Assembly (NCBI GenBank): GCA_044892505.1 | Contig: CM097882.1 | Span: 530,968,001 to 531,032,000, forward strand | Length of the DNA stretch: 64,000 bases | Origin: Schmidtea nova | Taxonomy: Eukaryota | Direction of reading: 5' to 3' | In this document: positions 1 to 64,000 of the stretch, piece by piece | Numbering within the stretch: position 1 is the stretch's first letter | Layout of the letters: every line of letters begins with the position of its first letter | Translations under genes and position numbers: made by a program | Notes under the pieces: model-generated | What the model was told of the DNA's origin: nothing | The model's input: the letters and a program-made list of their open reading frames with translations, nothing else | The model's database searches: none

Positions 1-789
1 CATAATGATGTTGAATAATTTATTTCAAATGTATATTTCTAAACATATGAAACGGGAAGATATTTAACAATCCCCTCAACCGGAAATATAAAGAATTTAA
101 ATTAATGAATTGAAAATTCATCGAATAATAGTTATGATCATAATAGTAATGATGATAGGGCAATAATAAATTCAATTACACAGGATACATATGTAAAATT
201 AAAAAAAATCATTACCAAATTTTTAATTAATTTTCCACATCAATTAAAACAAACAAATAAATAATAAGGAGTAGATTTGATTTATCTAATTAATAACATT
301 TTACAGTGGGACAAATGCAAATAATACACTTGTTGCCAGACTGACCTTTCAGTAAAGGCGGAGTCCTTAACTCTTCATTTATTAGCTTAGCAGGGATTAT
401 AAACCATCTTCACAAATTCATGATAACTCGTATGTATTTTCTAAATGTTCTTGATATATTATTTTTTGAATCAAATATACATCGATTAAATTAAAATATT
501 GTGATCGATAAACTGCTTAATGTCTTGACAGCTTTTGCTAATGAATCATTCACAAACTGATATAAAATGATTATGATCTCTTATAGGATCAACGATAACT
601 TTCTTGCATAAATAGCAAGTTTTACATGCTTTGAAAAAATATTCTTCGTCCAAAGAAAGTGGTGTCATTAGTTTTTCCATTATTTAATATAATATGACTA
701 CACAATGTTTGTTGTCGTAACTTTAACTTGCTTCAAAAAGTCTCAATCCTTACCAATAAATTGATAATAGCTCGTTATTTCAAAAATAT

Positions 790-1360
790 AACATACGAAT
801 TACCCCCGATTTGGGAAATTGTTACCGAAAATTATTATGAAAAGGGTTTAAAAAATGGCAAGAAACTCTTTATTGGACTATATGATGATGTATTTGAAAC
901 TTGATGTGTTTCTCTCTATTGGTTGATTTCTTTCAACATTTTCAAGCCAAGACTTGAGCACATTACCGATTGAAAGCATTAAATTTCTTTGGAACTCCCT
1001 GTATGTCATTGAATAAACTTGTTTGCCATATGGAGATTTTAAGTGGATCCATTCAGATTTGGAAATATATTCGAAGAATGTAGAAATTCAAATTTAAAAA
1101 TGCTTCCATATGATTATAATATTGAAATTGATTTGAAAAGGCTGAATGAAGTTCACGATGAAATTAATGATTTTCCAGTAACAGCGGAAAAAGTTTATAT
1201 CAAAAGTAGAAAAATTACTAATGACACATTACAGAAAAAAATGTTTACAGTACTGCAAAACCGAATAGGTAAAAAATACCATTAGCTGTATAGTTTTGAA
1301 ACAACAGAAGTCGCTTTTTCAAATAATGACGATAAAAAATGTTTGGATATGAAATAATCT
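790..1360 (+). pseudogene. Degenerate, internally deleted Maverick/Polinton protein-primed DNA polymerase B fragments
   Basis: 869-1000 reads LLDYMMMYLKLDV..., homologous to 27060-27260 (DYMMVYLKLDIYLLADYFQQYR). ORF 1043-1285 has LNEVHDEINDFPVTAEK (pPolB LHD..NDLP+APE motif). ~1310-1350 reads VAFSNNDDKK (terminal DDKR motif). Many frameshifts. Confidence 0.65.
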
Positions 1361-1813
1361 AGTTCTTATATACGGTCATTATATGATATCAAATAACGGT
1401 AAGTTTATTTTTTATTAGTAATATGATTAATTAAATATATTTACAAAATAATGAATATCAAAAATTCCGTCAACAAATTAACAACAAATTTTTCAACGAT
1501 CATGTCATAGAATCATTGACACCAATGAATTGTGCGTACATATCATTGCTATTAGAAAATAAAATTAATAAATATATACTTATTGCTGTTTCATTGTTAA
1601 TATTTATTAACATGTTCATAATTTTACTAAGATATTGTATTAGTGACTGTTAAAAAGATAAAAAATCTAATTAATTTATAAATAATAATGATAATAATTG
1701 TAGTGCCTTAGATTAAATTTTCAATTTTATAAATTAATTAATTATTAAATGGAGAAAAATAGATGTTGTTTTAATATTTACATTTTTTCACTTTTTCACG
1801 CTGATCAAAAAAA

Positions 1814-2296
1814 ATGCAAGCTGTTAACAATGATTCGATATACCCATTCACTCAAGACATTCACAGCGACTCGTTTTCATCAAATGACAACAATTATCAG
1901 TTCTACTCTAGTGGAGATTGTGTAGTCGATATTCAAAGAAGAAACAATTGCCAGTTCCGTAGATTGCAGAAATGTTTCGCTGCTGGAATGCGTAAAGAAG
2001 CCGTACAAACTAGAAGATGCTTGTCAACAACTGGATCAATATTAATATACTATCCAGACAAATCTGAAATGTATAACTCTAAAAATCTACAAATCAATAC
2101 ATTGGATCACAATCAATCTCGATTAAACGATTATTCGCCAGCACCAGAAATCAATCAATACGGACTGTCATGGAGCTTGCTCATTTCAACTCTTGTTATC
2201 ATCGGTAAGGATTTCCAGTTGCCAAAGACCAACTTGTCAATTGGAGATCAATTTCTATTAATAAAATCTTATTTGCTTTTAGCATTCCTACAATAA
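1814..2296 (+). pseudogene. Nuclear hormone receptor relic: second C4 zinc finger/T-box plus start of the ligand-binding domain
   Basis: GDCVVDIQRRNNCQFRRLQKCFAAGMRKEAVQ matches the NR second finger CxxDxxxRNxCQxCRLxKCxxxGMxxEAVQ, but CQxC is CQFR. FQLPKTNLSIGDQFLLIK resembles the LBD F..L...DQ+.LL motif. The first finger/P-box is not seen. Confidence 0.6.
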
Positions 2297-5276
2297 TTAT
2301 ATAAAAATAAAAATTATCAATTAAAATTAAATAGTAAACAATATAGTAAACAAAAAAATAAATAAAATTAAAGTTATTAATTTAAATAAGTTAATAAAAA
2401 TTAAATTAATTAAATAATAATTACAAAATAAATTATAAAAATAACTAATTAAAAATAAAAATTAGTAAATAGAAATAATTGAATAATAAATAAATAAAAT
2501 TAATAAATAAAATAAAAATTTTGAAAAAAACATTTGTCGGATGACTTTTTTATTTTTAACAAGTAAAGTTTTGTGATACCCAGTGCAAATCCACAATAGC
2601 AGACTAGTTTCGAGCTTTTGGCTCTAATCAGTGCTATGCAGGAGACGCGAAAATTTCTATCAGCGCCATGTAAGTATAAATCAAAGTCGAAACAACTTTG
2701 TTAAATACTATTCCTGGTACACTGGATATCACATCACTTGAATATACAAGATCTTACAGATAATCTGTTACTTGCAAACATGGTGTTTTAATTCAATACG
2801 AGCAAGTGGAAATCGCCACGGACTCTCCTTTCAGTCCTTCCAGTTCAACCGAGATGGAATTCGAGAACTATCATCTTTTCTGACGTAAAACTTGATTTGA
2901 TCGCTCATCTGTTAATCTTTATGAAAACTGGGGTTATTTGTTGTAATATCAAGGTTTATTAAAATTATTAAATTCCCTGGTAGTTAATTCTTTTTTCGAT
3001 TGATCATTCTTACATTATTAATGATGATTTTGGAACTGTTGTGTTTGGATGTCCTAAGTAAAAAATAATTAGTGCCGGGGATTGAGCGCAAGAATATATA
3101 AACTAATTTTGTTCAAGGAATGAGCCGAAACGGATTATAGGGGGTACTAATAGAATAGTAACAGAGGTGTATATCATTAAAGCAAATTGTTAAAATTCCA
3201 AAGGAAATGTTTTGCTGAAATCAATATTTGTGATTTTTTAGAAAGATTTACTACGAAATGTAAACGGCACATGAGAAGAATGGCAAACCGGATGTTACCG
3301 TAGGCCAACCAAAACGTTAAATAATAAAAATTGAACAAAGTTATTTGTCTCCACGTCAAATGAAAGTGGTACAAGATAAAATGTTCCTGGCAATGGCTAC
3401 AACGGAAGATCTAAAGATGAAAGTGCAACATCTCAAAAACAGTCAAACCGAGTGCAGACAAATCCATTCCCAAGGAATGTCCGAATCGTAATGAACCCAG
3501 TGCCGACAAACTCCAGTAAATGAGAAGAAATCGAGATCGAGAAGAAAAACTCAAAACCCGCAACTCAAAATCTCCACGTTGTGACAGTATGGTATCATCA
3601 TGTTGCTAAGATTTTTCGCAACTAAATCATTGTTACAGTTAAAAAAAAATGTATTTAATAAAACTTTGTTCCTTTTTGCTTCATAATAAAAAGAAATATT
3701 GACTCGAGGGTGAAATAGTCGAGTTAGAATGCAAAGCCTCCTCCGGTTAAGGATGACACAAGGTAATGACGAATCACCCAAATGAGTGACCTAAATGAGG
3801 TGGTAAGTGTGAAGAGAGTAGAAGACCTTCTATCGGTCACATGGAACCCGACAGAACGGATAAATCGGAGTAGTACTAACACCGGCGCTCACCGGCCGGT
3901 TTGCGTTCAACTGAGGTATGCAGGACCAACTTGTAGTTAATGGGTTACACGGCCATATATATCAGGGGAATTTTTATGCGTCACAGTTTACCCTTAGACG
4001 AGAAATAACTATGGTGAAATAATAATTTAATATAATAAATATTAAGAAAGACGCATTAAATTTGGTAAATTTGATCTGTTAATTCTTTAAAACTTACTTA
4101 AAATAAATTTATTTTGGCTTTAAAATTTCTATTAATATTTAATTAATATATTTCCATGGAGATTTGATTTTTGAAATGCCCAAATTCTTTCTTTCCGTAA
4201 ATATATTTTATTCTAACACAAAATTTTCAAAACTTCTAAACGTGATTATTAAATGAAACAAATAATGTAAAGTGAATATTTCTTCATAAACTTTAATTAG
4301 CAAAATTATTTTTGACTATTAATTATGGAAATACAAATTTATGTCACTTATAATTTTGAAAAATTTTCCGGTTATCTAGACGCAAAATTCTTGTTTTAAA
4401 TAAAATAATTTTACGTATTCCGCTTGAAGGAAATTTGGAGAAAAACTCTTTAATTGAAGGTAGTCTTTTATTAGGAATTTAGCGATCCGTTAAATATGAA
4501 TTCATAATTTATAATTTTTAAAATAAAACCCTTTAAAAACTAAATATTTTAAAATATAATAACGGTTACTTTATATGCGGTGATTTTACCTTGTACTGGC
4601 GAGTCATCGCTAGTTATTCAATATGTTGAGGTTTGCAGAATTTTAACTTGATGATCTTATATAAATAAATAAGTCAACACTGGTTCAATAAATTTAATTT
4701 AATTAAAACATATATAACAATTACCCAAATGAATAATATTCCATCCACCAGTTCAACTATCTTTGTGTCTGTGTTTTACATGTTATAAATGTTATAAATG
4801 TGATGTATAGTGCTGAATGCGGCTCTGAGTTCAATATACTGTATGCTCTATTTTAAGTTTTCAATAGCTGATAACAACTATGAAATTCTTCTTAAACTAA
4901 GATTTTACGAGTGATTAAACTGAGAAATCATTCAGTTTATATAGTGAAATTTTGTTGTTCGTCATTTTAACTGGCAAGGGTTGTTATTTGTCAATAATAT
5001 TTGTTTTTAATCAACAAATTTTCTATTTTTAAAAGTTCAAAACAACAATTACTCTATTTAGAGTTATCCCGTTTCTCAGAATCTTTGGGCTGAAAATGTA
5101 TTAATATATTCTAGGTTGATATATATATATATATACATCATGAATTGTATGAATTTTCTTATAAGTTATATTATTTATTAATAAGTATTTTTTTGTTTAA
5201 ATCAATAAAAATATTTGGTAATGTCAAAATGGCGATCCAAAAGACAATACCGAGACCCAACAAAATGTGTTAAAAA

Positions 5277-6020
5277 ATGAATCGGCAGGAAAAGAGGTGT
5301 CAAAGAAAGTTCTGTCAAAAGCTTCATAACAAAAACTCAGACCTTCCAAAATTTTACAGTTTAATTAAAACCCACAAAGAAGGTACCGCTATCAAAATTA
5401 GACCAATTGTATCCAATACAAAAGGTCCAACAACCAAAGTGAGTTGGCTTCTCTCCAAAATCCTAAAACCACTGCTGGACCAAGTACTACACCATCTTCA
5501 AAGCAGTGACTGTTTTATGTCAAAATTGAATAAAACAGATAAAAACACCAATGTAAAATTCAATTATCCCTTTAGCCTCTATTCACCCTAAAGATGCTAT
5601 AGATTGTTTAGAAAGAAAGTTTAAAAATGAAAACTTATAATAAATGAGATGCAGATAGAAGACAATATTGAACTTCTAACTGTGATTCTCACAAACACAT
5701 ACTTTACATTTGAACAGAAAGTATACCAACAAGTAAGAGGCCAGCCAATGACCATATTAGCGATTATATTCATGGTTTATCTTGAAAAACAAATACTGAT
5801 AACCATAAAAACCATTGGTATATACGCACGATATGTAGATGATATCTTTATCACGACAAATAGCAAAAGGGAAGCGAAAGAAATATTTCGTATTTTTAAT
5901 GTGGCACACAACGACATAAAATTTGAGATTGAATACCTGAAAGAAGACGGATCCCTCGAACTATTAGATCTGAGAATAAAAATCGACTCAAACACACCAA
6001 CATATGGGTTCTACAGAGTA
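5277..6020 (+). mobile_element. Penelope-like element reverse transcriptase fragment (frameshifted; GIY-YIG part absent)
   Basis: PKFYSLIKTHK...IRPIVSNTKGPTTKVSWLLSKILKP is the PLE-typical PKxHK..RPIVS motif, followed by YFTFEQKVYQQVRG.PM and YARYVDDIF (YxDD). Confidence 0.8.
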
Positions 6021-6629
6021 GTAGGCTGTGTCCGGTCTGGATCCGTATGAGTTATCGCGCGTTTTTTGGCACCATTTTGATTTTGTGTTTTGTTTTACTT
6101 TTTGGATTTTTTGTTTATTTTTTGTTTATTTATTAATTAATTAAATTTTTATTTATTTATTTTTTTTAATCAGTTATTTATTTTTTTATTTATATTATTA
6201 ATTTACTTTTGTTAGTATAATTTATTATTGTTATTATTATTTTTGAACACCTTCAATGATAAACGTTCAATGAGTCAAATGAGACAATTCTGCACAACAA
6301 AAAAAATTACATGCTCAAATACAATAAATATTAAACTAATTATTTATTACTTATTACTTCTTTATTATTTTATTATTAATATTATTATTACTATTATTTC
6401 TATGACATAACCATAGTTTCTAAAAATTATTACCCAAATTATAAAAACAGACTGAAACTAATCTCTACAATATATAACTAAATAATTAAAAAACAATAAA
6501 AAACAAAGTTCTTCAACAAATTTTATTTAATAAAACTGTTTCTTCTTCAGATTGATCTTGAAATTGTTGATTTGTATTGATTTTTGGATCGGTATGTTGA
6601 AATATAATCAAGTCACCTCCCATATAATG

Positions 6630-6965
6630 GCCATATGCCAAGCTTTTATTTTTCGCAACTTATTTTCTTTTATCATCTGTGTTTGTCAGTGCAGTCTTTT
6701 CATTTTAATAGTAAAAAGTTGATAATTTTTACTTGTGATTCTGGTTTGGGGAACAGAACATATTTGGTTATTATTAAAACAGCCTAGGTACGACTGATAC
6801 TTTATGTCAGTACCCTTCAATGTTGCCCCCCTTAACTTTATTAGTTTCCTCATCACTTAAAAGTCTATAACATTTTGGTTTAAGAAATACCCACTCCTCG
6901 TACTTAAGGCATTTATTCTCGTCTTTGAAGTTTCCAATGACAGAATCAAGGTTTCCAATGTATTA
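6630..6965 (-). pseudogene. Maverick pPolB C-terminal fragment
   Basis: The reverse complement reads NLDSVIGNFKDENKCLKYEEWVFLKPKCY...KTALTNTDDKR. It is a DNA-level paralogue of 28237-28530 and 37966-38064. Confidence 0.75.
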
Positions 6966-7882
6966 TGGGTGATTTGAATCATAATTTTCAAATATTTTTG
7001 CAAGTGATATTTCAAATCCTTACACTCTTTAAATGAATTAAAATACTCCTTTATTCAAACTAAATTATTACCAAATATTCATATAAAATCTGAAACATTT
7101 TTATATGTTTTATGCATTAATTTAATTATTTATCCTTGACTGTATCGTAAAACCTATGCCTTTTACTATATTCGGACTTCTAAAATACCATGTAATTGTT
7201 ATTATAAATTAATTATGTTAAAATATAAAATTTTATAAAATCATTACTTAAATTTCTTTATTAAATGATCAATTCATACCAAGTTATAACTATTCTTTCA
7301 TAAATTATTCTAAATAAAAGAAAACTTTGTTAAATAATTATTTAAATCGATAGTTTTTCAATCTTAAATATAATTTCCAAAATAATTTACTGACAAAAAT
7401 GTAATAATGGATTAACATTTAGTTAAAACTGCAAAGAATTACATCAAAATCTCCTGTGATATTAATTTTATATTACAAATTCATCAACATTCATTATTAT
7501 AGTTTTACCAGAATATATTGAATACTTTACATTGTTTTCTAAAGACATTGTAGTAAGTAACAATAAATCTCATCAAAATGATAATAAAGCTAAAGTAAAT
7601 TGTTTTATTATCCTAATTAATTGATAAAAACTTATTGAATTTCTTTCAAGTACTGATGATTTTTCATATTTTATCATTAATCTATACCAAACTTTATCGA
7701 TAATTTACACATTTTTCATTAAGTTCACTAATACACATTCAACTTGATTATAAAAAGTCGAATCCAAGAAAATAATGACAATATAATAAATTTTATCAAG
7801 GAAGAGTTTACAGCATTCAAATTGTATTAAATATTTAATACTGACCGGACTGTAACATAAATTTTCGAATCACAAAAATAGA

Positions 7883-7889
<7 letters not shown>

Positions 7890-7944
<55 letters not shown>
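7890..7944. repeat. (TA)n microsatellite
   Basis: Pure TA run; further TA runs at ~29683-29748 and ~30087-30160. Confidence 0.95.
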
Positions 7945-7948
<4 letters not shown>

Positions 7949-9289
7949 TTCATTTATTCATCTTCATTTTGGTTTAATATCTTTTAAATATATCACAATT
8001 TTACTTTAGATAGTGAAAATATTATTTCAATATTTACTAGCTATACTGAAATAAAATTATCATAAAATTAAGTTTATTTAGATTTGCAGCCTAAAACAAA
8101 AAATAAACAATACGTTTAGTCAAATGGAACATCAAATAAAGTCACTCGCATATAAGCAATAAAATTTTGTATTTTCATAAATTCGCCTAGAAATTAGAAT
8201 ATTATTAATATTATATAATTAATATAAAATTTAAAGTAATTATCATGTAAATCATAATTAAAATTTATATAAATTTGATAAATAAATAATTAAATATGTT
8301 ATATTTCGAATTTTCTTATTAACTTTTACAAAATTAATAAACTAATTTGTTTAAATAAATTGTTTCCCTTAATATGAGATTATTCAAAAATTAAAGCTAA
8401 AATTTAAATAAATTAATTACAAAAAAGAAAAATTAATTTATTATCTAAAATTATTATTAAATTAATTTGTTTAAATTATTTGTTTTTGCTGAAATACGAA
8501 AATTATTTTCTAAACTTTAATTTAAATTTATTAAAGAAAGAAGAAAAATTAATTAAATTACATAAAGTTATGACTAAAATAGTCTGTTTAAAATAATTGT
8601 TTTACTTAAAATGCTTTAATTAAAAATTTTTATTACTAAACACTAATTAAAATAATTACTAATAAGATTTACTAAATAAGTTTGTCTTTAGAAATAATGT
8701 AAATATATATTTATAAAATGATTAGTAAAAATTTTTGATTATATTTATATTTCTTTTGAAATAATTAAAATTTTATCTTAAAATATTTAAAATAAATGAC
8801 AATTAAACTAAAGATGTTTAATTATAATAACAAAAAACGATTTAATTAAAATCTTTGCCTAAAATAAGCTTTTAAAATTATTACGTGATTTAAATTATTA
8901 TAAAATTAGGTAAATTATTTTTTTTAATTTTCGTCATGATTCGAATACTATTAATATTTTAATCTACCATATAGTCAATAAATTCTAAATAAATTAAAAT
9001 TTCCATTATTTAAAGTTTCATTGATGCTTGCCGATTTTTCAAAGAACGATATACTTTGAAGCACTTACCATACAAAAGTAGGTATTTCTTAGAAATTTTC
9101 TTTCAAGATAAGAGTTTTTTATTTGAAAGTCACGTTTTTAGTAGATTCGACTTGTTATTCACAAGTCACAAACCACAAAAAAGAATCGTTTGTAACTTTT
9201 AAAACTGTCATCATTGTGGAAAATTATTTACATTACGGTCGACGTTGTTGAGCAATTATTCTATGATATTAATTTGTTTCATATTTTTA

Positions 9290-10634
9290 AAATAAGCAAG
9301 TACACGAACTCTTCTCACAAGAATTCGGCTGCCCTTTCTTCAGCATTACAATGCCAACAGACAAATTCTGTTCAATCATGCGCAATCTTCGTTTTTATAA
9401 GAAAGTTACGAGAAGAGCGAGAGTGGCGGAAGATCTCTTTGCACCAATTAGAGATCTTTTTAATGATTTCGTGGCCAACTCCATTCAAGTATATCAAACA
9501 CATCCCATTCTAACGGTTGATGAACAACTTCTGCCTTCAAAAAATCGTTGCAAATTTCTTCAGTTCATGGGCAATAAACCTGATAAGTATGGTATAAAAA
9601 TGTGGCTATTGGTAGATACTAAAACTCACTACTGTGTGAATCAAATCCCGTATTTGGGGAAAGATGCTCAGCGTGTAGGGGAAACAGTTGGACAAAATGT
9701 TGTGAAATTGTTAGCGGAACCAGTTAAAAATTGTGGCTATCATGTTACAGCCGACAATTTCTTTTCTTCTGCTCCATTAGCAAGTCATTTATCGGAACAC
9801 AAAATAACTTATCTTGGTACAGTGAGGAAGACTTCACGAAGCTTGCCCACGGAGGTTAAGAATATGAATTTAGAACTACATAATTCAATGTTTCACAAAT
9901 CAGGCGATATCTTCTTAGTTAATTACAAATGCAAAGCAAGAAATAATGTGTTCCTTATGTCTACGCTCCATTGCAGTCCACGCATTTGTCCAGATTCAAA
10001 CAAGAATAAACCAGAGATTGTATTAACCTTCAACAAAACCAAGACTGGAGTAGACTGCTTCGACCAGATGTTACATGTTTACAGTAGGAAAGCTGCCTCA
10101 AGACGATGGTCAGTTTGTATGTTCTACGATTTACTTAACAAGGCTCTTATTAATGCACATGTTATATACCAAGAAGTCGTTGGTCACATACCCAGAAAAC
10201 GATTCATGTTGGAACTAGCAAGAGCTCTTTGCAAGCCCATTCAAGAGTCTCGGAAACGACGATCTGAGAGAATGATCCAACAAGTGAAGGCAAAGCAAAA
10301 GCGTTTCAAATGTTGCCGAAAAAACTGTTACAACAAAACTTACAACGCGTGTGACAACTGCAACAAGCCGTTTTGTGGCAAACATGGACTTCACACTCAA
10401 ATAGAAACATTTCAATGCAACGATTGTATCCAACAAGTGTAAATAAAATAGTTATTTATCAAGAATATTCTCTACCAGCAACTGTTTTGGGTCGTTGAAC
10501 ATTCTCTCTTTTGCCATATCTATTTAAGGAAGCGTTTTAGACAAAAACTGACACCGCCATTCGATTTCATTTCATCGACTTTCACCTGAAAGGTGAAAGC
10601 TGGCCCTACCCCCTTCCGGCATTGAATGGGTTAA
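9290..10634 (+). mobile_element. 5'-truncated piggyBac element: transposase (ORF 9351-10442) and right end ...CCGGCATTGAATGGG-TTAA
   Basis: The DDD triad motifs TVDEQL, TADNFFSS and GVDCFDQM are present, as are NKPDKYGIK and a C-terminal Cys-rich domain (CCRKNC..CDNCNKPFCGKH). A GGG terminus plus TTAA lies at 10628-10634. No matching left end was found. Confidence 0.9.
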
Positions 10635-10814
10635 GGAAAAAATCAGGAATATTCATGCATATATTTTCTAGTATGAGGGTGGAGGAGGGAGCGTAGCTAC
10701 TAATACATGATCTTTGTATGCGAAAAGTATCTCCTAGACGTTTAATTCATTAAAAAGTGCACAAACTGCTTCTAAGGCTCTATTTAAGCCCCTATTTATA
10801 GAATAATTAATTAC

Positions 10815-10879
10815 GTGGTCATGGATGACCAATTCCGGCATTCGAGGGGTAATGACCACTTCCGGCGTTCTAGTGTTAA
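10815..10879 (+). repeat. Two additional stacked piggyBac-type right ends
   Basis: GGTCATGGATGACC palindrome, then TTCCGGCATTCGAGGGGTAA and TTCCGGCGTTCTAGTG-TTAA, sharing the TTCCGGC core of the 10614-10634 end. Confidence 0.6.
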
Positions 10880-11066
10880 GGCCAAGGGCCTGACCCTAAC
10901 AAATCATCAAAGAACTTAATTTCACTGGTCTTCCGATTCATTTGGCAAATACATCTAAGACATTGAGACAAGCCCTGGCTAACAACACGAGAAAGAAAAA
11001 TACATGTAAGATGGGAAATTTCGAAATATCAAAGAAAATATGCTTTTGCAAGAACATTGTCTATAG

Positions 11067-11438
11067 CAGGGCTTCTTAAACTTTTTTCATTCACGACCCC
11101 ATCTATGATTGTGGATTGTTTTGGTGACCCCGTATAAATATAAAATGAAGATATTTAAATATTTAATGATGATTTATTGATTAGGTTTAGTATTTGTTTA
11201 GAAACATATAAGAAAAAATAGAAAATTAAAAATTGAACAAAAAGTTGTTAAATTTTATTTATTATAGTTACAAAAATTATATGCTGTATTTTTCATCTAA
11301 ATTTCAGCTTTAGTATTAAAACATTTAAATTTTATTTCAAATTCGCGTATTTAAATATTTTACATTTAAATCTCGCGATCCCAGGATTTTGATAAGCGAC
11401 CCCGTTTGGGGTCGCGACCCATAGTTTAAGAAGCCCTG
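11067..11438. mobile_element. hAT-type MITE
   Basis: Perfect 16-bp TIR CAGGGCTTCTTAAACT / AGTTTAAGAAGCCCTG and subterminal CGACCC motifs; no 8-bp TSD recognisable. Confidence 0.8.
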
Positions 11439-11740
11439 TTTTAGGTGAATTTTAATACAAAATAAAAGTATAAGTAATTAAACAACAAAGACTAAGATAT
11501 ATACATTTAATTTGTATTAAAAGTCATCTAAAAATGATTATAAATAAATAAAGACAATTGGCAAAATACACGAATAAATATAATATTAACACTATCTAAT
11601 ACAAAGATCATACTATCAAACTAGAAACCTTATACTAAGTTCTCATCTAGTAAAGTTAATTTCAAATTTAAGTATTTTACCTTTTATCTTTTAATTAATA
11701 TTAAATATAAATTTTGATTAAAAATTGATTAAATGAGTCG

Positions 11741-11933
11741 TTGATTTTGAGAGTGGGCAAGTCAATATTTAAAAAATCGAGTTACAGCTAATTTCTATAA
11801 ATAACAATCTATAAACTATTATAGATATGATTGTTAATTGAGTAAAAACAGAAATTTTAAATTAATTTCTATTGAAAATTAGCTGTAACTCTTTCTTCTA
11901 ACAAAATGGACTTGTCTCACTTTCAAAATCAAC
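11741..11933. repeat. Fold-back (palindromic) MITE-like element
   Basis: GTTGATTTTGAGAGTGGGCAAGTC pairs with GACTTGTCTCACTTTCAAAATCAAC, and inner GAGTTACAGCTAATTT pairs with AAATTAGCTGTAACTC. Confidence 0.7.
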
Positions 11934-14028
11934 AGCTAATATGTCAATTATTTGTTTATGATTTATTCACACCAAAATTATTCATAAATACCAGATCAAA
12001 TTAACATAATCAAATTAGAATAAAACAATATTAAATACAAAGCCCACAGTAATAGATGAACAACCGTATATCATTCTAATAACAGGTTTGCCTTAATAAT
12101 AGCTATATTCCCATTGTATAAATATATTTATAATATGTTTTTATGATTTTAGTTATAAGTAAACTAATTGCAAATTCATTATTCAATTTAAGCACAAAAT
12201 AGACTATAAATCTCGAAGAAAAAAACAAAAACTCACGAATATCAATGCTGAATTTTATGGTAAAAATACTGATTTATTTAGTTTCAAATAGTAAGGTCAA
12301 GTGAGAGATCTAACACAAGACATTTATCCCTAAACTGTATGTATTGCACAATAATTAAATAATAACCCCAAGTGTGTAATATCACGTGTTTAAATATATT
12401 TCAATTGGCAATTACATAACCATCACATAATACTATATGCGTAACGTGACGTTGTTTGCATTATATAACATGGTGTAATCATTACGGAATGCTTTACATA
12501 TAATATATTATGTAATGGTTTATGTATTATATAAAACTTTACAATATACGTAATAGTGTATATGTTATGTATTTGGTGATGTAATAATTATATATTTCAT
12601 AACCATTGCACAATGATTACACAGTACTGTGTATATTACATGTGATGAATATGTTACGTAATCGGGTCGGAATCAATGCATAATGCTTTATACATAATAT
12701 ATTATGTAATTGTTCAAATATTATATAACCATCACATAATATTTTAAAAATACTATATATCATAATCGATAATGTAATAATTAATATATTACATAATACT
12801 TTATATGTTACGTAAGCAACGATGTAACACTGAAGAATTTTAAAATTTTTCAAAGTTTTTCAAAATCTTTTAAAAAATGGTCAGAAATCAATAATTTTTA
12901 TACCAATCTACTGAGAATTGAAAGGCGATCAAAAAAGGTAAAAAAGTAAAAACATGAAAAATTTTTCTCATCAGATAAAATTTTACATGTACAAATCCTT
13001 CTCCGGGAATTTACAAACATATAAAAATGATCAGAATTCAATAATCTTTATACCCAAATACTAACAATTGAATGTTGAATAAAAGAAAATTAACAACACA
13101 AGTTAAAAAAATGTTTATTCAATAAAAGTTTTCTTAGGCATTTACTTTGTGTTGTTAAGCTCATCATAGTATGCCTTTCGCATTTCGGCAACCAAAACAT
13201 GTACTAATTGTTATCGTTTAAAGTCATGGTAGTAAGCACAGCTATTGGTGCATGAAACTCGCATTGAATCTTTACATATAACGCAATTTTCGACATACTT
13301 GACACCAGTAGTGCATTTCAAGCAACTCTTCGATATTGAACACCATTGTAATGGTATATTTTGTGTACCAACAACTCGGGGCACAATAATCGAAATTAAT
13401 TTTAACATTTGCGTATAGTTCTTGAATGTTCTTGAGAACAACTTCGAAAAATTAAACTAAATAAAAAATAAATAAAAAAAATTAAAATTAAAATACTCTT
13501 ACTTTTAGACATTTTCAAATTTTCACAAAATGAATAACAATTAATACAAAAAATTTATTTAACTAATGTATTTATTTCATTAATTATATTTTCCACATAA
13601 TCTTTATAATCTAAAGATTTATTCCGAGCATAACAACTTTGACGCTTGAAAATATGTAGACACATACTGGATCAAATTTTTGTAGCCATAATGAGGGGAA
13701 TATTTCGGGTTTGAACCAGCAACGACATTTCTTTTGTAATTCTTATAGATTAATAAATTTGCCGACATCAATCGTAACGGTAAATGATTGAATTTTTAAA
13801 ATTTTTAATCTTGAATTTATAATTCTCCGACTTAAAAGATTGCTTGCATCCCATTACCCGACACTTGCCAGATCTGAAAAAAGATGATGATGTACTTTCC
13901 GCTTCTGTTTAACACTTGTTTCGGTTTGGCACTTGGAATATCATTCCGGGAATTAAATATTTACCTTTATAATTGATGTTGTTCAACATTTTTGATTAAG
14001 TAAACAAATATAAACAATATTATTAAAA

Positions 14029-14590
14029 ATGGAATTAATAAATCATGCCGTTTATCAAATAGTAGGACCAAGCGGGAGTGTGAAAACCTTGTTTGTATGT
14101 AAATTATTACAATCCAACATGTTAAAATCGAAATTCAATAAAATTTATTGGCATAGGGGAGCCAATAAAGAATATGGATTAGAACATCTTTATTACAACA
14201 AGATGATGTTATAATTATCGATGATTTGTATCAGGAAGCCTATAAAAAAGATTTTAATAATTTATTTACAAAAATTAGTAGACACTTGAATGTTACAGTT
14301 CTTTTCACTACGCAGAATTTATTCCATCTAGGTGATAGTCATAGAACCCGGAATTTAAATGTACAACACTTGGTTATATTCAAAAACCCTAAATATGCAA
14401 CAATTGTTGATATTTTTGCAAGAAAGGCTTACCCTAATGATGGAAAATATTTACTTGATTCATTTCAAGATGCAACTAAATTTCCACACTGATATTTGTT
14501 TTTCGATTTTACACAACAATGTCCTGATGATCTACATATAAGAACTGATCTTTTCAATGAAAAAAGTATAACAGTTAATAAACAAAATTG
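14029..14590 (+). pseudogene. Maverick/Polinton A32-like genome-packaging ATPase (frameshifted)
   Basis: Walker A-like IVGPSGSVKT, Walker B IIIDDL (frame-shifted at ~14210-14230), and SRHLNVTVLFTTQNLF..RTRNLNVQHLVIFKNP, typical of Polinton ATPases. Confidence 0.85.
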
Positions 14591-14875
14591 AAATCATAAA
14601 ATGTAATTAATTAAAATGTCATTCAAAAACTGCATTGTTCAACCCGTTATTGGTAAAACCGATAAACAACAAAAAGTATTAAACAAGGCAAAGAAGATGT
14701 TATTACAGAAAATTTCATTAAAAAGAAGTCAAAGATCAAGAAATCAAACAAGAAATGAATTAAATTATAAACAAAACAAAGTTACAAAAAGTTGATAATA
14801 ATGAAAATTGAACGCAGTTTACAATATTTTAATGACTTGATAAAAGCTACAATTAATAAAAGTATGAAAAGTATG

Positions 14876-15677
14876 TGTTTCAGCCAAAGTTTGCCTGAGC
14901 AAACTTTGGCTATTTTTTGTGCGTGTTGTATTTTATTTTAATCTATCAGCGCCTGTGTGCGCTGCTGTCTTCTTTACCGCGTCTGTGTGCGCGTTCCTAG
15001 TTGGAGATGGAATTGGTATATGGTGGTAAATCTGATATTTTAGATTGGATTTAATTTAATTGATTTTTTGTAGATTTAATATTTTTTAGATTTCGTTGTT
15101 TTAATTTTTCAATGGATTTTTAATGGCAATTTAGTTTAATGGATTTGAATTTAGTTTCGATATTTGGAATTTTTATTGCTCGCTTCTTGTTTCTTAGATT
15201 TTTATGGATTGTTTATTCGCATGAATTCGAATTTTGATTTGGATTGAAATTCAAACGTTTAAGCCTCAAAGATATTGCAATTGACTATTCTTTTGTATTT
15301 GTTAGAATTATTTTGATTAATGTCTCAAGAAAATCTCAAATTATCGACAAAAGGAATATTGAAAATTAATTTAGATAATTCAGTTTCGATTTGGGTAATG
15401 AAGGAATTGTGCTTGTTTGTTGTGCCTCAAGTTTTAAACCCCGATTATGGTCTCTTTGAAATGTATCCTGAATCAAGACTCTGCTGGTTTAACAAAATGA
15501 TATTTGATGACGATTTAACCCAGTTTAATCTGATCGGTAGATTGTTTGGTCTTGCAATTTACAATAATTTTATGATTGATCCTCACTCTCCTCTTGTAAT
15601 GTTCAAAACATTGTCCAATGAAACGGCTATGCTAGATAATAAAATTCTCGAAACATTGTTGCGTTTTGTCAAAAACA
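14876..15677 (+). repeat. 5' LTR (802 bp) containing a HECT E3 ligase fragment (~15427-15612)
   Basis: Starts TGTTTCAGCC and ends GTCAAAAACA; no differences from 20305-21106 seen by eye. Encodes VLNPDYGLFEMYPESRLCWFN...FNLIGRLFGLAIYN (HECT N-lobe, HERC/UBE3A-like). Confidence 0.92.
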
Positions 15678-15681
15678 AAAA

Positions 15682-15699
15682 TGGTAGCAGAGCGTGGTT
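15682..15699 (+). promoter_or_regulatory. Primer-binding site, initiator tRNA-Met
   Basis: TGGTAGCAGAGCGTGGTT, 4 nt after the LTR end; complementary to the 3' end of animal tRNA-iMet. Confidence 0.88.
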
Positions 15700-15849
15700 C
15701 CCATCGGGGGACCACGTGCTTCTCGGAAAATGGACAATACTGTTCTGGCTATCCAGCCAGAACAAGGTACCTTTTCTTAATCTATGTTTTTGTAATATCT
15801 TTGTACATTATTTTGAACTTTATTATTGTAAATTTTTATCCTGGGTTAA

Positions 15850-17814
<1,965 letters not shown>

Positions 17815-17826
17815 AGAGGCTGTCTC

Positions 17827-20262
17827 TTGCAACAATTGTTAAAGAAATTGCCAGCTTCGCTACTTATTCGATGGAAAAGAGAGCAAGCGAAAGATGAAGG
17901 GGAAGAATCAATAACCCGGTTAAAAGAGTGGTTGCAAGGCGAAGCTGATCTTACGCGATCGACAAATGAGATATTATATGGATTTGGGCGTGAAAAAGAC
18001 TCTAATTGGCAGTACGGGCAGAAGAACTTCAAGGCTTCCGAAAAGAATGACAATAGAAGGTACTCACACTTTACGAACTCGGGCAATGAAGTAAAACAAA
18101 ACTCGAGTAAAGGTGGGGAAGGAATAATCATGCAACAAGGTCAAAGCAGGTCGATGTGTTTCCAATGTCCGGGTGCACATTATCTAGATCAATGCTCACA
18201 ATTCAAACAATTGCCAGTAAAGGACAGAAAAAAGTTAGTTCAAGAGTGGAGATTATGTTATAACTGCTTAAGAAAAGGACATGGAGTGAGAGAATGCACC
18301 AGACCAGGATTTTGTAAGGAAAAAGACTGTGGGGGAAAACATCATAGTTTGTTGCATAGTCGAAGAGAAAAGGAATCAGAAGAGGACAGCAATCAAAAAC
18401 CCCAAACACATGTTACTAGAATGGTTACAAATAGAAAGTCAAATGATATGGGTTACATAAGCCTCAGGACGATACCTATCATTTTAGAATCGAAGGGAAA
18501 AAGAATAACGGTCAACGCATTACTAGATGATGCAAGTACGGTTAGTTATGTTAGTATGTATGTGTCTAGAGAATTGCAATTATCAGGATCAAAAGTTAAT
18601 GTTCCAGTTAGAGTAATAGGAGGCAAAAGGGAAAATTTGGAGGCGCAGAGAGTCACAATGAACTTGATGAGTGTAGATGGTATGATGGTCAAAGAATTTC
18701 ATGCTTGGTCGGTAGCGAAGGTAACAAGTGATTTGCGAGTGACCGATTGGAAAAAAGCAAGTCAGAACTGGGACCATTTGAGACGAATCAGATTTGCAAC
18801 GGCTGGAAGTAGGTTATCGGTAGATGCGCTTCTTGGGGCTGACTATGCAGGTCTACAAAAAGCAATTAAAGAGATATGGGGACGTGAAGGAGAACCGATA
18901 GCTAGGTTAACTCCATTGGGATGGACTTGCATCGGGAAAGAACGATCAAGCATTCCGAGCTGTGGACAGACTCACTTCATCCAATCATATTTTACAACAA
19001 ATGAAGTGTTCCAACAACAGCTCCAGCGATACCAGGAAGTTGAAGAAACACATACAGAACACATGAGGTTTTGTCAAAATGAAGATAACATAATAAATGA
19101 TAACATATTTGGTAAAATGGATGACAGTAAAAGGACAGCCGAGAATAAAAGTTTGTTAATGGAGACTTGTCACAGAGAACAGTGTGAAGAGGAATGTATC
19201 GAGAGTTTTGCACCTAAAGCTCAGGAAGTAGTTCTTGGTGAGGTTCGGACTGGTGATGGTGACTTGAATTCAGGTCGAGGTGAGAATAGCGCAGCGAATA
19301 GTGGTGTGTCTAGTGAAAAGGTGGGTAACTCTGAGTCGGTTGATATTGCAAGCAAAGATGGAATAAATACTTCTTCAAACGATTTAGTGCAAGAAGTAAT
19401 GACGGAAATTGAACCTACAATGTCAGTAAAAAATGAGCAAGCAGTAAATGAATATAATTTTGAAGAAAACTGCATTGTCGATGAGAAAATTGTAGAAAAT
19501 ATTAACGATATTAAAGAAAACTGCATGGTCGATGAGAAAGTTGTGGGAAATATTAGCGATATTGAAGAAAATTGTAATTTTGAGGAAATTATTGGAGAGA
19601 ACTCTTTTAATGGTGAAAACATTAGGCAAGGAATAGTTGAAAATTCCAATGTTGATAAAAGGGACGAAGGAAAAGTTAATAAAAGTGAAACAAATCTAGA
19701 AGATAATGGAAAAGTTATAAAAAATGTCAGTATAAAATGTGAAAAAGTAGAAACGATTGAACTTATAAATTGCCCAGTTATAATTGCAGAGAAAACAGGT
19801 AGTGAGCAGTCAGCTTATCTTCCGATAGAAGGTAAAGATGCAATTAGTGGCAATAAAATGGAATCATTTGACAAAGTTGATCATGGTTCAACTGTTGATA
19901 ATGAAGTTCTTGTTGACAAGTCGGATTTAGTAACACGACTTCATTCAAAGATAGAAAATCTTGAAAGTAAAATAAAAACGGGCGAATTGGAATATAAAAG
20001 TGAAATTAAAAGGTTAGAAGAAAAGATAAAGAATTGTGCGGAAACTGAAGAAATGTCAGCAGTGGGAACGAGATATGTAAACAATATTAGCGATAAATTG
20101 GCAACAGTAAATTTGGAAATAAAAATGTCCATATGTTGGAGGAGGTGTATCCAGGATACCATGAGAGGATTATTGGCTGAAGAAAAGTTCAGGGAAAGAT
20201 ATAAATATAAGCCGAAGTGGAAGAATAAAGTTAGGAATTTGAAGGTTGGCCCCCAGAGATGA
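17827..20262 (+). CDS. BEL Gag C-half, zinc knuckles, aspartic protease, acidic unknown region and integrase C-terminal remnant; same frame as the previous ORF, separated by one TAG
   Basis: CFQCPGAHYLDQC and CYNCLRKGHGVREC..C...CGGKHHSLLH knuckles; NALLDDASTVSY protease; terminal CWRRC...KPKWKNKVRNLKVG resembles the BEL DUF5641 W.RW...R.KW....LKVG motif. Confidence 0.88.
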   Translation: MQQLLKKLPASLLIRWKREQAKDEGEESITRLKEWLQGEADLTRSTNEILYGFGREKDSNWQYGQKNFKASEKNDNRRYSHFTNSGNEVKQNSSKGGEGIIMQQGQSRSMCFQCPGAHYLDQCSQFKQLPVKDRKKLVQEWRLCYNCLRKGHGVRECTRPGFCKEKDCGGKHHSLLHSRREKESEEDSNQKPQTHVTRMVTNRKSNDMGYISLRTIPIILESKGKRITVNALLDDASTVSYVSMYVSRELQLSGSKVNVPVRVIGGKRENLEAQRVTMNLMSVDGMMVKEFHAWSVAKVTSDLRVTDWKKASQNWDHLRRIRFATAGSRLSVDALLGADYAGLQKAIKEIWGREGEPIARLTPLGWTCIGKERSSIPSCGQTHFIQSYFTTNEVFQQQLQRYQEVEETHTEHMRFCQNEDNIINDNIFGKMDDSKRTAENKSLLMETCHREQCEEECIESFAPKAQEVVLGEVRTGDGDLNSGRGENSAANSGVSSEKVGNSESVDIASKDGINTSSNDLVQEVMTEIEPTMSVKNEQAVNEYNFEENCIVDEKIVENINDIKENCMVDEKVVGNISDIEENCNFEEIIGENSFNGENIRQGIVENSNVDKRDEGKVNKSETNLEDNGKVIKNVSIKCEKVETIELINCPVIIAEKTGSEQSAYLPIEGKDAISGNKMESFDKVDHGSTVDNEVLVDKSDLVTRLHSKIENLESKIKTGELEYKSEIKRLEEKIKNCAETEEMSAVGTRYVNNISDKLATVNLEIKMSICWRRCIQDTMRGLLAEEKFRERYKYKPKWKNKVRNLKVGPQR

Positions 20263-20281
20263 ATAGGTCGGTTGATCCGCT

Positions 20282-20304
20282 AGAAGGGATCAAGGTGGGG
20301 GAAA
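20282..20304 (+). promoter_or_regulatory. Polypurine tract
   Basis: AGAAGGGATCAAGGTGGGGGAAA directly abuts the TG of the 3' LTR. Confidence 0.8.
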
Positions 20305-21106
20305 TGTTTCAGCCAAAGTTTGCCTGAGCAAACTTTGGCTATTTTTTGTGCGTGTTGTATTTTATTTTAATCTATCAGCGCCTGTGTGCGCTGCTGTCTT
20401 CTTTACCGCGTCTGTGTGCGCGTTCCTAGTTGGAGATGGAATTGGTATATGGTGGTAAATCTGATATTTTAGATTGGATTTAATTTAATTGATTTTTTGT
20501 AGATTTAATATTTTTTAGATTTCGTTGTTTTAATTTTTCAATGGATTTTTAATGGCAATTTAGTTTAATGGATTTGAATTTAGTTTCGATATTTGGAATT
20601 TTTATTGCTCGCTTCTTGTTTCTTAGATTTTTATGGATTGTTTATTCGCATGAATTCGAATTTTGATTTGGATTGAAATTCAAACGTTTAAGCCTCAAAG
20701 ATATTGCAATTGACTATTCTTTTGTATTTGTTAGAATTATTTTGATTAATGTCTCAAGAAAATCTCAAATTATCGACAAAAGGAATATTGAAAATTAATT
20801 TAGATAATTCAGTTTCGATTTGGGTAATGAAGGAATTGTGCTTGTTTGTTGTGCCTCAAGTTTTAAACCCCGATTATGGTCTCTTTGAAATGTATCCTGA
20901 ATCAAGACTCTGCTGGTTTAACAAAATGATATTTGATGACGATTTAACCCAGTTTAATCTGATCGGTAGATTGTTTGGTCTTGCAATTTACAATAATTTT
21001 ATGATTGATCCTCACTCTCCTCTTGTAATGTTCAAAACATTGTCCAATGAAACGGCTATGCTAGATAATAAAATTCTCGAAACATTGTTGCGTTTTGTCA
21101 AAAACA
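20305..21106 (+). repeat. 3' LTR (802 bp), second copy of the HECT fragment
   Basis: Direct repeat of 14876-15677; ORF 20749-21144 is identical to the start of 15320-16000. Confidence 0.92.
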
Positions 21107-23253
21107 GTATGCTTGTACAAGATCTAAAGAAGAAAATAATTTAGATCCTGATAGGTTATCGAGTAATTAAGATATGTTGGGCATATGGAAAGATTCTCTT
21201 TCTGTAATCTTATTCAGCTTTCGATAGTCTACGCACATTCTTATTGAGCCGTCTTTCTTTCCCACTACGACTAATGGGGAGCTCCATGGACTTTTACAGC
21301 GTCTTATAACTCCGGGATTTGTTAACTCTTATCATATCTTCAATTTTCTGTTCTAGATGCATCGGTTGTCGTCTTGGGAATTGCATTGTTGGATTCCCAG
21401 ATACATTAATTTCATGTTCAACGATTCTTGTGAATCCCAAATCAAATCTAGCTACCATAAATAATGACCTGAATTAATCTAATAATTTGTTAATTGTTGG
21501 CAATTCATTTTTTCCCAATTCATTTTTTGCTTTTTGTCTTCTCTCGTCATCAGTATAATTACTAATCTTTGTCTCGGATTCAATATTGTTAATTTCCATC
21601 AACTGCACTGCAAATGCTTTCACAGTATCTACCCCACCAATAAAACCTGGAAATATATTTTAATAACAATTATTTTGATAGACCTCATCTTATTTTGACA
21701 ATAAAAATTTGCTTCTGTACATCCCAGTGGTTTTTGAGTTCCTGGAAAAACTCCACATATTTTGATTTCACTGCTGCTTAACCGTGGACTGCCAATTTTA
21801 TTCCACGTTTCCTCATTCATCACTGTAATCGAAGCTCCAGAATCCCAAAACATCTCAATCTCAACATCATTTATCATCATCTTGCTCCATTCTCTTCCAT
21901 CTGATGTCACATACCTCATTCCTTCTACTCTGTCATTCTAATTTTCTTTCTTTCCAACTCCATTGACGAAATATATGCAATAGAATTCCTCGTGTTTTTT
22001 CCAGTTTCCACATCATGAATTGCATAATCAATAATTGATTCTCTGGTTTCTGCATCATCCGAGTAATTTCTTCCGTTTTCTTCATCATGCACACAAGCTA
22101 TAATTTTCTTGTTCTCATAGATCTGCTGTTCTTTCTTTCTTAATAAATAACAATCACAAAAATTACCACATATCAAACATTTATCTTTTAGTGGGCATTC
22201 ATATCTTCTATGCCCATATTCTCCACAGCAAAAACATTGACCTGACTGTAATTCGCCGTTTCTTGGATCAGGAAGACCTCTAAATCGATTGTATAATCTC
22301 TTGGCGATGTGTTTAAGCGAAACCGTTGGTGTACTTCTCTGCATATTCTGTTCGACTGTATGATTCATTTCGTTATTTCTGCCATTCGAATTATCTGGTA
22401 AATTCTCTCTTCTGTAATTTCCTTGGCTTCTTAATATATTGGTATTACTTCCATTTGTTTCTCCTGTAAACATTTCTGGATTCCTTCTCTTTGTTGCTTC
22501 TGCGTAACTACTATTTTTTATTACCATAATTTCTTCCGTCTTTTCTTTTGATTCCACTTTTTCGTAAATTTTGACAAGTTGATGTCGTTCTTCTGCGGTA
22601 ATCGTTGGTTTCACTGTTAGCGCTTCTTTTAATCTTCTGTCTCTGACTCGTCCAGTTATAATTTCATTGGCAATCTCCTCTACCCTCATTCCTGAATTAG
22701 TAACTTCATTCACTAATTTTAATACTCTGATTTCGAAGGATGCATATCTTTCATTTTCATCTTGTCTAATTGCAGCAAGTTCTTTAATCTTATCTATGAT
22801 AGTCAATTTAATTGTAAATGTTTCAGAAAACCATTCTTTAGTTGCATTATCTGTTGTCTTTTCTGTTTTGAAAATTTTCCACAGCGTAGCCACTTCGTTG
22901 CAAAGGAGAAAATCGAATGCTTCTGTTCTCTTCAAGTCATTTCTAGCGATCCAATCCTCAATTACCTGTATCCATTTTCCCGCTTGTTTAGTACATCTGC
23001 CGTCGTATCTTCTAATTTCCATATGCAAGAGTTATTGCGTATGTTTTGATAGTACGTCTCTTGCAGAGTTTTTCCCTTTTCTTCCATTCGTCATTGTGTG
23101 AACATTATCGGAGTAGTCGCCAGTTACAACACTCGGTTCAATCTATAGATTTATTATATATAAACATAGAGTGATCACACTTAAATAGTCATGTATATTG
23201 CACAATAACTAACACTGTGATTGAATTACGCAATATACTCTGAACTACTTCAC
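21107..23253 (-). mobile_element. Truncated Ty3/gypsy element: short putative 5' LTR, PBS, gag (21925-23028), protease (21629-21919) and RT N-terminus (21107-21480)
   Basis: PBS-like TGGCGACTACTCCG at 23109-23122 (-); Gag with CFCCGEYGHRRYEC knuckle; IEMFWDSGASIT protease; SPWSSPLVVVGKKDGSIRMCVDYRKLN..LDLVQAY RT, broken at the BEL insertion. LTR ends are imperfect. Confidence 0.85.
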
Positions 23254-23461
23254 ATTTGGTCTTTGGCCTCTATTGCAATATTATTACTTTTACTATTTTT
23301 AGTATCATTGTAGTGTGCTTGATATGAATTATTTTACTTGTATTAGTACAAATATGTTTACAAAAAGATGAACCGGAACATGAACCAGTAGGGCCAAGAC
23401 GTAAAAGAGGTAGAAAGCGTATAAACAATCGAATGAAAGGTCATGCAACTATATTTGAAGA

Positions 23462-24290
23462 ATGATTTGCGGTAAATCTGAATTATGTATTTTTGATCGA
23501 CCATCTCCCCATGCCGTTATTGAATATGGGGTGTTTGAAGATGTGTTTCCAATGAATTCTATCACAGATAGTAGAAATGATGTTGAATTTTACATTAACG
23601 GTTCTCAAACCGAATATTTAAATTTGAACGATACTTTATTATATTTTACTGTTAAAGTTGTAGATAAGGATAAAAATAAATTAGCTGATGCAAGTGATGT
23701 AGTACCTAATAATTACTTGTTTCATACTCTTTTCAAAGATGCAATTCTTGGATTTAATAATATAAAAGTTGAGGGTAGAAACAATACATACGCACACAAG
23801 GCAATTATCGAAACTATTTTAAATTATACGAGTGATGCAAAAGCAACCTGTCTTACTCTAATGAGATATGGTGCATCTGAAGATAGAAAAAAGTGGATTA
23901 AAGGGTTGAAACTTTTCAACATGTGTTTGTCATTACAACTTGATTTTATGGATGAACCTAAATATTTACTTCCCGGAGTTAATGTACATATTAGATCGAA
24001 ACGATCTGATTCTCCATTGTCATTGACATCTACAGCTGGGAAACCAATAATCCAATTAATAGACGCTAAATTAATGGTTCGAAGAGTTCGATGTGAATCT
24101 TCAGTATTGGCTGGACATCAAATTGGGTTAAATAACAAACATACAATTTATCCGATAAAATCAAAAGAAATTGTATCTTTTGCAATCGGTAAAGGGTCAT
24201 CATCATTTTACAAGGAGCAAATATTTAGATATATAAGAATGCCTAATTTCATTCTTGTAGCTTTTCAAACTGAAAATCAATATAATGAAT
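23462..24290 (+). pseudogene. Maverick/Polinton major capsid protein (double jelly-roll), truncated and fused in frame to the pPolB N-terminal region
   Basis: CGKSELCIFDRP....I......P.NS......VEFYI.G...EYLNLNDTLL matches the Polinton MCP N-terminus CxKSELDLF...IEF.I.G...Y.DL. After ~24300 the ORF switches to KGSNWTI..SFIETPKSLKN..LINVVNNDHFCFLYS (pPolB upstream domain). Confidence 0.8.
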
Positions 24291-24349
24291 TAAGTTTTAA
24301 CTATTATATCATACATTTATCTTCATATTTTTGTCTTAAGGTGGAATTT

Positions 24350-27300
24350 GAGAAATATGATGAGTTACAATCTTTCGTCATCTCAAATTCAACCAGAGTT
24401 TGGAGCGATACCTTCATTGACGAAGGTGTTTCAAATTTAAATGAAAAAATAGTCCAAACAAATGAAAAAGGTAGTAATTGGACTATCAGTAAAATTGAGT
24501 ACATAAGCTTTGTTCTCACTAAATCTTTCGAAATAAGTCGGTTAAGTGGCAATAGTTTTATTGAAACCCCAAAATCATTAAAAAACTTAAGCTGCCTTAT
24601 AAATGTAGTTAATAATGACCATTTTTGTTTCTTGTATAGTTTCCTATCAATTATTAAATATGAAAGTGTCAATAGGCAATATAGAAATCGTCGTACTTCC
24701 TACGATCTTTCTCAACTTAAATTTGACCACAATGATATGCCGATGAAACTTGCAAATATAAGTAAATTTGAACATCAAAATCCCGGCTAAAGTATTAATG
24801 TCCTTACTTATGACGAAAAGACCTTGATGGACATTTATGATAAAGATGCAGTTATGAATCACCATTTTATTGATATAATTTACCGAAGTAAGGTAGTAGG
24901 AGGAATACCTATAAAATTAAAAATAAGGATAATTATCACTATGTCGCAATCACAAATCTAAATAGATTCCTTAATTGTAGGAATAGTTCAATCACTCCTG
25001 TTAGAATTTGTAGCCAGTGGTGTCCTAGGTGTTTAAACGGTTTTAGAAATGATGAGTCTTTTAATAGGCATAGGGGTCTTTGTGATAAAAATTAGCTAGG
25101 TACTACCTTGTACACATTGCCCAAAAACAAATATCTCGAATTTACTGATTAGAAGAAAGCCGTCACTCCTCCCTTTGTTATTTAGGCTGACTTTGAGGCT
25201 ATCTTACCTAAGGACACCCGTTACTTTCAACATCACTTGCCAATTTCTGCTGGTTTGCTTCTTATTAATAATTTTACCGGTGTGAAAATTTATAAATCTT
25301 TCGTCAGTTTAGATTGCGCCAATCAATTTCTTAATGAAATTGAATTGGTAAGTAAACATAAAGTGACGCCGTTCTTTTACAAAAATTATCAGAACAAAAT
25401 GATAATTACCGACGCTAAACAATTAGATTTTGAAAAAAGCACATCATATTTTTTGTGCAATAAACATTTAGTTTGTCCAGTTAGAGACCATGACCATTTA
25501 CCGGTCTATTTCTTGGCGCAGCTTGCAAAGCTTGCAATATCTCAAGGCAAATTAGACATACCCTTCCTGTCATTTTTGATAATTTAAAGGGTTATGATCT
25601 ACATCATATCCTGAAATTTGGCCTTTCCAAATACCATTCCTGGAATATTAGTTGTATTCCTTTGACAAGCGAGTTCCTTAGTCTTTTTGCTAGGATTGAC
25701 TCCTTAACCGTTAAATTCATAGACTCTTATCAATTTTTCACCGAATCTTTAAATAATGCTGTCAAAACTTTCGTCTTTATCCTTGACCGAATCTGAATTT
25801 CAGGGTACAATAATGTTGGGTTTTATCTAAATTCAATTATTTTTCGTCGGTAATTCTGACTCCTCGCGTTCAGTAATCAATAACAAATAAGTCTCCCAAC
25901 GTATATTTGTTTAAAATGATCTGTACGACTTGTTTAAGATTTACAATCCACTCATTGTTCAACGTTTACCCGTCGATCAAATTCCCCTGCGGAATGCCCG
26001 GATTCTGTGCGATTTATAAAAATACAATCACCTTTACTTTTCTTTTTATTCCACTCTCCTGCTCTTCTGTATTCGATTCTTCCGGTTCAACTCAAATTTA
26101 CTCCTCTTTAACCCTTGTTGTTTACTTTTCCTATTCGTTTCTTTACGATCCCTATTACTTTTTGTCCTTCCTCTTTTAACTAATCTCGTTTTATTCGTGT
26201 CCCTACCTGAGGCTTAAACTGCCGATTGTTCTAAATTTGGATCTCCTTATATACTTGACTTAATCTGCGGATGATCAGTTTGATTAATGAGTTTTTGGGC
26301 CAAATTGCTTCTATCTGACATTGCTTGGAATATCGGTTCCTTTATTATTGTTTGATCAGTAACATTGATTAATTTCGTCCTTCTGGTGCTCCTTGATAAT
26401 GACCAATTTTCCGTTTATCCCCATTAATCCTACTGCCAAGATAATGGCCTCCTGAAATCCAATTTGTTTGTTCTTCTTTGTTTATCGAGCTCGGGTTTTC
26501 TTCACCACTCGGGTTCTCCATTGACCCCGGGCTTCCCATTAACTCGGGTTTTCTATTACCCAATTAATTAATTAATTAACGATTTTTTTTTGTTTTTAAA
26601 CATTTAAGTATTTTTTGACCCCTTCCCAACATTTTCTGACAAAGTAACACTAACCATCTTGTTCATCACTAAGCAACCTATACCTGTCCCGTTTTTCATA
26701 TTCAATTTCTATAAATTAAATACACATTAATTTTTTTCAGATTTGTACATTTTGTATTTCGTATCTGGCTGTACCCTTTCCCAACTCTACTTCCATCGTA
26801 ATTTCCTTTTCCGTGAATTTCAAGCTTGATCGCCATTTTACTTGTATTTTCTATTCAATTTACATTTAATTTTCATTAAAAATAATTTTAGTTTAGAGAC
26901 CTCAACAATAATAACAACAAAGGGAACTTTTCAATATGACACAGCGACTTCTTTCGAAGTTTTACAAAACACTCACCAGTTACCTCCTATTTGGAAAGAT
27001 GTGAAGCCAGATGAATATGAGACAGCTCAGAGAATTTGGCGTGAAACCTCATGAACATCGCTTTTTGATTACATGATGGTTTATTTAAAACTAGATATTT
27101 ACCTTTTAGCTGATTATTTTCAGCAATATAGAGCTAAGTCTATTGCCCATAACCGACTAGAACCATTAAATTTCTTAGAAATTCCAGGTATGTCTTGGCA
27201 TTCCGCTTTATTAACTTTTGACTCTCCAATTGAGCTCCTTATCGATATGGAGATGTAGAACTTTTTCGAGGGCGGTATCCGTGGCGGATTAACCTATGTG

Positions 27301-28530
27301 AATAAATGCTATGTAAAAACAGGCCCGGATACCGCATTGCTTTTTACATAGATATAAATAATTTATATGTTTGGGCTTTAGGTCAACCTATACCATGCAG
27401 TAACTTTGAATGGGTCAAAGATGACCACTTATTAAATGATATAATTGTTGAGTGCACAACGGTAGATTTAGATGTACTTCATTATGGTTATACCATAGAA
27501 GTGGATTTAGAAATACCAAGTCAATTCACGAAAAACTGGATGATCTTCCAGTTGCCTCTGAAAATATGTGTGCACTGGGTTCGAAAGTTGAGAAGCTGCT
27601 GCTTACGCACTATCCAAAGAGGATCTACGTTCTTCATTGGAGGCTTCTGCAGCTGTTTGTTAAATTAGGTGTTAAAATATCAAAAACACATCGAACAATA
27701 AAATTCACACAAGATAAAAGTTTTCAAAATTATATCAATACAAATACGGCTTTACGAGCAGCGTCGACAAATAAATTAGATAAAAACCTTTATAAATTAC
27801 TTAACAACAGTCTTAACGGGAAGACTGTTGAAAATCTTAAAAAACGTATAAATTTGCGTTTATGCAATTCATCACAGAAGTTAATGACTTACTGCTCCAA
27901 AACCGACTTTCCGTAAAACCACTAAAATCGGCAATGACTTGATTTCTGTTTTGTTAAGGAAGGAATCAGTGTGTTTGGATAGACCTAGTTACATTGGTCA
28001 AACAGTATTAGATTTATCCAAACTTAGGATGTACCAGCTGCAGTATGAAGAGTTGCAAAAATATCGTGACGACTTCCACTGCGAAATTAATATCGTTGCT
28101 GGGGACACTGATTCATTCTTTTTGGAAATTAAAAATCTTTCGTTAGATATACTTTTACGGGCGATGATCAGGGACAATCTTCTTGACACTTCGAATTATG
28201 ACCCAAATCATCCTTTATACAGTAGGAACCTTGATTCTGTCATTGGAAAGTTCAAAGACGAGAATAAAGGGCTAATGTATGAAGAGTGGGTACTAAGTAA
28301 GTCCTAAGTTTTATAGTTTAATGGGTGATGAGGCATGTAGGAAAGCTAAAGGGATTAACATTAAAGATATTGGATTAACACATCAGTCATATCTTGATTG
28401 TTATTTAAATAATAAAATATATACTGTCCTCCAGTTTAGAATAACTAGTAAGAACTACCAGTATAAAAAATAATAAGAGGGTCTTGACTTGTAAGGACGA
28501 CAAGCGTAATTGGATTGATAAAAATAAAAG
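24350..28530 (+). pseudogene. Maverick/Polinton protein-primed DNA polymerase B, fragmented and interrupted by a ~1.1-kb unrelated insert (~25780-26860)
   Basis: VRDHDHL, HNLKGYDLH, KGTFQY, YLKLDIYLLAD, EGGIRGG, YIDINNLY, NSLNGKTVEN, AGDTDSF, GKFKDE and DDKR motifs occur in order across several frames. Confidence 0.88.
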
Positions 28531-29027
28531 TTTGGCATATAGCCATTATAGAGGGGGTGACACCAATATATTTATAGGTGATCCACCAGAACAACAACAA
28601 CTCAATGATGATTCAATCCAACAACAAATAGATGATGTCCCGATCGTAGCGATGGATGAAGACCCTTATGCATTTTATGAGCCTCCGGAACATGATTATT
28701 TTAGATGATGGCAAAATAGAGATAATCAAAAAAAAAACAAAAAAGAAAATCAAAATAAATTGAGAATGAACAATTGGCCCTCTTCAAGGCCACAATTCAC
28801 GATTGTATAAAAATTTGCACAATCAATTAAACTAATATTGTGATGTTTACTTTTTAAAGATTTAGATGATGAAAAAAGAAAACAGAATCAAAACGATATT
28901 GAAAAAACAGAAAGGAAAAAAGATTTGTGAAAGTAAAAATATGGGCCTCTTTAGGGCCACAATTACTGATTGTATAAAAATTGCGAAATCAATTAAAAAT
29001 ATTACAATTTTATTATAATTATTATAA

Positions 29028-29235
29028 NNNNNNNNNNNNNNNNNNNNNNNNNNNNNNNNNNNNNNNNNNNNNNNNNNNNNNNNNNNNNNNNNNNNNNNNN
29101 NNNNNNNNNNNNNNNNNNNNNNNNNNNNNNNNNNNNNNNNNNNNNNNNNNNNNNNNNNNNNNNNNNNNNNNNNNNNNNNNNNNNNNNNNNNNNNNNNNNN
29201 NNNNNNNNNNNNNNNNNNNNNNNNNNNNNNNNNNN
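29028..29235. other. Assembly gap (N run); second gap at ~30774-31126
   Basis: Runs of n. Confidence 0.99.
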
Positions 29236-29249
29236 TTGTGTGTTAAATA

Positions 29250-29680
29250 TCTTTATTAATTTGCCTTGGCTTCTTTGTTAAGTTGCATTGACATTGCAAT
29301 GTCTTTGTTAACTTGCATTGGCATTTCAATGTCTTTGTTAAGTTGCATCTGCATTGCAATGTCCTTGTTTAAATTGGGGTATGAAATTTTATAAAATAGT
29401 GATAGAAAAATTTTTCAAACTCACACTCCATCTGTCACGCACCATCTCTCACACACCATCTCTCATACTCATCTGTCAATTACCTTTTGTTTGATATACA
29501 TACTATATAGTTTTAAAAATTTGAACCTTGGGGCCTTTATATGACCTTCAAGAGTATGACCTTCGAACTCATTTTTCAATTACCTTTTGTTTGAAATACA
29601 TATTATAATGTTTTAAAAATTTGAACCTTGGACCTTTCAAGGGTATGACCATCATAGTCACCTTTGAATTACCTTTACTT

Positions 29681-29752
<72 letters not shown>

Positions 29753-30084
29753 CATATACTATATAATTTCAAAGATTTGAGACCCCTTGAAGTTTTTTAA
29801 ATGTTTGAAGATTCAGAACCCATCATTAACCTTTGAAAGTATGACCATGATACTTACATCTCAAATACCTTTCGTTTGATATTTATATTATGAGGTTTTA
29901 AAATTTTTGAACCTTGGACCCTTCAAGGGTATGACCTTCAAACTCAGCATCAAAAGTCCTTTTGAATGATGTATAACTTGTAAAGTTTGAAAACATTTAA
30001 GTTGGACACCCCTTGAAAGTTATTGACCCATCATAGACCTTCGAAGGTATGTCCATCATGCACAATTCACAAAAACCTTTCGAA

Positions 30085-30168
<84 letters not shown>

Positions 30169-30545
30169 TAAAAAATAAGGTTTGAAAGAATTTGAAAGGT
30201 TTTAGACCCTTTGAAGGTTCAGGGCCCTCCATAAACCTTCGAGAGTAAGACCATTGTATAGACCTCTCCAAAACCTTTCGAATGATACCCTTGTTTGAAT
30301 GTTTGACCTTATTTGACCTTTGGAAATTAATATTTAAAATTTGAATTTGAAATGAGTCATCGATGACGTCATAAAATTCAAATATAAAATGAATAATCGA
30401 TGATGTCATCGAAGACTCACTGCGATGAGTCATAAAGAAACATTTTCTACTCCGGGGGTGAGTCTAAATGTCTCTGTGTGAGTCATCCATGAGTCATCAT
30501 GTCTTTGTTCCCGGCTCCACACTTCTACCTACTTACCTAATCAAT
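29250..30545. repeat. Degenerate subterminal repeat region, probably a Maverick terminal inverted repeat
   Basis: Recurrent TACCTTT.GTTTGA / TTGAACCTTGGACC / TATGACC units downstream of pPolB, ending in a decayed (ACT)n-like CTTCTACCTACTTACCT, which resembles Maverick ...ACTACT termini. The partner TIR is not seen. Confidence 0.45.
30353..30496. promoter_or_regulatory. Dense bZIP-site cluster: four TGAGTCA (AP-1) and one TGACGTCA (CRE)
   Basis: TGAGTCA at 30353, 30426, 30479 and 30490; TGACGTCA at 30364; near-matches at 30401 and 30459. Confidence 0.6.
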
Positions 30546-32596
30546 TTATTTCAATATTATATCATAAATATATATAAATTTTAAAATCTTATGTAATTTT
30601 TGTATTTTTACTTAAAATTTATTTAATCAAATTTTATAATTATACAATTTTTGAAAATTTTTTTTTAAAATACGTAATTTTTATATTAAAATTATGTCAT
30701 TTTCAAAATAAATGTATAGAGTGGGTCACCAAAAATGGGGAAGGTCTCTGGGATATTTGGCTTAATCTAGATANNNNNNNNNNNNNNNNNNNNNNNNNNN
30801 NNNNNNNNNNNNNNNNNNNNNNNNNNNNNNNNNNNNNNNNNNNNNNNNNNNNNNNNNNNNNNNNNNNNNNNNNNNNNNNNNNNNNNNNNNNNNNNNNNNN
30901 NNNNNNNNNNNNNNNNNNNNNNNNNNNNNNNNNNNNNNNNNNNNNNNNNNNNNNNNNNNNNNNNNNNNNNNNNNNNNNNNNNNNNNNNNNNNNNNNNNNN
31001 NNNNNNNNNNNNNNNNNNNNNNNNNNNNNNNNNNNNNNNNNNNNNNNNNNNNNNNNNNNNNNNNNNNNNNNNNNNNNNNNNNNNNNNNNNNNNNNNNNNN
31101 NNNNNNNNNNNNNNNNNNNNNNNNNNTTGGTATAATTATTTTTATTATTTTATTATTTATTGATTATTTCTATTAATTTGTATAAAGACAAGAGAGAACA
31201 AAATAAAAAAATGTTCTGGTAATATTGCCTGTCTTATAAAGCGGTTATTAAATTCCTTCGACTAAGGGACACGCTGGGTAAGTGATCTCGTCCACAATGA
31301 TCGTCCACGCTGTCCCAAACGTTGGGGTTAATAGGGTCAATAGTTTGCTATCTATAGCGATCATGTATCGATTAGTCAGGGGTAGGGAGCTACCAAAGCA
31401 TCATCCACAACGAAATTATTTATACACCATGAAAGTATAGTCAAGGGAAAAATTGACTGCGTTGACCTTAAATTAAAATTCTTAAAAATGTTATCAATGT
31501 GAGGTGTTTTCGACAGAGTTAAATATTTCGGATAATTTGTCGGAATAATTAAAAAAAGAGTTTGAAACTATTGTGTACATTAAAATTAAAAATAAGTTTC
31601 TATTATAAAGCAATTAAAAGAATAATTAATCTTTTTAAATTTTAAATATTAAATCCGTTAGATAAATATTTTAAACTTAGTTAAATAATGGTAATTAAAA
31701 ATAAGTTTTTAAATTTTAAAATATAATTAAAAAAAATAATTCGATTTGTATTTTTGATATTGAATTCTTCTCACAAATTGTTTTGAGATTGTTTGATTCA
31801 ATACCGAAAAGTTTGTTTAAATATTAAACATTGTGGTATTAATAAATTTTGTTATATGAATTCAGTTAATGAAAATGTTATTTTTAAACAACTTAAAAGA
31901 TGTTCTCGTAACATCTAACAATCAAATTTTGACTTAAAAATACAATTTTTGAATTTGAAAAAAAGTTTTACCTTAAAATCAAATGTTAATTATTACATAA
32001 TAGCTTACACAATAAAATCGATGACGTCCTAAAAGTTCCCACCCCCCTAGATATAAAGTCCTCAAATTTTATTTAAATATGACTTCGCCTATTACGTAAC
32101 TTCATTTATTCCCTAGTCAACATTTCTCTTTATTGACAATGCCTTTTTCGAGAGTTTATTATTTTTTTTTAATAAAATTATTTTTGAATCTATTGTATAA
32201 AAAATAAAAATAAATAAAATCGAAAAATAATTTGTGGTGAAACAATAATAATTATGATATATCTAAACAGTTTCTAAAGAAAATTACATTAATAAAAATA
32301 ATGAACACAAAATGTTTTATCTAATTTTATATATAAGGTATTTTAGACGGGCCGACAAAAGGTCCCAGTCCCGGTTCCAAACAATTGATTATTCTAAATG
32401 CAATACAAATGATTCCACGATTCTGGGAAAATATTAGAAAGAAAGACATAAAAAGATATTGACATTTGTTCCCGAAAAATTAAAATTATCAAATAAACTA
32501 TGTTTACATTGCGCAAGGATCATTAAGATAATAATTAAATGATCTGAAACTAATTACAGACTATTTAACTAAAAATATTTAATTTTAACTCTCAAA

Positions 32597-33565
32597 ATGT
32601 GTAACGAAACAAAAATTTCCAATTGTTCACTACACGGAAGATATAGAGACAAATCCATTCAAATCTACTTTACGTCCACCGTGCTGGTCATTGTGTTCTT
32701 TGGTTTCATTCTCAACTTCCTTTCAGCACTCTTCTTCCAAAGAATTCAACAAAAAGGCAACTTCCTAACGCTGATTTACATGCTCTCCATTATGGAAAGC
32801 GTCTACGGGTTGACATTTTTTATAAATCAACTATTTTTCTATCAAACTAGGCTCCTCCATCGACATGTGTCCACGACTAGTCTTTCATGGATTGGCATCA
32901 ATTTCATCGTCCACGTGATCCGGAACATTTCTAGAATATTCTTAGCCTGCCGAAACTGGACAATCGGTTACATTGCTTGGATCCGATACCGAGTGATTTG
33001 TGATCCATTGAAATCTCAAACAATAAACAGAAAGGTTATTGTCAAACATTTAGTCGTACTCATTGCAGCGAGCTGCCTTCTGAACATTCCGAGAGTTTTC
33101 GAATCACGAATTTCCGTGGGTGAAACGGGCAAAGTGAAATTCCATTTAAACAACCATACCAATTTTGCATGGTATACGGTTTTCTACTTGCCTTTTTATT
33201 TTATCGCAATCAGTCCAATACCGGCAGCAATAATAGCATTCTGTAGCATTTCCATTATTTGTCTTTTACAGTTTCGAAGAAGACAATTTTCCCATGAGCA
33301 AAATAACAATAAATTTTCAACGAAAACCATTTTGATTTTATGCGGGATCTTTGTGGTTTGCGAACTGCCAAAAAGCTCCACGGTTGTAGTAATGTTCATT
33401 GATCAATATGCTGACATAATCGGCAATAAGAACCAATTAAATCATTTTTCCGACATCGCAAGTTTGCTTTCGTCATTGGATTCGGTATTGAACTTTCTCG
33501 TTTACGTATACTCGGGGATGAAAAATAGACTGTTCGAAAATTTTTCTTTTTGCCATTTTATGTAG
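32597..33565 (+). CDS. Intronless rhodopsin-family (class A) GPCR, peptide/FMRFamide-receptor-like, 322 aa
   Basis: Seven hydrophobic segments; G..LN in TM1, CRNW...IRY.VICDP at the DRY position, NIPR.FE in TM4, FVVCELP in TM6 and DSVLNFLVY at the NPxxY position. Confidence 0.85.
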   Translation: MCNETKISNCSLHGRYRDKSIQIYFTSTVLVIVFFGFILNFLSALFFQRIQQKGNFLTLIYMLSIMESVYGLTFFINQLFFYQTRLLHRHVSTTSLSWIGINFIVHVIRNISRIFLACRNWTIGYIAWIRYRVICDPLKSQTINRKVIVKHLVVLIAASCLLNIPRVFESRISVGETGKVKFHLNNHTNFAWYTVFYLPFYFIAISPIPAAIIAFCSISIICLLQFRRRQFSHEQNNNKFSTKTILILCGIFVVCELPKSSTVVVMFIDQYADIIGNKNQLNHFSDIASLLSSLDSVLNFLVYVYSGMKNRLFENFSFCHFM

Positions 33566-33703
33566 TTGGTTTGATGGGGTTGTCATTAACTTTGTTAAAT
33601 TATCTTTTATTTATTAAAATCTTAAAGAGATATCGTGTACCTAATTAAAAAATTGTTTTGATTTTCAAGAAAGAGCATAAATTTTGGGCGAGATAGACAA
33701 CAA

Positions 33704-33943
33704 TTAATCCTTTCCTATCTTCTTTATTTTATGTGTCCCGCCCGTTCCAATCCTAATAAAATTACATCCTTCCAAATTATTTACTTAGGTTTATATAAAT
33801 AGTTTTATTATTTGGTCATAATATAATCGACAGTGCATTGGAAATAAACTATTCAAAAATAATGTCATTTTTTTACAGACAGAGGATAGAATGGTTAATT
33901 TTTTTTGTCATATTTATATAGACACAAGATAGGAAAGGGTTAA
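33704..33943. mobile_element. piggyBac-type MITE
   Basis: TTAA-TCCTTTCCTATCTT ... AAGATAGGAAAGGG-TTAA: inverted termini flanked by TTAA. Confidence 0.7.
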
Positions 33944-34279
33944 GGTTATTTATAATAACAATTTAAATTATATATAGAAAAAATCCATACCTACTGCTGA
34001 TAAGGACAAAATTTAAATGGACGGTCATAAATTATGTGCCTATATATTATACAATGTATTTCGTTCAATAGGTTCACTTATAATGCACTTGAGTGTGACG
34101 CATCCAAGGTTTTGCATTAGCCATGTTTTGCATTAGTCATTTTAAAATGGCTTTCAGGAAATTATTTTTAGAATAGATTTTAGGGCTTTTATTTTGACCT
34201 CATAATGATATGAGATGACTATGAAAGCTTTAAAAGATTATCTTTGCTCTACAATTTTATTTTTAATCATATTGTAGGA

Positions 34280-36840
34280 CAGGGCCTGTTTTAAGAAATT
34301 TTCACTGGGAGACAATAATTCGATTAATATAAAAATTTTTTATGACCCCTTCAGCTATACGCAAAAGTTGATTTTCCAGCGAAGTCAAATTACAATGAAG
34401 CATTACATAACTGAATTTTAATACAATATTCATACAACCAACGAAATAGGAGGAGGCAAGATAAACTCAGCTAAATCAGCAGTTATTATCAGAAGAAAAA
34501 CTTTTTTCACAAACTCTTGCGAACGGTATACTTCAGTTTCTGGCAGTTTCATGCGTCTATCTTTTAACTTTAAAAATACAGCAATAGAAGGACGTGGATC
34601 AAAATAAGCTGCTCCGGGCAAATTGAGTGCAATTTACAAACGATCATTAATTGTATCACGAGTGAGGGAAGAGCGAAGGTCGCTTTTTATTTCTGTATGA
34701 CATGAGATTACTCTTTCTGTCTGCATGCTGTGATGTGATGTAATTAAAAATGCTTGCATCAATTTGCAGATGACGGCGGTGCCTTCTTTAGAATGTCATA
34801 GAGCTTAAGCCTGAGTGACAACCTGTGTTAGCATTTTCACCATCAGTTGTCAGACCAACAAGATGCAGCCGAGCCACTTCCAGTAAGCCACATTTCTCAA
34901 GTCTATTTTTGATGGCACAAAAAAGTCCTTCAGAGCCTATCACGTGGCTATGACATTCTCCAAGAAAACACACTTTCATTTCAAATGAAGATTGTCAACA
35001 TTATATTTATCAACTGACTTATCGGCTTGAAAAGCAAAGCAGTCTGCAACTTTTAAAGCGTTAACAGTGGCCTGCGTTATCTCATTAGACACTATGCTGA
35101 GCATTTGGTGATACATCTTTGGGTTGCAATATAGTAAGCTGGTATCTGTTAGTGTAAATGGTATAAAATCTGCAGTAAGGCCGTGCTCTGAAAATTGCTT
35201 ACAAATATTTTCTGCATGCATATGAGCTAGGGAACGAGAGGGCCATGACCATGCTGAAAGAGTCTTTGTAACTGAATCATTATGGACATCTACGGCTAAA
35301 TAAATCAGCATATTTACTACGCCATAATCATGTGCTTTCATGACTTTTACCCATGGGTGTTTATCTGATTGAGATTCTCACAATTTCTTGGCTTGATCAG
35401 CCTTGACAGCAGCGTCATGAACATCTCCTTTCAGATGGTCTATTATTCTCTGTAATTCTTGCTTTCCATAACACCTTACACCATCAGCAATGGGTACTTG
35501 GCCATTACGAGCCACTTTTTCAGCTTCGCTAATGTTGTCAAAGCAAAGCAAGCAATTTAATCCATTTCTTCGTCCAAGCATTACAGATTGCATTTCCGGA
35601 TAGTAATTCTTTAACCAGCCAGCATCCAGCTTACAACCTTTGTACCACAGGCTGGATCGATTCTCTGCTTCATTCTCTGAACAAGAAGCGAGTACAGTGT
35701 GACAAGTGTGATTCTTTTGATCTTTACGGATTGACGGGGTTGATGCAGTAATATTTGAAGGAACCACATGTGTAGAATTTGCTGTGGTAGATGAAGGTGT
35801 AGGACGATTTGAATGAAAATAGTTCAACAATGTCTTGGTTTTTTTGGTAACTGACTCGTTCCGTTCTTCCATTGCTTCAATCTACAAAAATAAACATTAC
35901 TCTTTCCAACAAGGTAATAGAACACTTTAATCAATGTTTGCACACCTTAACTGGTAGTTGATTATTGAAATATAACTGCAGCCACACTGTATATGACTAT
36001 ATGCTCAAAAGGAAAGTGTGTAACTCAGTAACTGTGTAGAGTCTATATATTGTATGCAGCTTCAATGTTTTTGAAATATCATTAGCTGTAGATAACTGTA
36101 ATTAACATTCTTAGTGGGTTAAAGTGTGGCGTGTGCACGTGTGTGCCTGTGTGCTGTGTGCTAACCAGTATGACCTGAAGAAGAAAAGGTCTTTATTATG
36201 TCTATGGAGGGTGGGGGTGTAGCACTGTAGTACTATATATAGATTATTTAGTAAAGCGCTAATCATAGAGCTGCTCTGTCCCTCTGTGTGTGTGTGCATG
36301 TTGCCAAAGTAGAAGGAGAATACAACAGATAGGGCAGAGAAGAGGGTAGGCAGTAGATGGAAGGCAGGAAGCTTCTCTCAACAGTCTCAAGTCCTCGTAG
36401 AGTCTGCTGAATTGCTGATGGTATATTGTACAATCCTTGCACATGTACAAAGTAGTCCAAAAGAAAAGACCTTTGCGACTATGAGGCACTATGAGCATGA
36501 GAGGAGAGCTATAAGCACATATTGTAAGGGAATAACAGAGAAAGGACTTCCCTTCAATCGTTCATTCAATAGAACACAATAAAGTAAAGCAAAAAGCAGT
36601 CTTATATATTTTTTAGGAAAGAAAAAAGGTGGTCGCCCAGTCATCAATATTTTCAATTACTAGGCGACAAAATATTATGACTAGGCAACCAAATGGTCGC
36701 GCAGTCACAATGTTAAAACTCAGCAATGTTGTAGGAAATTATTACTTTTTTAAAGAAAATTTTGGATTTATCTACAATCAAAATAAGTTAAAATCATTTT
36801 TAACAAAAATTTATTTATAAAACACTAATTGTCGAGGCTT
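34280..36840 (-). mobile_element. Internally deleted hAT-superfamily (ZNF862-like) DNA transposon relic
   Basis: Minus-strand fragments AFQADKSVDKYNVDN and LVGLTTDGENANTG (hAT DDE motifs), and C-terminal KDRR. CAGGG start at ~34281 and inverted ACTGGGAGAC / GTCGCCCAGT subterminal motifs. Ends are approximate. Confidence 0.6.
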
Positions 36841-37099
36841 GCTACCACCTCTTCTGATTTTTTATATTTATAAAAAAACATTTTTTAAACATTCTATTTT
36901 TTATATTTATAAATTATTTTTCTTATCGAGCTTTTTGATACACCAAGTGAACTTCGCAAATGAAATTAGTCTTGTTTATTTTCCATTGTATTTATTATTC
37001 TGGCTTTGTTGACGTCTATCCTATTCAAATCTAATAACTTTTTAAATATATATTGTAAGACACAACGTTCTTTCAAATTCTATTTTACCACATTTTCAT

Positions 37100-37965
37100 A
37101 ATATTAAAACAACATTAATTGCAATGCCAATAACTCTTTCCTGGTTAAGCAGTATCCCATTACGTGGGCTGTCAGATTTCTTGAACCGTAAGCGATAACT
37201 ATTTCTGAACCGTCTTCTTTTATTTGACTCAAAACTGCTCAGTATTCAAAATAAATTTCCGATCTATACGAGGGAAATCAAGAATAGGAACTTGTGTTAA
37301 AGCTTCTTTAAGCTGACTAAAACTGTTTTCACAATTTCTGAGCATTTGATTGTTTTATCACAACCTGAAGCTGCTGCATGTAAAGGTACTGCTATTTTAG
37401 CATAATCTTTGACAAATCGTCTATAGTAATTTGTTAAACCCAGAAATTATCGAAGTTGTTTAGCACATTGCGGTTTCGTCGCTTCCAACTTCACAGATGG
37501 TATAACCAAGGAATTTTAATTTTGTTTTGTAAATTTCGCACTTCTCCGGATTTATTCTTAGTCCGGTCTTTTGTATTCTTTTAAAAACTTATCGTAATCG
37601 CTCATCATGTTTAGACTGGTCCTAGCCATATACAAGGATATCGTCTAAATAAACAATTGCTCCATTAAACAATATACCCTCTAACATCGTGTGCATTAAT
37701 CACTGAAACGTTGCTGGAGCCGTTGATAATCCAAATGAAAGTCAATTAAAACAAAATTGACCTTCTTTGGAACTAAAAGCCGTTTTCTTTTGCGCTTCTT
37801 CTGCTAATGTGACCTGATAGTATGCTTGTACAAGATCTAAAGAAGAAAATAATTTAGATCCTGATAGGTTATCGAGTAATTAAGAAATGTTGGGCATAGG
37901 GAAACATTCCTTTTCTGTAATCTTATTCAGCTCTCGATAGTCTACGCACATTCTTATTGAGCCGA
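37100..37965 (-). pseudogene. Ty3/gypsy RT-RNase H fragment, same family as 21107-23253
   Basis: 37819-37965 is near-identical to 21107-21252 and continues VQAYYQV..KTAF..FGLSTAPATFQ..VYLDDIL..FLGL.NYYRRFVKDYA. Confidence 0.8.
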
Positions 37966-38627
37966 GAATAAAGGGCTTAAGTACGAGGAGTGGGTGTTTC
38001 TTAAACCTAAATGTTATAGTCTTTTAGGTGACGAGCAAACTAATAAAGCTAAGTGGCAACATTAGCGGGGCTGAACTCAATGCTGTAATTAAAGAAATGA
38101 ACCTCGCGATTAAGTGGGATCTGTCGTCGATAATCGATAATCGTCCAAAGTTGGCTGGGGTCATTACTGACAGATAGTCATCGAGTAAAAACTCACGGAT
38201 CTTCCGAGATGCTAATTCGTAGGCGTCTACAAATTGTTCATGAACTTCAACTGGCATACAACTTAAAGATAGCCGTGAAGTTTGTCCCGACAGAGAAAAA
38301 CAAGGCCGACGTTTTAACTAGAGTTAAGAAAGCTTGGCTTACATGGGTTAAACAAGTAAGTTGTTCAACTATATCGATATCCGACAGAATAAGGAAGTGC
38401 CACGAGGCGCATCACTTCGGAGTGGATCGAACTCTGTATTTCGTAAAGAAGTTGCTTCCTAAGGTATCTCGTGGAGCGGTACAAGGTGTGATATCAAACT
38501 GTATTAAGTGTCGAACGATAGATCCGGCACCTGTAAAATGGAAACATGGAAATTTGGCGGTGGAGTGTAATTGGACCAGATTGGCGTTAGACGTGACTCA
38601 CTACCGGAATAAGCGTTATTTGACGTG
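37966..38627 (+). pseudogene. Mosaic: pPolB fragment (37966-38064) joined to a second gypsy-type RNase H-integrase fragment (~38058-38627), which is interrupted by the giant element
   Basis: ENKGLKYEEWVFLKPKCYSL (pPolB), then AELNAVIK..NLAIKW, KFVPTEKNKADVLTR, HEAHHFGV..CIKC (HHCC) and RLALDVTHY..YLTC, cut at TGTTGGG. Confidence 0.75.
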
Positions 38628-39189
38628 TGTTGGGATTATGGGTGGGTTTTAAGTAATTCAACTGAATAGTTAATCATAAATTGAACGACTATTGATGAGT
38701 ACGTATACTAGGGATTCCACGCCCATAACCATACATAACATGACTACTACACGTGTATGCCCTTGCCTATTCCCTACTAGTCAAGTTGGTACTGCATACG
38801 GTGGTGGAAAAATGATGGGCAGGTGAGCTTTGTTGCCAAAACTACTCCCCATTTATCTTCCCTCGGGTCCTTGCTGCCGATAGAAGGTCTTACGCATTTA
38901 CATTCTATGGATGTTCGCTTCCCAATGAATTTTATACTATCTATCCTCATGATCTATCACACGCTTTTCCCACTTTGCACTTTCCTTAAATGATCTACAA
39001 GGTGATTAATCAGTCTCTACGTATAAACGGTCGGTTTGAGAAAATTACGGATGAGATTTTCTATTTCGATGATTTAATTGTTGTTAATTTATTTTATTTA
39101 GTAAAATCACCCGATGAGAGACAAAATTTACACAGAAATACTTTTATTAAAATAATAAAAACAGGTTGTTATTTGACATTGATGTTTTT

Positions 39190-39774
39190 CTATGCAAACT
39201 CCAGACTAATCTCCTGAATCAGCTCCGCTTCGGTTAGGGAGTCCAAGTGGTGGATTTGTTCGTCCAGGCGCTTCGCAAATTCTCGGCGACGACGACGCTG
39301 TCGCGATCCCATTCGTTGTTTTCGAAGCTGTTTGGTTAGTACAGGTACTGACGCCATTGTTCTCGATGGATCACTGAGAAAAGCAGGCAAATCGGCCGTT
39401 ACAAAAGAGGGGGCCATTAAGATACCATCTTCCGTCCCGCAAGCGACATCTTGACAAGTACTTTGTGCCCAGCGCTGAGCCGTGATCGGCCGGATTAGCG
39501 CTCGTAATTCGGAGTCGATGTAACTTCTTGTTACTGCGTTTAGGCAATTTCGTAGTTCTCTCTGGACGGCGTCTAGTTCCAATTTAGTGGCGGCCAGTGC
39601 TTCCTGCATTCGCTCGAGTTTTCTCGATTGGTCCTTCATTTGTTCGGGCGAGAACCACTTCGCTCTCAATTCATCATTGGCGACCGTGAGTCGCTTGATC
39701 TGTCGCTGCTGGTCCCTCAACTTCCTCTCTTGGATTTGTCCCATAATTTTCTTAGAATTTTCTGAAGTCGGCAT
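39190..39774 (-). CDS. Unknown 194-aa protein: N-terminal coiled coil, Arg-rich motif (RQRRRRR), acidic/Leu-rich C-terminus
   Basis: Intact ATG ORF with a CAG acceptor 5 nt upstream; more GC-rich than its flanks. Confidence 0.6.
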   Translation of the reverse strand: MPTSENSKKIMGQIQERKLRDQQRQIKRLTVANDELRAKWFSPEQMKDQSRKLERMQEALAATKLELDAVQRELRNCLNAVTRSYIDSELRALIRPITAQRWAQSTCQDVACGTEDGILMAPSFVTADLPAFLSDPSRTMASVPVLTKQLRKQRMGSRQRRRRREFAKRLDEQIHHLDSLTEAELIQEISLEFA

Positions 39775-40101
39775 GTTGTCTGAATATTATAACGATAAAT
39801 TCGCTGTAGGACCCATCAACAATGTTATTTTATTTATTCGACTATTTATTATGGGTAAACGAGATGCATACTAATGGTTTTAATTATTGAGTTCTTTGCC
39901 GAATTATTTAACTATCTAATTATTGAAGGCTCGAAAGATTTAGTGAACTAATTTGATATTAGTAAATGAATTTCCTAGTGACTATACAACTACAACACTG
40001 GATATTAATAACTCTACATTACAACACTATTAACAAAATGAGACACTTCAGATTTCTCTAAAACATTTATTAAATTCAAAAACAGGTGGCCATCGATTCA
40101 A

Positions 40102-40578
40102 CTAGTCATCTTCGGTCATTTTTCCTCGGTACGAAAATATCGATCTGATTTGCAAATTTGTGTGGATTCCTGTGATATTGGACGAGGCTTGCTGGAAACG
40201 GATTCTCTCAGCTTCTCGAAGGGGTCGTATTGCTGTATGGAACTTGAACCCCAATTCCTTGAATGTAGAGGCTGGAATGAACCCCCAGTATATTACACAT
40301 CTCGGGAATCCTCTTTTATCCAACATCAGGACGAACCAGGCGGCGTGCCATGATTCGAATTCCTCGTCTGGAATGATTGGCCAACTAGCGCATCCCCGGT
40401 ACCATACGTGGTGCCGTGGATGGTCCCATACTGTAAATGGACATGCGGTTTCAAGCTCTCGGCGCCATGCCCACATCTTTTGATGGATTTGTTGCAGAAT
40501 TTCGAAAGGAGCCGGCTTCAATGGGCTAATTCGGGCTCGTTCTTGTCGCTTTTTGATGGTGAATCTGTGTTTAGTCAT
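40102..40578 (-). CDS. Unknown 158-aa Trp/aromatic-rich protein
   Basis: Intact ATG ORF with a TAG acceptor 4 nt upstream; GC-rich island; no family recognised. Confidence 0.55.
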   Translation of the reverse strand: MTKHRFTIKKRQERARISPLKPAPFEILQQIHQKMWAWRRELETACPFTVWDHPRHHVWYRGCASWPIIPDEEFESWHAAWFVLMLDKRGFPRCVIYWGFIPASTFKELGFKFHTAIRPLREAERIRFQQASSNITGIHTNLQIRSIFSYRGKMTEDD

Positions 40579-42142
40579 GATACTAGAACAATACCGAATT
40601 TATAATAGTTAACAATTTAAATCAATAATTAATTATAGTAGATGTTATCTCTCATCGTGATGCCTTTATAATTTGCCTACCCCTTAGACCTTAACTGAAA
40701 TCAAGGAAAAACTGTTGTTCGTTACGGTATGCATTACTCTCGTATCTGCTTAGATTTATCTGTTTACGATCAATATTATAGTCGAAAATGGGTGATTTGT
40801 CTGCGTGGATATCGAAACACTGATACCTCAAAACGGAAACTCTCTCTCATCATGTATTCCCTAGCTTATTCGAAAACACTCTTTTGTATCAAATGCGGTC
40901 GACATAATTTTTCTAAGGTTTATTAGACGTTTATTTAGCAACTGTGCTGTAGTGAGGGTGAAAAATTGGGCCTCCTCACAGTCGAAAAATTCTTTCTTAT
41001 CCTACATCGTTAGACTTTCTCCGAAAATCGCCTCCTCGATAGCTAAAATGATTGAAAATTAGTTCCCCGGATTTGTTGGGTGTCCCATGTGCAAATCTCG
41101 ACCACTACTAATAGAATCATATTTGGTTATTTATTACTTTACCGTGTGTGGAGCCCTCGAGCACCACGCCACGGACGGACACCTTGGGAACCTAAAGCTC
41201 CCAACGGCGCAAAATTAATATATCAATATTTTTACAATTAATCGTAACAAGATTTAAATAATCAAAAATTTAATGATAACAAAAACATGCATAGTAAAAT
41301 CAATAAATCAAATTTTACCAAGTAATTCCACACAATTGATCTGATTAAGTTCGGTAGTAATACAATAGTCTGAATTAGTTTGGGGTCAAAATCGCAATCT
41401 AACAATGTCTGAATTTTTTGTCTCAACAAAAGTCTAAACTCTAAATTTCAGTCTAACAAAGTCTAAGTTGTACAAAGTCTAAATTTTAGTCTAAACTCTA
41501 GTCAAAAGTCTGATTTTATGAAAAATCTGATCAGTATTTATACTGATCAGTCGTGTCTAGACCGACCAATCAGGTTCGGCCAGTTTCATGGTGGTTTTTA
41601 ATTATTGTTTTTGATTCTAATTAATTTTTATTTTTTAGATTGTATTCTTCCTTGGAGGTCCGGGTTTCCAAAAACAATTATTCAATAACAAGTACTTTTA
41701 TTTGGTTTTAATTATTATTATTTGTATTTTATTTTGTTTTTAGATGTCTCCTGGGCCCGTTAATATCTAGAAATTCATTTATTTTTATTTATCGCTTATA
41801 CTTAGTTTATCTATATTTTAACTATATTACTCCTTTCTTTTAACAAATAAATATTCCCCTTTTTACCTTATTTTTCTCTTTTTTGTTTTAATTAATCTAC
41901 TTTTATTTCACTTTTCCCTCTATTTGGCTGGCCCAACATCACTCGAGGACCCCTAAAATTGCGTCCCGCAATTAATTATACATTTACACCTATATCATCA
42001 TACATAAAAATTAAGCAGATAAATGTCAATTTACATATACACAAAGAATCACATAAGGTGATAGATTTTATACGTAAGCACAAAGTCATATTATTGTTAA
42101 ATGTAAGTGGATCATACATACAGTGAATGTAATTTATCAGTT

Positions 42143-42754
42143 TTACACAAGCTCTTTGATTTCATGATTGGTATTGGATTGGATTGGGGTACTTTCGCTG
42201 ATTGTTCGTAGTTCGTAGAGGCTTTGGATTCGGTTGAGATGTTTTCTCATTCGTTTTTGGGTTCTGATATCTGGTATTGTTGTTCGATTCAAGATGACTT
42301 GTTTTTGTTTTAGGATCTTTACTCGGTAGGATGTTATGAGGATTGTGATCGCGATAATGGTCACGCTGAGTGCAAGGATTATTATAATTGCGATGATCCA
42401 TTTTTCTTGATATTCTATCTCTGCTTGGGCTAAGCTTTTTATGGGTTCTCGACCTTCTTTTAGGGTTTTTCTGATTGTTTTCAATTTGATTCGATGTTCA
42501 TATAGGACCTGTTGAAATTTTTCGTCGTTTGGGTTGTCTAATGTTATCTGTTGAAGTTGGGTGATTTCTTGTGTTGCTTCGCTGATTAGTTTATCTAGCT
42601 CTTGATAGGTTTTCTCGGGTAGGGCTCGTAGCTCCTTCTCTGTGAGTTGAAGATCTTCTCTTTGTAGGGTGATTGTTATTAGGTATAGGAATATCGGTAT
42701 TCTGAGCTTTTTTTTTTTTTTTTTCTTTACAGATAGGTCAATACAATTTGACAC
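42143..42754 (-). CDS. Probable single-pass membrane protein with a helical/coiled-coil ectodomain; no ATG start
   Basis: Signal-like LRIPIFLYLITITLQ after an A17 run; TM WIIAIIIILALSVTIIAITILIT; basic tail. Confidence 0.6.
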   Translation of the reverse strand: MSNCIDLSVKKKKKKKLRIPIFLYLITITLQREDLQLTEKELRALPEKTYQELDKLISEATQEITQLQQITLDNPNDEKFQQVLYEHRIKLKTIRKTLKEGREPIKSLAQAEIEYQEKWIIAIIIILALSVTIIAITILITSYRVKILKQKQVILNRTTIPDIRTQKRMRKHLNRIQSLYELRTISESTPIQSNTNHEIKELV

Positions 42755-42798
42755 TACATTTCATATAATTATTTACAAAAATATATTTTCCGCTTTAT

Positions 42799-43860
42799 TT
42801 ACACAATCGTCTCATTTGGTTCGTAGAAACCTTCGTCCTGAGGCTCTACTTGGTTCGTGGGGAGTGGTATCCAAACAACCCTGCTCCTCCACATTTCGAC
42901 TTCATCTCGATACATGTGAGATATCTGGATCTCCTCGTCCAGCAAATATTCTAGGTAATTTGCTTGTTCTGTTAATGTTTCTATTTGCTTCTCTAATTCG
43001 ATTACTTTTGTCTTTTGTTCGTCTTCTTTTATCATTTTTGTTACGGCTGCCGTTATACTTGCTTCTTTGGGTATTGCTGGTACTGTTACTCGTTTCTGTT
43101 TCAATTCTTCGTTTTCTTTCATCAAATTCGTTAAATTTTCCTCATAACTTTGTTTCTCTTCCTTTAACCTTTCTCTGGTTCTTTTTAGCTCTATTTTCTT
43201 CTGGGTAATCACTCCTTGATAACCATTTATATCTCTCTTCATCTCTTCTTCTTTCTGATTCCATATTCCGGTGAGCATAATTTTCAGTTGTTCTTGATTA
43301 GCTAGTTCTTCTCCCATTCTTTGAACTTGATAGGTTAGTCCTTTAATTTTCTTTGCTTGTTCCCGGATAAATTGCTGTCTCTTTGTATTCCATCTTTTAT
43401 TCAACACTTCTTGGTGTATTTTCTGTTCTAACTCGTCTTTTAATTCGTCGATCTCTTTATATAATTTCCAGTCATCACTATAAGCTGTCCTTTCTATTAT
43501 TTCTCTAGCTTTTTCGTAAGATTCTTTCGCTTCTTTCTTCCAGTATCTTGCTTGTTCTGTAATCGAATACATCTTGTGTTCAGCTTCCATCTGCTGTCTG
43601 TCTCTTTCCTCTCGTCGCTCTTTCATCATTCTCTGGTAATATTCCTTTTGTTGTTGTAGCATTTTGTATACTTCTTCTATTTTTTCTCGACTTCTTTGAC
43701 TTGATCTTTCCGCTTCTTTTAATAATTCGGCTTGTCTCTCTATCTCCTCTTGCTTTCCATAATATGCATTGACCCATATTTCAATCTGTTCTAGATGATC
43801 GCTAATCGCTTCTGCTTGATGCATCGTAATTTCCTGTAAGCATACTTCGATATTTCCCAT
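42799..43860 (-). CDS. 353-aa long coiled-coil protein with an N-terminal MG (possible myristoylation)
   Basis: E/K/Q/R-rich heptad-like sequence; starts MGNIEVC. Confidence 0.7.
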   Translation of the reverse strand: MGNIEVCLQEITMHQAEAISDHLEQIEIWVNAYYGKQEEIERQAELLKEAERSSQRSREKIEEVYKMLQQQKEYYQRMMKERREERDRQQMEAEHKMYSITEQARYWKKEAKESYEKAREIIERTAYSDDWKLYKEIDELKDELEQKIHQEVLNKRWNTKRQQFIREQAKKIKGLTYQVQRMGEELANQEQLKIMLTGIWNQKEEEMKRDINGYQGVITQKKIELKRTRERLKEEKQSYEENLTNLMKENEELKQKRVTVPAIPKEASITAAVTKMIKEDEQKTKVIELEKQIETLTEQANYLEYLLDEEIQISHMYRDEVEMWRSRVVWIPLPTNQVEPQDEGFYEPNETIV

Positions 43861-43973
43861 TGCTATAATTACAGAAAAAAAATTTTTTAATCGGTTTATA
43901 TCAGTTATTTTTGTTTATATAATAATTTTTGGGTATTTAACTGTACATATTATTTACATGATCACTTCTCGTT

Positions 43974-45356
43974 TTACGTCAACCATCCTTTTCTATCCGC
44001 TTTCTCGTTCCTTTCCATTTCTATATATAAGGTGTCTGCATATAATCGTTCCCATAGGCTTTCTTTCGTTATAAACATCGGTTCTCCCGCTGCTAATCCA
44101 CATTCTGTGGTTGGTTTCTCGCTCGTACTCGCATGTTTCTCTGTCTCAAAGAATTTTTCTACTGGGTTTGTTACACTTCTGATTCTTACAATGACTCCTA
44201 CTTTCAAGGGCCATTTTACTAGGTCGTCGTATTCTCCTTTACATAGCGAGAAAAATATTGACACATGTGTTCCCCGTCCTCTTCCGTCTCCATTTGGGTA
44301 TAGCTTCAATCTCACTTTAGCTCCGTTTCTCCATAAATAAAATGGTGGGCTTATTACTGCTGTTTTCGTCATATTTCTGGCCTCTGTTAATTTGTCTCTA
44401 AAATCTGTCACTTTCCACACATATGGTGCTATTGGTAGCTTTTCCTCGGTATCCTGTGTGAGTTTGTTGTACTGGATTTTCATTCCTTTAGCCAATTCTT
44501 CGATAGCTTTTATCTTTTTCTCCATCTTTTCTCGTGTTAGTTCGAATTGCTCTCTGGTTTCCAACAGTAGGTTTACCATTATCTTGTGTGACTCTATTTC
44601 TTTTTCTAATTTTTTGATCGTTTGTTCGGTTTCTTTTGTTGCTTCGTTTGTCAATTCCGCATGCTTTAGCAATGCTTCCTCCAGATGTTGTTTTATGGTT
44701 TGTTGCGTTCTTTTCTCCATACATCCCTGTTTGTTATAAGGACATTCCCTTGGTTTCTCCGTGCACACTTTCCAATGTTCTTGTAATTTTACTTCTACCG
44801 TTATCTCGCATTCGTTTGAACATATTCCTACATATTGTCTACATACTTTCTCCTCTTTTACATTCAGGTGTTCTTCTTCGATCTTTCTCCTCGTTTCTCG
44901 AGTTCCACAATATTCACATAGACTTTCCTCTTCTTTACATTCATCTTTGTGCTGCTCTTTATTCTTTATAGTTATTTTTTGTTGGCATTTGTTACATTCA
45001 GTTCTCTTCTCTTCGCAGTTCTCCAGATGGTTCTCGAGATCGCGTATTTGTCCTTGCCATATACATGGTTGATTTATACATTCGGTTTTCGTGTTCATGA
45101 TTTCTCTCTGAGTTGCTCTATCTGGTCCGGTTTCTTCGAATTTTATTTGTCCTTCTTTGCATTCTGGACATTCTGGTGGTTTTTTCATACTTAACTCGTG
45201 TATGCATTTGGTACATACCCTGCATCCGCATAGGGTTTGTCTTGGTTTCAATATTATGTTTTTACAATTTACACAAGTGAGTCTCTGACTCCATTTCCTG
45301 TTCTCGGCTCTCAAAATTTCGATTATCCGCTCTTCGGCTTTTCCTTCTGTATTCAT
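43974..45356 (-). CDS. TRAF: Full-length intronless TRAF homologue (RING, TRAF zinc fingers, coiled coil, MATH/TRAF-C)
   Basis: RING CVNC..IL.KPRQTLCGCRVCTKC..CPEC; zinc fingers CINQPCIWQG..HLENC and CPYNKQGC; MATH YVWKV..F...SPPFY..G.KVRLKLYPNGDGRGRGTHVSIFF.L.KGEYD..VKWP. Confidence 0.92.
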   Translation of the reverse strand: MNTEGKAEERIIEILRAENRKWSQRLTCVNCKNIILKPRQTLCGCRVCTKCIHELSMKKPPECPECKEGQIKFEETGPDRATQREIMNTKTECINQPCIWQGQIRDLENHLENCEEKRTECNKCQQKITIKNKEQHKDECKEEESLCEYCGTRETRRKIEEEHLNVKEEKVCRQYVGICSNECEITVEVKLQEHWKVCTEKPRECPYNKQGCMEKRTQQTIKQHLEEALLKHAELTNEATKETEQTIKKLEKEIESHKIMVNLLLETREQFELTREKMEKKIKAIEELAKGMKIQYNKLTQDTEEKLPIAPYVWKVTDFRDKLTEARNMTKTAVISPPFYLWRNGAKVRLKLYPNGDGRGRGTHVSIFFSLCKGEYDDLVKWPLKVGVIVRIRSVTNPVEKFFETEKHASTSEKPTTECGLAAGEPMFITKESLWERLYADTLYIEMERNEKADRKGWLT

Positions 45357-45447
45357 TCTACAATGATATATACACTTAATTTGCTATCTATTTTTTGATT
45401 TTTCTTGTTTTTGTTTTTACATATTTACAATTTTTCGCTTTATTTAT

Positions 45448-45804
45448 CTACGGCTCGTTTGTTGAATCTGGTTCTGGGTCATTTTCTGATCTGTTTATTG
45501 CCCAATTTGTCCATCCATCCTCTGCTTCTTCTGTCTCTCCCATTGTTAAACGGTCTATCTCTATTGCTTGCCTTTGGTTTATGTCGCTTATCACTTGATT
45601 CTCTCTGGTAAGTTGCGTTATCAATCTCTGTTGCTCCTCGATTCTGTGGAGTTGTTCAAAACTATTATTATAACTTTCGGATAACAAATTCTGTTTCTCA
45701 ATTAACTGATTTTGTAGTGAGTTGATTGTTCGTATTAACATGTCACACTGGGCTTTCCATCGCATAGCCATAGTAGTTTCTGCTATTTCTTCCTGTTCGT
45801 TCAT
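45448..45804 (-). CDS. 118-aa coiled-coil protein of unknown function
   Basis: ATG ORF with a TAG acceptor 3 nt upstream; heptad-like, acidic C-terminus. Confidence 0.55.
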   Translation of the reverse strand: MNEQEEIAETTMAMRWKAQCDMLIRTINSLQNQLIEKQNLLSESYNNSFEQLHRIEEQQRLITQLTRENQVISDINQRQAIEIDRLTMGETEEAEDGWTNWAINRSENDPEPDSTNEP

Positions 45805-45929
45805 TTTCTAAATTATATACATTAATCGTTTTCTCGATTTCTCTTTTTATATTTTTATAATATCGATACCCATACTATTACGGTAATGCATTGTTATTTA
45901 CACTATTATTTACAGTCATATCCCGCCTC

Positions 45930-48392
45930 CTATATCACCATCACTGTCTTTCCTTCGTACCGCTCTTCATCTTCTATTTGTCTCCAAAATTCTTTACCTT
46001 TCGTCCTCCTTTGAAATTCTTTCTGTACTTCTTCCGGTAATTCTATTCTGTAGTTCATAATTTTTATATCTGGCCAATGTGTTATTGGTTTCTTGTTGAG
46101 TACATCGTATATCCATATTATTAATAACACTGTTATTACTGGAATAGTTGCTGCTAGTATTCCTAGACCAATTAGTTCTCTAACTTGTTTGTTTACATCC
46201 ATCTTCGTAATTTCACTCTGGTTAATCATTGGTCCGTATTGTCCCTTTAGTTTATTTAGTAGTTGTTCTCGTTCTTGTTGTTTTCTTTTAACTTCTTTAA
46301 TTACTTCTTCCGGCGTCCATCTTGCGTAAGGGTCTATTACTACTTGTTCTGCGTCCATTTGTTTCGTTGTCTGACTTAATTCTTTAAATTCGAGTTTTCT
46401 CACTTTCCCTTTGGATGTTGAGTTTACCGGTGTGTAGTACGTTTTGCATCTTTCCTGCTGATTACCCAGTATGTCCGTCTTTTCTATCGCACATATCTCG
46501 TATTCGCTATTGAATTTCAGATTTCTGATACTTATTTCCTCTTTTCCTTTCACGTTTCCACAGTCTCGTGGCTGTCTTTCCCTTTGTTTCTGAACTATTA
46601 CCCAACATATTTCTAACGTTTTATTGTCTATTCTCCATAGTATAAGAGTTGCTGTAGTATTCTTTTCGGTTTTTATTTGTATTTCTTGGTTTTTCTGTTG
46701 TCCATTAGGTTTAAAGGTAGTGGTATACCTCGCTTTTCCTTTGTTCCGTTGTCTTCTACTTTTTTGCGTTGTCTTTCCAGCTCTTGTTCTGGTGGGTGTT
46801 TTATATAATTTGCATTCCAATTCATTTACTGTTATTTTGTCGCTTTTCCTAATCAGGCATATTTCGTACGTTTGATTGCTTTCTAATCCTTCTATCTGTA
46901 TTGTGGTTGTTCCTCTGTTTGTTCGACATTGCGGCGGTGTATTCTGGTTTGTTTTCTTTTCCTGCTTCTTCCAGCATACGCCTTTGACGTCCGGTTCTAT
47001 TCCGGTTAACTCTAACATTATAGTTGTTCTCCGTTTGGTGCGTATATTTCTTCTTCTTCTTCTTATGAACTTTATTGCTTCCCCGGGTTGAAATGTTTTA
47101 CAAATGGTCGTTCCTTTCTTGTGTCGTTCTTTTTCTAGTAAACATAGTTCATACGTCCTGTCTGCTTTTACTTTCGATATCTTGGTTACTTTATTTGTTT
47201 TCCTTTTCCGACTCGTCTTTATTTCGCTTATGCCAATTTCTTCGTTGTTTCGGGCCCAACACTTTAGGTTGGTATTTTGTGTATCGTTCATCTCTGTTAC
47301 TGCCATTGTGTCAATGTCTATCCCTTCTTCTAACCGTTTTAACATTGTTAATATGAGTGCTAAACATAGTAATTCTGTTTGATAGGTCACTCTTTCGGTT
47401 TCATTTGTGGTTACTCTTACTTCGGGCTTGTCTATTGTAATTCGTATAGTTGGCGTTGTTCGTCTATCTATTGTCTGGGGTTTTTTGTTTTTTGTTCCTT
47501 GGGTCTCTGTTTTTCCACACTTTCCTACGACGTAGTCTCCTTTGGATGTCTGCTGTACTGTTATGGTTACTTTGGGCGTTAGGTAGTTTGCACATGCGAT
47601 TGTGTTGTGTGATCTTGGATTCTTTTGTTTTCTGATGGTGCATATTTTGTACCAAGTATCTAGCTCTAAGTCATCGATCTCTATGATTTCTTGTTCGTAT
47701 TCTGAGATCCTGCAATCCATTGGACTATTTTGTCCCGATATTTTGTCCTTTTTCGACCAACATACTCGTTCGATTCCTTTTGCGTTTCTAATTTGTATTG
47801 TCGCTCTTTCTTCACATATCATTCCTTGAGTTGGACTAATTAAGGTCATGATTACCGTTAGTAATAATAGTTCTGGTTTAAAGAATGGGTTTATTGTTTG
47901 TTTGTAGCCTGTTCTTTTTGCTTCGTTTTTATTTTTATAGTTGTTGTTTCTTTGTTTCTCAAATTCGTTTTTCTTATCATTTTTCTCTGTGTTCCTTCCT
48001 TTCTCTTCACTGTCCTCTTTATCTGATAACTCGTGATCCTCTGTATTTTCTCGAGTACTATCGTCGTTGCTTCCTGTATTGTCGCCTCCCCTTTGGTCGC
48101 TGAAAATGTCGTCCTCGACATTAATTGCTTCTATCATTTTTTCATACGTTATGGTTGTGAGTATACTTGCTTCATATTCTTGTGTTTCTGCCTGCTTAGG
48201 TATTTCATTATCGGTTAATTTACAATCTAGAATCTCTTTCTTGGCTTTTATCCAATTTTGAGGTACGTTTTCATTAGTTCTTTCCATTTGTCCGTACGTT
48301 CTGTTTCCTTTGGGTTGTTTGTGAATCGTAAATCTTTTCTTCTCATGAAGATGTCTATTATCTTTGGCCATTTGTTTATTATTAATGCACAC
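45930..48392 (-). CDS. Type I membrane protein with internal signal, four FN3-like repeats and a TM; probably the frameshifted C-terminus of the polyprotein
   Basis: Signal LLLLTVIMTLISPTQG; four repeats of W...I.xLxxxxxYxIC...C..(Y/F)x(T/Q)P; TM LIGLGILAATIPVITVLLIIWIY. Overlaps the pol stop, and one extra A at 48256-48259 would join the two. Confidence 0.75.
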   Translation of the reverse strand: MCINNKQMAKDNRHLHEKKRFTIHKQPKGNRTYGQMERTNENVPQNWIKAKKEILDCKLTDNEIPKQAETQEYEASILTTITYEKMIEAINVEDDIFSDQRGGDNTGSNDDSTRENTEDHELSDKEDSEEKGRNTEKNDKKNEFEKQRNNNYKNKNEAKRTGYKQTINPFFKPELLLLTVIMTLISPTQGMICEERATIQIRNAKGIERVCWSKKDKISGQNSPMDCRISEYEQEIIEIDDLELDTWYKICTIRKQKNPRSHNTIACANYLTPKVTITVQQTSKGDYVVGKCGKTETQGTKNKKPQTIDRRTTPTIRITIDKPEVRVTTNETERVTYQTELLCLALILTMLKRLEEGIDIDTMAVTEMNDTQNTNLKCWARNNEEIGISEIKTSRKRKTNKVTKISKVKADRTYELCLLEKERHKKGTTICKTFQPGEAIKFIRRRRRNIRTKRRTTIMLELTGIEPDVKGVCWKKQEKKTNQNTPPQCRTNRGTTTIQIEGLESNQTYEICLIRKSDKITVNELECKLYKTPTRTRAGKTTQKSRRQRNKGKARYTTTFKPNGQQKNQEIQIKTEKNTTATLILWRIDNKTLEICWVIVQKQRERQPRDCGNVKGKEEISIRNLKFNSEYEICAIEKTDILGNQQERCKTYYTPVNSTSKGKVRKLEFKELSQTTKQMDAEQVVIDPYARWTPEEVIKEVKRKQQEREQLLNKLKGQYGPMINQSEITKMDVNKQVRELIGLGILAATIPVITVLLIIWIYDVLNKKPITHWPDIKIMNYRIELPEEVQKEFQRRTKGKEFWRQIEDEERYEGKTVMVI

Positions 48393-51300
48393 TTTATATA
48401 CAAATTTTGGCCTTGTTCCATGAACTCGTTGATCCTGAATGCTGGTTCATTGGTGTTTGGGTTCATCCAATTGAGTATTGCTTCGGTTAGTTCAGCGTTA
48501 TGCATCATGGAATGTACGCTAGCTTTTTTAACTGTCCTTGTAAGGTATTCTATTTCCTCCTGATTTGTGATTGTTTTTATAAAATTTATCACTTCCCAAT
48601 TGTGTGTTAACAACGCTACGTCTAGTATCGAGCTGTCTTTGTTCGTTCTTCCCATGAGTCCTGGACCTGCTTCGTACAGTTCCTGTAACACTCGGGTTTT
48701 TGTGTTCGCTCTTGCTGCGAATATCATGAAGGTATCTCCCTTTTTATCTTTCATGTTCATGTCACTTCCGCAATCTTGCATCAACCGTGCAATTTCGACT
48801 ATCCTCCTCTCTTTTCTTGCTCGTAAGGCTCTATGTATTGGCAATACTCCATTCTTGGTTAATAAGAAAGTCACTGGCATTTCTCTTTTTATGGTCATCA
48901 TATCGTTTTCATTGTAAGTTCCTTCCGCGTATGCGTGTACCTTTTCCACAATTGCTCCGAGTATCTCCAGTGTATGTTTAGAATTTTCGAATTCTGGTAA
49001 TAGTTCTTTTGCTTTGTCCTGTATCGCATCTAACCTTTCTTGATATGGTACTTCTGCGTTGAAAAGTGGTGTAAATTTCCTTTCGCTTTCTCTTTCCTTT
49101 CGACATAGGAATTGTTTGCATTTCTCGGGGTGGTTTAATATGTCTATTAGTTTGTCATACTCCTCCTCCACCGTTTTGTATTTGTCTTGAAAATTGGATA
49201 TATCTTTGTAAGTTATCGTCTTGGTTAGCGATTTTGCACACCATTCCCTAATTTTCCTGAATAATGCTTCTTTTTCACTTTCGAATTTACATTCCTCTTT
49301 GTTTTCGGAAATTATGATATTTCCTCTGTCTAATAACATTAACAGTGTTTTCTGATCACAAACTAATTTTAATAGGAATTGTAATAACGCGTTTTGTCCT
49401 TCACTGTATACCTCGTTTATATTTAACACCCATGTATCATTTTCGGATCTTTTCCATTTTATTAGCTTGCGTATTGTTTTGCAGTTACCGATTTTTATTG
49501 CTTCCTTTATTATATCACCCTTGATCAGTTCGTCTATTTCCCAAGTGGTCTTTTCGATTATTTGTTTGAGCATTATCTGATTTGAGCTCCATATTGCGTG
49601 ATTCAAGACTGTTTTGTTTTCTCTATCGCGTTCCGTCCAGTTGAAATTGGCATTTATCAAAAGGTCTATTATTGCTTTATCCGATTTGTAGATGGCTGCT
49701 ACCATTAAAGGTGTTTCTTGTTCGCTATTCCCAAAACCAAGGTGTTGATTTGTTTCCTTTGCGATTTTTAGAAATTCTTTTACTCTCTCTACTTCTCCCC
49801 ATTTTATGGCATTATGTAATGCTGGTTGTCCTCCTATGTCTTGTAGTGAAAGTATTTCTGGAATTTTTTCCAGTAGTTCTGAAATGACTGATTTTGTTGG
49901 TAGTCCCCTTGCGTAATCACTAATTATCAATTGTATATCTCTTAATATATCGTCTCTGACATGCCATTTTCCCATTATTTCTCTGGCTTTTAGTACAATT
50001 TCCTTGTTTCTTTTTTCTTGTTGATTGTTTTCTGCTTCGGTACTTTCATTGGTTGCTCTGAGCATATTCATTCTGGCTGTCTGGGATCTGGTTATTATTC
50101 GTTCTTCTGGCGCTGTGGTTATTGTTTTTGGTACTTTCTTACATCTGCATGTATTAACGTATATTGGTCGTATCAATGGTCGATTAACAAGTTTTACCTT
50201 CACATTGTTTTCCTTTTTGTATATAACTTCGTAAGGGCCTTTTCCTGGTCTTTGTAGTTTTTTAACGGTTCCTGGTATTATTTCTGGGGTTTCTATCATT
50301 ACCCAATCTCCGGGTTTAAGATAATTTGTTTTAACGTTTTTCTTTTGATCGTGTAGGTCCTTGTAACTTTCTTGATAAAACTTTATGTTTAGTTCTGCTG
50401 TCTTCCATATCTCTTGCATTCGTTCTTTGAATTTGGTGACGTAATCATCTTCCTCCATATATTGAGACAAAGGTGGTTGATATTCAAGATCTATTGGCAT
50501 ATTGCATTCCCTTCCATACATTAATTGGAATGGACTCAATTTTGTTGCTGCGTGTATCGACATTCGGTATGCCATTAGACATAGCTTTATGTACTCATCC
50601 CAATCTGTTTGGTGTTTGCTTACATAATTGGATAACATTCGAATCAATGTGCCGTTAAATCTTTCCGTTTGTCCATTGGTTTGCGGGTGATATGGTGACG
50701 TTCGTAATTTGGCTATTCTGAAGTAGTTTGTTACCTCGTCTAATATTTCGCTCATAAAATTCGTCCCTTGATCTGTCAGTATTTGTTTAGGGGTTCCATA
50801 TCGACAACATATTTCCTCTACTAAAATTCTTGCTACTGTCTTTGATTTTTGATCCGGCATCGCAAATGCCTCAGGAAATTTAGTTAAATAATCCGTTATT
50901 ACCAATATATATTGATTCCCGTTTAAACTTTCTGGTAATGGTCCTATTACATCCATCGCAATGGTAGTCATTGGTTCCGCTGGTATTGGCATGGGTTTTA
51001 AGGGATTTTTCCATTTCTTCCCACTATCCTTTCTTGTGGCACAAGTTAAACAGTTCTTTATCCATTCCTTTACGTCCTCGTCCATTGTTGGCCAATAATA
51101 TTTTTGTCTCATGCGATCTAATGTTTTCTTATCGGACATATGTCCTCCTAGCTTTCCGTCGTGGTATTGAGTTATTATCTCTTTTCGTCTATTACCTGGC
51201 AGACACATTAATCGTTTCTCTCCATCTCGTATTAATAACCATCCTTTTTCTATTGTGTATCGATGTTGGTATTTCCTCATGTGTTCTTTTAACTCCGCAT

Positions 51301-54040
51301 TGTCTTTGAATACATCCATATTCCGTGAGCTTAGGAATTCTATGATGGGTCTTAGTTCTTTATCCTCTTGCTGATCCTTCTTTAACTCACTGAAATCCAA
51401 ATCCTCTGCTATCACTATGCATATTCTTTGCACTTCTGGGTCTGTTAGTTCCGGAAACGTTAATCTTGACATACAATCCGCGTTGGCATTCGCTTTCCCT
51501 GATTTGAATTTTATATCTGGTGAATATTCTTGTAATTGCATCGCCCATCTCATTAATCTGCTGGATGTTTCCTTATGTTGTCCTAGCCATACAAGTGGTT
51601 GATGGTCTGTGGTTATGCATATGACGTGTCCCCATAATAGATATTTAAAGTGTTTTATTGCTAATATTATTGCCAATGCTTCTCTTTCCGTTACTGAATA
51701 ATTCTTCTCGTGTTTCTTGAATGTTCTGCTATAATATCCGATTACTCGCTCTTTACCTTCGTCATCATATTGTCCTAACACTGCTCCTGCTGCATATCCA
51801 CTTGCGTCGGTTGCGAGTAAAAATGGCTTTTTGAAATCCGGGTGAACCAATATTGGTGCAGTTATTAGCTTATCTCTCAATGTTTCGAAGGCGGTTTGTT
51901 GTTCAATTCCCCATATGAACGATACGTCTTTCTTTACTAGCTCTTGGATTGGTTTTGCAATTCCTGCGTAATCTTTTATGAATTTTCTATAGTAACCGCA
52001 TAATCCGAGAAATTCTTGGATCTGCGTTATCGTCTTTGGTATTGGACATTCTTTTACTTTATCAATGTTTCTGGGATCCGGTTCCTTTCCTTTTGCGGAC
52101 ACAATATGTCCTAAAAATGTCACTTTCTCCTTTGCCCAATCGCATTTCGATGGTTTGAGCTTGAGTTTCCATTGTCTCAATCTCACAAATACATCTCTGA
52201 TATCTTGGATGTGTTGTTCAAATGTGCTCGAGTAGATTAGTAGGTCATCAATGTAAACCATGCATTGTTTTATGCCGTGGGTAACGAAATTCATACATCT
52301 TTGAAATGATGCTGGCGCATTGGTTAGTCCGAATGGCATTTTCCTAAATTGGTACAAGTCTCTTCCGATAGTGAAAGCAGTTTTCTCTTTGTCTTCTTCC
52401 TTCATTTTAATTTGCCAGTATCCGCTTTTCAAATCCAATGATGTAAAATATGCCGCTCCTTGTAATGTTAATAACATCTCGTTGATGTCTGGTAATGGGT
52501 ATGTATCCCGTTTTGTTACCGCATTTAATCTCCGATAATCAATACAAAATCGTTGTGTTCCGTCTTTCTTTTTCACCATTACAACTGGGAATTGCCACGG
52601 TGAGCAGCTTGGTTCAATTACTTCCGCATCTAGCATTTTCTGTACTTCCGCTTCTGCTACTGATTTTTGCGCTTCAGCTAACTTGTATGGTCTTAACGCA
52701 ATCGGCGTTTCGTCTGTTAGTGGAATCGTATGTAGTGTGACGTCGCATGTCCCTAGATCTAAATCGGATGCTGCGAATATGTCTTTATATTCTATCAGTA
52801 ATCTTTCTAGCTGTTTCTTTTGATCCTCATTCAATAGTTGGCTATCAATGTTCCAAGTGGGTTCTTCCTCTTTTACTCCTTCTTTTATTGGTATTTCGAT
52901 ATCTATCATTGGAGTTAGTTTACCCAATCTTTCATTTTCATAAATTATTTTATCCTCTTCATCGAAATTTACTACATTTATCGGGATTTCTCCGTTATCA
53001 TTCGCACTCACTAATCCCCTTGCCATTGGCAACGACTTTCTCTTTTCAAATCTTTTACTGGGTTCAAAGATCATGTCACCTTCTATTGTAGGATCTATTT
53101 TTACGAAACATATTTTCTCTCTCCGTGCTGGTACGATTATTTGTTTCGAACTTGTTACTTTTGCTTCTATTGCGCATATCTGTCCTGTCCTATCCTTTAA
53201 CCTCATTGTTCCGAGGTCAATAACTATTTCTTTAAATAATGCTGGCATTAAATCTGTGCCTATAATGCATGGTACGCTCAGTGCTGGTATTACTGCCACG
53301 TACGCTTCGATTTCTGTGTTTTGATGTTTTATCTTCACCCACCATCTTTCGGCAACTTCTACTACTTCTTTACTGCATGCTATTACGTGAACGTTGGTTC
53401 TCTCAATATCCCGTCTTTGTTCTTGTGGTATCCATTTTATATCTATTGCTGAGATATTTGCTCCTGTATCAATCATCGCTTCAATTTCCCTTCCGTTAAT
53501 TTCGATTGTTGTAGTTAATACTGGACCGGTGTTTGATGACATTACTGCAATTGTATGTGAGTCTCCTTGCGGATCTACGCTTCTGCACCGTCTCGTTCTA
53601 TAGTCTTCTGGTATCATAGGATATATGTTTGTCATCGGCATCATTTGCATTGTATTTTGTCTCATCCCGGGTGTTGGTTCTTGGTACATGGTTGGTGGGG
53701 GTGCGTAACACTTCCACATTTCCGCTGGATTCTTTTCGACGTACTGTGGTACTTGGTTTTTATATACTTGGCCTCCTTCGTTTTCATCATCATCGTCGTC
53801 ACTGGAATCGTCTTGGGTTCTGTACCCTTTCATTCTTTCCCATAGTCCTTTTCTCTCTTTCTTTAGTTGTTGTCTTGCTTGCTCGTTATTCATTATCTTT
53901 TTAAATTTTCGTCCCACCTCTTCATCGGTTCCTTTCATTTTTGCCAGTATTTTTAGGAGTCTCTTTATTCGGTGAATATCTTTTGAATGACCGTGTAATA
54001 CCATTGTTTTAGCCAAAAATGGTAAGAATCCTACCACCAA
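48248..54040 (-). CDS. pol: Pol: aspartic protease, RT, RNase H, integrase (HHCC, DDE, GPY/F) plus C-terminal ankyrin-like repeats
   Basis: AMIDTGANIS (~53465); RFCIDYRRLN, LDLKSGYWQ and VYIDD (~52250); LATDAS..TEREALA..TTDHQPL..NADCMSR; YHDGKLGGH..CLTC; MDVIGP, TDQGTNF, QTERFN; KGPYEV; then PALHNAI, TPLMVAA, TVLNHAI, LPIHRAL. Confidence 0.95.
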   Translation of the reverse strand: MVVGFLPFLAKTMVLHGHSKDIHRIKRLLKILAKMKGTDEEVGRKFKKIMNNEQARQQLKKERKGLWERMKGYRTQDDSSDDDDDENEGGQVYKNQVPQYVEKNPAEMWKCYAPPPTMYQEPTPGMRQNTMQMMPMTNIYPMIPEDYRTRRCRSVDPQGDSHTIAVMSSNTGPVLTTTIEINGREIEAMIDTGANISAIDIKWIPQEQRRDIERTNVHVIACSKEVVEVAERWWVKIKHQNTEIEAYVAVIPALSVPCIIGTDLMPALFKEIVIDLGTMRLKDRTGQICAIEAKVTSSKQIIVPARREKICFVKIDPTIEGDMIFEPSKRFEKRKSLPMARGLVSANDNGEIPINVVNFDEEDKIIYENERLGKLTPMIDIEIPIKEGVKEEEPTWNIDSQLLNEDQKKQLERLLIEYKDIFAASDLDLGTCDVTLHTIPLTDETPIALRPYKLAEAQKSVAEAEVQKMLDAEVIEPSCSPWQFPVVMVKKKDGTQRFCIDYRRLNAVTKRDTYPLPDINEMLLTLQGAAYFTSLDLKSGYWQIKMKEEDKEKTAFTIGRDLYQFRKMPFGLTNAPASFQRCMNFVTHGIKQCMVYIDDLLIYSSTFEQHIQDIRDVFVRLRQWKLKLKPSKCDWAKEKVTFLGHIVSAKGKEPDPRNIDKVKECPIPKTITQIQEFLGLCGYYRKFIKDYAGIAKPIQELVKKDVSFIWGIEQQTAFETLRDKLITAPILVHPDFKKPFLLATDASGYAAGAVLGQYDDEGKERVIGYYSRTFKKHEKNYSVTEREALAIILAIKHFKYLLWGHVICITTDHQPLVWLGQHKETSSRLMRWAMQLQEYSPDIKFKSGKANANADCMSRLTFPELTDPEVQRICIVIAEDLDFSELKKDQQEDKELRPIIEFLSSRNMDVFKDNAELKEHMRKYQHRYTIEKGWLLIRDGEKRLMCLPGNRRKEIITQYHDGKLGGHMSDKKTLDRMRQKYYWPTMDEDVKEWIKNCLTCATRKDSGKKWKNPLKPMPIPAEPMTTIAMDVIGPLPESLNGNQYILVITDYLTKFPEAFAMPDQKSKTVARILVEEICCRYGTPKQILTDQGTNFMSEILDEVTNYFRIAKLRTSPYHPQTNGQTERFNGTLIRMLSNYVSKHQTDWDEYIKLCLMAYRMSIHAATKLSPFQLMYGRECNMPIDLEYQPPLSQYMEEDDYVTKFKERMQEIWKTAELNIKFYQESYKDLHDQKKNVKTNYLKPGDWVMIETPEIIPGTVKKLQRPGKGPYEVIYKKENNVKVKLVNRPLIRPIYVNTCRCKKVPKTITTAPEERIITRSQTARMNMLRATNESTEAENNQQEKRNKEIVLKAREIMGKWHVRDDILRDIQLIISDYARGLPTKSVISELLEKIPEILSLQDIGGQPALHNAIKWGEVERVKEFLKIAKETNQHLGFGNSEQETPLMVAAIYKSDKAIIDLLINANFNWTERDRENKTVLNHAIWSSNQIMLKQIIEKTTWEIDELIKGDIIKEAIKIGNCKTIRKLIKWKRSENDTWVLNINEVYSEGQNALLQFLLKLVCDQKTLLMLLDRGNIIISENKEECKFESEKEALFRKIREWCAKSLTKTITYKDISNFQDKYKTVEEEYDKLIDILNHPEKCKQFLCRKERESERKFTPLFNAEVPYQERLDAIQDKAKELLPEFENSKHTLEILGAIVEKVHAYAEGTYNENDMMTIKREMPVTFLLTKNGVLPIHRALRARKERRIVEIARLMQDCGSDMNMKDKKGDTFMIFAARANTKTRVLQELYEAGPGLMGRTNKDSSILDVALLTHNWEVINFIKTITNQEEIEYLTRTVKKASVHSMMHNAELTEAILNWMNPNTNEPAFRINEFMEQGQNLYIKCALIINKWPKIIDIFMRRKDLRFTNNPKETERTDKWKELMKTYLKIG

Positions 54041-54043
54041 TTT

Positions 54044-56665
54044 TCAATTTACTTTCTTTTCTCTTTTATAGATGTCAAAACAGGCTAACATTTGCGTTAT
54101 TATTACCCGTATTATTTGTATAATTAGTATAACCCCAAGTATTCCTGCCATCATTTGTCCAAATATTAAAAATCTTCCCCACATCGCTTTCATCATGTTT
54201 TCCGTTGCCTTCTTAAAGTGGGCTGGTGACAATAATAATTCGTAATTTGGTCCACCTTGGTAATTTGTTCCTCCTGTTATTGTTACAATACTGGATAGCA
54301 CCGCTTCCCTTCTTGCTGGAAATAGTATGTTTTGTCTCGCTGCCTCTAAGTCTTTTGCGCTATAGAATCCCATATTACTTACATCTACGTCTTTAAATTT
54401 TCGTCCTTTTGATAGTTGCATCAATTCAAATTCCCTTGGTGCTGGTACCTCTGTTCTTGATGGAAACATAACCCAATTTCCGTCTGGTTTTTGGTATAGT
54501 GGTCCATATGCGTTGCTGCAATTGAAAGGATTTGGTTCGAAGCTTACTGGATTTATGATTCTTGTCACTGGTTGCACATATCTTACCTTCCCTTTGTATT
54601 CGATTTCTAGTTCGTTAGTACACTGACCTGGTTGTAGTTTTGTCATTGTCGCTACCTTCGCATTTGTCTTTTTACATATGTATACATACATCACCTCTCC
54701 GACTACCCTTCCAAAATGACCTTCTCTCAATGGTAATAATGGCATTACACTATCCGGGTTTGTGATTGCTACTGCTAGTTTTGTCTTTAATATTTCCCTA
54801 TTTAATATACAATCGTTATTTATTAAGTCGTAATACACTTTTTGTAGTGACGCTTGTCCTCTATGGAATAGAAAATCCATTTTATTATTCATGTAAAGGT
54901 GTAATTTAACATCGTTCGAGTGCACTTTGCGTTTCGCACTAGGTACTTCTTGTTTTGATACAAAAATGCCGGGGTAGTTGGTTTCCAACATGGCTACTCC
55001 GCATTTCAAGGCTGTTTTTCCTTTTACAAACCTCATTCCGATATCTGCATCTGAGGTAATTAGTACCGTTGGTGTATTTCTCATTTTAATTTGTTTTTCT
55101 TGTGTTCGGGTTTCAATCTTTTTCTCTCCCCGTACTGTGTCTTGAAGTATTTTTCCTCTTGCTGCCTCGTCTTCTTCTTCCTCTTGGAAGGTTTTCCCTT
55201 GTATCTCATCGAATTCTGCTTCCTTTAACAGTTGTAGTTGACATTCCTTTCCTCGTATCTGGTATGTTAAGGTTGACATACCGGTTTGGCAAGTGTTTGA
55301 CTCGATTTTGCACATGGGCAGGGTTTTCATTTCTCCCGTTGTTGGATCGAAGAATGCCTCGTACGTTTTTAATTCCACTGTATAAGTATCTATTACTACT
55401 AGGTTGGTTGCTGCTACTCCGAATATTGGATATGTTGCTCCTTAGCAATACCCTTCTCCTCCCGTAATAGCTCCTGCTACATAATATGTTTGTTGCAATA
55501 TCACTCCCGTTTTTCCTCTTATCTTTACTCTATCTCTAGTCTCTACTTCTCCATGTTTGAATAATTTTTCACAGTCTTCTCCTTGCAGCATTACCGATTC
55601 TCTTTCCGTTCCTGGCATCACGATTGCTGAATAATGGCGGTGCCCACAATAAAAAGCAAATCTGGTTTTATAAACTTTGCATTCTCTGACCATTGTTCTT
55701 ATCAGTTCAGCTTCCTGATATACGTGGTATAATTGTCTCTTTTTTAATGTTTTTAGCTCCGTTGGGGTTGCGTCTTTACATTGTTCTGTCCCTCGTAATG
55801 AGTATTTTTCACCTAATGCCATTTGATCGCAATCGAATACTTCAAATGCTGTTGCGCCGTCAGTACTAATCATCCATATTAACATCATCATAATAATGGA
55901 ACTCAAGTTTAGTGACGATTTCCCGTTTCCTGTTCCCGACTTTTCCTTTTCCAATTCTCCCAATATCTCTTCGAATTTCTTTTTCATATTTTTGGCTTGG
56001 TTTTTCTTTTGGTTCGTTTTTGTGAATGTTTCCCATCCTCCTTTACTGATGATGTACGGTTCTATTTCCTTCTCTATAATTTTGGCTGTATTCTTTATAT
56101 GTCTTTCAAGTGCTGTGGGTTTCAGTCGACCTCTACTCAGTGTCAACAGATTGTAAATTGTGTATGCCATAGCTATTAAATATTTGTTATCCGTCTCTGC
56201 TCCTTCCGTTAACTTCTTTATCAACATCGTGGTTCCTTGCCAATCTAGGTGGTTTGACCTTGTCTTTTCTTTTATTAGTTCTGGTAGGATTGGTGCGATG
56301 GCGCTATGTAGTGATTTCGCCCTTTCGCTTATGTCGTTTATTCTCCACCATTTTTTTAATTCTGGATCGATTATTGCTAGTATTTCCATTAACATCTTTG
56401 ATATCCATTCTTCGCCTTGGTATGTTTGTGTTGTTTCTTTTTCTTTCGTTTCGGCTATTTTATTTAGTTTCTTTAGACACAAATCCCATTGATCCCGTCT
56501 TTTTTCCTCTCTTGATTTTATAACTACATTTGCTGGATCCATCTTGGGTCTACCTCTAGGTCGTTTATCCATTGTCGTGCCCGTTTCTACTAATCTTGTT
56601 TCTCGTCCAGTTTCTTCTGTGACGTCTCTTGGTTCATTGGCTCTTTCTTCTAACAATCTTTCCAT
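54044..56665 (-). CDS. env: Envelope precursor: Bcl-2-like leader + signal + chuvirus-type (gB-like/class III) glycoprotein; one in-frame TAA at 55442
   Basis: ATA|FEVFDC......YSL...EQC start; ECKV.....YCGH..YS; C-terminal W..F..FGQ.MAG+LG++LII TM. ORFs 55442-56665 and 54044-55378 share one frame. Confidence 0.8.
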
Positions 56666-56722
56666 TTCTTGTGTGAATTGTACATTTTCTACATTTGCCC
56701 TCCTTGCTTCCTCTTCTGCTAT

Positions 56723-59700
56723 TTAATTTACTTCTTCTATGATTATTTCTTGTTCGACTTCATCTTCGGTGTTGGTTATCGGTATTGCTGTTGGTAATTC
56801 TTGAATTCTTTCGAAAATATTATCATCTTTCTCTTTTGTTAGCTCTATTAACTCCTCTAACATATCATCACTATCTGTAAAAATTTCGTCTACATCGTAT
56901 GGTTCTGGTGGTGTTCTTTCTCTTGTCTCTCTTGGTGTTGTTCTAGCTTGTTCTGAGCTTGTTCCTGGAGTCATTACCGATTTCATTGGGCTCGGCGTAC
57001 TCATAATTCCTTTTGGTTTCTTTTCCTCTTTCAATTTCAATGGTTGACCTGCTATTGCTGCCACTGTCAATGTATTTGCGATATCTAATTGCGCTGGCGT
57101 TATTCCAATTTCCAAGCTGTTATCTAATGATCGTCCTTGGTGTTGTAAATGGAATGGTGGTTCATATCTCAATTTCTTTTTAATGTCTCGAACTTTCTCC
57201 GCTATCCCTACCCAAAACTCTTCCTTTTCCTGGTTCGGATATACTATTCTTAGGTGTACTTTCTGTGGCGATTCCTGCGAGAATTCCTGGTTTCTCCATT
57301 TTTTAATTACGTGGTCCAATTGTTCTGGACACCACTCGTTAACTCTTTTGTATTCGGCGATTGCTTTTGCTACTTTACGCAAGCATGTTATGTCTTCTCC
57401 ATTAACTACGAAAAAATCTGCGAGACCTTTTACTAATTTTCTCTTGCCGTGCGCATTGGTTTTTAATATTTCGACAAATTCTTCCGTTTTTTGTTTTTCT
57501 CTTTCCAACCACATGGTTGTCGTTTCTGGTCCGTCTAAATCTGCTGGCATGGCTTTTCTTGTTACCATACAAACCCTTCCGGTTTCCGGTTTGTGATCGT
57601 CCTCTACGCCTATTTCATATTCTTCTTCGTATTCGCCTGCTTTTGGTTCCCAACATTTTCCTCGCTCGTTCCATTTCTTTTCTACAGGTGTTCGTAATCG
57701 TCTGTTGAGATTGAGTTCTTCTAATACATTTTCCCATTCTGGCCAAATCCGCCAATTTCGATAGATGTCTACTATTTGTTGTAATTTATGCACAACTTCT
57801 TTTTGTCGTTCCCGTTCTCTTTTCTCATCTTTAGCAGTTTCTCTTGGTGTATCGTCCATTCTGATAACGTGGATGGTTTGGTGGTTATCCCATATACCAA
57901 TTTTATATAGCCGTCTTTCATCGTGATCCCATAATACATGTTCGTTATATTTCATGATTATGTCATCTTCCCATTCTTCTTCTGGTTCTCTTTGTAATAG
58001 TGTCTCGTTGATGACATTTACTAATTCTTTTATGGTACAATCTGCTACCACTTCAATTTCTTTGGTATCCTCATTAGGTAATTCCACCGAAATTTTTAGA
58101 TCTGTTATTTTTCCTTGTCTAAACATTGCTTTTCCCATTTTTGCAATTACTTTTCCGTATGAGATCTGTGACCATCTCGTGTGACTTGTGTCACGTATGC
58201 ACTCGATACATCGTTTCAACTTTTCGTATTCGCTTCTCATTAACTCCTTTCTATGTTTTTTGATTTGTGGGATGATTTGTTCTATCATGGAATTTAGATT
58301 TCCTCGTAAGATTCGTCCTTTCTCATATTCTAACCGTGGTTTTATCTTCTTCTCGAAACACGTATTTGCTTCCTTTGCTACTTCTTGTAGGTTCTCTTCT
58401 CTCTTATCATCGCATATCGATAATGTTGTCACCTCTCCTGGCCATATGCCTGTTTCTATCAAATGCGTCCTTTTCTTCACTAGTCCATTCTGTGAATAGA
58501 GGAATTTGTTCTTATATGAACTCCCCAATCTGTCTTCTACCCATTGGTAAATATCTTCCGTTAGTGGAGTTTTGATCCAAATCCTTGGTAGACATGTTTT
58601 TATCTGTATTAGTATTATATATTCGTGGAGTGGTTCTTTTAATAATTTTCCTACGTATTGGCTTAGTGTTTCTACTTCCCGGCCTGGTAACCACTCTTTA
58701 TAGTTCATTTGTAATATCGCTCTCATGAATTTCCGATAGTGTTTCTTGTCAATGAATTCCTCATTGTATATTACTTCTAGCGCATTATCTAGTAATTTCT
58801 GGATCTCGTCCTCTTTTACTTGAATAGTTTCTGGTGTCTTTACTACTTCTATCTTTTTGTCTTCAATTTCTGGTTCGTTTAGCATGTCCCCTGCTAGACT
58901 ACTGACGTCACTATCCTCTTCGTCGTCTGAAAAATTCTTTGCCTGGCCTCTCAACATGTTAATGTGTTTTGTTTGGTTGGTTTCGCTTGGTGTATTTTCC
59001 GTTGGTCTTGTTTCACTTTTAATGGCTTCTTGTGTTGATTCACTCTTGCCGTCTACTACTTCGACCTTTCTCATTTTTCGTTCTAACTCGTCTATTTCTC
59101 CCAACCGTCTTCGTATCATTTTCCCTTTAATTATTCGACTGATTCGTGTTTCGTGACGCACTGGCGATGGAATTCCTTCTGGTTCTATTTCCTTGATTAC
59201 CATCACATTTCTTTTTGTCTCTACTACTCCCATGTTTTCCCATGTATCCGTTAGTTTCAATTTTACTTCTGGTGCACCTTCTATTTTTAGGAATGCTTCT
59301 CTGGGCAGTTTCGTTACTCCTGGAGCCATTTCATTCACTTTGTTGAACAATATTCCTACTTCTTCCTTTATGTTATATTGGAATCGAAACACGTGCTTGT
59401 TTGGCAAAATTACCATCATTCCTCTTTTCCCGAGTTTCCTTTTCTCTTCTTGGTTCCCTTCTTTTTCTACTTCCTTTTCTGTTTCTTTTTCTGCTTCTTC
59501 ATCTTCTTGTATTATCTCTTTTCGGCCTTCGTTGTTGGTTGGATTCGGGTTTGTTGGATTTATTTCTGGCACGGTCTCTTTCTCGTGGGTATTTGTTTGA
59601 TTGGTTGCTCTCATCATATTAATTCTTAGAGGTTGTCGTTCTCTTTCTTGCTGTTTTTGTTCCTCTTCTCTTTGTATTCTTGCCCATTCCTGAGCATGTC

Positions 59701-61471
59701 GTGCTTGACTTTCCCGATTCAATCGTTCGTTTTCGCTTTCTATTTTTCTCATCATGTTGATTTGTTGTTGACCTGTTTGCGGATTTCCTCTGTTTGTATT
59801 GTTTATCAGCTCCGTCAATCTTTGAACCTCTTGCATTAAATGTATTTCTTTAGGGGTGTTTTTATTTTGGTTATTATTATTATTATTTTGCTGGTTTCCG
59901 TATTCCGGTCGGTTTCCATTATTTGGCTGATTCCCATAATTCGGTTGGTTTCCACCAGTTGGTTGGTTTCCATAGTTTGGTCGGTTTCCAATATTCTGCC
60001 AGTTTCCTCGTTGATTGCTTCTTTGTCCGCACTTTCTTGATAGGTGTCCAGGTCGTCCACTGTTAAAACAGGTTATTGTGTAACATCTGCTCTCTGAATG
60101 TCCTTTTACTCCACATTTTCCACAATTCAAGTTCTGATAACATTCTTGTTGCCAATGTCCCAATTTCCCACATGTTTTGCATTGTTTCGTTGGTCCTTAG
60201 GGGTTGTAATTGTTTTGATTTCCGTAATTTGATACTTTATTCCCTTCATTCCTTCGCTGAGGTGGTGGTCGGTTTAATTGTTGTGAATTTGGAATGTGGT
60301 TATTCAGGTTCACTTCTTGTTCGTTTTGTGCTGTATCCATAGCTAAATAGATTCTACCGTCATTTCCTATCATGTGTAGTTCAAATCTATTAGCTGTTTC
60401 TAATGCTTGGTCAATAGTTTTACACCCTTGACATCCAACTTGCGCTCTTATGTCGGGTCTTCTCAATCCTCCCACAAAGATAGCTGCCATTAACTCCTCA
60501 TTTATTGGACTGTCTTGATTGAAGATCAACTTTGCTAACTTTTTCAATTCGCTTGCATATACCGCATTCGATTCATTTATCTTTTGTTTCCTCATTGAGA
60601 ATTCCGTGAATGCCTCATTCAATACTTTATTTATTCCGAAGGTTTGTTGGAAAAAGTCCTTTATCGCTGACCAACTTGTAGGTGGATTAATTCCGTTTTT
60701 TGCTTCCAAATATAGATCTAATGCGCTATCTTTTAAATATAGCTGAATTCTGCTTACAGTTGTTTCTGGTTTCCACTTGCATACTTCCACGAATATGCCA
60801 AATTCCTTTAAGAAAGTTTCCAATTTACTTGCATCTCCATTAAACGGTTCTCCGGAAAATTTGTCTTTTATCTCTTCTCTGGGTTCGCTCATTTCGATTC
60901 CGCTGTCTGTAGTTATTTTATTTTCGTTTCCTCTTGTTTCTAGTTCACTGTTATGTTCGTCACTCGAATTTCGGTCGATCTCAGTTTCTTTTGCTGATTC
61001 GTTATCTGATGCTTTACTATCGTTATCGGTATCGTCACTTTCTGTTTCTTGTTCTACTTCGTCTTCTATTTCTTCGATATAATCGTTGTTGGTTTTGTCG
61101 ACTTCTATTTCACTTATTGGGTTTCTCTCGGGTTCTGCTTGATTTTCTTTGTTGCTTGAGCTGTTGCTTGTTACTGATAATTTGTCGTTCTCGATAATCG
61201 ATTTCTGTATTATTATCTTCCTCGCTTTACTTCCTTTTAGGCCTTTCTGCTTATTATTCTTGGTAGCTTTATTCTTTTCTGCTGGATTTATTACCACACT
61301 ATTTGGGTCCTCTTTGTTGATTTTACTGTCGACTTTCTTCTCTGCTGGTTTTATTATGACACTCTTTTCTCCTTTTCTCAACGGGATTACTTTTGTATAC
61401 TCAATTTTCCTGTCTTATCGTATTCCGATTCTTTTCTTCCTTGGTTGCTTGGTTTGGTTTGATTGATTTAT
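56723..61471 (-). CDS. gag: Gag (capsid, three CCHC knuckles) with a ~1000-aa extension containing three putative ubiquitin-like domains; in-frame stops at 61415 and 60197
   Basis: PFNGDASKLETFL..F..LYLKDSA.. and KQKINES...Y..EL.KL...FVGGL capsid motifs; CKTCGKLGHWQQEC, CGKCGVKGHSESRC, CFNSGRPGHLSRKC. All in the same frame as env and pol. Confidence 0.88.
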
Positions 61472-61930
61472 CTAAAATACAAATGTCACTTCAACGATAC
61501 TCTATTGTTATCGTTGCGCTTTTATTCCCTTTTTACGGGACTTCTCATTACTGGGTTTCTATTATTTTTCCCCATTCCCAGATTCCCCTTTATTTAAGTC
61601 TATTTAAATTATCTATATACTAGTCACAATTATCTATTTAGTCATAACAATTATCTATCGATTATTAAAATACATTCATTATTTTTCCCGCGGTCTCCCA
61701 ATATATTTGTCGTTCGAACGCTCTAATTCCCTAAGTCATTTGACTCGATTATTATTTTATCATCTCTTTATCTCTCTCTCTACTAGCCTCTAATTATTAA
61801 TTCTGCCGGTCTTTCCGGTCAGCTCCTATTTCTCAATTCTACTTGCATGCATTATTTTAGGTCGCATAATCAGCTTTACTCGCATATCTCAATTATTGGT
61901 GCGCACTATTCTTATTATCGTCGACGATCA

Positions 61931-62245
61931 CAACTCTGGGCCTATATTCCCTCTGTTGTTATTTCTTATCACCTGCAACCCTGGGCCTATATTCCCTCCG
62001 TTGCTACTTAACAATGGTAACCCTGGGCTTATATTCCCTCCGTTACTACCTTTCTTTTTTTAAAATAATTGCAACCCTGGGCCTATATTCCCTCCGTTGC
62101 TACTTAACAATGGTAACCCTGGGCTTATATTCCCTCCGTTACTATCTTCCTTTAATTTTTAAAATAATTGCAACCCTGGGCCTATATTCCCTCCGTTGCT
62201 ACTCAACAACTGTAACCCTGGGCTTATATTCCCTCCGTTACTATA
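61931..62245. repeat. Seven-unit tandem array (AACCCTGGGC[C/T]TATATTCCCTCCGTT core) with an alternating A/B higher-order structure
   Basis: Units start at ~61931, 61975, 62017, 62071, 62113, 62170 and 62212. Confidence 0.9.
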
Positions 62246-62416
62246 TATCCGGATATCCCTATTGGCTCCTTTGGCCTCTAATTAATATCAATTATCTCAA
62301 ATGGCTCTTATGGCCTCAAATTCATATCTCAATTATCTCAAATGGCTCTATTGGCCTTAAATCATATCTCTCAATAACGCCTAGCTAGGTCATTCAATAT
62401 GGCTCTTTGGCCTCAA

Positions 62417-62628
62417 CCCTTTGTTTCAAGGGACAAACCGCTGATAACCCTTTGTTTCAAGGGACAAATTCTAATAACCCTTTGTTTCAAGGGACAAACC
62501 GCTGATAACCCTTTGTTTCAAGGGACAAATTCTAATAACCCTTTGTTTCAAGGGACAAACCGCTGATAACCCTTTGTTTCAAGGGACAAATTCTAATAAC
62601 CCTTTGTTTCAAGGGACAAATTCTAATA
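62417..62628. repeat. Seven-unit 30/31-bp tandem array ACCCTTTGTTTCAAGGGACAAA + (CCGCTGATA | TTCTAATA)
   Basis: Directly visible; the linkers alternate, and each unit contains CCCTT..AAGGG and TTTGT..ACAAA inverted repeats. Confidence 0.92.
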
Positions 62629-63103
62629 AATTTTCCTTAACCGGTTAATCGTAATTCTTAACTTCGCTAGCGACTACAATTTCTCAGCTGAGTTCTCTCA
62701 ATTTCATGCGAGCTGATTATGCACCTCTTATTTTTCTCTATATTTCCTCGATTCTTTGTTTTATTACTAATTCTTTCGCTGATCAGTTCTACTTCAATTT
62801 TATTATTTTCTCTGCGCGCATCTTACCTCATCGGGGTTTTCCCTATTTCTCTCCCCAACCAAAATATACAAAAAGATCGCGTTGGTCTACTAATGCGGGA
62901 TGTGGTGATCAATCACATCACAAAAGCTTTCCAACATTTGCGATTGGCCCCTTTCTATATACCCCGAGTGGGTTGATCAACTGGTACCTCCCAATGGGTG
63001 CTTAACGGACTACTTGACAGTAGCTCAAAATTAATTTAACATTGTTGATTGCTCCCCTGACTTTGTCATTCGATACAATATATTAACACACTCTAAATAT
63101 TTA

Positions 63104-63565
63104 TTATAAATAAACTACAATTTTATCAGTTACAGAGAAATTGCACATGGGGCACTCATCACACTTATTCGCACAGTTTTTACAGAATCGAAAATGTCCG
63201 CATGGTAGAAACATTATTTGGATTTCACTGTCTTCGCATATGTAACATTGTTTATATTGTTTTGCTGCCTCGACCCCTTGCGACATCCATCGGTTATATG
63301 TTAGACTTAACTGCTGTTCTATATGTCGGCATCTGATATTCAACTCGGCATCCTCTAATCGTGCTTTGTACCATTTATATCGCGTATTTATATCGAGTTT
63401 ATTTACTTTCTCTATGATTTTTATTAACTCAGTTGTTTCCTCCGTTTGTGTCGTAGGTTCCTCATATTCGGATGCTCTTATTCGGGTTATTTTTTCGCAG
63501 ACTGTCTCAAATGTATCGTTCTCGGTGTTGAAAAATTCCTCGATTTCTTTCAGTTTTTCCTCCAT
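63104..63565 (-). CDS. 153-aa protein with a C-terminal IAP/MDM2-type RING finger (putative E3 ligase)
   Basis: CYIC......FLPCGH..FC..CA.....CPMC......IVVYL at the extreme C-terminus; no BIR seen. Confidence 0.85.
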   Translation of the reverse strand: MEEKLKEIEEFFNTENDTFETVCEKITRIRASEYEEPTTQTEETTELIKIIEKVNKLDINTRYKWYKARLEDAELNIRCRHIEQQLSLTYNRWMSQGVEAAKQYKQCYICEDSEIQIMFLPCGHFRFCKNCANKCDECPMCNFSVTDKIVVYL

Positions 63566-63894
63566 TTCCTAGATAATTTATTTAATTACTGTGTTAATAT
63601 TATTCGAAAAGTAGTGCTGTGTTTCGTTTTCGACAGTTTATAGCCTCCCCCCCGTGTTTCGGTAAATTGTCGTCCCGACCTGTTGTTTATAATTGCATTT
63701 ATTTAATTTATCTATTTCATTGTGTTGTTGTTTTTATTTACTCAGTTTGTTTAATTCTCTGTTTATAACTATCTATTTCCACGCAACTCGCTTTCGTCTC
63801 AATTACTTATTCGGTTACTATTTTTCTCACAAAATTCTGATTTTAAACTCTCTGTTGTCATTGGGTTCACCTTTTCCGCATAAAAACTAAGTTG

Positions 63895-63912
63895 ATCCCG
63901 GCTGAGCCCCCA
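63895..63912 (-). promoter_or_regulatory. Primer-binding site, tRNA-Pro
   Basis: Minus strand TGGGGGCTCAGCCGGGAT, 6 nt after the LTR end CA; the canonical tRNA-Pro PBS is TGGGGGCTCGTCCGGGAT. Confidence 0.85.
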
Positions 63913-63918
63913 AATTTA

Positions 63919-64000
63919 TGTTGGGATTATGGGTGGGTTTTAAGTAATTCAACTGAATAGTTAATCATAAATTGAACGACTATTGATGAGTACGTATACT
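63919..64000 (-). repeat. 3' end of the 5' LTR of the giant element (cut by the window edge)
   Basis: Identical to 38628-38709. Confidence 0.9.

Follow-up and report, generated by a model that had tools for sequence, protein, structure and literature searches.

Cis-splicing of a short LTR leader as the probable route of accessory-gene expression in a giant Burro-like retrotransposon

In HIV-1, the foamy viruses and the adenovirus major late unit, one 5′ donor near the cap serves many alternative acceptors that lie just before the accessory AUGs, and in complex retroviruses the unspliced RNA is the genome. A long form of Gag, glyco-Gag, is made by MLV; PEG10, likewise, is described as having a non-AUG N-terminal extension (PMC2800197). 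The C. elegans gypsy element Cer1 produces a spliced subgenomic mRNA that occurs in forms bearing the host SL1 leader and in forms lacking it (PMC3315495). In flatworm spliced-leader (SL) operons, the intercistronic distance is reported to peak at about 100 bp (PMC8629364) or to have a median of 99 bp (PMC12582326); the latter account adds that acceptors are often common to cis and SL splicing and that flatworm SLs end in ATG. The planarian giant gypsy-like elements Burro and GYPSM1 have internal regions of up to 25 kb and total about 30 kb, and the section on Burro in that source is silent on splicing and on the expression of accessory ORFs (PMC6431247). A search of literature listings, which did not extend to the text of the original Burro publication and its supplementary files, found no paper on Burro splicing.

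Identity and layout of the element

The element compared here lies on the minus strand of a window of 64,000 nucleotides from Schmidtea nova (GCA_044892505.1, contig CM097882.1, positions 530,968,001 to 531,032,000), which is the whole stretch of DNA analysed. It totals 28.6 kb, made up of a 22.0-kb internal region and 3.3-kb LTRs, and thus matches the Burro/GYPSM1 size class.

38628..41938, minus: 3′ LTR, 3311 bp, TG...CA; 99.76% identity to the 5′ LTR; 4-bp target-site duplication
41939..41957, minus: purine-containing stretch at the position of a polypurine tract before the 3′ LTR, its putative role; similar in both subfamilies
63900..63918, minus: putative primer-binding site, from its position adjoining the 5′ LTR
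63919..64000, minus: end of the 5′ LTR, the remainder of which lies outside the window
45930..60892, minus: polyprotein Gag-CCHC-env(fusion)-PR-RT-RH-IN-ankyrin-membrane tail; Pfam order, same frame
63104..63565, minus: RING (C3HC4) ORF, 153 aa; Pfam
45448..45804, minus: ORF119, 118 aa
43974..45356, minus: TRAF-like ORF (zf-TRAF plus MATH), 460 aa; Pfam
42799..43860, minus: 353-aa ORF, charged and helical-looking; no Pfam match
42143..42727, minus: seventh accessory ORF (42143 to about 42710), roughly 190 aa, containing a hydrophobic stretch; missed by the earlier note
40102..40578, minus: LTR-ORF1, 158 aa; no Pfam match
39190..39774, minus: LTR-ORF2, 194 aa; nothing in Pfam above the cut-off

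From its sequence, this is an env-bearing Ty3/gypsy element, and it is termed Burro-like on the strength of the published description of size, domain order and accessory functions. As described for Burro/GYPSM1 (PMC6431247), Gag, CCHC, RT, RNase H, integrase and ankyrin are combined in a single polyprotein of about 5,000 aa, an env-like fusion protein stands between Gag and protease, and RING and MATH/TRAF are accessory functions; ankyrin, MATH/TRAF and RING motifs were all recovered here by Pfam search. The position of TRAF differs, being a downstream accessory ORF here, upstream in the D. tigrina element and within the polyprotein in Burro1 (PMC6431247), and a protein search with the TRAF ORF returned 12 distant matches and no close relative. 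Also unlike the Burro/GYPSM1 elements described in that source, the present one has two ORFs within the LTR. For the BIR, BCL2-like, SUMO-like and dUTPase-like motifs of that group, Pfam gave no match at E 0.05.

The polyprotein and its Gag extension

The window copy of the polyprotein carries four in-frame stops (near 60197, 56723, 55442 and 54044) and a frameshift near 48250. The four stop positions are sense in 41/41, 10/10, 12/12 and 6/6 other locus rows, and the interval 48700-47900 is a single open frame in 9 of 11 other loci, each one base longer there than the window. Judged by these copies, the membrane ORF, which the earlier note had taken for a separate ORF lacking an ATG, is the end of the polyprotein, severed by the frameshift in the window copy.

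The same note had placed an ATG-less start of Gag at 61471. The sequence TTTTAG followed by ATA is indeed present there, and an ATG occurs at this position in 0 of 30 loci (the window's locus included), in keeping with the note; but in 29 of the 30 the frame runs for only 18 codons before it meets a stop, so 61471 is not the Gag start. The ATG of Gag itself is at 60892, some 50 codons upstream of the Retrotrans_gag domain, and ahead of this ATG the frame remains open.

61472..61483, minus: Gag/polyprotein acceptor, T-rich with a TAG end; same in both subfamilies, AG in 28/30 close loci
60893..61414, minus: Gag N-terminal extension, AUG-free and stop-free, 174 codons; dN/dS about 0.4

Across copies the extension varies from 153 to 193 codons, and all frames between the gag acceptor and AUG 60892 are free of ATG in 9 of 10 copies, where 5.9 would be expected (P 0.002). 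Conservation and selection make it likely that the extension starts at a non-AUG codon, the candidate being its fourth codon, AUU (near 61405), which has A at -3 and G at +4. The distance from the acceptor to the start of the extension frame is 57 nt in one of the subfamilies but 61 nt in the second, so the frame from the acceptor is not kept between them. A start supplied by an SL AUG at the stop codon that precedes the extension was considered and rejected: this stop is TAG in 4 copies and TAA in 5, and a pyrimidine tract is absent. The arrangement resembles that of MLV glyco-Gag and PEG10 in that a Gag-type frame continues open ahead of the first AUG and would yield a long form beside the short one; compared with the PEG10 extension as described (PMC2800197), it is distinguished by its 153-193 codons and by AUU as candidate codon.

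Acceptor sites, leader and spliced genomic copies

The candidate acceptors, and the promoter, leader and candidate donor of the LTR, are as follows.

63569..63571, minus: RING ORF acceptor, YAG; 3 nt upstream of the ATG in 17/17 locus rows
45808..45810, minus: ORF119 acceptor, YAG
45358..45360, minus: TRAF ORF acceptor, YAG; 39/40 locus rows
43863..43865, minus: 353-aa ORF acceptor, YAG with a T-tract; 46/46 locus rows
40583..40585, minus: LTR-ORF1 acceptor, YAG; the homologous position is a junction in L082/L083
39780..39782, minus: LTR-ORF2 acceptor, CAG; a junction in L087/L088
41535..41542, minus: LTR-promoter TATA box, found in every LTR variant viewed; a CCAAT-type box lies some 30 nt upstream
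41319..41515, minus: predicted AUG-free leader exon; sequence varies among LTR variants, and the working copy would be that of the 5′ LTR
41317..41318, minus: GT, candidate 5′ splice donor for the type of leader in the window, from its position and a step in T content

The six ATG contexts quoted by the earlier note were reproduced: a YAG precedes the ATG by 3 nt at 63565 and at 45804, by 1 nt at 45356, by 2 nt at 43860, by 4 nt at 40578 and by 5 nt at 39774. Its extension to every ATG-initiated ORF goes too far, since the Gag ATG at 60892 has its nearest YAG at 10 nt, in purine-rich sequence. A YAG 1-5 nt upstream is thus found at 6/6 listed ATGs, as compared with 76/533 (14%) of all minus-strand ATGs of the element and 9/71 of the non-coding ones; at the background rate, the chance of six in six is about 1e-5. 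At the 190-aa ORF, an A-run replaces the acceptor and start region in the window copy, and elsewhere a CAG stands 1 nt before the ATG in 43/44 locus rows.

Most of these sites are kept in subfamily B, at a capsid dS of 0.79-1.03 (about 0.9). The acceptors of ORF119, TRAF and the 353-aa ORF are each conserved in 6/6 subfamily B copies, and the first LTR ORF has a YAG at distance 0 in 6/6, though the proteins are visibly different; at the 190-aa ORF, 2/6 have no YAG close by. The YAG stays beside the ATG while the intervening bases change, as at TRAF (distance 1 versus 3) and RING (TAG versus CAG). Overall, AG-to-ATG distances are 0-5 and 15 nt and cover all three frames, as is expected if the leader brings no AUG.

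Donor candidates were listed before the junction searches. At a donor-like GT the T content rises stepwise, 0.20-0.37 before it and 0.53-0.58 after it (7 LTR sequences measured), and all four leaders tested are ATG-free. The possibility that the LTR leader mimics an SL was rejected (shuffle p 0.29-0.85).

The donors of two sister leader types are evidenced by two separately inserted genomic copies in which an AUG-free LTR leader is joined at its GT donor to an acceptor position; each copy has the junction in both LTRs and a 4-bp target-site duplication. In L087/L088, found by an acceptor-anchored search, the leader is joined at the LTR-ORF2 (39774) acceptor with canonical GT-AG ends and about 1.56 kb removed, and the leader end coincides exactly with the previously listed donor. 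In a search for processed copies, one of three matches, L084, proved to be an unspliced variant. In L082/L083, found by a donor-anchored search, the join lies 4 nt before the LTR-ORF1 (40578) ATG, at the window's acceptor position, and 798 nt are removed. This site reads GG rather than AG in 67 of the 100 LTR matches listed (193 in total), including, among the matches listed, every one that shares the L082 exon start; L082/L083 would therefore represent a non-canonical GT-GG splice, the product of an AG-bearing parent outside the matches listed, or a template switch. As a control, ordinary internal deletions ended at an acceptor in 0 of 7 cases.

These joins, which support cis-splicing of a common leader to alternative acceptors, provide DNA-level junction evidence at two of the eight acceptors (LTR-ORF1 and LTR-ORF2). 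The window's own leader type yielded no spliced copy among 20 LTR matches (0/20), and processed copies of ORF119 numbered 0/72. A search for processed copies at the first LTR ORF of subfamily B found no junction; three apparent matches there were unspliced CAG-to-TAG variants. Contigs compared with 38600-49000 (four runs, kind unrecorded, from one study) link donor to acceptor in 0 of the 15 joints listed, of 18; loose ends were mostly outside this listing, and the result carries no weight either way.

Taken as a whole, the favored reading, with a probability of roughly 0.57, is that one LTR promoter drives the element and that its short AUG-free leader is cis-spliced to alternative acceptors beside each gene's ATG. 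The transcription start would lie downstream of the TATA box in the 5′ LTR, and a GT donor 130-235 nt below that box would be joined to the LTR-ORF1 or LTR-ORF2 acceptor, as the sister leader types show at the DNA level. The same donor is predicted to be joined to the RING, Gag, ORF119, TRAF, 353-aa or 190-aa ORF acceptor, and these six are presumably used as well. Each spliced product would be a one-gene mRNA whose first AUG is that gene's own, Gag would arise from AUG 60892 and, as selection on the extension suggests, in a longer form from a non-AUG codon, and the unspliced RNA would be the genome. Of the spliced RNAs, only those that use the two LTR-internal acceptors would retain the primer-binding site, which would account for the restriction of copying back into DNA to them.

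Other accounts of expression

A point against leader splicing at the accessory cassette downstream of the polyprotein is its distance: about 21-24 kb separate it from the donor, with several acceptors and AATAAA motifs in between, and the lengths of its spacers are operon-like.

within 42700..45929, minus: four short spacers, 78-129 nt (about 80-130); in every one, TGTAAATA follows closely on the stop of the preceding ORF

There is an alternative that is possible, though clearly less probable, in which the LTR-proximal acceptors are cis-spliced whereas the cassette of ORF119, TRAF, the 353-aa ORF and the 190-aa ORF is cut at 3′-end signals in the spacers and then capped by the host SL, the AUG of which would not be needed. 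The spacer lengths fit flatworm intercistronic distances, and YAG acceptors before the coding start are a further likeness to flatworm SL operons (PMC8629364, PMC12582326). TGTAHATA is enriched in the spacers (7 in 443 nt, against 1 in 14,962 nt of the polyprotein), and AATAAA follows some of the stops, though it is absent after the polyprotein stop in the copies viewed. Dual use of flatworm acceptors (PMC12582326) would accommodate such a scheme. Cer1 provides a precedent in its SL1-spliced mRNA, albeit a single subgenomic mRNA with no accessory-gene array; SL use is demonstrated for Cer1 (PMC3315495) but only proposed here. The genome also contains, in L112, a 41-mer ending in ATG that may be an SL-like relic exon; it has no donor and no Rfam match. 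A planarian SL sequence was sought in the PMC7346339 supplements and in PMC7986045 and not found.

Against this stands the fact that the sole junctions found are cis, at the two LTR acceptor positions. A non-A base plus G before ORF119 exon starts was found in 0 of 72, and the SL-like sequence shared no 14-mer with 112 sequences (696 kb); both tests are weak because SL-spliced RNAs would have no primer site. Whereas operon-internal acceptors of flatworms are described as the least cis-spliced (PMC8629364, PMC12582326), here an upstream cis donor serves both LTR acceptors, contrary to that mark of an SL operon, and cis donors are said to outcompete the SL (PMC4558846). An SL AUG would also fall in a different frame from the start codon of the gene itself, for the 353-aa ORF in either subfamily and for TRAF in one of them. 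The fullest version of this scheme, a retrotransposon with LTR-leader cis-splicing for its first genes, SL trans-splicing coupled to 3′-end formation downstream, UGUAAAUA controlling each mRNA and a non-AUG long Gag, is a shade more doubtful still.

It is rather improbable that internal promoters, reinitiation or leaky scanning make the downstream genes and that the AGs are minor or relic acceptors of captured host exons. The confinement of junctions to two of eight acceptors, the modest T-tracts at RING and TRAF (T 0.41), the loss of the AG at LTR-ORF1 in one subfamily lineage and the shortness of the spacers would all suit such an origin. However, it leaves the retention of YAG beside ATG over a dS of about 0.9, and the sharing of this arrangement by different LTR ORFs, hard to accommodate, and the spacers contain ATGs, which would hinder reinitiation.

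Finally, the host SL at all acceptors, its AUG starting Gag and the membrane ORF as the earlier note suggested, is very improbable: flatworm SLs end in ATG (PMC12582326), a putative SL-like relic exists and 61471 lacks an ATG in all 30 loci, but cis junctions occur at two acceptors and the proposal is already contradicted for both supposedly ATG-less ORFs, neither of which is one, the gag reading failing at its stop and its shifting frame and the membrane ORF belonging to the polyprotein, while AG-ATG distances span all frames. What endures of the earlier view is AG-splicing of a polycistronic element, with conserved sites and two acceptor positions joined in genomic copies; SL-supplied start codons do not.

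Implications for Burro elements

With cis-splicing of the LTR leader as the preferred reading, the element resembles complex retroviruses in that homologous donors of two leader types are joined to two acceptor positions, one parent site being non-canonical. It differs from them in being Ty3/gypsy, in that its donor sits within the LTR, ahead of the primer site and separated from it by two genes, and in having about eight acceptors over 25 kb. This suggests that a Ty3/gypsy lineage independently reached the complex-retrovirus plan of expression, with the donor and two genes placed within the LTR; each solo LTR could consequently act as a small, spliced unit of transcription. In size, Burro elements rank with the largest retrotransposons, and their cargo includes genes of apoptosis and ubiquitin type. 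For two genes, the spliced copies answer how one promoter may express them, and for the rest exact junctions are predicted. Should SL reads be found at the downstream acceptors, the element would represent a mobile genetic unit organised like an operon of the host.

Element architecture and the candidate acceptors of its reading frames

The region is a single LTR retroelement on the minus strand, of an already known (Burro/GYPSM1-like) type, with the same domain layout as the planarian Burro/GYPSM1 elements (PMC6431247); by this resemblance alone, the host would be a planarian. Its LTR coordinates are as follows.

38628-41938, minus strand: 3′ LTR, 3311 bp
63919, minus strand: inner end of the 5′ LTR

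The two LTRs are 99.76% identical, and a 4-bp target-site duplication is present on both sides of the element. Pfam matches occur in the order RING, Gag, CCHC, viral fusion glycoprotein, protease, RT, RNase H, integrase, ankyrin and TRAF/MATH, with a single frame holding Gag through ankyrin and the TRAF/MATH domain residing in its own ORF. The LTR contains both LTR-ORF1 (ATG at 40578) and LTR-ORF2 (ATG at 39774). The family is abundant: searches with the gag region returned 593 candidates, of which 40 were scored, and a MATH search returned 2427, of which 150 were scored and among which a second subfamily (B; 86-88% identity) was recognized beside the window's own subfamily A. Literature searches, as far as their listings showed, yielded no account of Burro splicing, and “splic” was not found in passages of PMC8532177.

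The earlier note's observation that a YAG, a candidate splice acceptor, lies 1-5 nt 5′ of the quoted ATGs holds for 6/6, vs 76/533 among all ATGs of the element. Counted in locus rows, in which overlapping loci may be counted twice, this YAG is retained in 17/17 for RING, 38/38 for ORF119 (ATG at 45804), 39/40 for TRAF, 46/46 for the 353-aa ORF (ATG at 43860) and 25/27 for LTR-ORF2, where the remaining two are spliced copies. A seventh accessory ORF (~190 aa) begins with an A-run in the window and has CAG 1 nt before its ATG in 43/44 rows. Six copies of subfamily B (capsid dS 0.79-1.03) retain the YAG at ORF119, TRAF and the 353-aa ORF (6/6 each), and a nearby YAG accompanies the seventh accessory ORF in four; the first LTR ORF of this subfamily encodes a protein unlike the window's, and a YAG abuts its ATG in 6/6. 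LTR-ORF1 is the weak point of this conservation: of the best 100 of 193 matches, 33 have AG at the site, whereas the other 67 carry GG; in all four GG copies inspected, a CAG is found 15 nt upstream instead.

Other features were also observed. A further element, 5.7 kb long (window 14876-20604, plus strand), carries direct repeats of 300 bp that are identical to each other and has ORFs for an HSP70 fragment, ubiquitin, an aspartyl protease and DUF1759 (BEL/Pao-type Gag), with no RT match among them; it is likely a young non-autonomous element carrying captured host gene pieces. The window also contains an IS4/piggyBac-type transposase fragment (9291-10442, plus strand) and a rhodopsin-family GPCR frame (32573-33565, plus strand). 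At one compared locus (L081), short AT-rich ORFs of another kind cluster where the gag region is expected, probably a nested insertion.

Leader exons and spliced genomic copies

The LTR variants share a CCAAT-type box and a TATA box, below which their leader sequences differ. Each leader ends at a GT that coincides with a step in T content from 0.20-0.37 to 0.53-0.58 (seven sequences), and ATG is absent from 4/4 leaders tested. No part of the LTR varies more than the leader exon, which has at least five sequences between the shared TATA box and the donor (window 41220-41510, minus strand; L062-L080). Subfamily B LTRs (L062-L068, L078, L080) carry ORFs of two kinds, unlike those of the window's LTR, and three tested had no Pfam match.

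Genomic copies display two junctions, involving two leader types and two alternative acceptor positions. A search anchored at one predicted donor gave two matches, both LTRs of one element, in which the leader runs directly into the sequence 4 nt upstream of the LTR-ORF1 start codon, where the window has ttctag, with 798 nt removed. Anchoring at the LTR-ORF2 acceptor likewise gave both LTRs of a single element, the upstream side stopping exactly at the donor predicted for another leader type; this junction is canonical GT-AG, removes about 1.56 kb and skips LTR-ORF1. In each search one end was free and landed on a predicted site, and 0/7 ordinary internal deletions, the control, ended at an acceptor. 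Each spliced element is flanked by a 4-bp target-site duplication, and its two LTRs are 99.9% alike; the two elements therefore inserted separately and recently, as copies of RNA from which the segment was missing. All matches listed in the lineage of the LTR-ORF1 event have GG at the site, so this junction may stem from non-canonical splicing or from template switching.

Of 50 LTR matches with the second leader type, GT stands at the donor in 46 and CT in 2, and the last 2 are the spliced copies. In one element (G000:C2:264720275 and 264735693), CT replaces the donor GT in both LTRs, indicating that donor-less RNA was still copied. Spliced copies with the window's own leader number 0/20 LTR matches, and none were found for subfamily B.

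The Gag start

The membrane ORF, previously taken to be ATG-less, is actually the end of the polyprotein: 9/11 other loci are open across the junction and one base longer there than the window, the remaining two comprising one with partial coverage and one with two stops. Comparison with assembled contigs from four sequencing runs reveals this break too. Four polyprotein stops of the window are sense codons in every other covering locus row (41, 10, 12 and 6). At the gag AG (61471), ATG is indeed absent in 30/30 loci, but the frame supposed to open there stops after 18 codons in 29/30. The distance from this AG to the start of the open Gag frame differs between the subfamilies, being 57 nt in A and 61 nt in B, so that a leader AUG supplied there would have no conserved frame, and the idea of an SL (host spliced leader)-derived AUG fails.

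Gag's own ATG (60892) lies upstream of the capsid domain and is preceded by an extension open for 153-193 codons in 9/10 copies and 108 in one, the other two frames having 10-20 stops each. From the acceptor onward, 9/10 copies are free of ATG in all three frames (5.9 expected given the composition; P 0.002), and dN/dS is 0.34-0.47 (12 A-B pairs). The near-cognate context AAA ATT G, present in 9/9 full-length extensions, suggests that a long Gag could initiate at this codon, with scanning to AUG 60892. Both such forms have been demonstrated for PEG10 (PMC2800197).

An 8-bp inverted repeat, retained in subfamily B with G-U-type changes, adjoins the gag acceptor upstream (window 61491-61518, minus strand). 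Tandem arrays with periods of 30/61, 41 and 42/99 lie between RING and gag (window 61931-62629), and the 30-mer unit contains a short inverted repeat.

Possible cis or trans splicing at the downstream genes

The spacers of the downstream genes (window 42700-45929, minus strand) contain TGTAHATA seven times in 443 nt, vs a single occurrence in the 14,962 nt of the polyprotein, and retain it in subfamily B; this motif is the Pumilio-element consensus, which also contains the UGUA 3′-end element. An SL-like 41-mer ending in ATG, with no GT after it, occurs at another locus (L112:1073-1113, minus strand).

No genomic copies spliced to RING or later acceptors were found, which says little, because such RNAs would lose the primer site and would not be expected as proviruses. 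In favor of cis splicing, the used donor lies upstream, every ORF retains its own ATG, and AG-to-ATG distances span all frames; cis donors are said to outcompete the SL (PMC4558846). A hybrid of cis and SL splicing is possible but less likely. In favor of SL use, the spacers of 78-129 nt carry TGTAAATA, some also AATAAA, and resemble flatworm operons (PMC8629364, PMC12582326); acceptors shared by cis and SL use in flatworms (PMC12582326), planarian SL splicing (PMC10899757) and Cer1 as a precedent (PMC3315495) are described, and the SL-like relic at L112 is present in this genome. Internal promoters or reinitiation appear improbable, and a pure SL model is very improbable. The reading we favor, at a probability of roughly 0.57, is a common cis leader throughout, which would serve all acceptors along the element.

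Follow-up and report, generated by a model that had tools for sequence, protein, structure and literature searches.

A complete TRAF reading frame downstream of pol in a giant Burro-type LTR element of Schmidtea nova

The TRAF reading frame and the element around it

The 64,000-nucleotide stretch of Schmidtea nova DNA analyzed here (the window) contains on its reverse strand an open reading frame (43974..45356) that runs from ATG to stop without interruption and encodes a full-length TRAF protein of 460 amino acids. The protein is made up of a C4C4 RING (residues 28-66), five zinc fingers (93-227), a coiled coil (229-301), and a MATH domain (312-450). Pfam matched MATH_2 (E 8e-21, residues 312-447), TRAF-mep_MATH (E 2e-18), and zf-TRAF (E 1.5e-4, under the curated cut-off of that family), and phmmer aligned the TRAF-C/MATH domain with PDB entries for TRAF5, TRAF3, and TRAF2 at E values of 1e-22 to 1e-21. 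The RING of the window copy received no Pfam call; the RING-zinc-finger part matched TRAF2/3/5/6 structures by phmmer (5vo0 at E 4e-11, 7l3l, 3knv, 2ecy), and TRAF3_RING was called by Pfam in one copy of a related subfamily, C (E 1.4e-4). The RING ligands (C28-C31-C43-C45-C48-C51-C63-C66) are eight Cys residues, one of which replaces the His found at that position in the TRAFs used for comparison, for example Nematostella TRAF6. An AlphaFold2 model built from a 48-sequence alignment has a mean pLDDT of 91.8 and predicts a continuous helix of 73 residues (229-301) corresponding to the coiled coil/TRAF-N, with pLDDT above 90 up to residue 290, followed by a beta-sandwich (312-450) corresponding to the MATH domain. 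All of the top Foldseek matches to this model are TRAF domains. The uninterrupted ORF and the Pfam, PDB, AlphaFold2, and Foldseek results bear out the initial annotation of an intact, intronless RING-zinc finger-coiled coil-MATH gene. Judged from sequence and predicted structure, RING plus zinc fingers, coiled coil, and MATH are all present, which is an architecture of the TRAF2/3/5 type.

The TRAF gene sits within a Ty3/Gypsy LTR element of 28,582 bp with an internal region of about 22 kb. The LTR pair was traced from an 82-nt perfect repeat at the end of the window. The 3' LTR (3311 bp, 38628..41938, reverse strand) contains a TATA box and two internal ORFs; the 5' LTR (3291 bp, reverse strand) has its inner end in the window (63919..64000) and extends onward to G000:C1:531035209. 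Both have TG...CA ends, and they are 99.15% identical; with only 8 of 3291 aligned sites different, in addition to one 20-nt indel, the insertion is recent. The target-site duplication CGTG (38624..38627) is repeated directly beyond the far LTR, and the site of insertion is an integrase fragment of another retroelement (38209-38627). The TRAF had been described at the outset as retroelement-borne, and this description is upheld by the LTR pair, the TG...CA ends, the 4-bp duplication, and the presence of gag, pol, and glycoprotein between the LTRs.

The internal region is occupied, all on the reverse strand, by a giant polyprotein region (45930..60892) and several accessory ORFs. The order from the 5' LTR is a 153-aa RING ORF (63104..63565), gag (60197-60892), a 1037-aa region without assignment, a Bcl-2-like stretch and a fusion glycoprotein of the Monjiviricetes type (together 54044-56665), protease, RT, RNase H, integrase, and ankyrin repeats (48248-54004), an 813-aa polyprotein tail (45930-48371), a 118-aa ORF (45448..45804), TRAF, and a 353-aa ORF (42799..43860). 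Gag followed by protease-RT-RNase H-integrase, together with the LTRs and the short duplication, is the arrangement of a Ty3/Gypsy element. The polyprotein of the window copy is broken by four in-frame stops and one frame change; a single frame of more than 5000 codons is found in 33 of the 85 listed polyprotein matches of subfamily A, the commonest being 5140 codons (hand count). The 153-aa ORF lies just inside the 5' LTR and ends in an IAP-like C3HC4 RING (E 5.5e-12, Pfam); Pfam detects no BIR in it, and a diverged BIR could escape Pfam. The ankyrin repeats are matched by Pfam at E 1.8e-13. In a profile search with the Bcl-2-like stretch, Bcl-xL chains came first with one BH2-like match of 24 residues at a weak E of 1.4; Pfam matched no Bcl-2 domain in the element polyprotein, and a wide structure search with a 3-sequence AlphaFold model (pLDDT 51) returned no Bcl-2 row, its best Z being 5.6. 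The 118-aa ORF, of unassigned function, is present in subfamilies A, B, and C, as is the conserved 353-aa ORF, a coiled-coil protein without Pfam match.

Additional features of the element were observed. The 813-aa tail contains repeated modules and hydrophobic segments. One more repeat is present in a subfamily-B copy, for which Pfam also gave a weak Fn3-like match (E 0.0035), so that the tail may belong to a membrane protein containing repeats of the Fn3 type. The 3' LTR carries ORFs of 194 aa (39190-39774) and 158 aa (40102-40578) on the reverse strand with an acceptor-like site at each, and ORFs of like size and place are found in the B and C LTRs. The leader that separates the RING ORF from gag contains two tandem-repeat arrays (61931-62650; units of 42-57 nt and 30-31 nt). 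No Rfam match was found within 38000-64000.

The window also contains features outside this element. A separate 6.2-kb element on the forward strand (14876-21106) is flanked by 802-bp direct repeats that are 100% identical. It contains a HECT fragment (15320-16000) and a chimeric ORF (15916-17814) composed of an HSP70 fragment, a ubiquitin domain, and DUF1759 (BEL/Pao gag-like), followed by a 710-aa ORF without Pfam match. The HECT/HSP70/ubiquitin stretch was matched at 94-100% by 40 of 40 scored genome matches, and its sequence suggests a young LTR element that has captured host fragments in chimeric form. Elsewhere are a piggyBac-type transposase (9351-10442), a rhodopsin-family 7TM ORF (32597-33565), and a C4 zinc-finger fragment of the nuclear-receptor type (1814-2296).

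Copies of the TRAF gene, their selection, and their relation to host TRAFs

In a DNA search of the genome with the TRAF gene, the best 40 of 602 candidates were scored and all 40 matched at 98-100%. Copies in which TRAF lies outside the element were looked for among the retrieved loci. All 29 of the other TRAF loci retrieved matched the element sequence of the window on their flanks; in one of them the match on one side was short, and another had an internal deletion. The full TRAF ORF is kept in 24 of the 30 best DNA matches, a sample taken in order of similarity and thus favoring intact copies. A protein search with the MATH domain gave at least 86 subfamily-A matches at 95-100% and at least 64 subfamily-B matches at 86-88%. 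The Pfam family search added subfamily C, with at least about 75 dispersed rows by hand count, 62 of them with an identical 476-codon frame; all nine of the subfamily-C rows fetched were in element context. The genome thus holds at least about 225 element-borne TRAF copies in three subfamilies (97%, 77%, and 52% protein identity).

The place of TRAF within the element is also fixed. A polyprotein marker lies upstream of TRAF in 79 of the 86 listed A matches (74 at a distance of 9.5-12.5 kb and five more within 45 kb); in the other seven, not all of which were inspected, the marker was not found within 45 kb. Conversely, TRAF lies downstream of 78 of 85 listed polyprotein markers. Twenty A and B stretches were fetched, selected mainly on the basis of a long frame; in every one TRAF follows the 118-aa ORF and polyprotein-tail sequence, and 17 also have pol within 10 kb. 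These data indicate that TRAF is part of the element.

The same genome holds at least 150 copies of a fourth family, which has MATH alone within a polyprotein of about 5000 codons and whose RT-integrase region is 66% identical to that of the TRAF-bearing element. A test of one capture for the element TRAF and the polyprotein MATH gave a p-AU of 0.40, by which a single capture is neither supported nor rejected. In one deleted subfamily-C copy (L086, G000:C2:167485000-167494999), MATH is joined in frame with the polyprotein behind the protease region, an example of how the MATH-in-polyprotein layout can arise.

Selection was assessed by pairwise Nei-Gojobori dN/dS on natural copies, a check that the initial annotation had suggested. 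For TRAF, dN/dS was 0.12-0.15 between A and B (five pairs) and 0.07-0.12 within B and within C; the values against C (0.11-0.18, three pairs) come from dS of 1.9-3.1, which is near saturation and makes them unreliable. The RING, the fingers, and the MATH domain are each constrained (0.09-0.29 by domain). RT-integrase gave 0.02, and the two neighboring accessory ORFs gave 0.08-0.11, with A-B values of 0.08 (353-aa) and about 0.1 (118-aa). TRAF is therefore under purifying selection (0.11-0.18 between subfamilies), and the low dN/dS between copies indicates that the protein is maintained at the level of the replicating element. Could TRAF instead be carried along neutrally, or be a host gene that two LTRs happen to enclose? 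We found no points in favor of this reading and give it almost no credence: there are hundreds of dispersed copies in a fixed element context, dN/dS stays near 0.12 over a saturated synonymous distance, and the element context of the other copies makes the reading of a host gene between two LTRs fail. As a separate observation, the part of TRAF encoding MATH (44000-44450) has an A-B dS of about 0.5 versus 1.7 in pol, with third-position identity of 0.82-0.90 at TRAF codons 351-400; this pattern hints at recombination between subfamilies or overlapping constraint.

Host TRAF genes were compared with the element copies. The Pfam family search listed about 73 host-like TRAF rows, of which 20 were fetched. 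None of these 20 loci has collinear Burro pol, and two are near family-A LTR fragments. Most host-like rows fall in a dense cluster at about 405-455 Mb of G000:C2, where many are two-exon tandem genes that form a clade of their own. Several host TRAFs are single-coding-exon genes, so the intronless state alone does not indicate retro-capture. The Cys-for-His RING and an 'HLN..C' finger insert are common to the element TRAF and the host single-exon TRAFs. Among 1.84 billion representatives, the best single-stretch full-length relatives are 29-32% identical; ten of them were looked up, and these comprise four named planarian TRAFs (Dugesia japonica TRAF2-like A and Dendrocoelum lacteum TRAF-4, -2, and -5), a TRAF6 of Nematostella, a generic TRAF2, and four proteins without a name. 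A word-indexed protein search returned 12 distant proteins only, and no relatives were found in the phage collection and viral contigs searched.

In a full-length tree that took in seven of the host single-ORF frames, the element proteins form one clade (support 100/99) on a long branch. This clade lies inside a 20-row group that contains all four named planarian proteins, with the unnamed protein P0033 as its sister; the support for this group (95/85) is moderate, the composition of the element rows is skewed, and two unnamed long-branch proteins are in the group. The phylogeny with host TRAFs proposed in the initial annotation thus places the element clade among planarian TRAFs, short of the exact donor lineage. 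With MATH alone the element clade sits in an open fork. The first MATH tree used nine of the fetched element rows, and in a later one a long-branch host row (L071) and redundant rows were dropped; in the MATH trees, which together cover all 20 sampled host loci, none of these loci is nested in the element clade, and the two-exon C2 cluster is a separate clade.

The tree results bear on the direction of transfer. The element might have been the source of the planarian TRAF expansion through domesticated or retroposed copies, as would suit the several host TRAFs that have a single coding exon, a similar length, and the same odd RING, and the great expansion of TRAFs described for Schmidtea in the available part of PMC6109357. 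We regard this as improbable, given that no host locus fell in the element clade (20 sampled of about 73 listed host-like rows), that host genes pair with Dendrocoelum or Dugesia orthologues in the full-length tree, and that the two-exon C2 genes group by themselves. The absence of the sampled host loci from the element clade suggests that the element adds TRAF copies rather than host paralogues, and that capture likely proceeded from host to element. The proposal that the element amplifies TRAF paralogues in the host genome therefore holds for copy number, whereas for host paralogues the sampled loci give it no support.

Putative expression signals of the accessory genes

An ORF that comes third or fourth, behind a 15-kb polyprotein, needs an mRNA of its own. 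The ORFs of the cassette are on the same strand, separated by spacers of 125, 91, and 113 nt, and each has an acceptor-like site before its start; these spacers fall under 300 nt, a threshold for operon spacing taken from PMC12582326. The 91-nt spacer before TRAF (45357..45447, reverse strand) has AATAAA and TGTAAATA past the upstream stop and the splice-acceptor-like TGTATATATCATTGTAG one base before the ATG. The 113-nt spacer after TRAF (43861..43973, reverse strand) contains TGTAAATA and a T-tract, with TATAG two bases ahead of the ATG that follows. AATAAA is present in one of the three window spacers. The 25-kb strand has six occurrences of TGTAAATA, a motif similar to PUF and CFIm elements. 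Every one coincides with, or lies no more than 30 nt from, one of four stops, those of the polyprotein, the 118-aa ORF, TRAF, and the 353-aa ORF, and the motif persists in the B and C spacers.

All six accessory ORFs have a YAG ending 1-6 nt before the ATG. On the same strand this holds for 89 of 533 ATGs, and for none of six ATGs internal to the polyprotein. When at least five T in the preceding 12 nt were required in addition to YAG, five of the six accessory ORFs still qualified versus 13 of 533 ATGs. These frequencies should be read with the fact that the acceptor and TGTAAATA patterns were picked after the sequence was seen. The TRAF acceptor YAG is kept in 29 of 30 A copies and is also present in the two B and three C copies examined; an acceptor-like TAG precedes the ATG of the 153-aa RING ORF. 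The AG is missing in two sampled copies at other ORFs (L047 at the 118-aa ORF and L088 at an LTR ORF). Three sequencing runs of contigs of unrecorded kind covered coding and noncoding parts at even, high depth and gave no joint at the acceptors, a pattern uninformative about expression. The LTR TATA box, AGTATAAATAC near 41543, is invariant in six of six LTRs of the three subfamilies. A run of 17 A on the element strand (42700-42716), about 80 nt past the stop of the 353-aa ORF, resembles an embedded poly(A) tail.

One arrangement that would account for separate mRNAs is operon-like processing by spliced-leader (SL) trans-splicing, a proposal we hold tentatively, at a little under an even chance. 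A single LTR transcript would run through the polyprotein, the 118-aa ORF, TRAF, and the coiled-coil ORF; each cassette ORF would end in a short 3' region bearing TGTAAATA; and the host spliced leader would be joined about 100 nt further on, at the YAG that immediately precedes the following ATG, in the manner of flatworm operons. In Macrostomum, operons resolved by SL trans-splicing show spacing that peaks near 100 bp, and most neoblast-specific genes are trans-spliced, according to the part of PMC8629364 available to us; for Schmidtea, SL trans-splicing is described, with one SL enriched in stem cells, in the corresponding part of PMC12582326. Like flatworm SL operons, the cassette has genes on one strand at intervals of about 100 nt, each start being closely preceded by an acceptor-like site; the difference is that those operons are described for host genes, whereas here the arrangement is predicted for accessory genes of an LTR element.

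The acceptor sites would fit equally well with a mode like that of complex retroviruses, in which cis-splicing joins a single short LTR leader exon to every acceptor and the 3' LTR provides the end of all mRNAs, and GT(A/G)AG sites do occur in the LTR and leader of most copies. Arguing against cis-splicing, no GT donor is invariant across A, B, and C in the approximately 500 nt past the TATA box, other than the TATA box itself, in an alignment of six LTRs so poor that subfamily-specific donors could exist. Furthermore, each cassette stop is followed by TGTAAATA, which is what one would expect of ORFs with separate 3' ends, and cis-splicing does not require uniform spacers of 91-125 nt. We consider cis-splicing possible but rather unlikely. 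The acceptors, the TGTAAATA sites at the stops, the spacing of about 100 nt, and the lack of an invariant donor favor trans-splicing over cis-splicing or internal promoters. Trans-spliced accessory genes of LTR elements were not found in the literature searched; the 2018 and 2026 Burro papers may describe a splicing mode. If operon-like processing is correct, it would let an LTR element express numerous accessory genes by a route that we did not find described.

Predicted action of the protein and comparison with Burro elements

TRAFs are trimeric adaptors and RING ligases. On balance we find it fairly probable that the complete TRAF is a separate, conserved accessory gene of a Burro element, likely derived from one host capture, and that its product is likely a trimeric pro-survival adaptor/ubiquitin ligase. 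RNAi of host planarian TRAFs (Smed-TRAF-2A/B) increases cleaved caspase-3, as reported in the available part of PMC7586133, and Burro1 IAP is reported, at second hand, to protect stem cells in that of PMC13465017. By analogy, the element TRAF would tilt host signaling of the TNF-receptor/JNK/NF-kB type toward survival of cells that harbor the active element. We think that the odds slightly favor such a pro-survival or defense-dampening action, exerted through a receptor-binding groove that is changed relative to host TRAFs.

The groove itself supports more than one interpretation. In an alignment with PDB chains, the 'NSSSF...NIASGCP' segment of the TRAF3/5 MATH domain corresponds to 'HASTS...GLAAGEP' in the element TRAF, a segment that we take to align with the receptor-binding groove of mammalian TRAFs. 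The groove-region changes are present in all three subfamilies, including the Glu in 'GEP', a position at which host planarian TRAFs have small or polar residues. Because this segment is changed, partners may differ and a decoy role is possible; receptor binding may have been lost rather than redirected. As a dominant-negative decoy, the element TRAF would trimerize or compete with host TRAFs and block immune or wound signaling, a role with which both the altered groove and the long branch leading to the element clade are compatible. A decoy needs the TRAF domain only, as in the MATH-only Burro family of the same genome, yet here the RING and all the fingers are under purifying selection as well, and we consider a decoy unlikely. 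A pro-survival adaptor remains the reading we prefer.

The initial annotation had grouped TRAF with RING, Bcl-2-like, and ankyrin modules as an anti-apoptosis and immune-modulation kit more typical of large DNA viruses. The RING ORF and the ankyrin repeats were found, the Bcl-2-like match is weak, and a role of this kind is plausible by inference; the closest comparison is to Burro and not to large DNA viruses. A more speculative proposal, which we rate as doubtful, is that the accessory genes form a host-SL-processed operon, possibly stem-cell-preferential, through which a complete captured TRAF ligase, encoded by hundreds of intact copies and so outnumbering host TRAF genes, aids cell survival in regeneration, in a host-transposon mutualism beside B-IAP. 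A practical consequence of the copy number is that planarian TRAF/MATH counts, expression values, and RNAi designs mix the host expansion, which consists of tandem genes with many on one chromosome arm, with several hundred transposon-borne copies.

Jurka 2007 and Grohme 2018 are said to be the sources for the Burro1/GYPSM1 elements, and the Burro1 B-IAP study is reportedly that of Lee et al. 2026 in Dev Cell. Burro1/GYPSM1 of Schmidtea mediterranea are giant Gypsy-like LTR retrotransposons, and MATH_TRAF_C, BIR, ankyrin, BCL2-like, and env are already described as planarian Burro cargo (PMC6431247, as far as the available text goes). The present element likewise has a total length of about 30 kb, an internal region of more than 20 kb, env between gag and pol, and ankyrin repeats. 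It shares with Burro1, as described in that text, the polyprotein of about 5000 codons, the mononegavirus-like nature of env, TRAF-related cargo, and a RING accessory gene; Burro1 has BCL2-like sequence before env, and here the weak stretch lies at the matching position. The difference is that Burro1 is described with MATH_TRAF_C only, inside the polyprotein, whereas here a complete TRAF has its own ORF downstream of pol. For Dugesia tigrina, the same text describes a Burro-like element with an ORF1 of 5,140 aa without MATH, comparable to the commonest A frame here, and with MATH_TRAF_C on a separate accessory ORF. The position given for that ORF is upstream, whereas the TRAF of the present element is downstream in a three-gene cassette.

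The literature searched yielded no account of a full-length downstream Burro TRAF, of the selection on it, or of how it relates to host TRAFs; the 2018 and 2026 papers may contain one. Burro1 B-IAP is likewise a host-derived cell-death regulator on a Burro element; in the available part of PMC13465017 it has BIR plus RING and its stem-cell function is shown, whereas here the RING ORF has no Pfam BIR and the role of TRAF is predicted. TRAF would thus be a second fully formed candidate for host-cell manipulation by Burro, beside the published IAP. Planarian host TRAF2-like proteins share the domain order, the Cys-for-His RING, the finger insert, and often the single coding exon; they differ in that identity is about 25-32% and that the element TRAF is mobile, present in hundreds of copies, and changed in the groove region. 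By these sequence comparisons the element is of the Burro type, and it extends a cargo that was already partly described.

Follow-up and report, generated by a model that had tools for sequence, protein, structure and literature searches.

Results

Layout of the element

The Bcl-2-like stretch described here lies on the minus strand of a 64,000-nucleotide piece of the planarian Schmidtea nova genome (assembly GCA_044892505.1, contig CM097882.1, positions 530,968,001 to 531,032,000; hereafter the window), inside a Burro-type Ty3/gypsy LTR retroelement. Comparison of the two LTRs revealed 8 mismatches over 3291 aligned bases and one 20-base indel, and the element is flanked by a 4-bp target-site duplication. 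The near-identical LTRs, their TG/CA ends and the duplication together indicate a young element of about 28.6 kb, which is laid out as follows, in its own 5' to 3' order.

63919..64000, minus: inner end of the 5' LTR, which runs 3209 bases past the window end (locus L067)
63104..63568, minus: accessory RING ORF (PF13920, E=5.6e-12)
48248..61414, minus: single polyprotein frame, Gag-CCHC-ubiquitin-like-Bcl-2-signal-Env-PR-RT-RH-IN-ankyrin (ORF list and Pfam)
60461..60739, minus: probable Gag capsid domain (PF03732, E=5.5e-4, below the cut-off; resembles the Gags of sister elements)
57554..57577, minus: last of several repeated candidate viral-protease sites ahead of Bcl-2 (from motif repetition)
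57047..57262, minus: ubiquitin/SUMO-like domain (pattern and position as described in PMC6431247)
56543..56566, minus: AT-hook-like RGRP motif (from sequence; present in families B and C as well)
56444..56506, minus: extra helix ahead of alpha1 with a BH3-like pattern, L-x-x-I-A (alignment A1)
56009..56425, minus: Bcl-2 fold, alpha1 to alpha8, with a degenerate BH1 (profiles, model, dN/dS)
55940..56005, minus: basic amphipathic linker helix from BH2 to the signal
55847..55903, minus: predicted internal signal peptide, a 13-residue hydrophobic core (55865-55903) with a small-residue end
54098..55846, minus: Env, a Monjiviricetes/gB-type fusion glycoprotein (PF24664, E=7e-12 and 7.5e-53)
49550..53512, minus: protease, RT, RNase H, integrase and ankyrin repeats (Pfam)
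45930..48446, minus: C-terminal part of the polyprotein, with a second internal signal, FN3-like repeats and a transmembrane helix
43974..45383, minus: accessory TRAF-like ORF with zinc fingers and MATH (PF22486, E=8.7e-21)
38628..41938, minus: 3' LTR, 3.3 kb, with TG...CA ends

Pfam recognizes Gag, a zinc knuckle, the Monjiviricetes fusion glycoprotein in two pieces, the Pol enzymes and the ankyrin repeats. The ubiquitin/SUMO-like stretch has no Pfam match, and a stretch resembling it precedes Bcl-2 in families C, D and E too; the AT-hook-like motif matches PF02178 in family C only, at E=0.81. The C-terminus of the RING ORF is presumably of the IAP type. Downstream of the TRAF-like ORF, positions 42146-43914 (minus) hold ORFs of 371 and 205 amino acids with no useful Pfam match, and ORFs of 198 and 165 amino acids inside the LTR (39193-40599, minus) recur in other copies. 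Outside the element, long ORFs at 15850-20259 (plus), 21928-24787 and 32573-33562 (plus) comprise a second retroelement-like pair, two further ORFs and a membrane-protein-like ORF.

The polyprotein frame and its copies

In the window copy the polyprotein frame is interrupted by in-frame stops at 60197, 56723, 55442 and 54044 and by a frame change near 48250-48446. It thus appears as abutting ORFs (60197-61414, 56723-60196, 55442-56722, 54044-55441 and 48248-54043) that share one frame with single stops between them. In another copy the C-terminal part at 45930-48446 is in frame with Pol; its FN3-like repeats are weak matches (E 0.16-0.19). A complete polyprotein would span the membrane four times, with this C-terminal part exposed as a second surface protein. 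The four stops and the frame change are found despite an LTR divergence of only 0.24%, and the window copy perhaps derives from a parent that was already defective.

A genome search with the domain returned 1739 candidates; all of the 150 that were scored match it. Counted by eye, 51 of these 150 copies have an open frame of at least 5000 amino acids, the commonest length being 5140; they divide into 34 of 81 in family A (the first 81 rows, 93-100% identity) and 17 of 69 in family B (the other rows, 85-93% identity). The initial annotation had placed the Bcl-2 domain in an ORF at 55442-56665, as the leader of the envelope protein. This ORF is not a gene, and the leader reading is not supported: the bounding stops at 55442 and 56723 occur in none of 29 other copies and are therefore private to the window copy, so that the domain starts some 1,650 residues into a Gag-Env-Pol polyprotein, preceded in the same frame by Gag and other domains. 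Read-through of the stops, or an alternative genetic code, was considered and rejected, both of the two stops checked (out of four) being private to this copy. With the window copy broken upstream, the protein would come from other copies. A search of sequencing runs found the domain stretch covered by two contig sets of unspecified kind; no RNA set was among those listed.

Resemblance to the Bcl-2 family

The peptides on which the initial annotation was built are all present on the minus strand in one stop-free frame: the alpha5-like YLIAMAYTIYNLL lies inside 56132-56191, the alpha6-BH2 GGW at 56033-56041 and the FEVFDC start at 55846. The proposed alignment to alpha6-BH2 of Bcl-xL reflects a real resemblance, as judged by profiles, sister families and a structural model, but the direct match alone is not significant (best phmmer hit in the PDB a Bcl-xL chain, E=0.9). 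Other searches with the window family were negative: PF00452 was not matched in Pfam, the protein-representatives search gave 0 matches at E<=0.001, homolog searches with the domain and with alignment A1 returned no relatives, and the 9 rows listed of 30 ESM Atlas matches were repeat proteins, with no Bcl-2 cluster among them. Negative or weak single-sequence searches of this kind would be expected of a chance GGW match in a helical linker without Bcl-2 ancestry. We nevertheless find that reading hardly credible: it is contradicted by above-cut-off PF00452 matches of sister families in this very place, and hhalign, a host-exon profile, a continuous BLASTP block and structural matches all oppose it.

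Searching the genome with PF00452 gave 149 matches, 33 of them above the cut-off of 31.4 bits. Of 30 loci fetched from this search, 14 look like exons of the host, and the other 16 are elements in which Bcl-2, signal and Env follow in the order seen in the window; they make up sister families C, D and E, which have Gag-Bcl-2-Env-Pol frames of about 3,000 amino acids. At the same place, these sister elements score 23.6-34.5 bits against PF00452 (C 33-34, exceeding the cut-off; D 27.8-34.5; E 23.6), and family D matches Bcl-xL at E=6e-4 and the joint profile at 1.5e-7. The window family is linked to the sister families by hhalign (94%) and by BLASTP, which aligns them in one continuous block over Bcl-2 and Env (E 1e-121 to 1e-126). 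Scored with a profile built from 10 host Bcl-2 exons, the window domain gets 16.9 bits, and none of 2000 full shuffles (maximum 7.9) or 2000 BH2-keeping shuffles (maximum 15.0) reaches this score; the Bcl-2 spot is the profile's best place in 4389 residues. The Bcl-2 resemblance is more than chance, and the domain stands in frame between Gag and Env in five families.

A protein named Schmidtea mediterranea Bcl2-2 shares 99% identity with one host Bcl-2 exon of the same genome, and a host Bak-like query returned a single protein from the protein collections. The genome holds at least 14 host Bcl-2-like loci (L031-L039, L042, L050, L052, L056 and L059), within which a small divergent group, L036, L038 and L050, scores best against the element profile. 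In a tree of the last 75 residues, built from 8 element and 10 host rows, the elements fall on one side of a branch (93/94), with the same three host loci nearest (77/81). Because the latter support is weak and long branches meet there, we claim no host donor; host derivation is the best explanation for the Bcl-2-fold domain.

Predicted fold of the domain

An AlphaFold model computed from 8 element rows only reached a pLDDT of 45. Foldseek ranked Bcl-xL and Mcl-1 first for this model at a best, non-significant E of 0.83, and in VIA Bcl-xL came first, at a Z of 7.7 that unrelated bundles equaled. A second model, from an alignment (A6) that joined 15 element rows to 9 host rows cut back to alpha4-alpha8, reached a pLDDT of 76.5 and a pTM of 0.75. 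Every PDB row listed by Foldseek for this model belongs to the Bcl-2 family (query TM 0.45-0.63, probability 1.0), with a best E of 2e-3 and none at E<=0.001; herpesvirus v-Bcl-2 leads in a viral structure library; and ranks 1-34 of a VIA search of 48,161 chains are all Bcl-2 folds, the top match at Z 13.2 (rmsd 2.6, 137 residues aligned) and the first unrelated fold at Z 6.2. Model residues 29-167 (56009-56425) align over the whole Bcl-2 fold, from alpha1 to alpha8. The host rows bias the C-terminal half of the model; alpha1-alpha3 draw on element rows only and still align to Bcl-2 folds. The Foldseek comparison that the initial annotation had proposed thus returned a Bcl-2 helical bundle, in a model with host rows in its alignment and beside an element-only model of low confidence. 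Together with the sequence profiles, the models indicate a Bcl-2 fold for the window domain.

A Bcl-2 fold need not bind BH3 peptides. Poxvirus A52, A46 and N1 are Bcl-2-fold scaffolds with signaling roles, and the element's domain could have been reused in the same way, as a scaffold that does not bind BH3 and that modulates TRAF/NF-kB-type or ubiquitin signaling. The ubiquitin-like domain next to it, the TRAF, RING and ankyrin modules of the element, and the loss of the BH1 glycine in all families fit such a role. The model is, however, nearer to cellular Bcl-2 proteins (Z 11-13) than to N1, A52 and A46 (Z 7.7, 6.7 and 6.5), and BH2 and a basic BH1 residue are retained; we consider this alternative somewhat unlikely. 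A complex prediction for residues 29-167 with a 39-residue host BH3 region, in which the alignment was not used, scored 0.02 against a mark of 0.34 and bears neither way.

Motifs and selection

The BH2 GGW is nearly invariant in families A-D, being kept in 36 of 36 A/B matches, 16 of 16 in C and 30 of 32 in D (some loci overlap), and is decayed in 15 of 18 E/F matches. That NWGR of BH1 is not conserved had been noted before and is confirmed: its position reads TDNK in the window and DKDK, NRDR or DENR elsewhere. The BH1 glycine is absent, and a basic residue stands at the position of the BH1 arginine, in all 102 matches across the families (some loci overlap). Loss of the BH1 glycine cripples Bcl-2 and Bcl-xL. 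Only 2 of the 10 host exons retain NWGR.

Ahead of alpha1, the extra helix (model residues 2-19) lies beyond the range aligned to Bcl-2 structures. Its L15, I18 and A19 are invariant in alignment A1, with few variants across families; in shuffles, the core pattern appears in about 1% of 40-residue slots, and the polyproteins themselves contain it 1-4 times each. The aspartate of BH3 is replaced by E, N or S, and the helix in families C, D and E resembles a BH3 helix minus this residue. A conserved BH3-like helix outside the fold, together with BOK (Z 11.2) and BAK (Z 11.0) among the structural matches, raises the question of a pro-death or permeabilizing role, in which the helix would be exposed to host pro-survival proteins, or the domain would form a Bak/Bok-like pore, to aid particle release. 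Against it speak the missing aspartate, the poor fit of stem-cell killing to a high-copy resident element, and the protective IAP of Burro1 cited in the accessible part of PMC13465017, and we regard such a role as very unlikely.

Between families A and B, the Bcl-2 core has a dN/dS of 0.05-0.07 over 138 codons in four of four pairs, next to 0.07-0.09 for Env. Between D and C the values are 0.14 for Bcl-2 and 0.11 for Env; between D and E, Bcl-2 evolves faster than Env (0.31 versus 0.04). The Bcl-2 domain is under purifying selection.

A predicted internal signal between Bcl-2 and Env

Two hydrophobic segments only precede the protease in the window frame: residues 1837-1849, 60-70 residues after GGW, and the Env transmembrane helix at 54098-54154, Env itself carrying the stop at 55442 in the window copy. 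Signal features were judged by hydropathy and inspection in families A, C, D and E, and in all four the first segment closes with a small-x-small cleavage pattern; the PF24664 Env model begins on this segment, at profile position 4-6. Cysteines number 13-14 in the 560 residues after the signal versus 0-3 in the preceding 300 in the families checked (14 versus 1 in the window). The segment therefore looks like an internal Env signal peptide, with cleavage predicted just before 55846. From the start of PF24664, the small-x-small end and the cysteine-rich ectodomain we infer that Gag-Bcl-2 would be cytosolic, Env luminal and Pol again cytosolic.

The initial annotation had assigned this segment a double use, as Env signal peptide and as tail anchor, with signal-peptidase cleavage leaving a membrane-anchored viral Bcl-2 that could counter apoptosis while particles form or fuse. 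The first use stands, and the predicted topology keeps the segment on the Bcl-2 side. A true tail anchor is not supported: the core has 13 residues, lies 60-70 residues after BH2, would enter the ER membrane in the way of a signal, and belongs to PF24664. Cleavage would indeed leave the upstream product tethered to the ER, and not free at mitochondria, but with some 1,650 residues upstream in the same frame, signal peptidase alone would free Env and not a stand-alone Bcl-2; freeing the Bcl-2 part needs a second cut. In family A the repeated protease-like motif has its last copy at residue 1281, which would yield a product of about 575 amino acids; the motif was not found ahead of Bcl-2 in families D and E.

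A derivative family without Env and Pol

A non-autonomous LTR family, F, of about 6.9 kb with LTRs of about 1.05 kb, occurs at loci L107-L122 (for example L108:687-7626 and G000:C3:76181800-76190300). The LTR pair is clear in 8 of 10 loci, the others being one tandem array and one locus without a pair, and the LTRs are 96% like those of family D. Its ORF of about 985 amino acids comprises Gag, ubiquitin-like domain, helix, Bcl-2 and signal and then runs on into the extreme C-terminal end of family E, with neither Env nor Pol. Of 150 rows, 17 have an open frame of 981-1001 amino acids. A second hydrophobic segment in this ORF was considered as an Env transmembrane helix and rejected, because its match, at about 79%, is to that same end of family E. 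An overlapping 636-amino-acid ORF belongs to no Pfam family, locus L104 contains a related older form, and copies L119 and L120 carry an E-like Bcl-2 part, suggesting recombination.

Between families F and E, dN/dS is about 0.3 for Bcl-2 and 0.07 for Gag; within F, Bcl-2 gives 0.4-3 on 1-3 synonymous changes, which indicates no clear constraint. We accordingly rejected family F as proof of selection on Bcl-2 without Env; it neither shows nor excludes an Env-independent role. Family F bears also on the possibility of a chiefly structural role, in which the domain would act as a spacer close to the membrane and hold Gag at the site of Env on the ER, in the manner of signal-anchored flavivirus capsids and the foamy-virus Env leader. 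The domain is in frame with Gag in every family, and family F keeps the Gag-Bcl-2-signal part open in the absence of Env and Pol. A spacer would, however, have no need of BH2; candidate protease sites stand between Gag and the domain in family A; and in family F itself the within-family dN/dS of Bcl-2, on its very few changes, and the decay of GGW in the E/F matches tell against it. We think a mainly structural role quite unlikely.

Discussion

Our analysis places a Bcl-2 fold between Gag and Env of a giant planarian retroelement. The presence of such a domain is already known, and the claim of the initial annotation that no retrotransposon-encoded Bcl-2 was known does not hold: Burro/GYPSM1 elements, giant Ty3/gypsy elements of planarians, are credited to Jurka 2007 and Grohme et al. 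2018, and the latter noted a BCL2-like motif in Burro-2, -3 and -4 (PMC6431247). The element described here shares with them a single very long ORF that carries Gag, CCHC, ubiquitin/SUMO-like and BCL2-like parts, then env in frame ahead of PR, then Pol and ankyrin parts; it exceeds 25 kb, has long LTRs and a high copy number, and has a single ORF of about 5,000 amino acids, broken in the window copy. The second Burro example in that review has an ORF1 of 5,140 amino acids, equal in length to the commonest open frame found here, and a separate TRAF/MATH ORF, which lies upstream of ORF1 there and downstream here; the element further differs from Burro as described in its 3.3-kb LTRs, and no BIR was found inside the window. 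The protein searches returned none of the named Burro1-4 sequences. Section 7 of the review treats Burro without topology, a signal/anchor reading, a BH3-like helix or an Env-less derivative, and the fold, topology and extra helix refine the 2018-2019 annotation. Our literature searches turned up nothing on the Env signal serving as an anchor or on the extra helix, and no description of a conserved BH3-like helix before alpha1 or of an Env-less Gag-Bcl-2-signal family; Grohme 2018 and a Dev Cell 2026 study may cover these points. The accessible parts of PMC8532177, PMC11410931 and PMC7586133 added nothing on the Bcl-2 domain.

With Hydra HyBcl-2-4, BFL-1/A1, Bcl-xL and the KSHV, BHRF1 and A179L proteins, the window domain shares an eight-helix bundle over 130-137 residues (Z 10.6-13.2), and with the Bcl-2 family (PF00452) the BH2 GGW. 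It differs from them in its 6-18% identity, in the loss of NWGR, in the extra helix ahead of alpha1, in being part of a polyprotein, and in taking its anchor from the Env signal instead of from its own tail close to BH2. GAG-ENV-POL errantiviruses with an HSV/gB-type Env, reported from Nematoda, Bryozoa and Platyhelminthes, share the gene order and the Env ectodomain between a signal/transmembrane segment and a transmembrane helix; 'Burro', 'planarian' and 'apopto' each occur 0 times in the main text of that report (PMC13524379).

In conjunction with the selection on the domain and the predicted topology, we propose the following model. The ribosome would make Gag through Bcl-2 in the cytosol, and the internal signal would then send Env into the ER lumen. 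Signal peptidase would cut after the signal, so that the upstream product would keep it as a C-terminal anchor, while the Env transmembrane helix would bring the protease and Pol back to the cytosol. The upstream product may in turn be shortened by the viral protease to about 575 amino acids, containing the ubiquitin-like domain, AT-hook, BH3-like helix, Bcl-2 and anchor. Persistent, membrane-bound signal peptides occur in MMTV and HERV-K Env, the foamy-virus leader peptide, HCV core and the flavivirus anchored capsid, where signal-peptidase cleavage likewise leaves a cytosolic domain tethered by the signal; to our knowledge, none of these carries a Bcl-2 fold.

What is the relevance of a Bcl-2 fold in this position? 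An anti-apoptotic function of the domain is likely. The full reading, namely a Bcl-2-fold product tethered to the ER by the predicted Env signal, facing the cytosol and damping cell death in the expressing cell, we judge to have about an even chance of being correct. We count in its favor the RING and TRAF companions in the same element. An ER anchor far from mitochondrial Bax/Bak counts against a pro-survival role, as does the missing BH1 glycine, although most host exons lack NWGR too. One may also consider a self-gated viral Bcl-2, in which the BH3-like helix would fill the groove in cis or between neighbors and be released or exposed by polyprotein processing, with the Env signal as ER anchor. 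We speculate that cell-death control would in that case be switched by particle maturation, and hold the idea to be unlikely.

Burro elements fill planarian genomes, and a 2026 study cited in the accessible part of PMC13465017 reports that the IAP region of Burro1 protects stem cells from caspase-mediated death. If the proposed reading of the domain as an ER-tethered, death-damping product is true, this bargain between host and element would be widened by a second captured death regulator, one that uses the Env signal as its anchor and has been kept by selection in five or more families of a single genome. The isolated domain lends itself to direct testing. A separate observation concerns the TRAF-like and RING ORFs, which sit between the LTRs: some of the TRAF genes investigated in planarians as genes of the host could be copies carried by such elements, and a paper on these genes (PMC7586133) mentions transposons 0 times.
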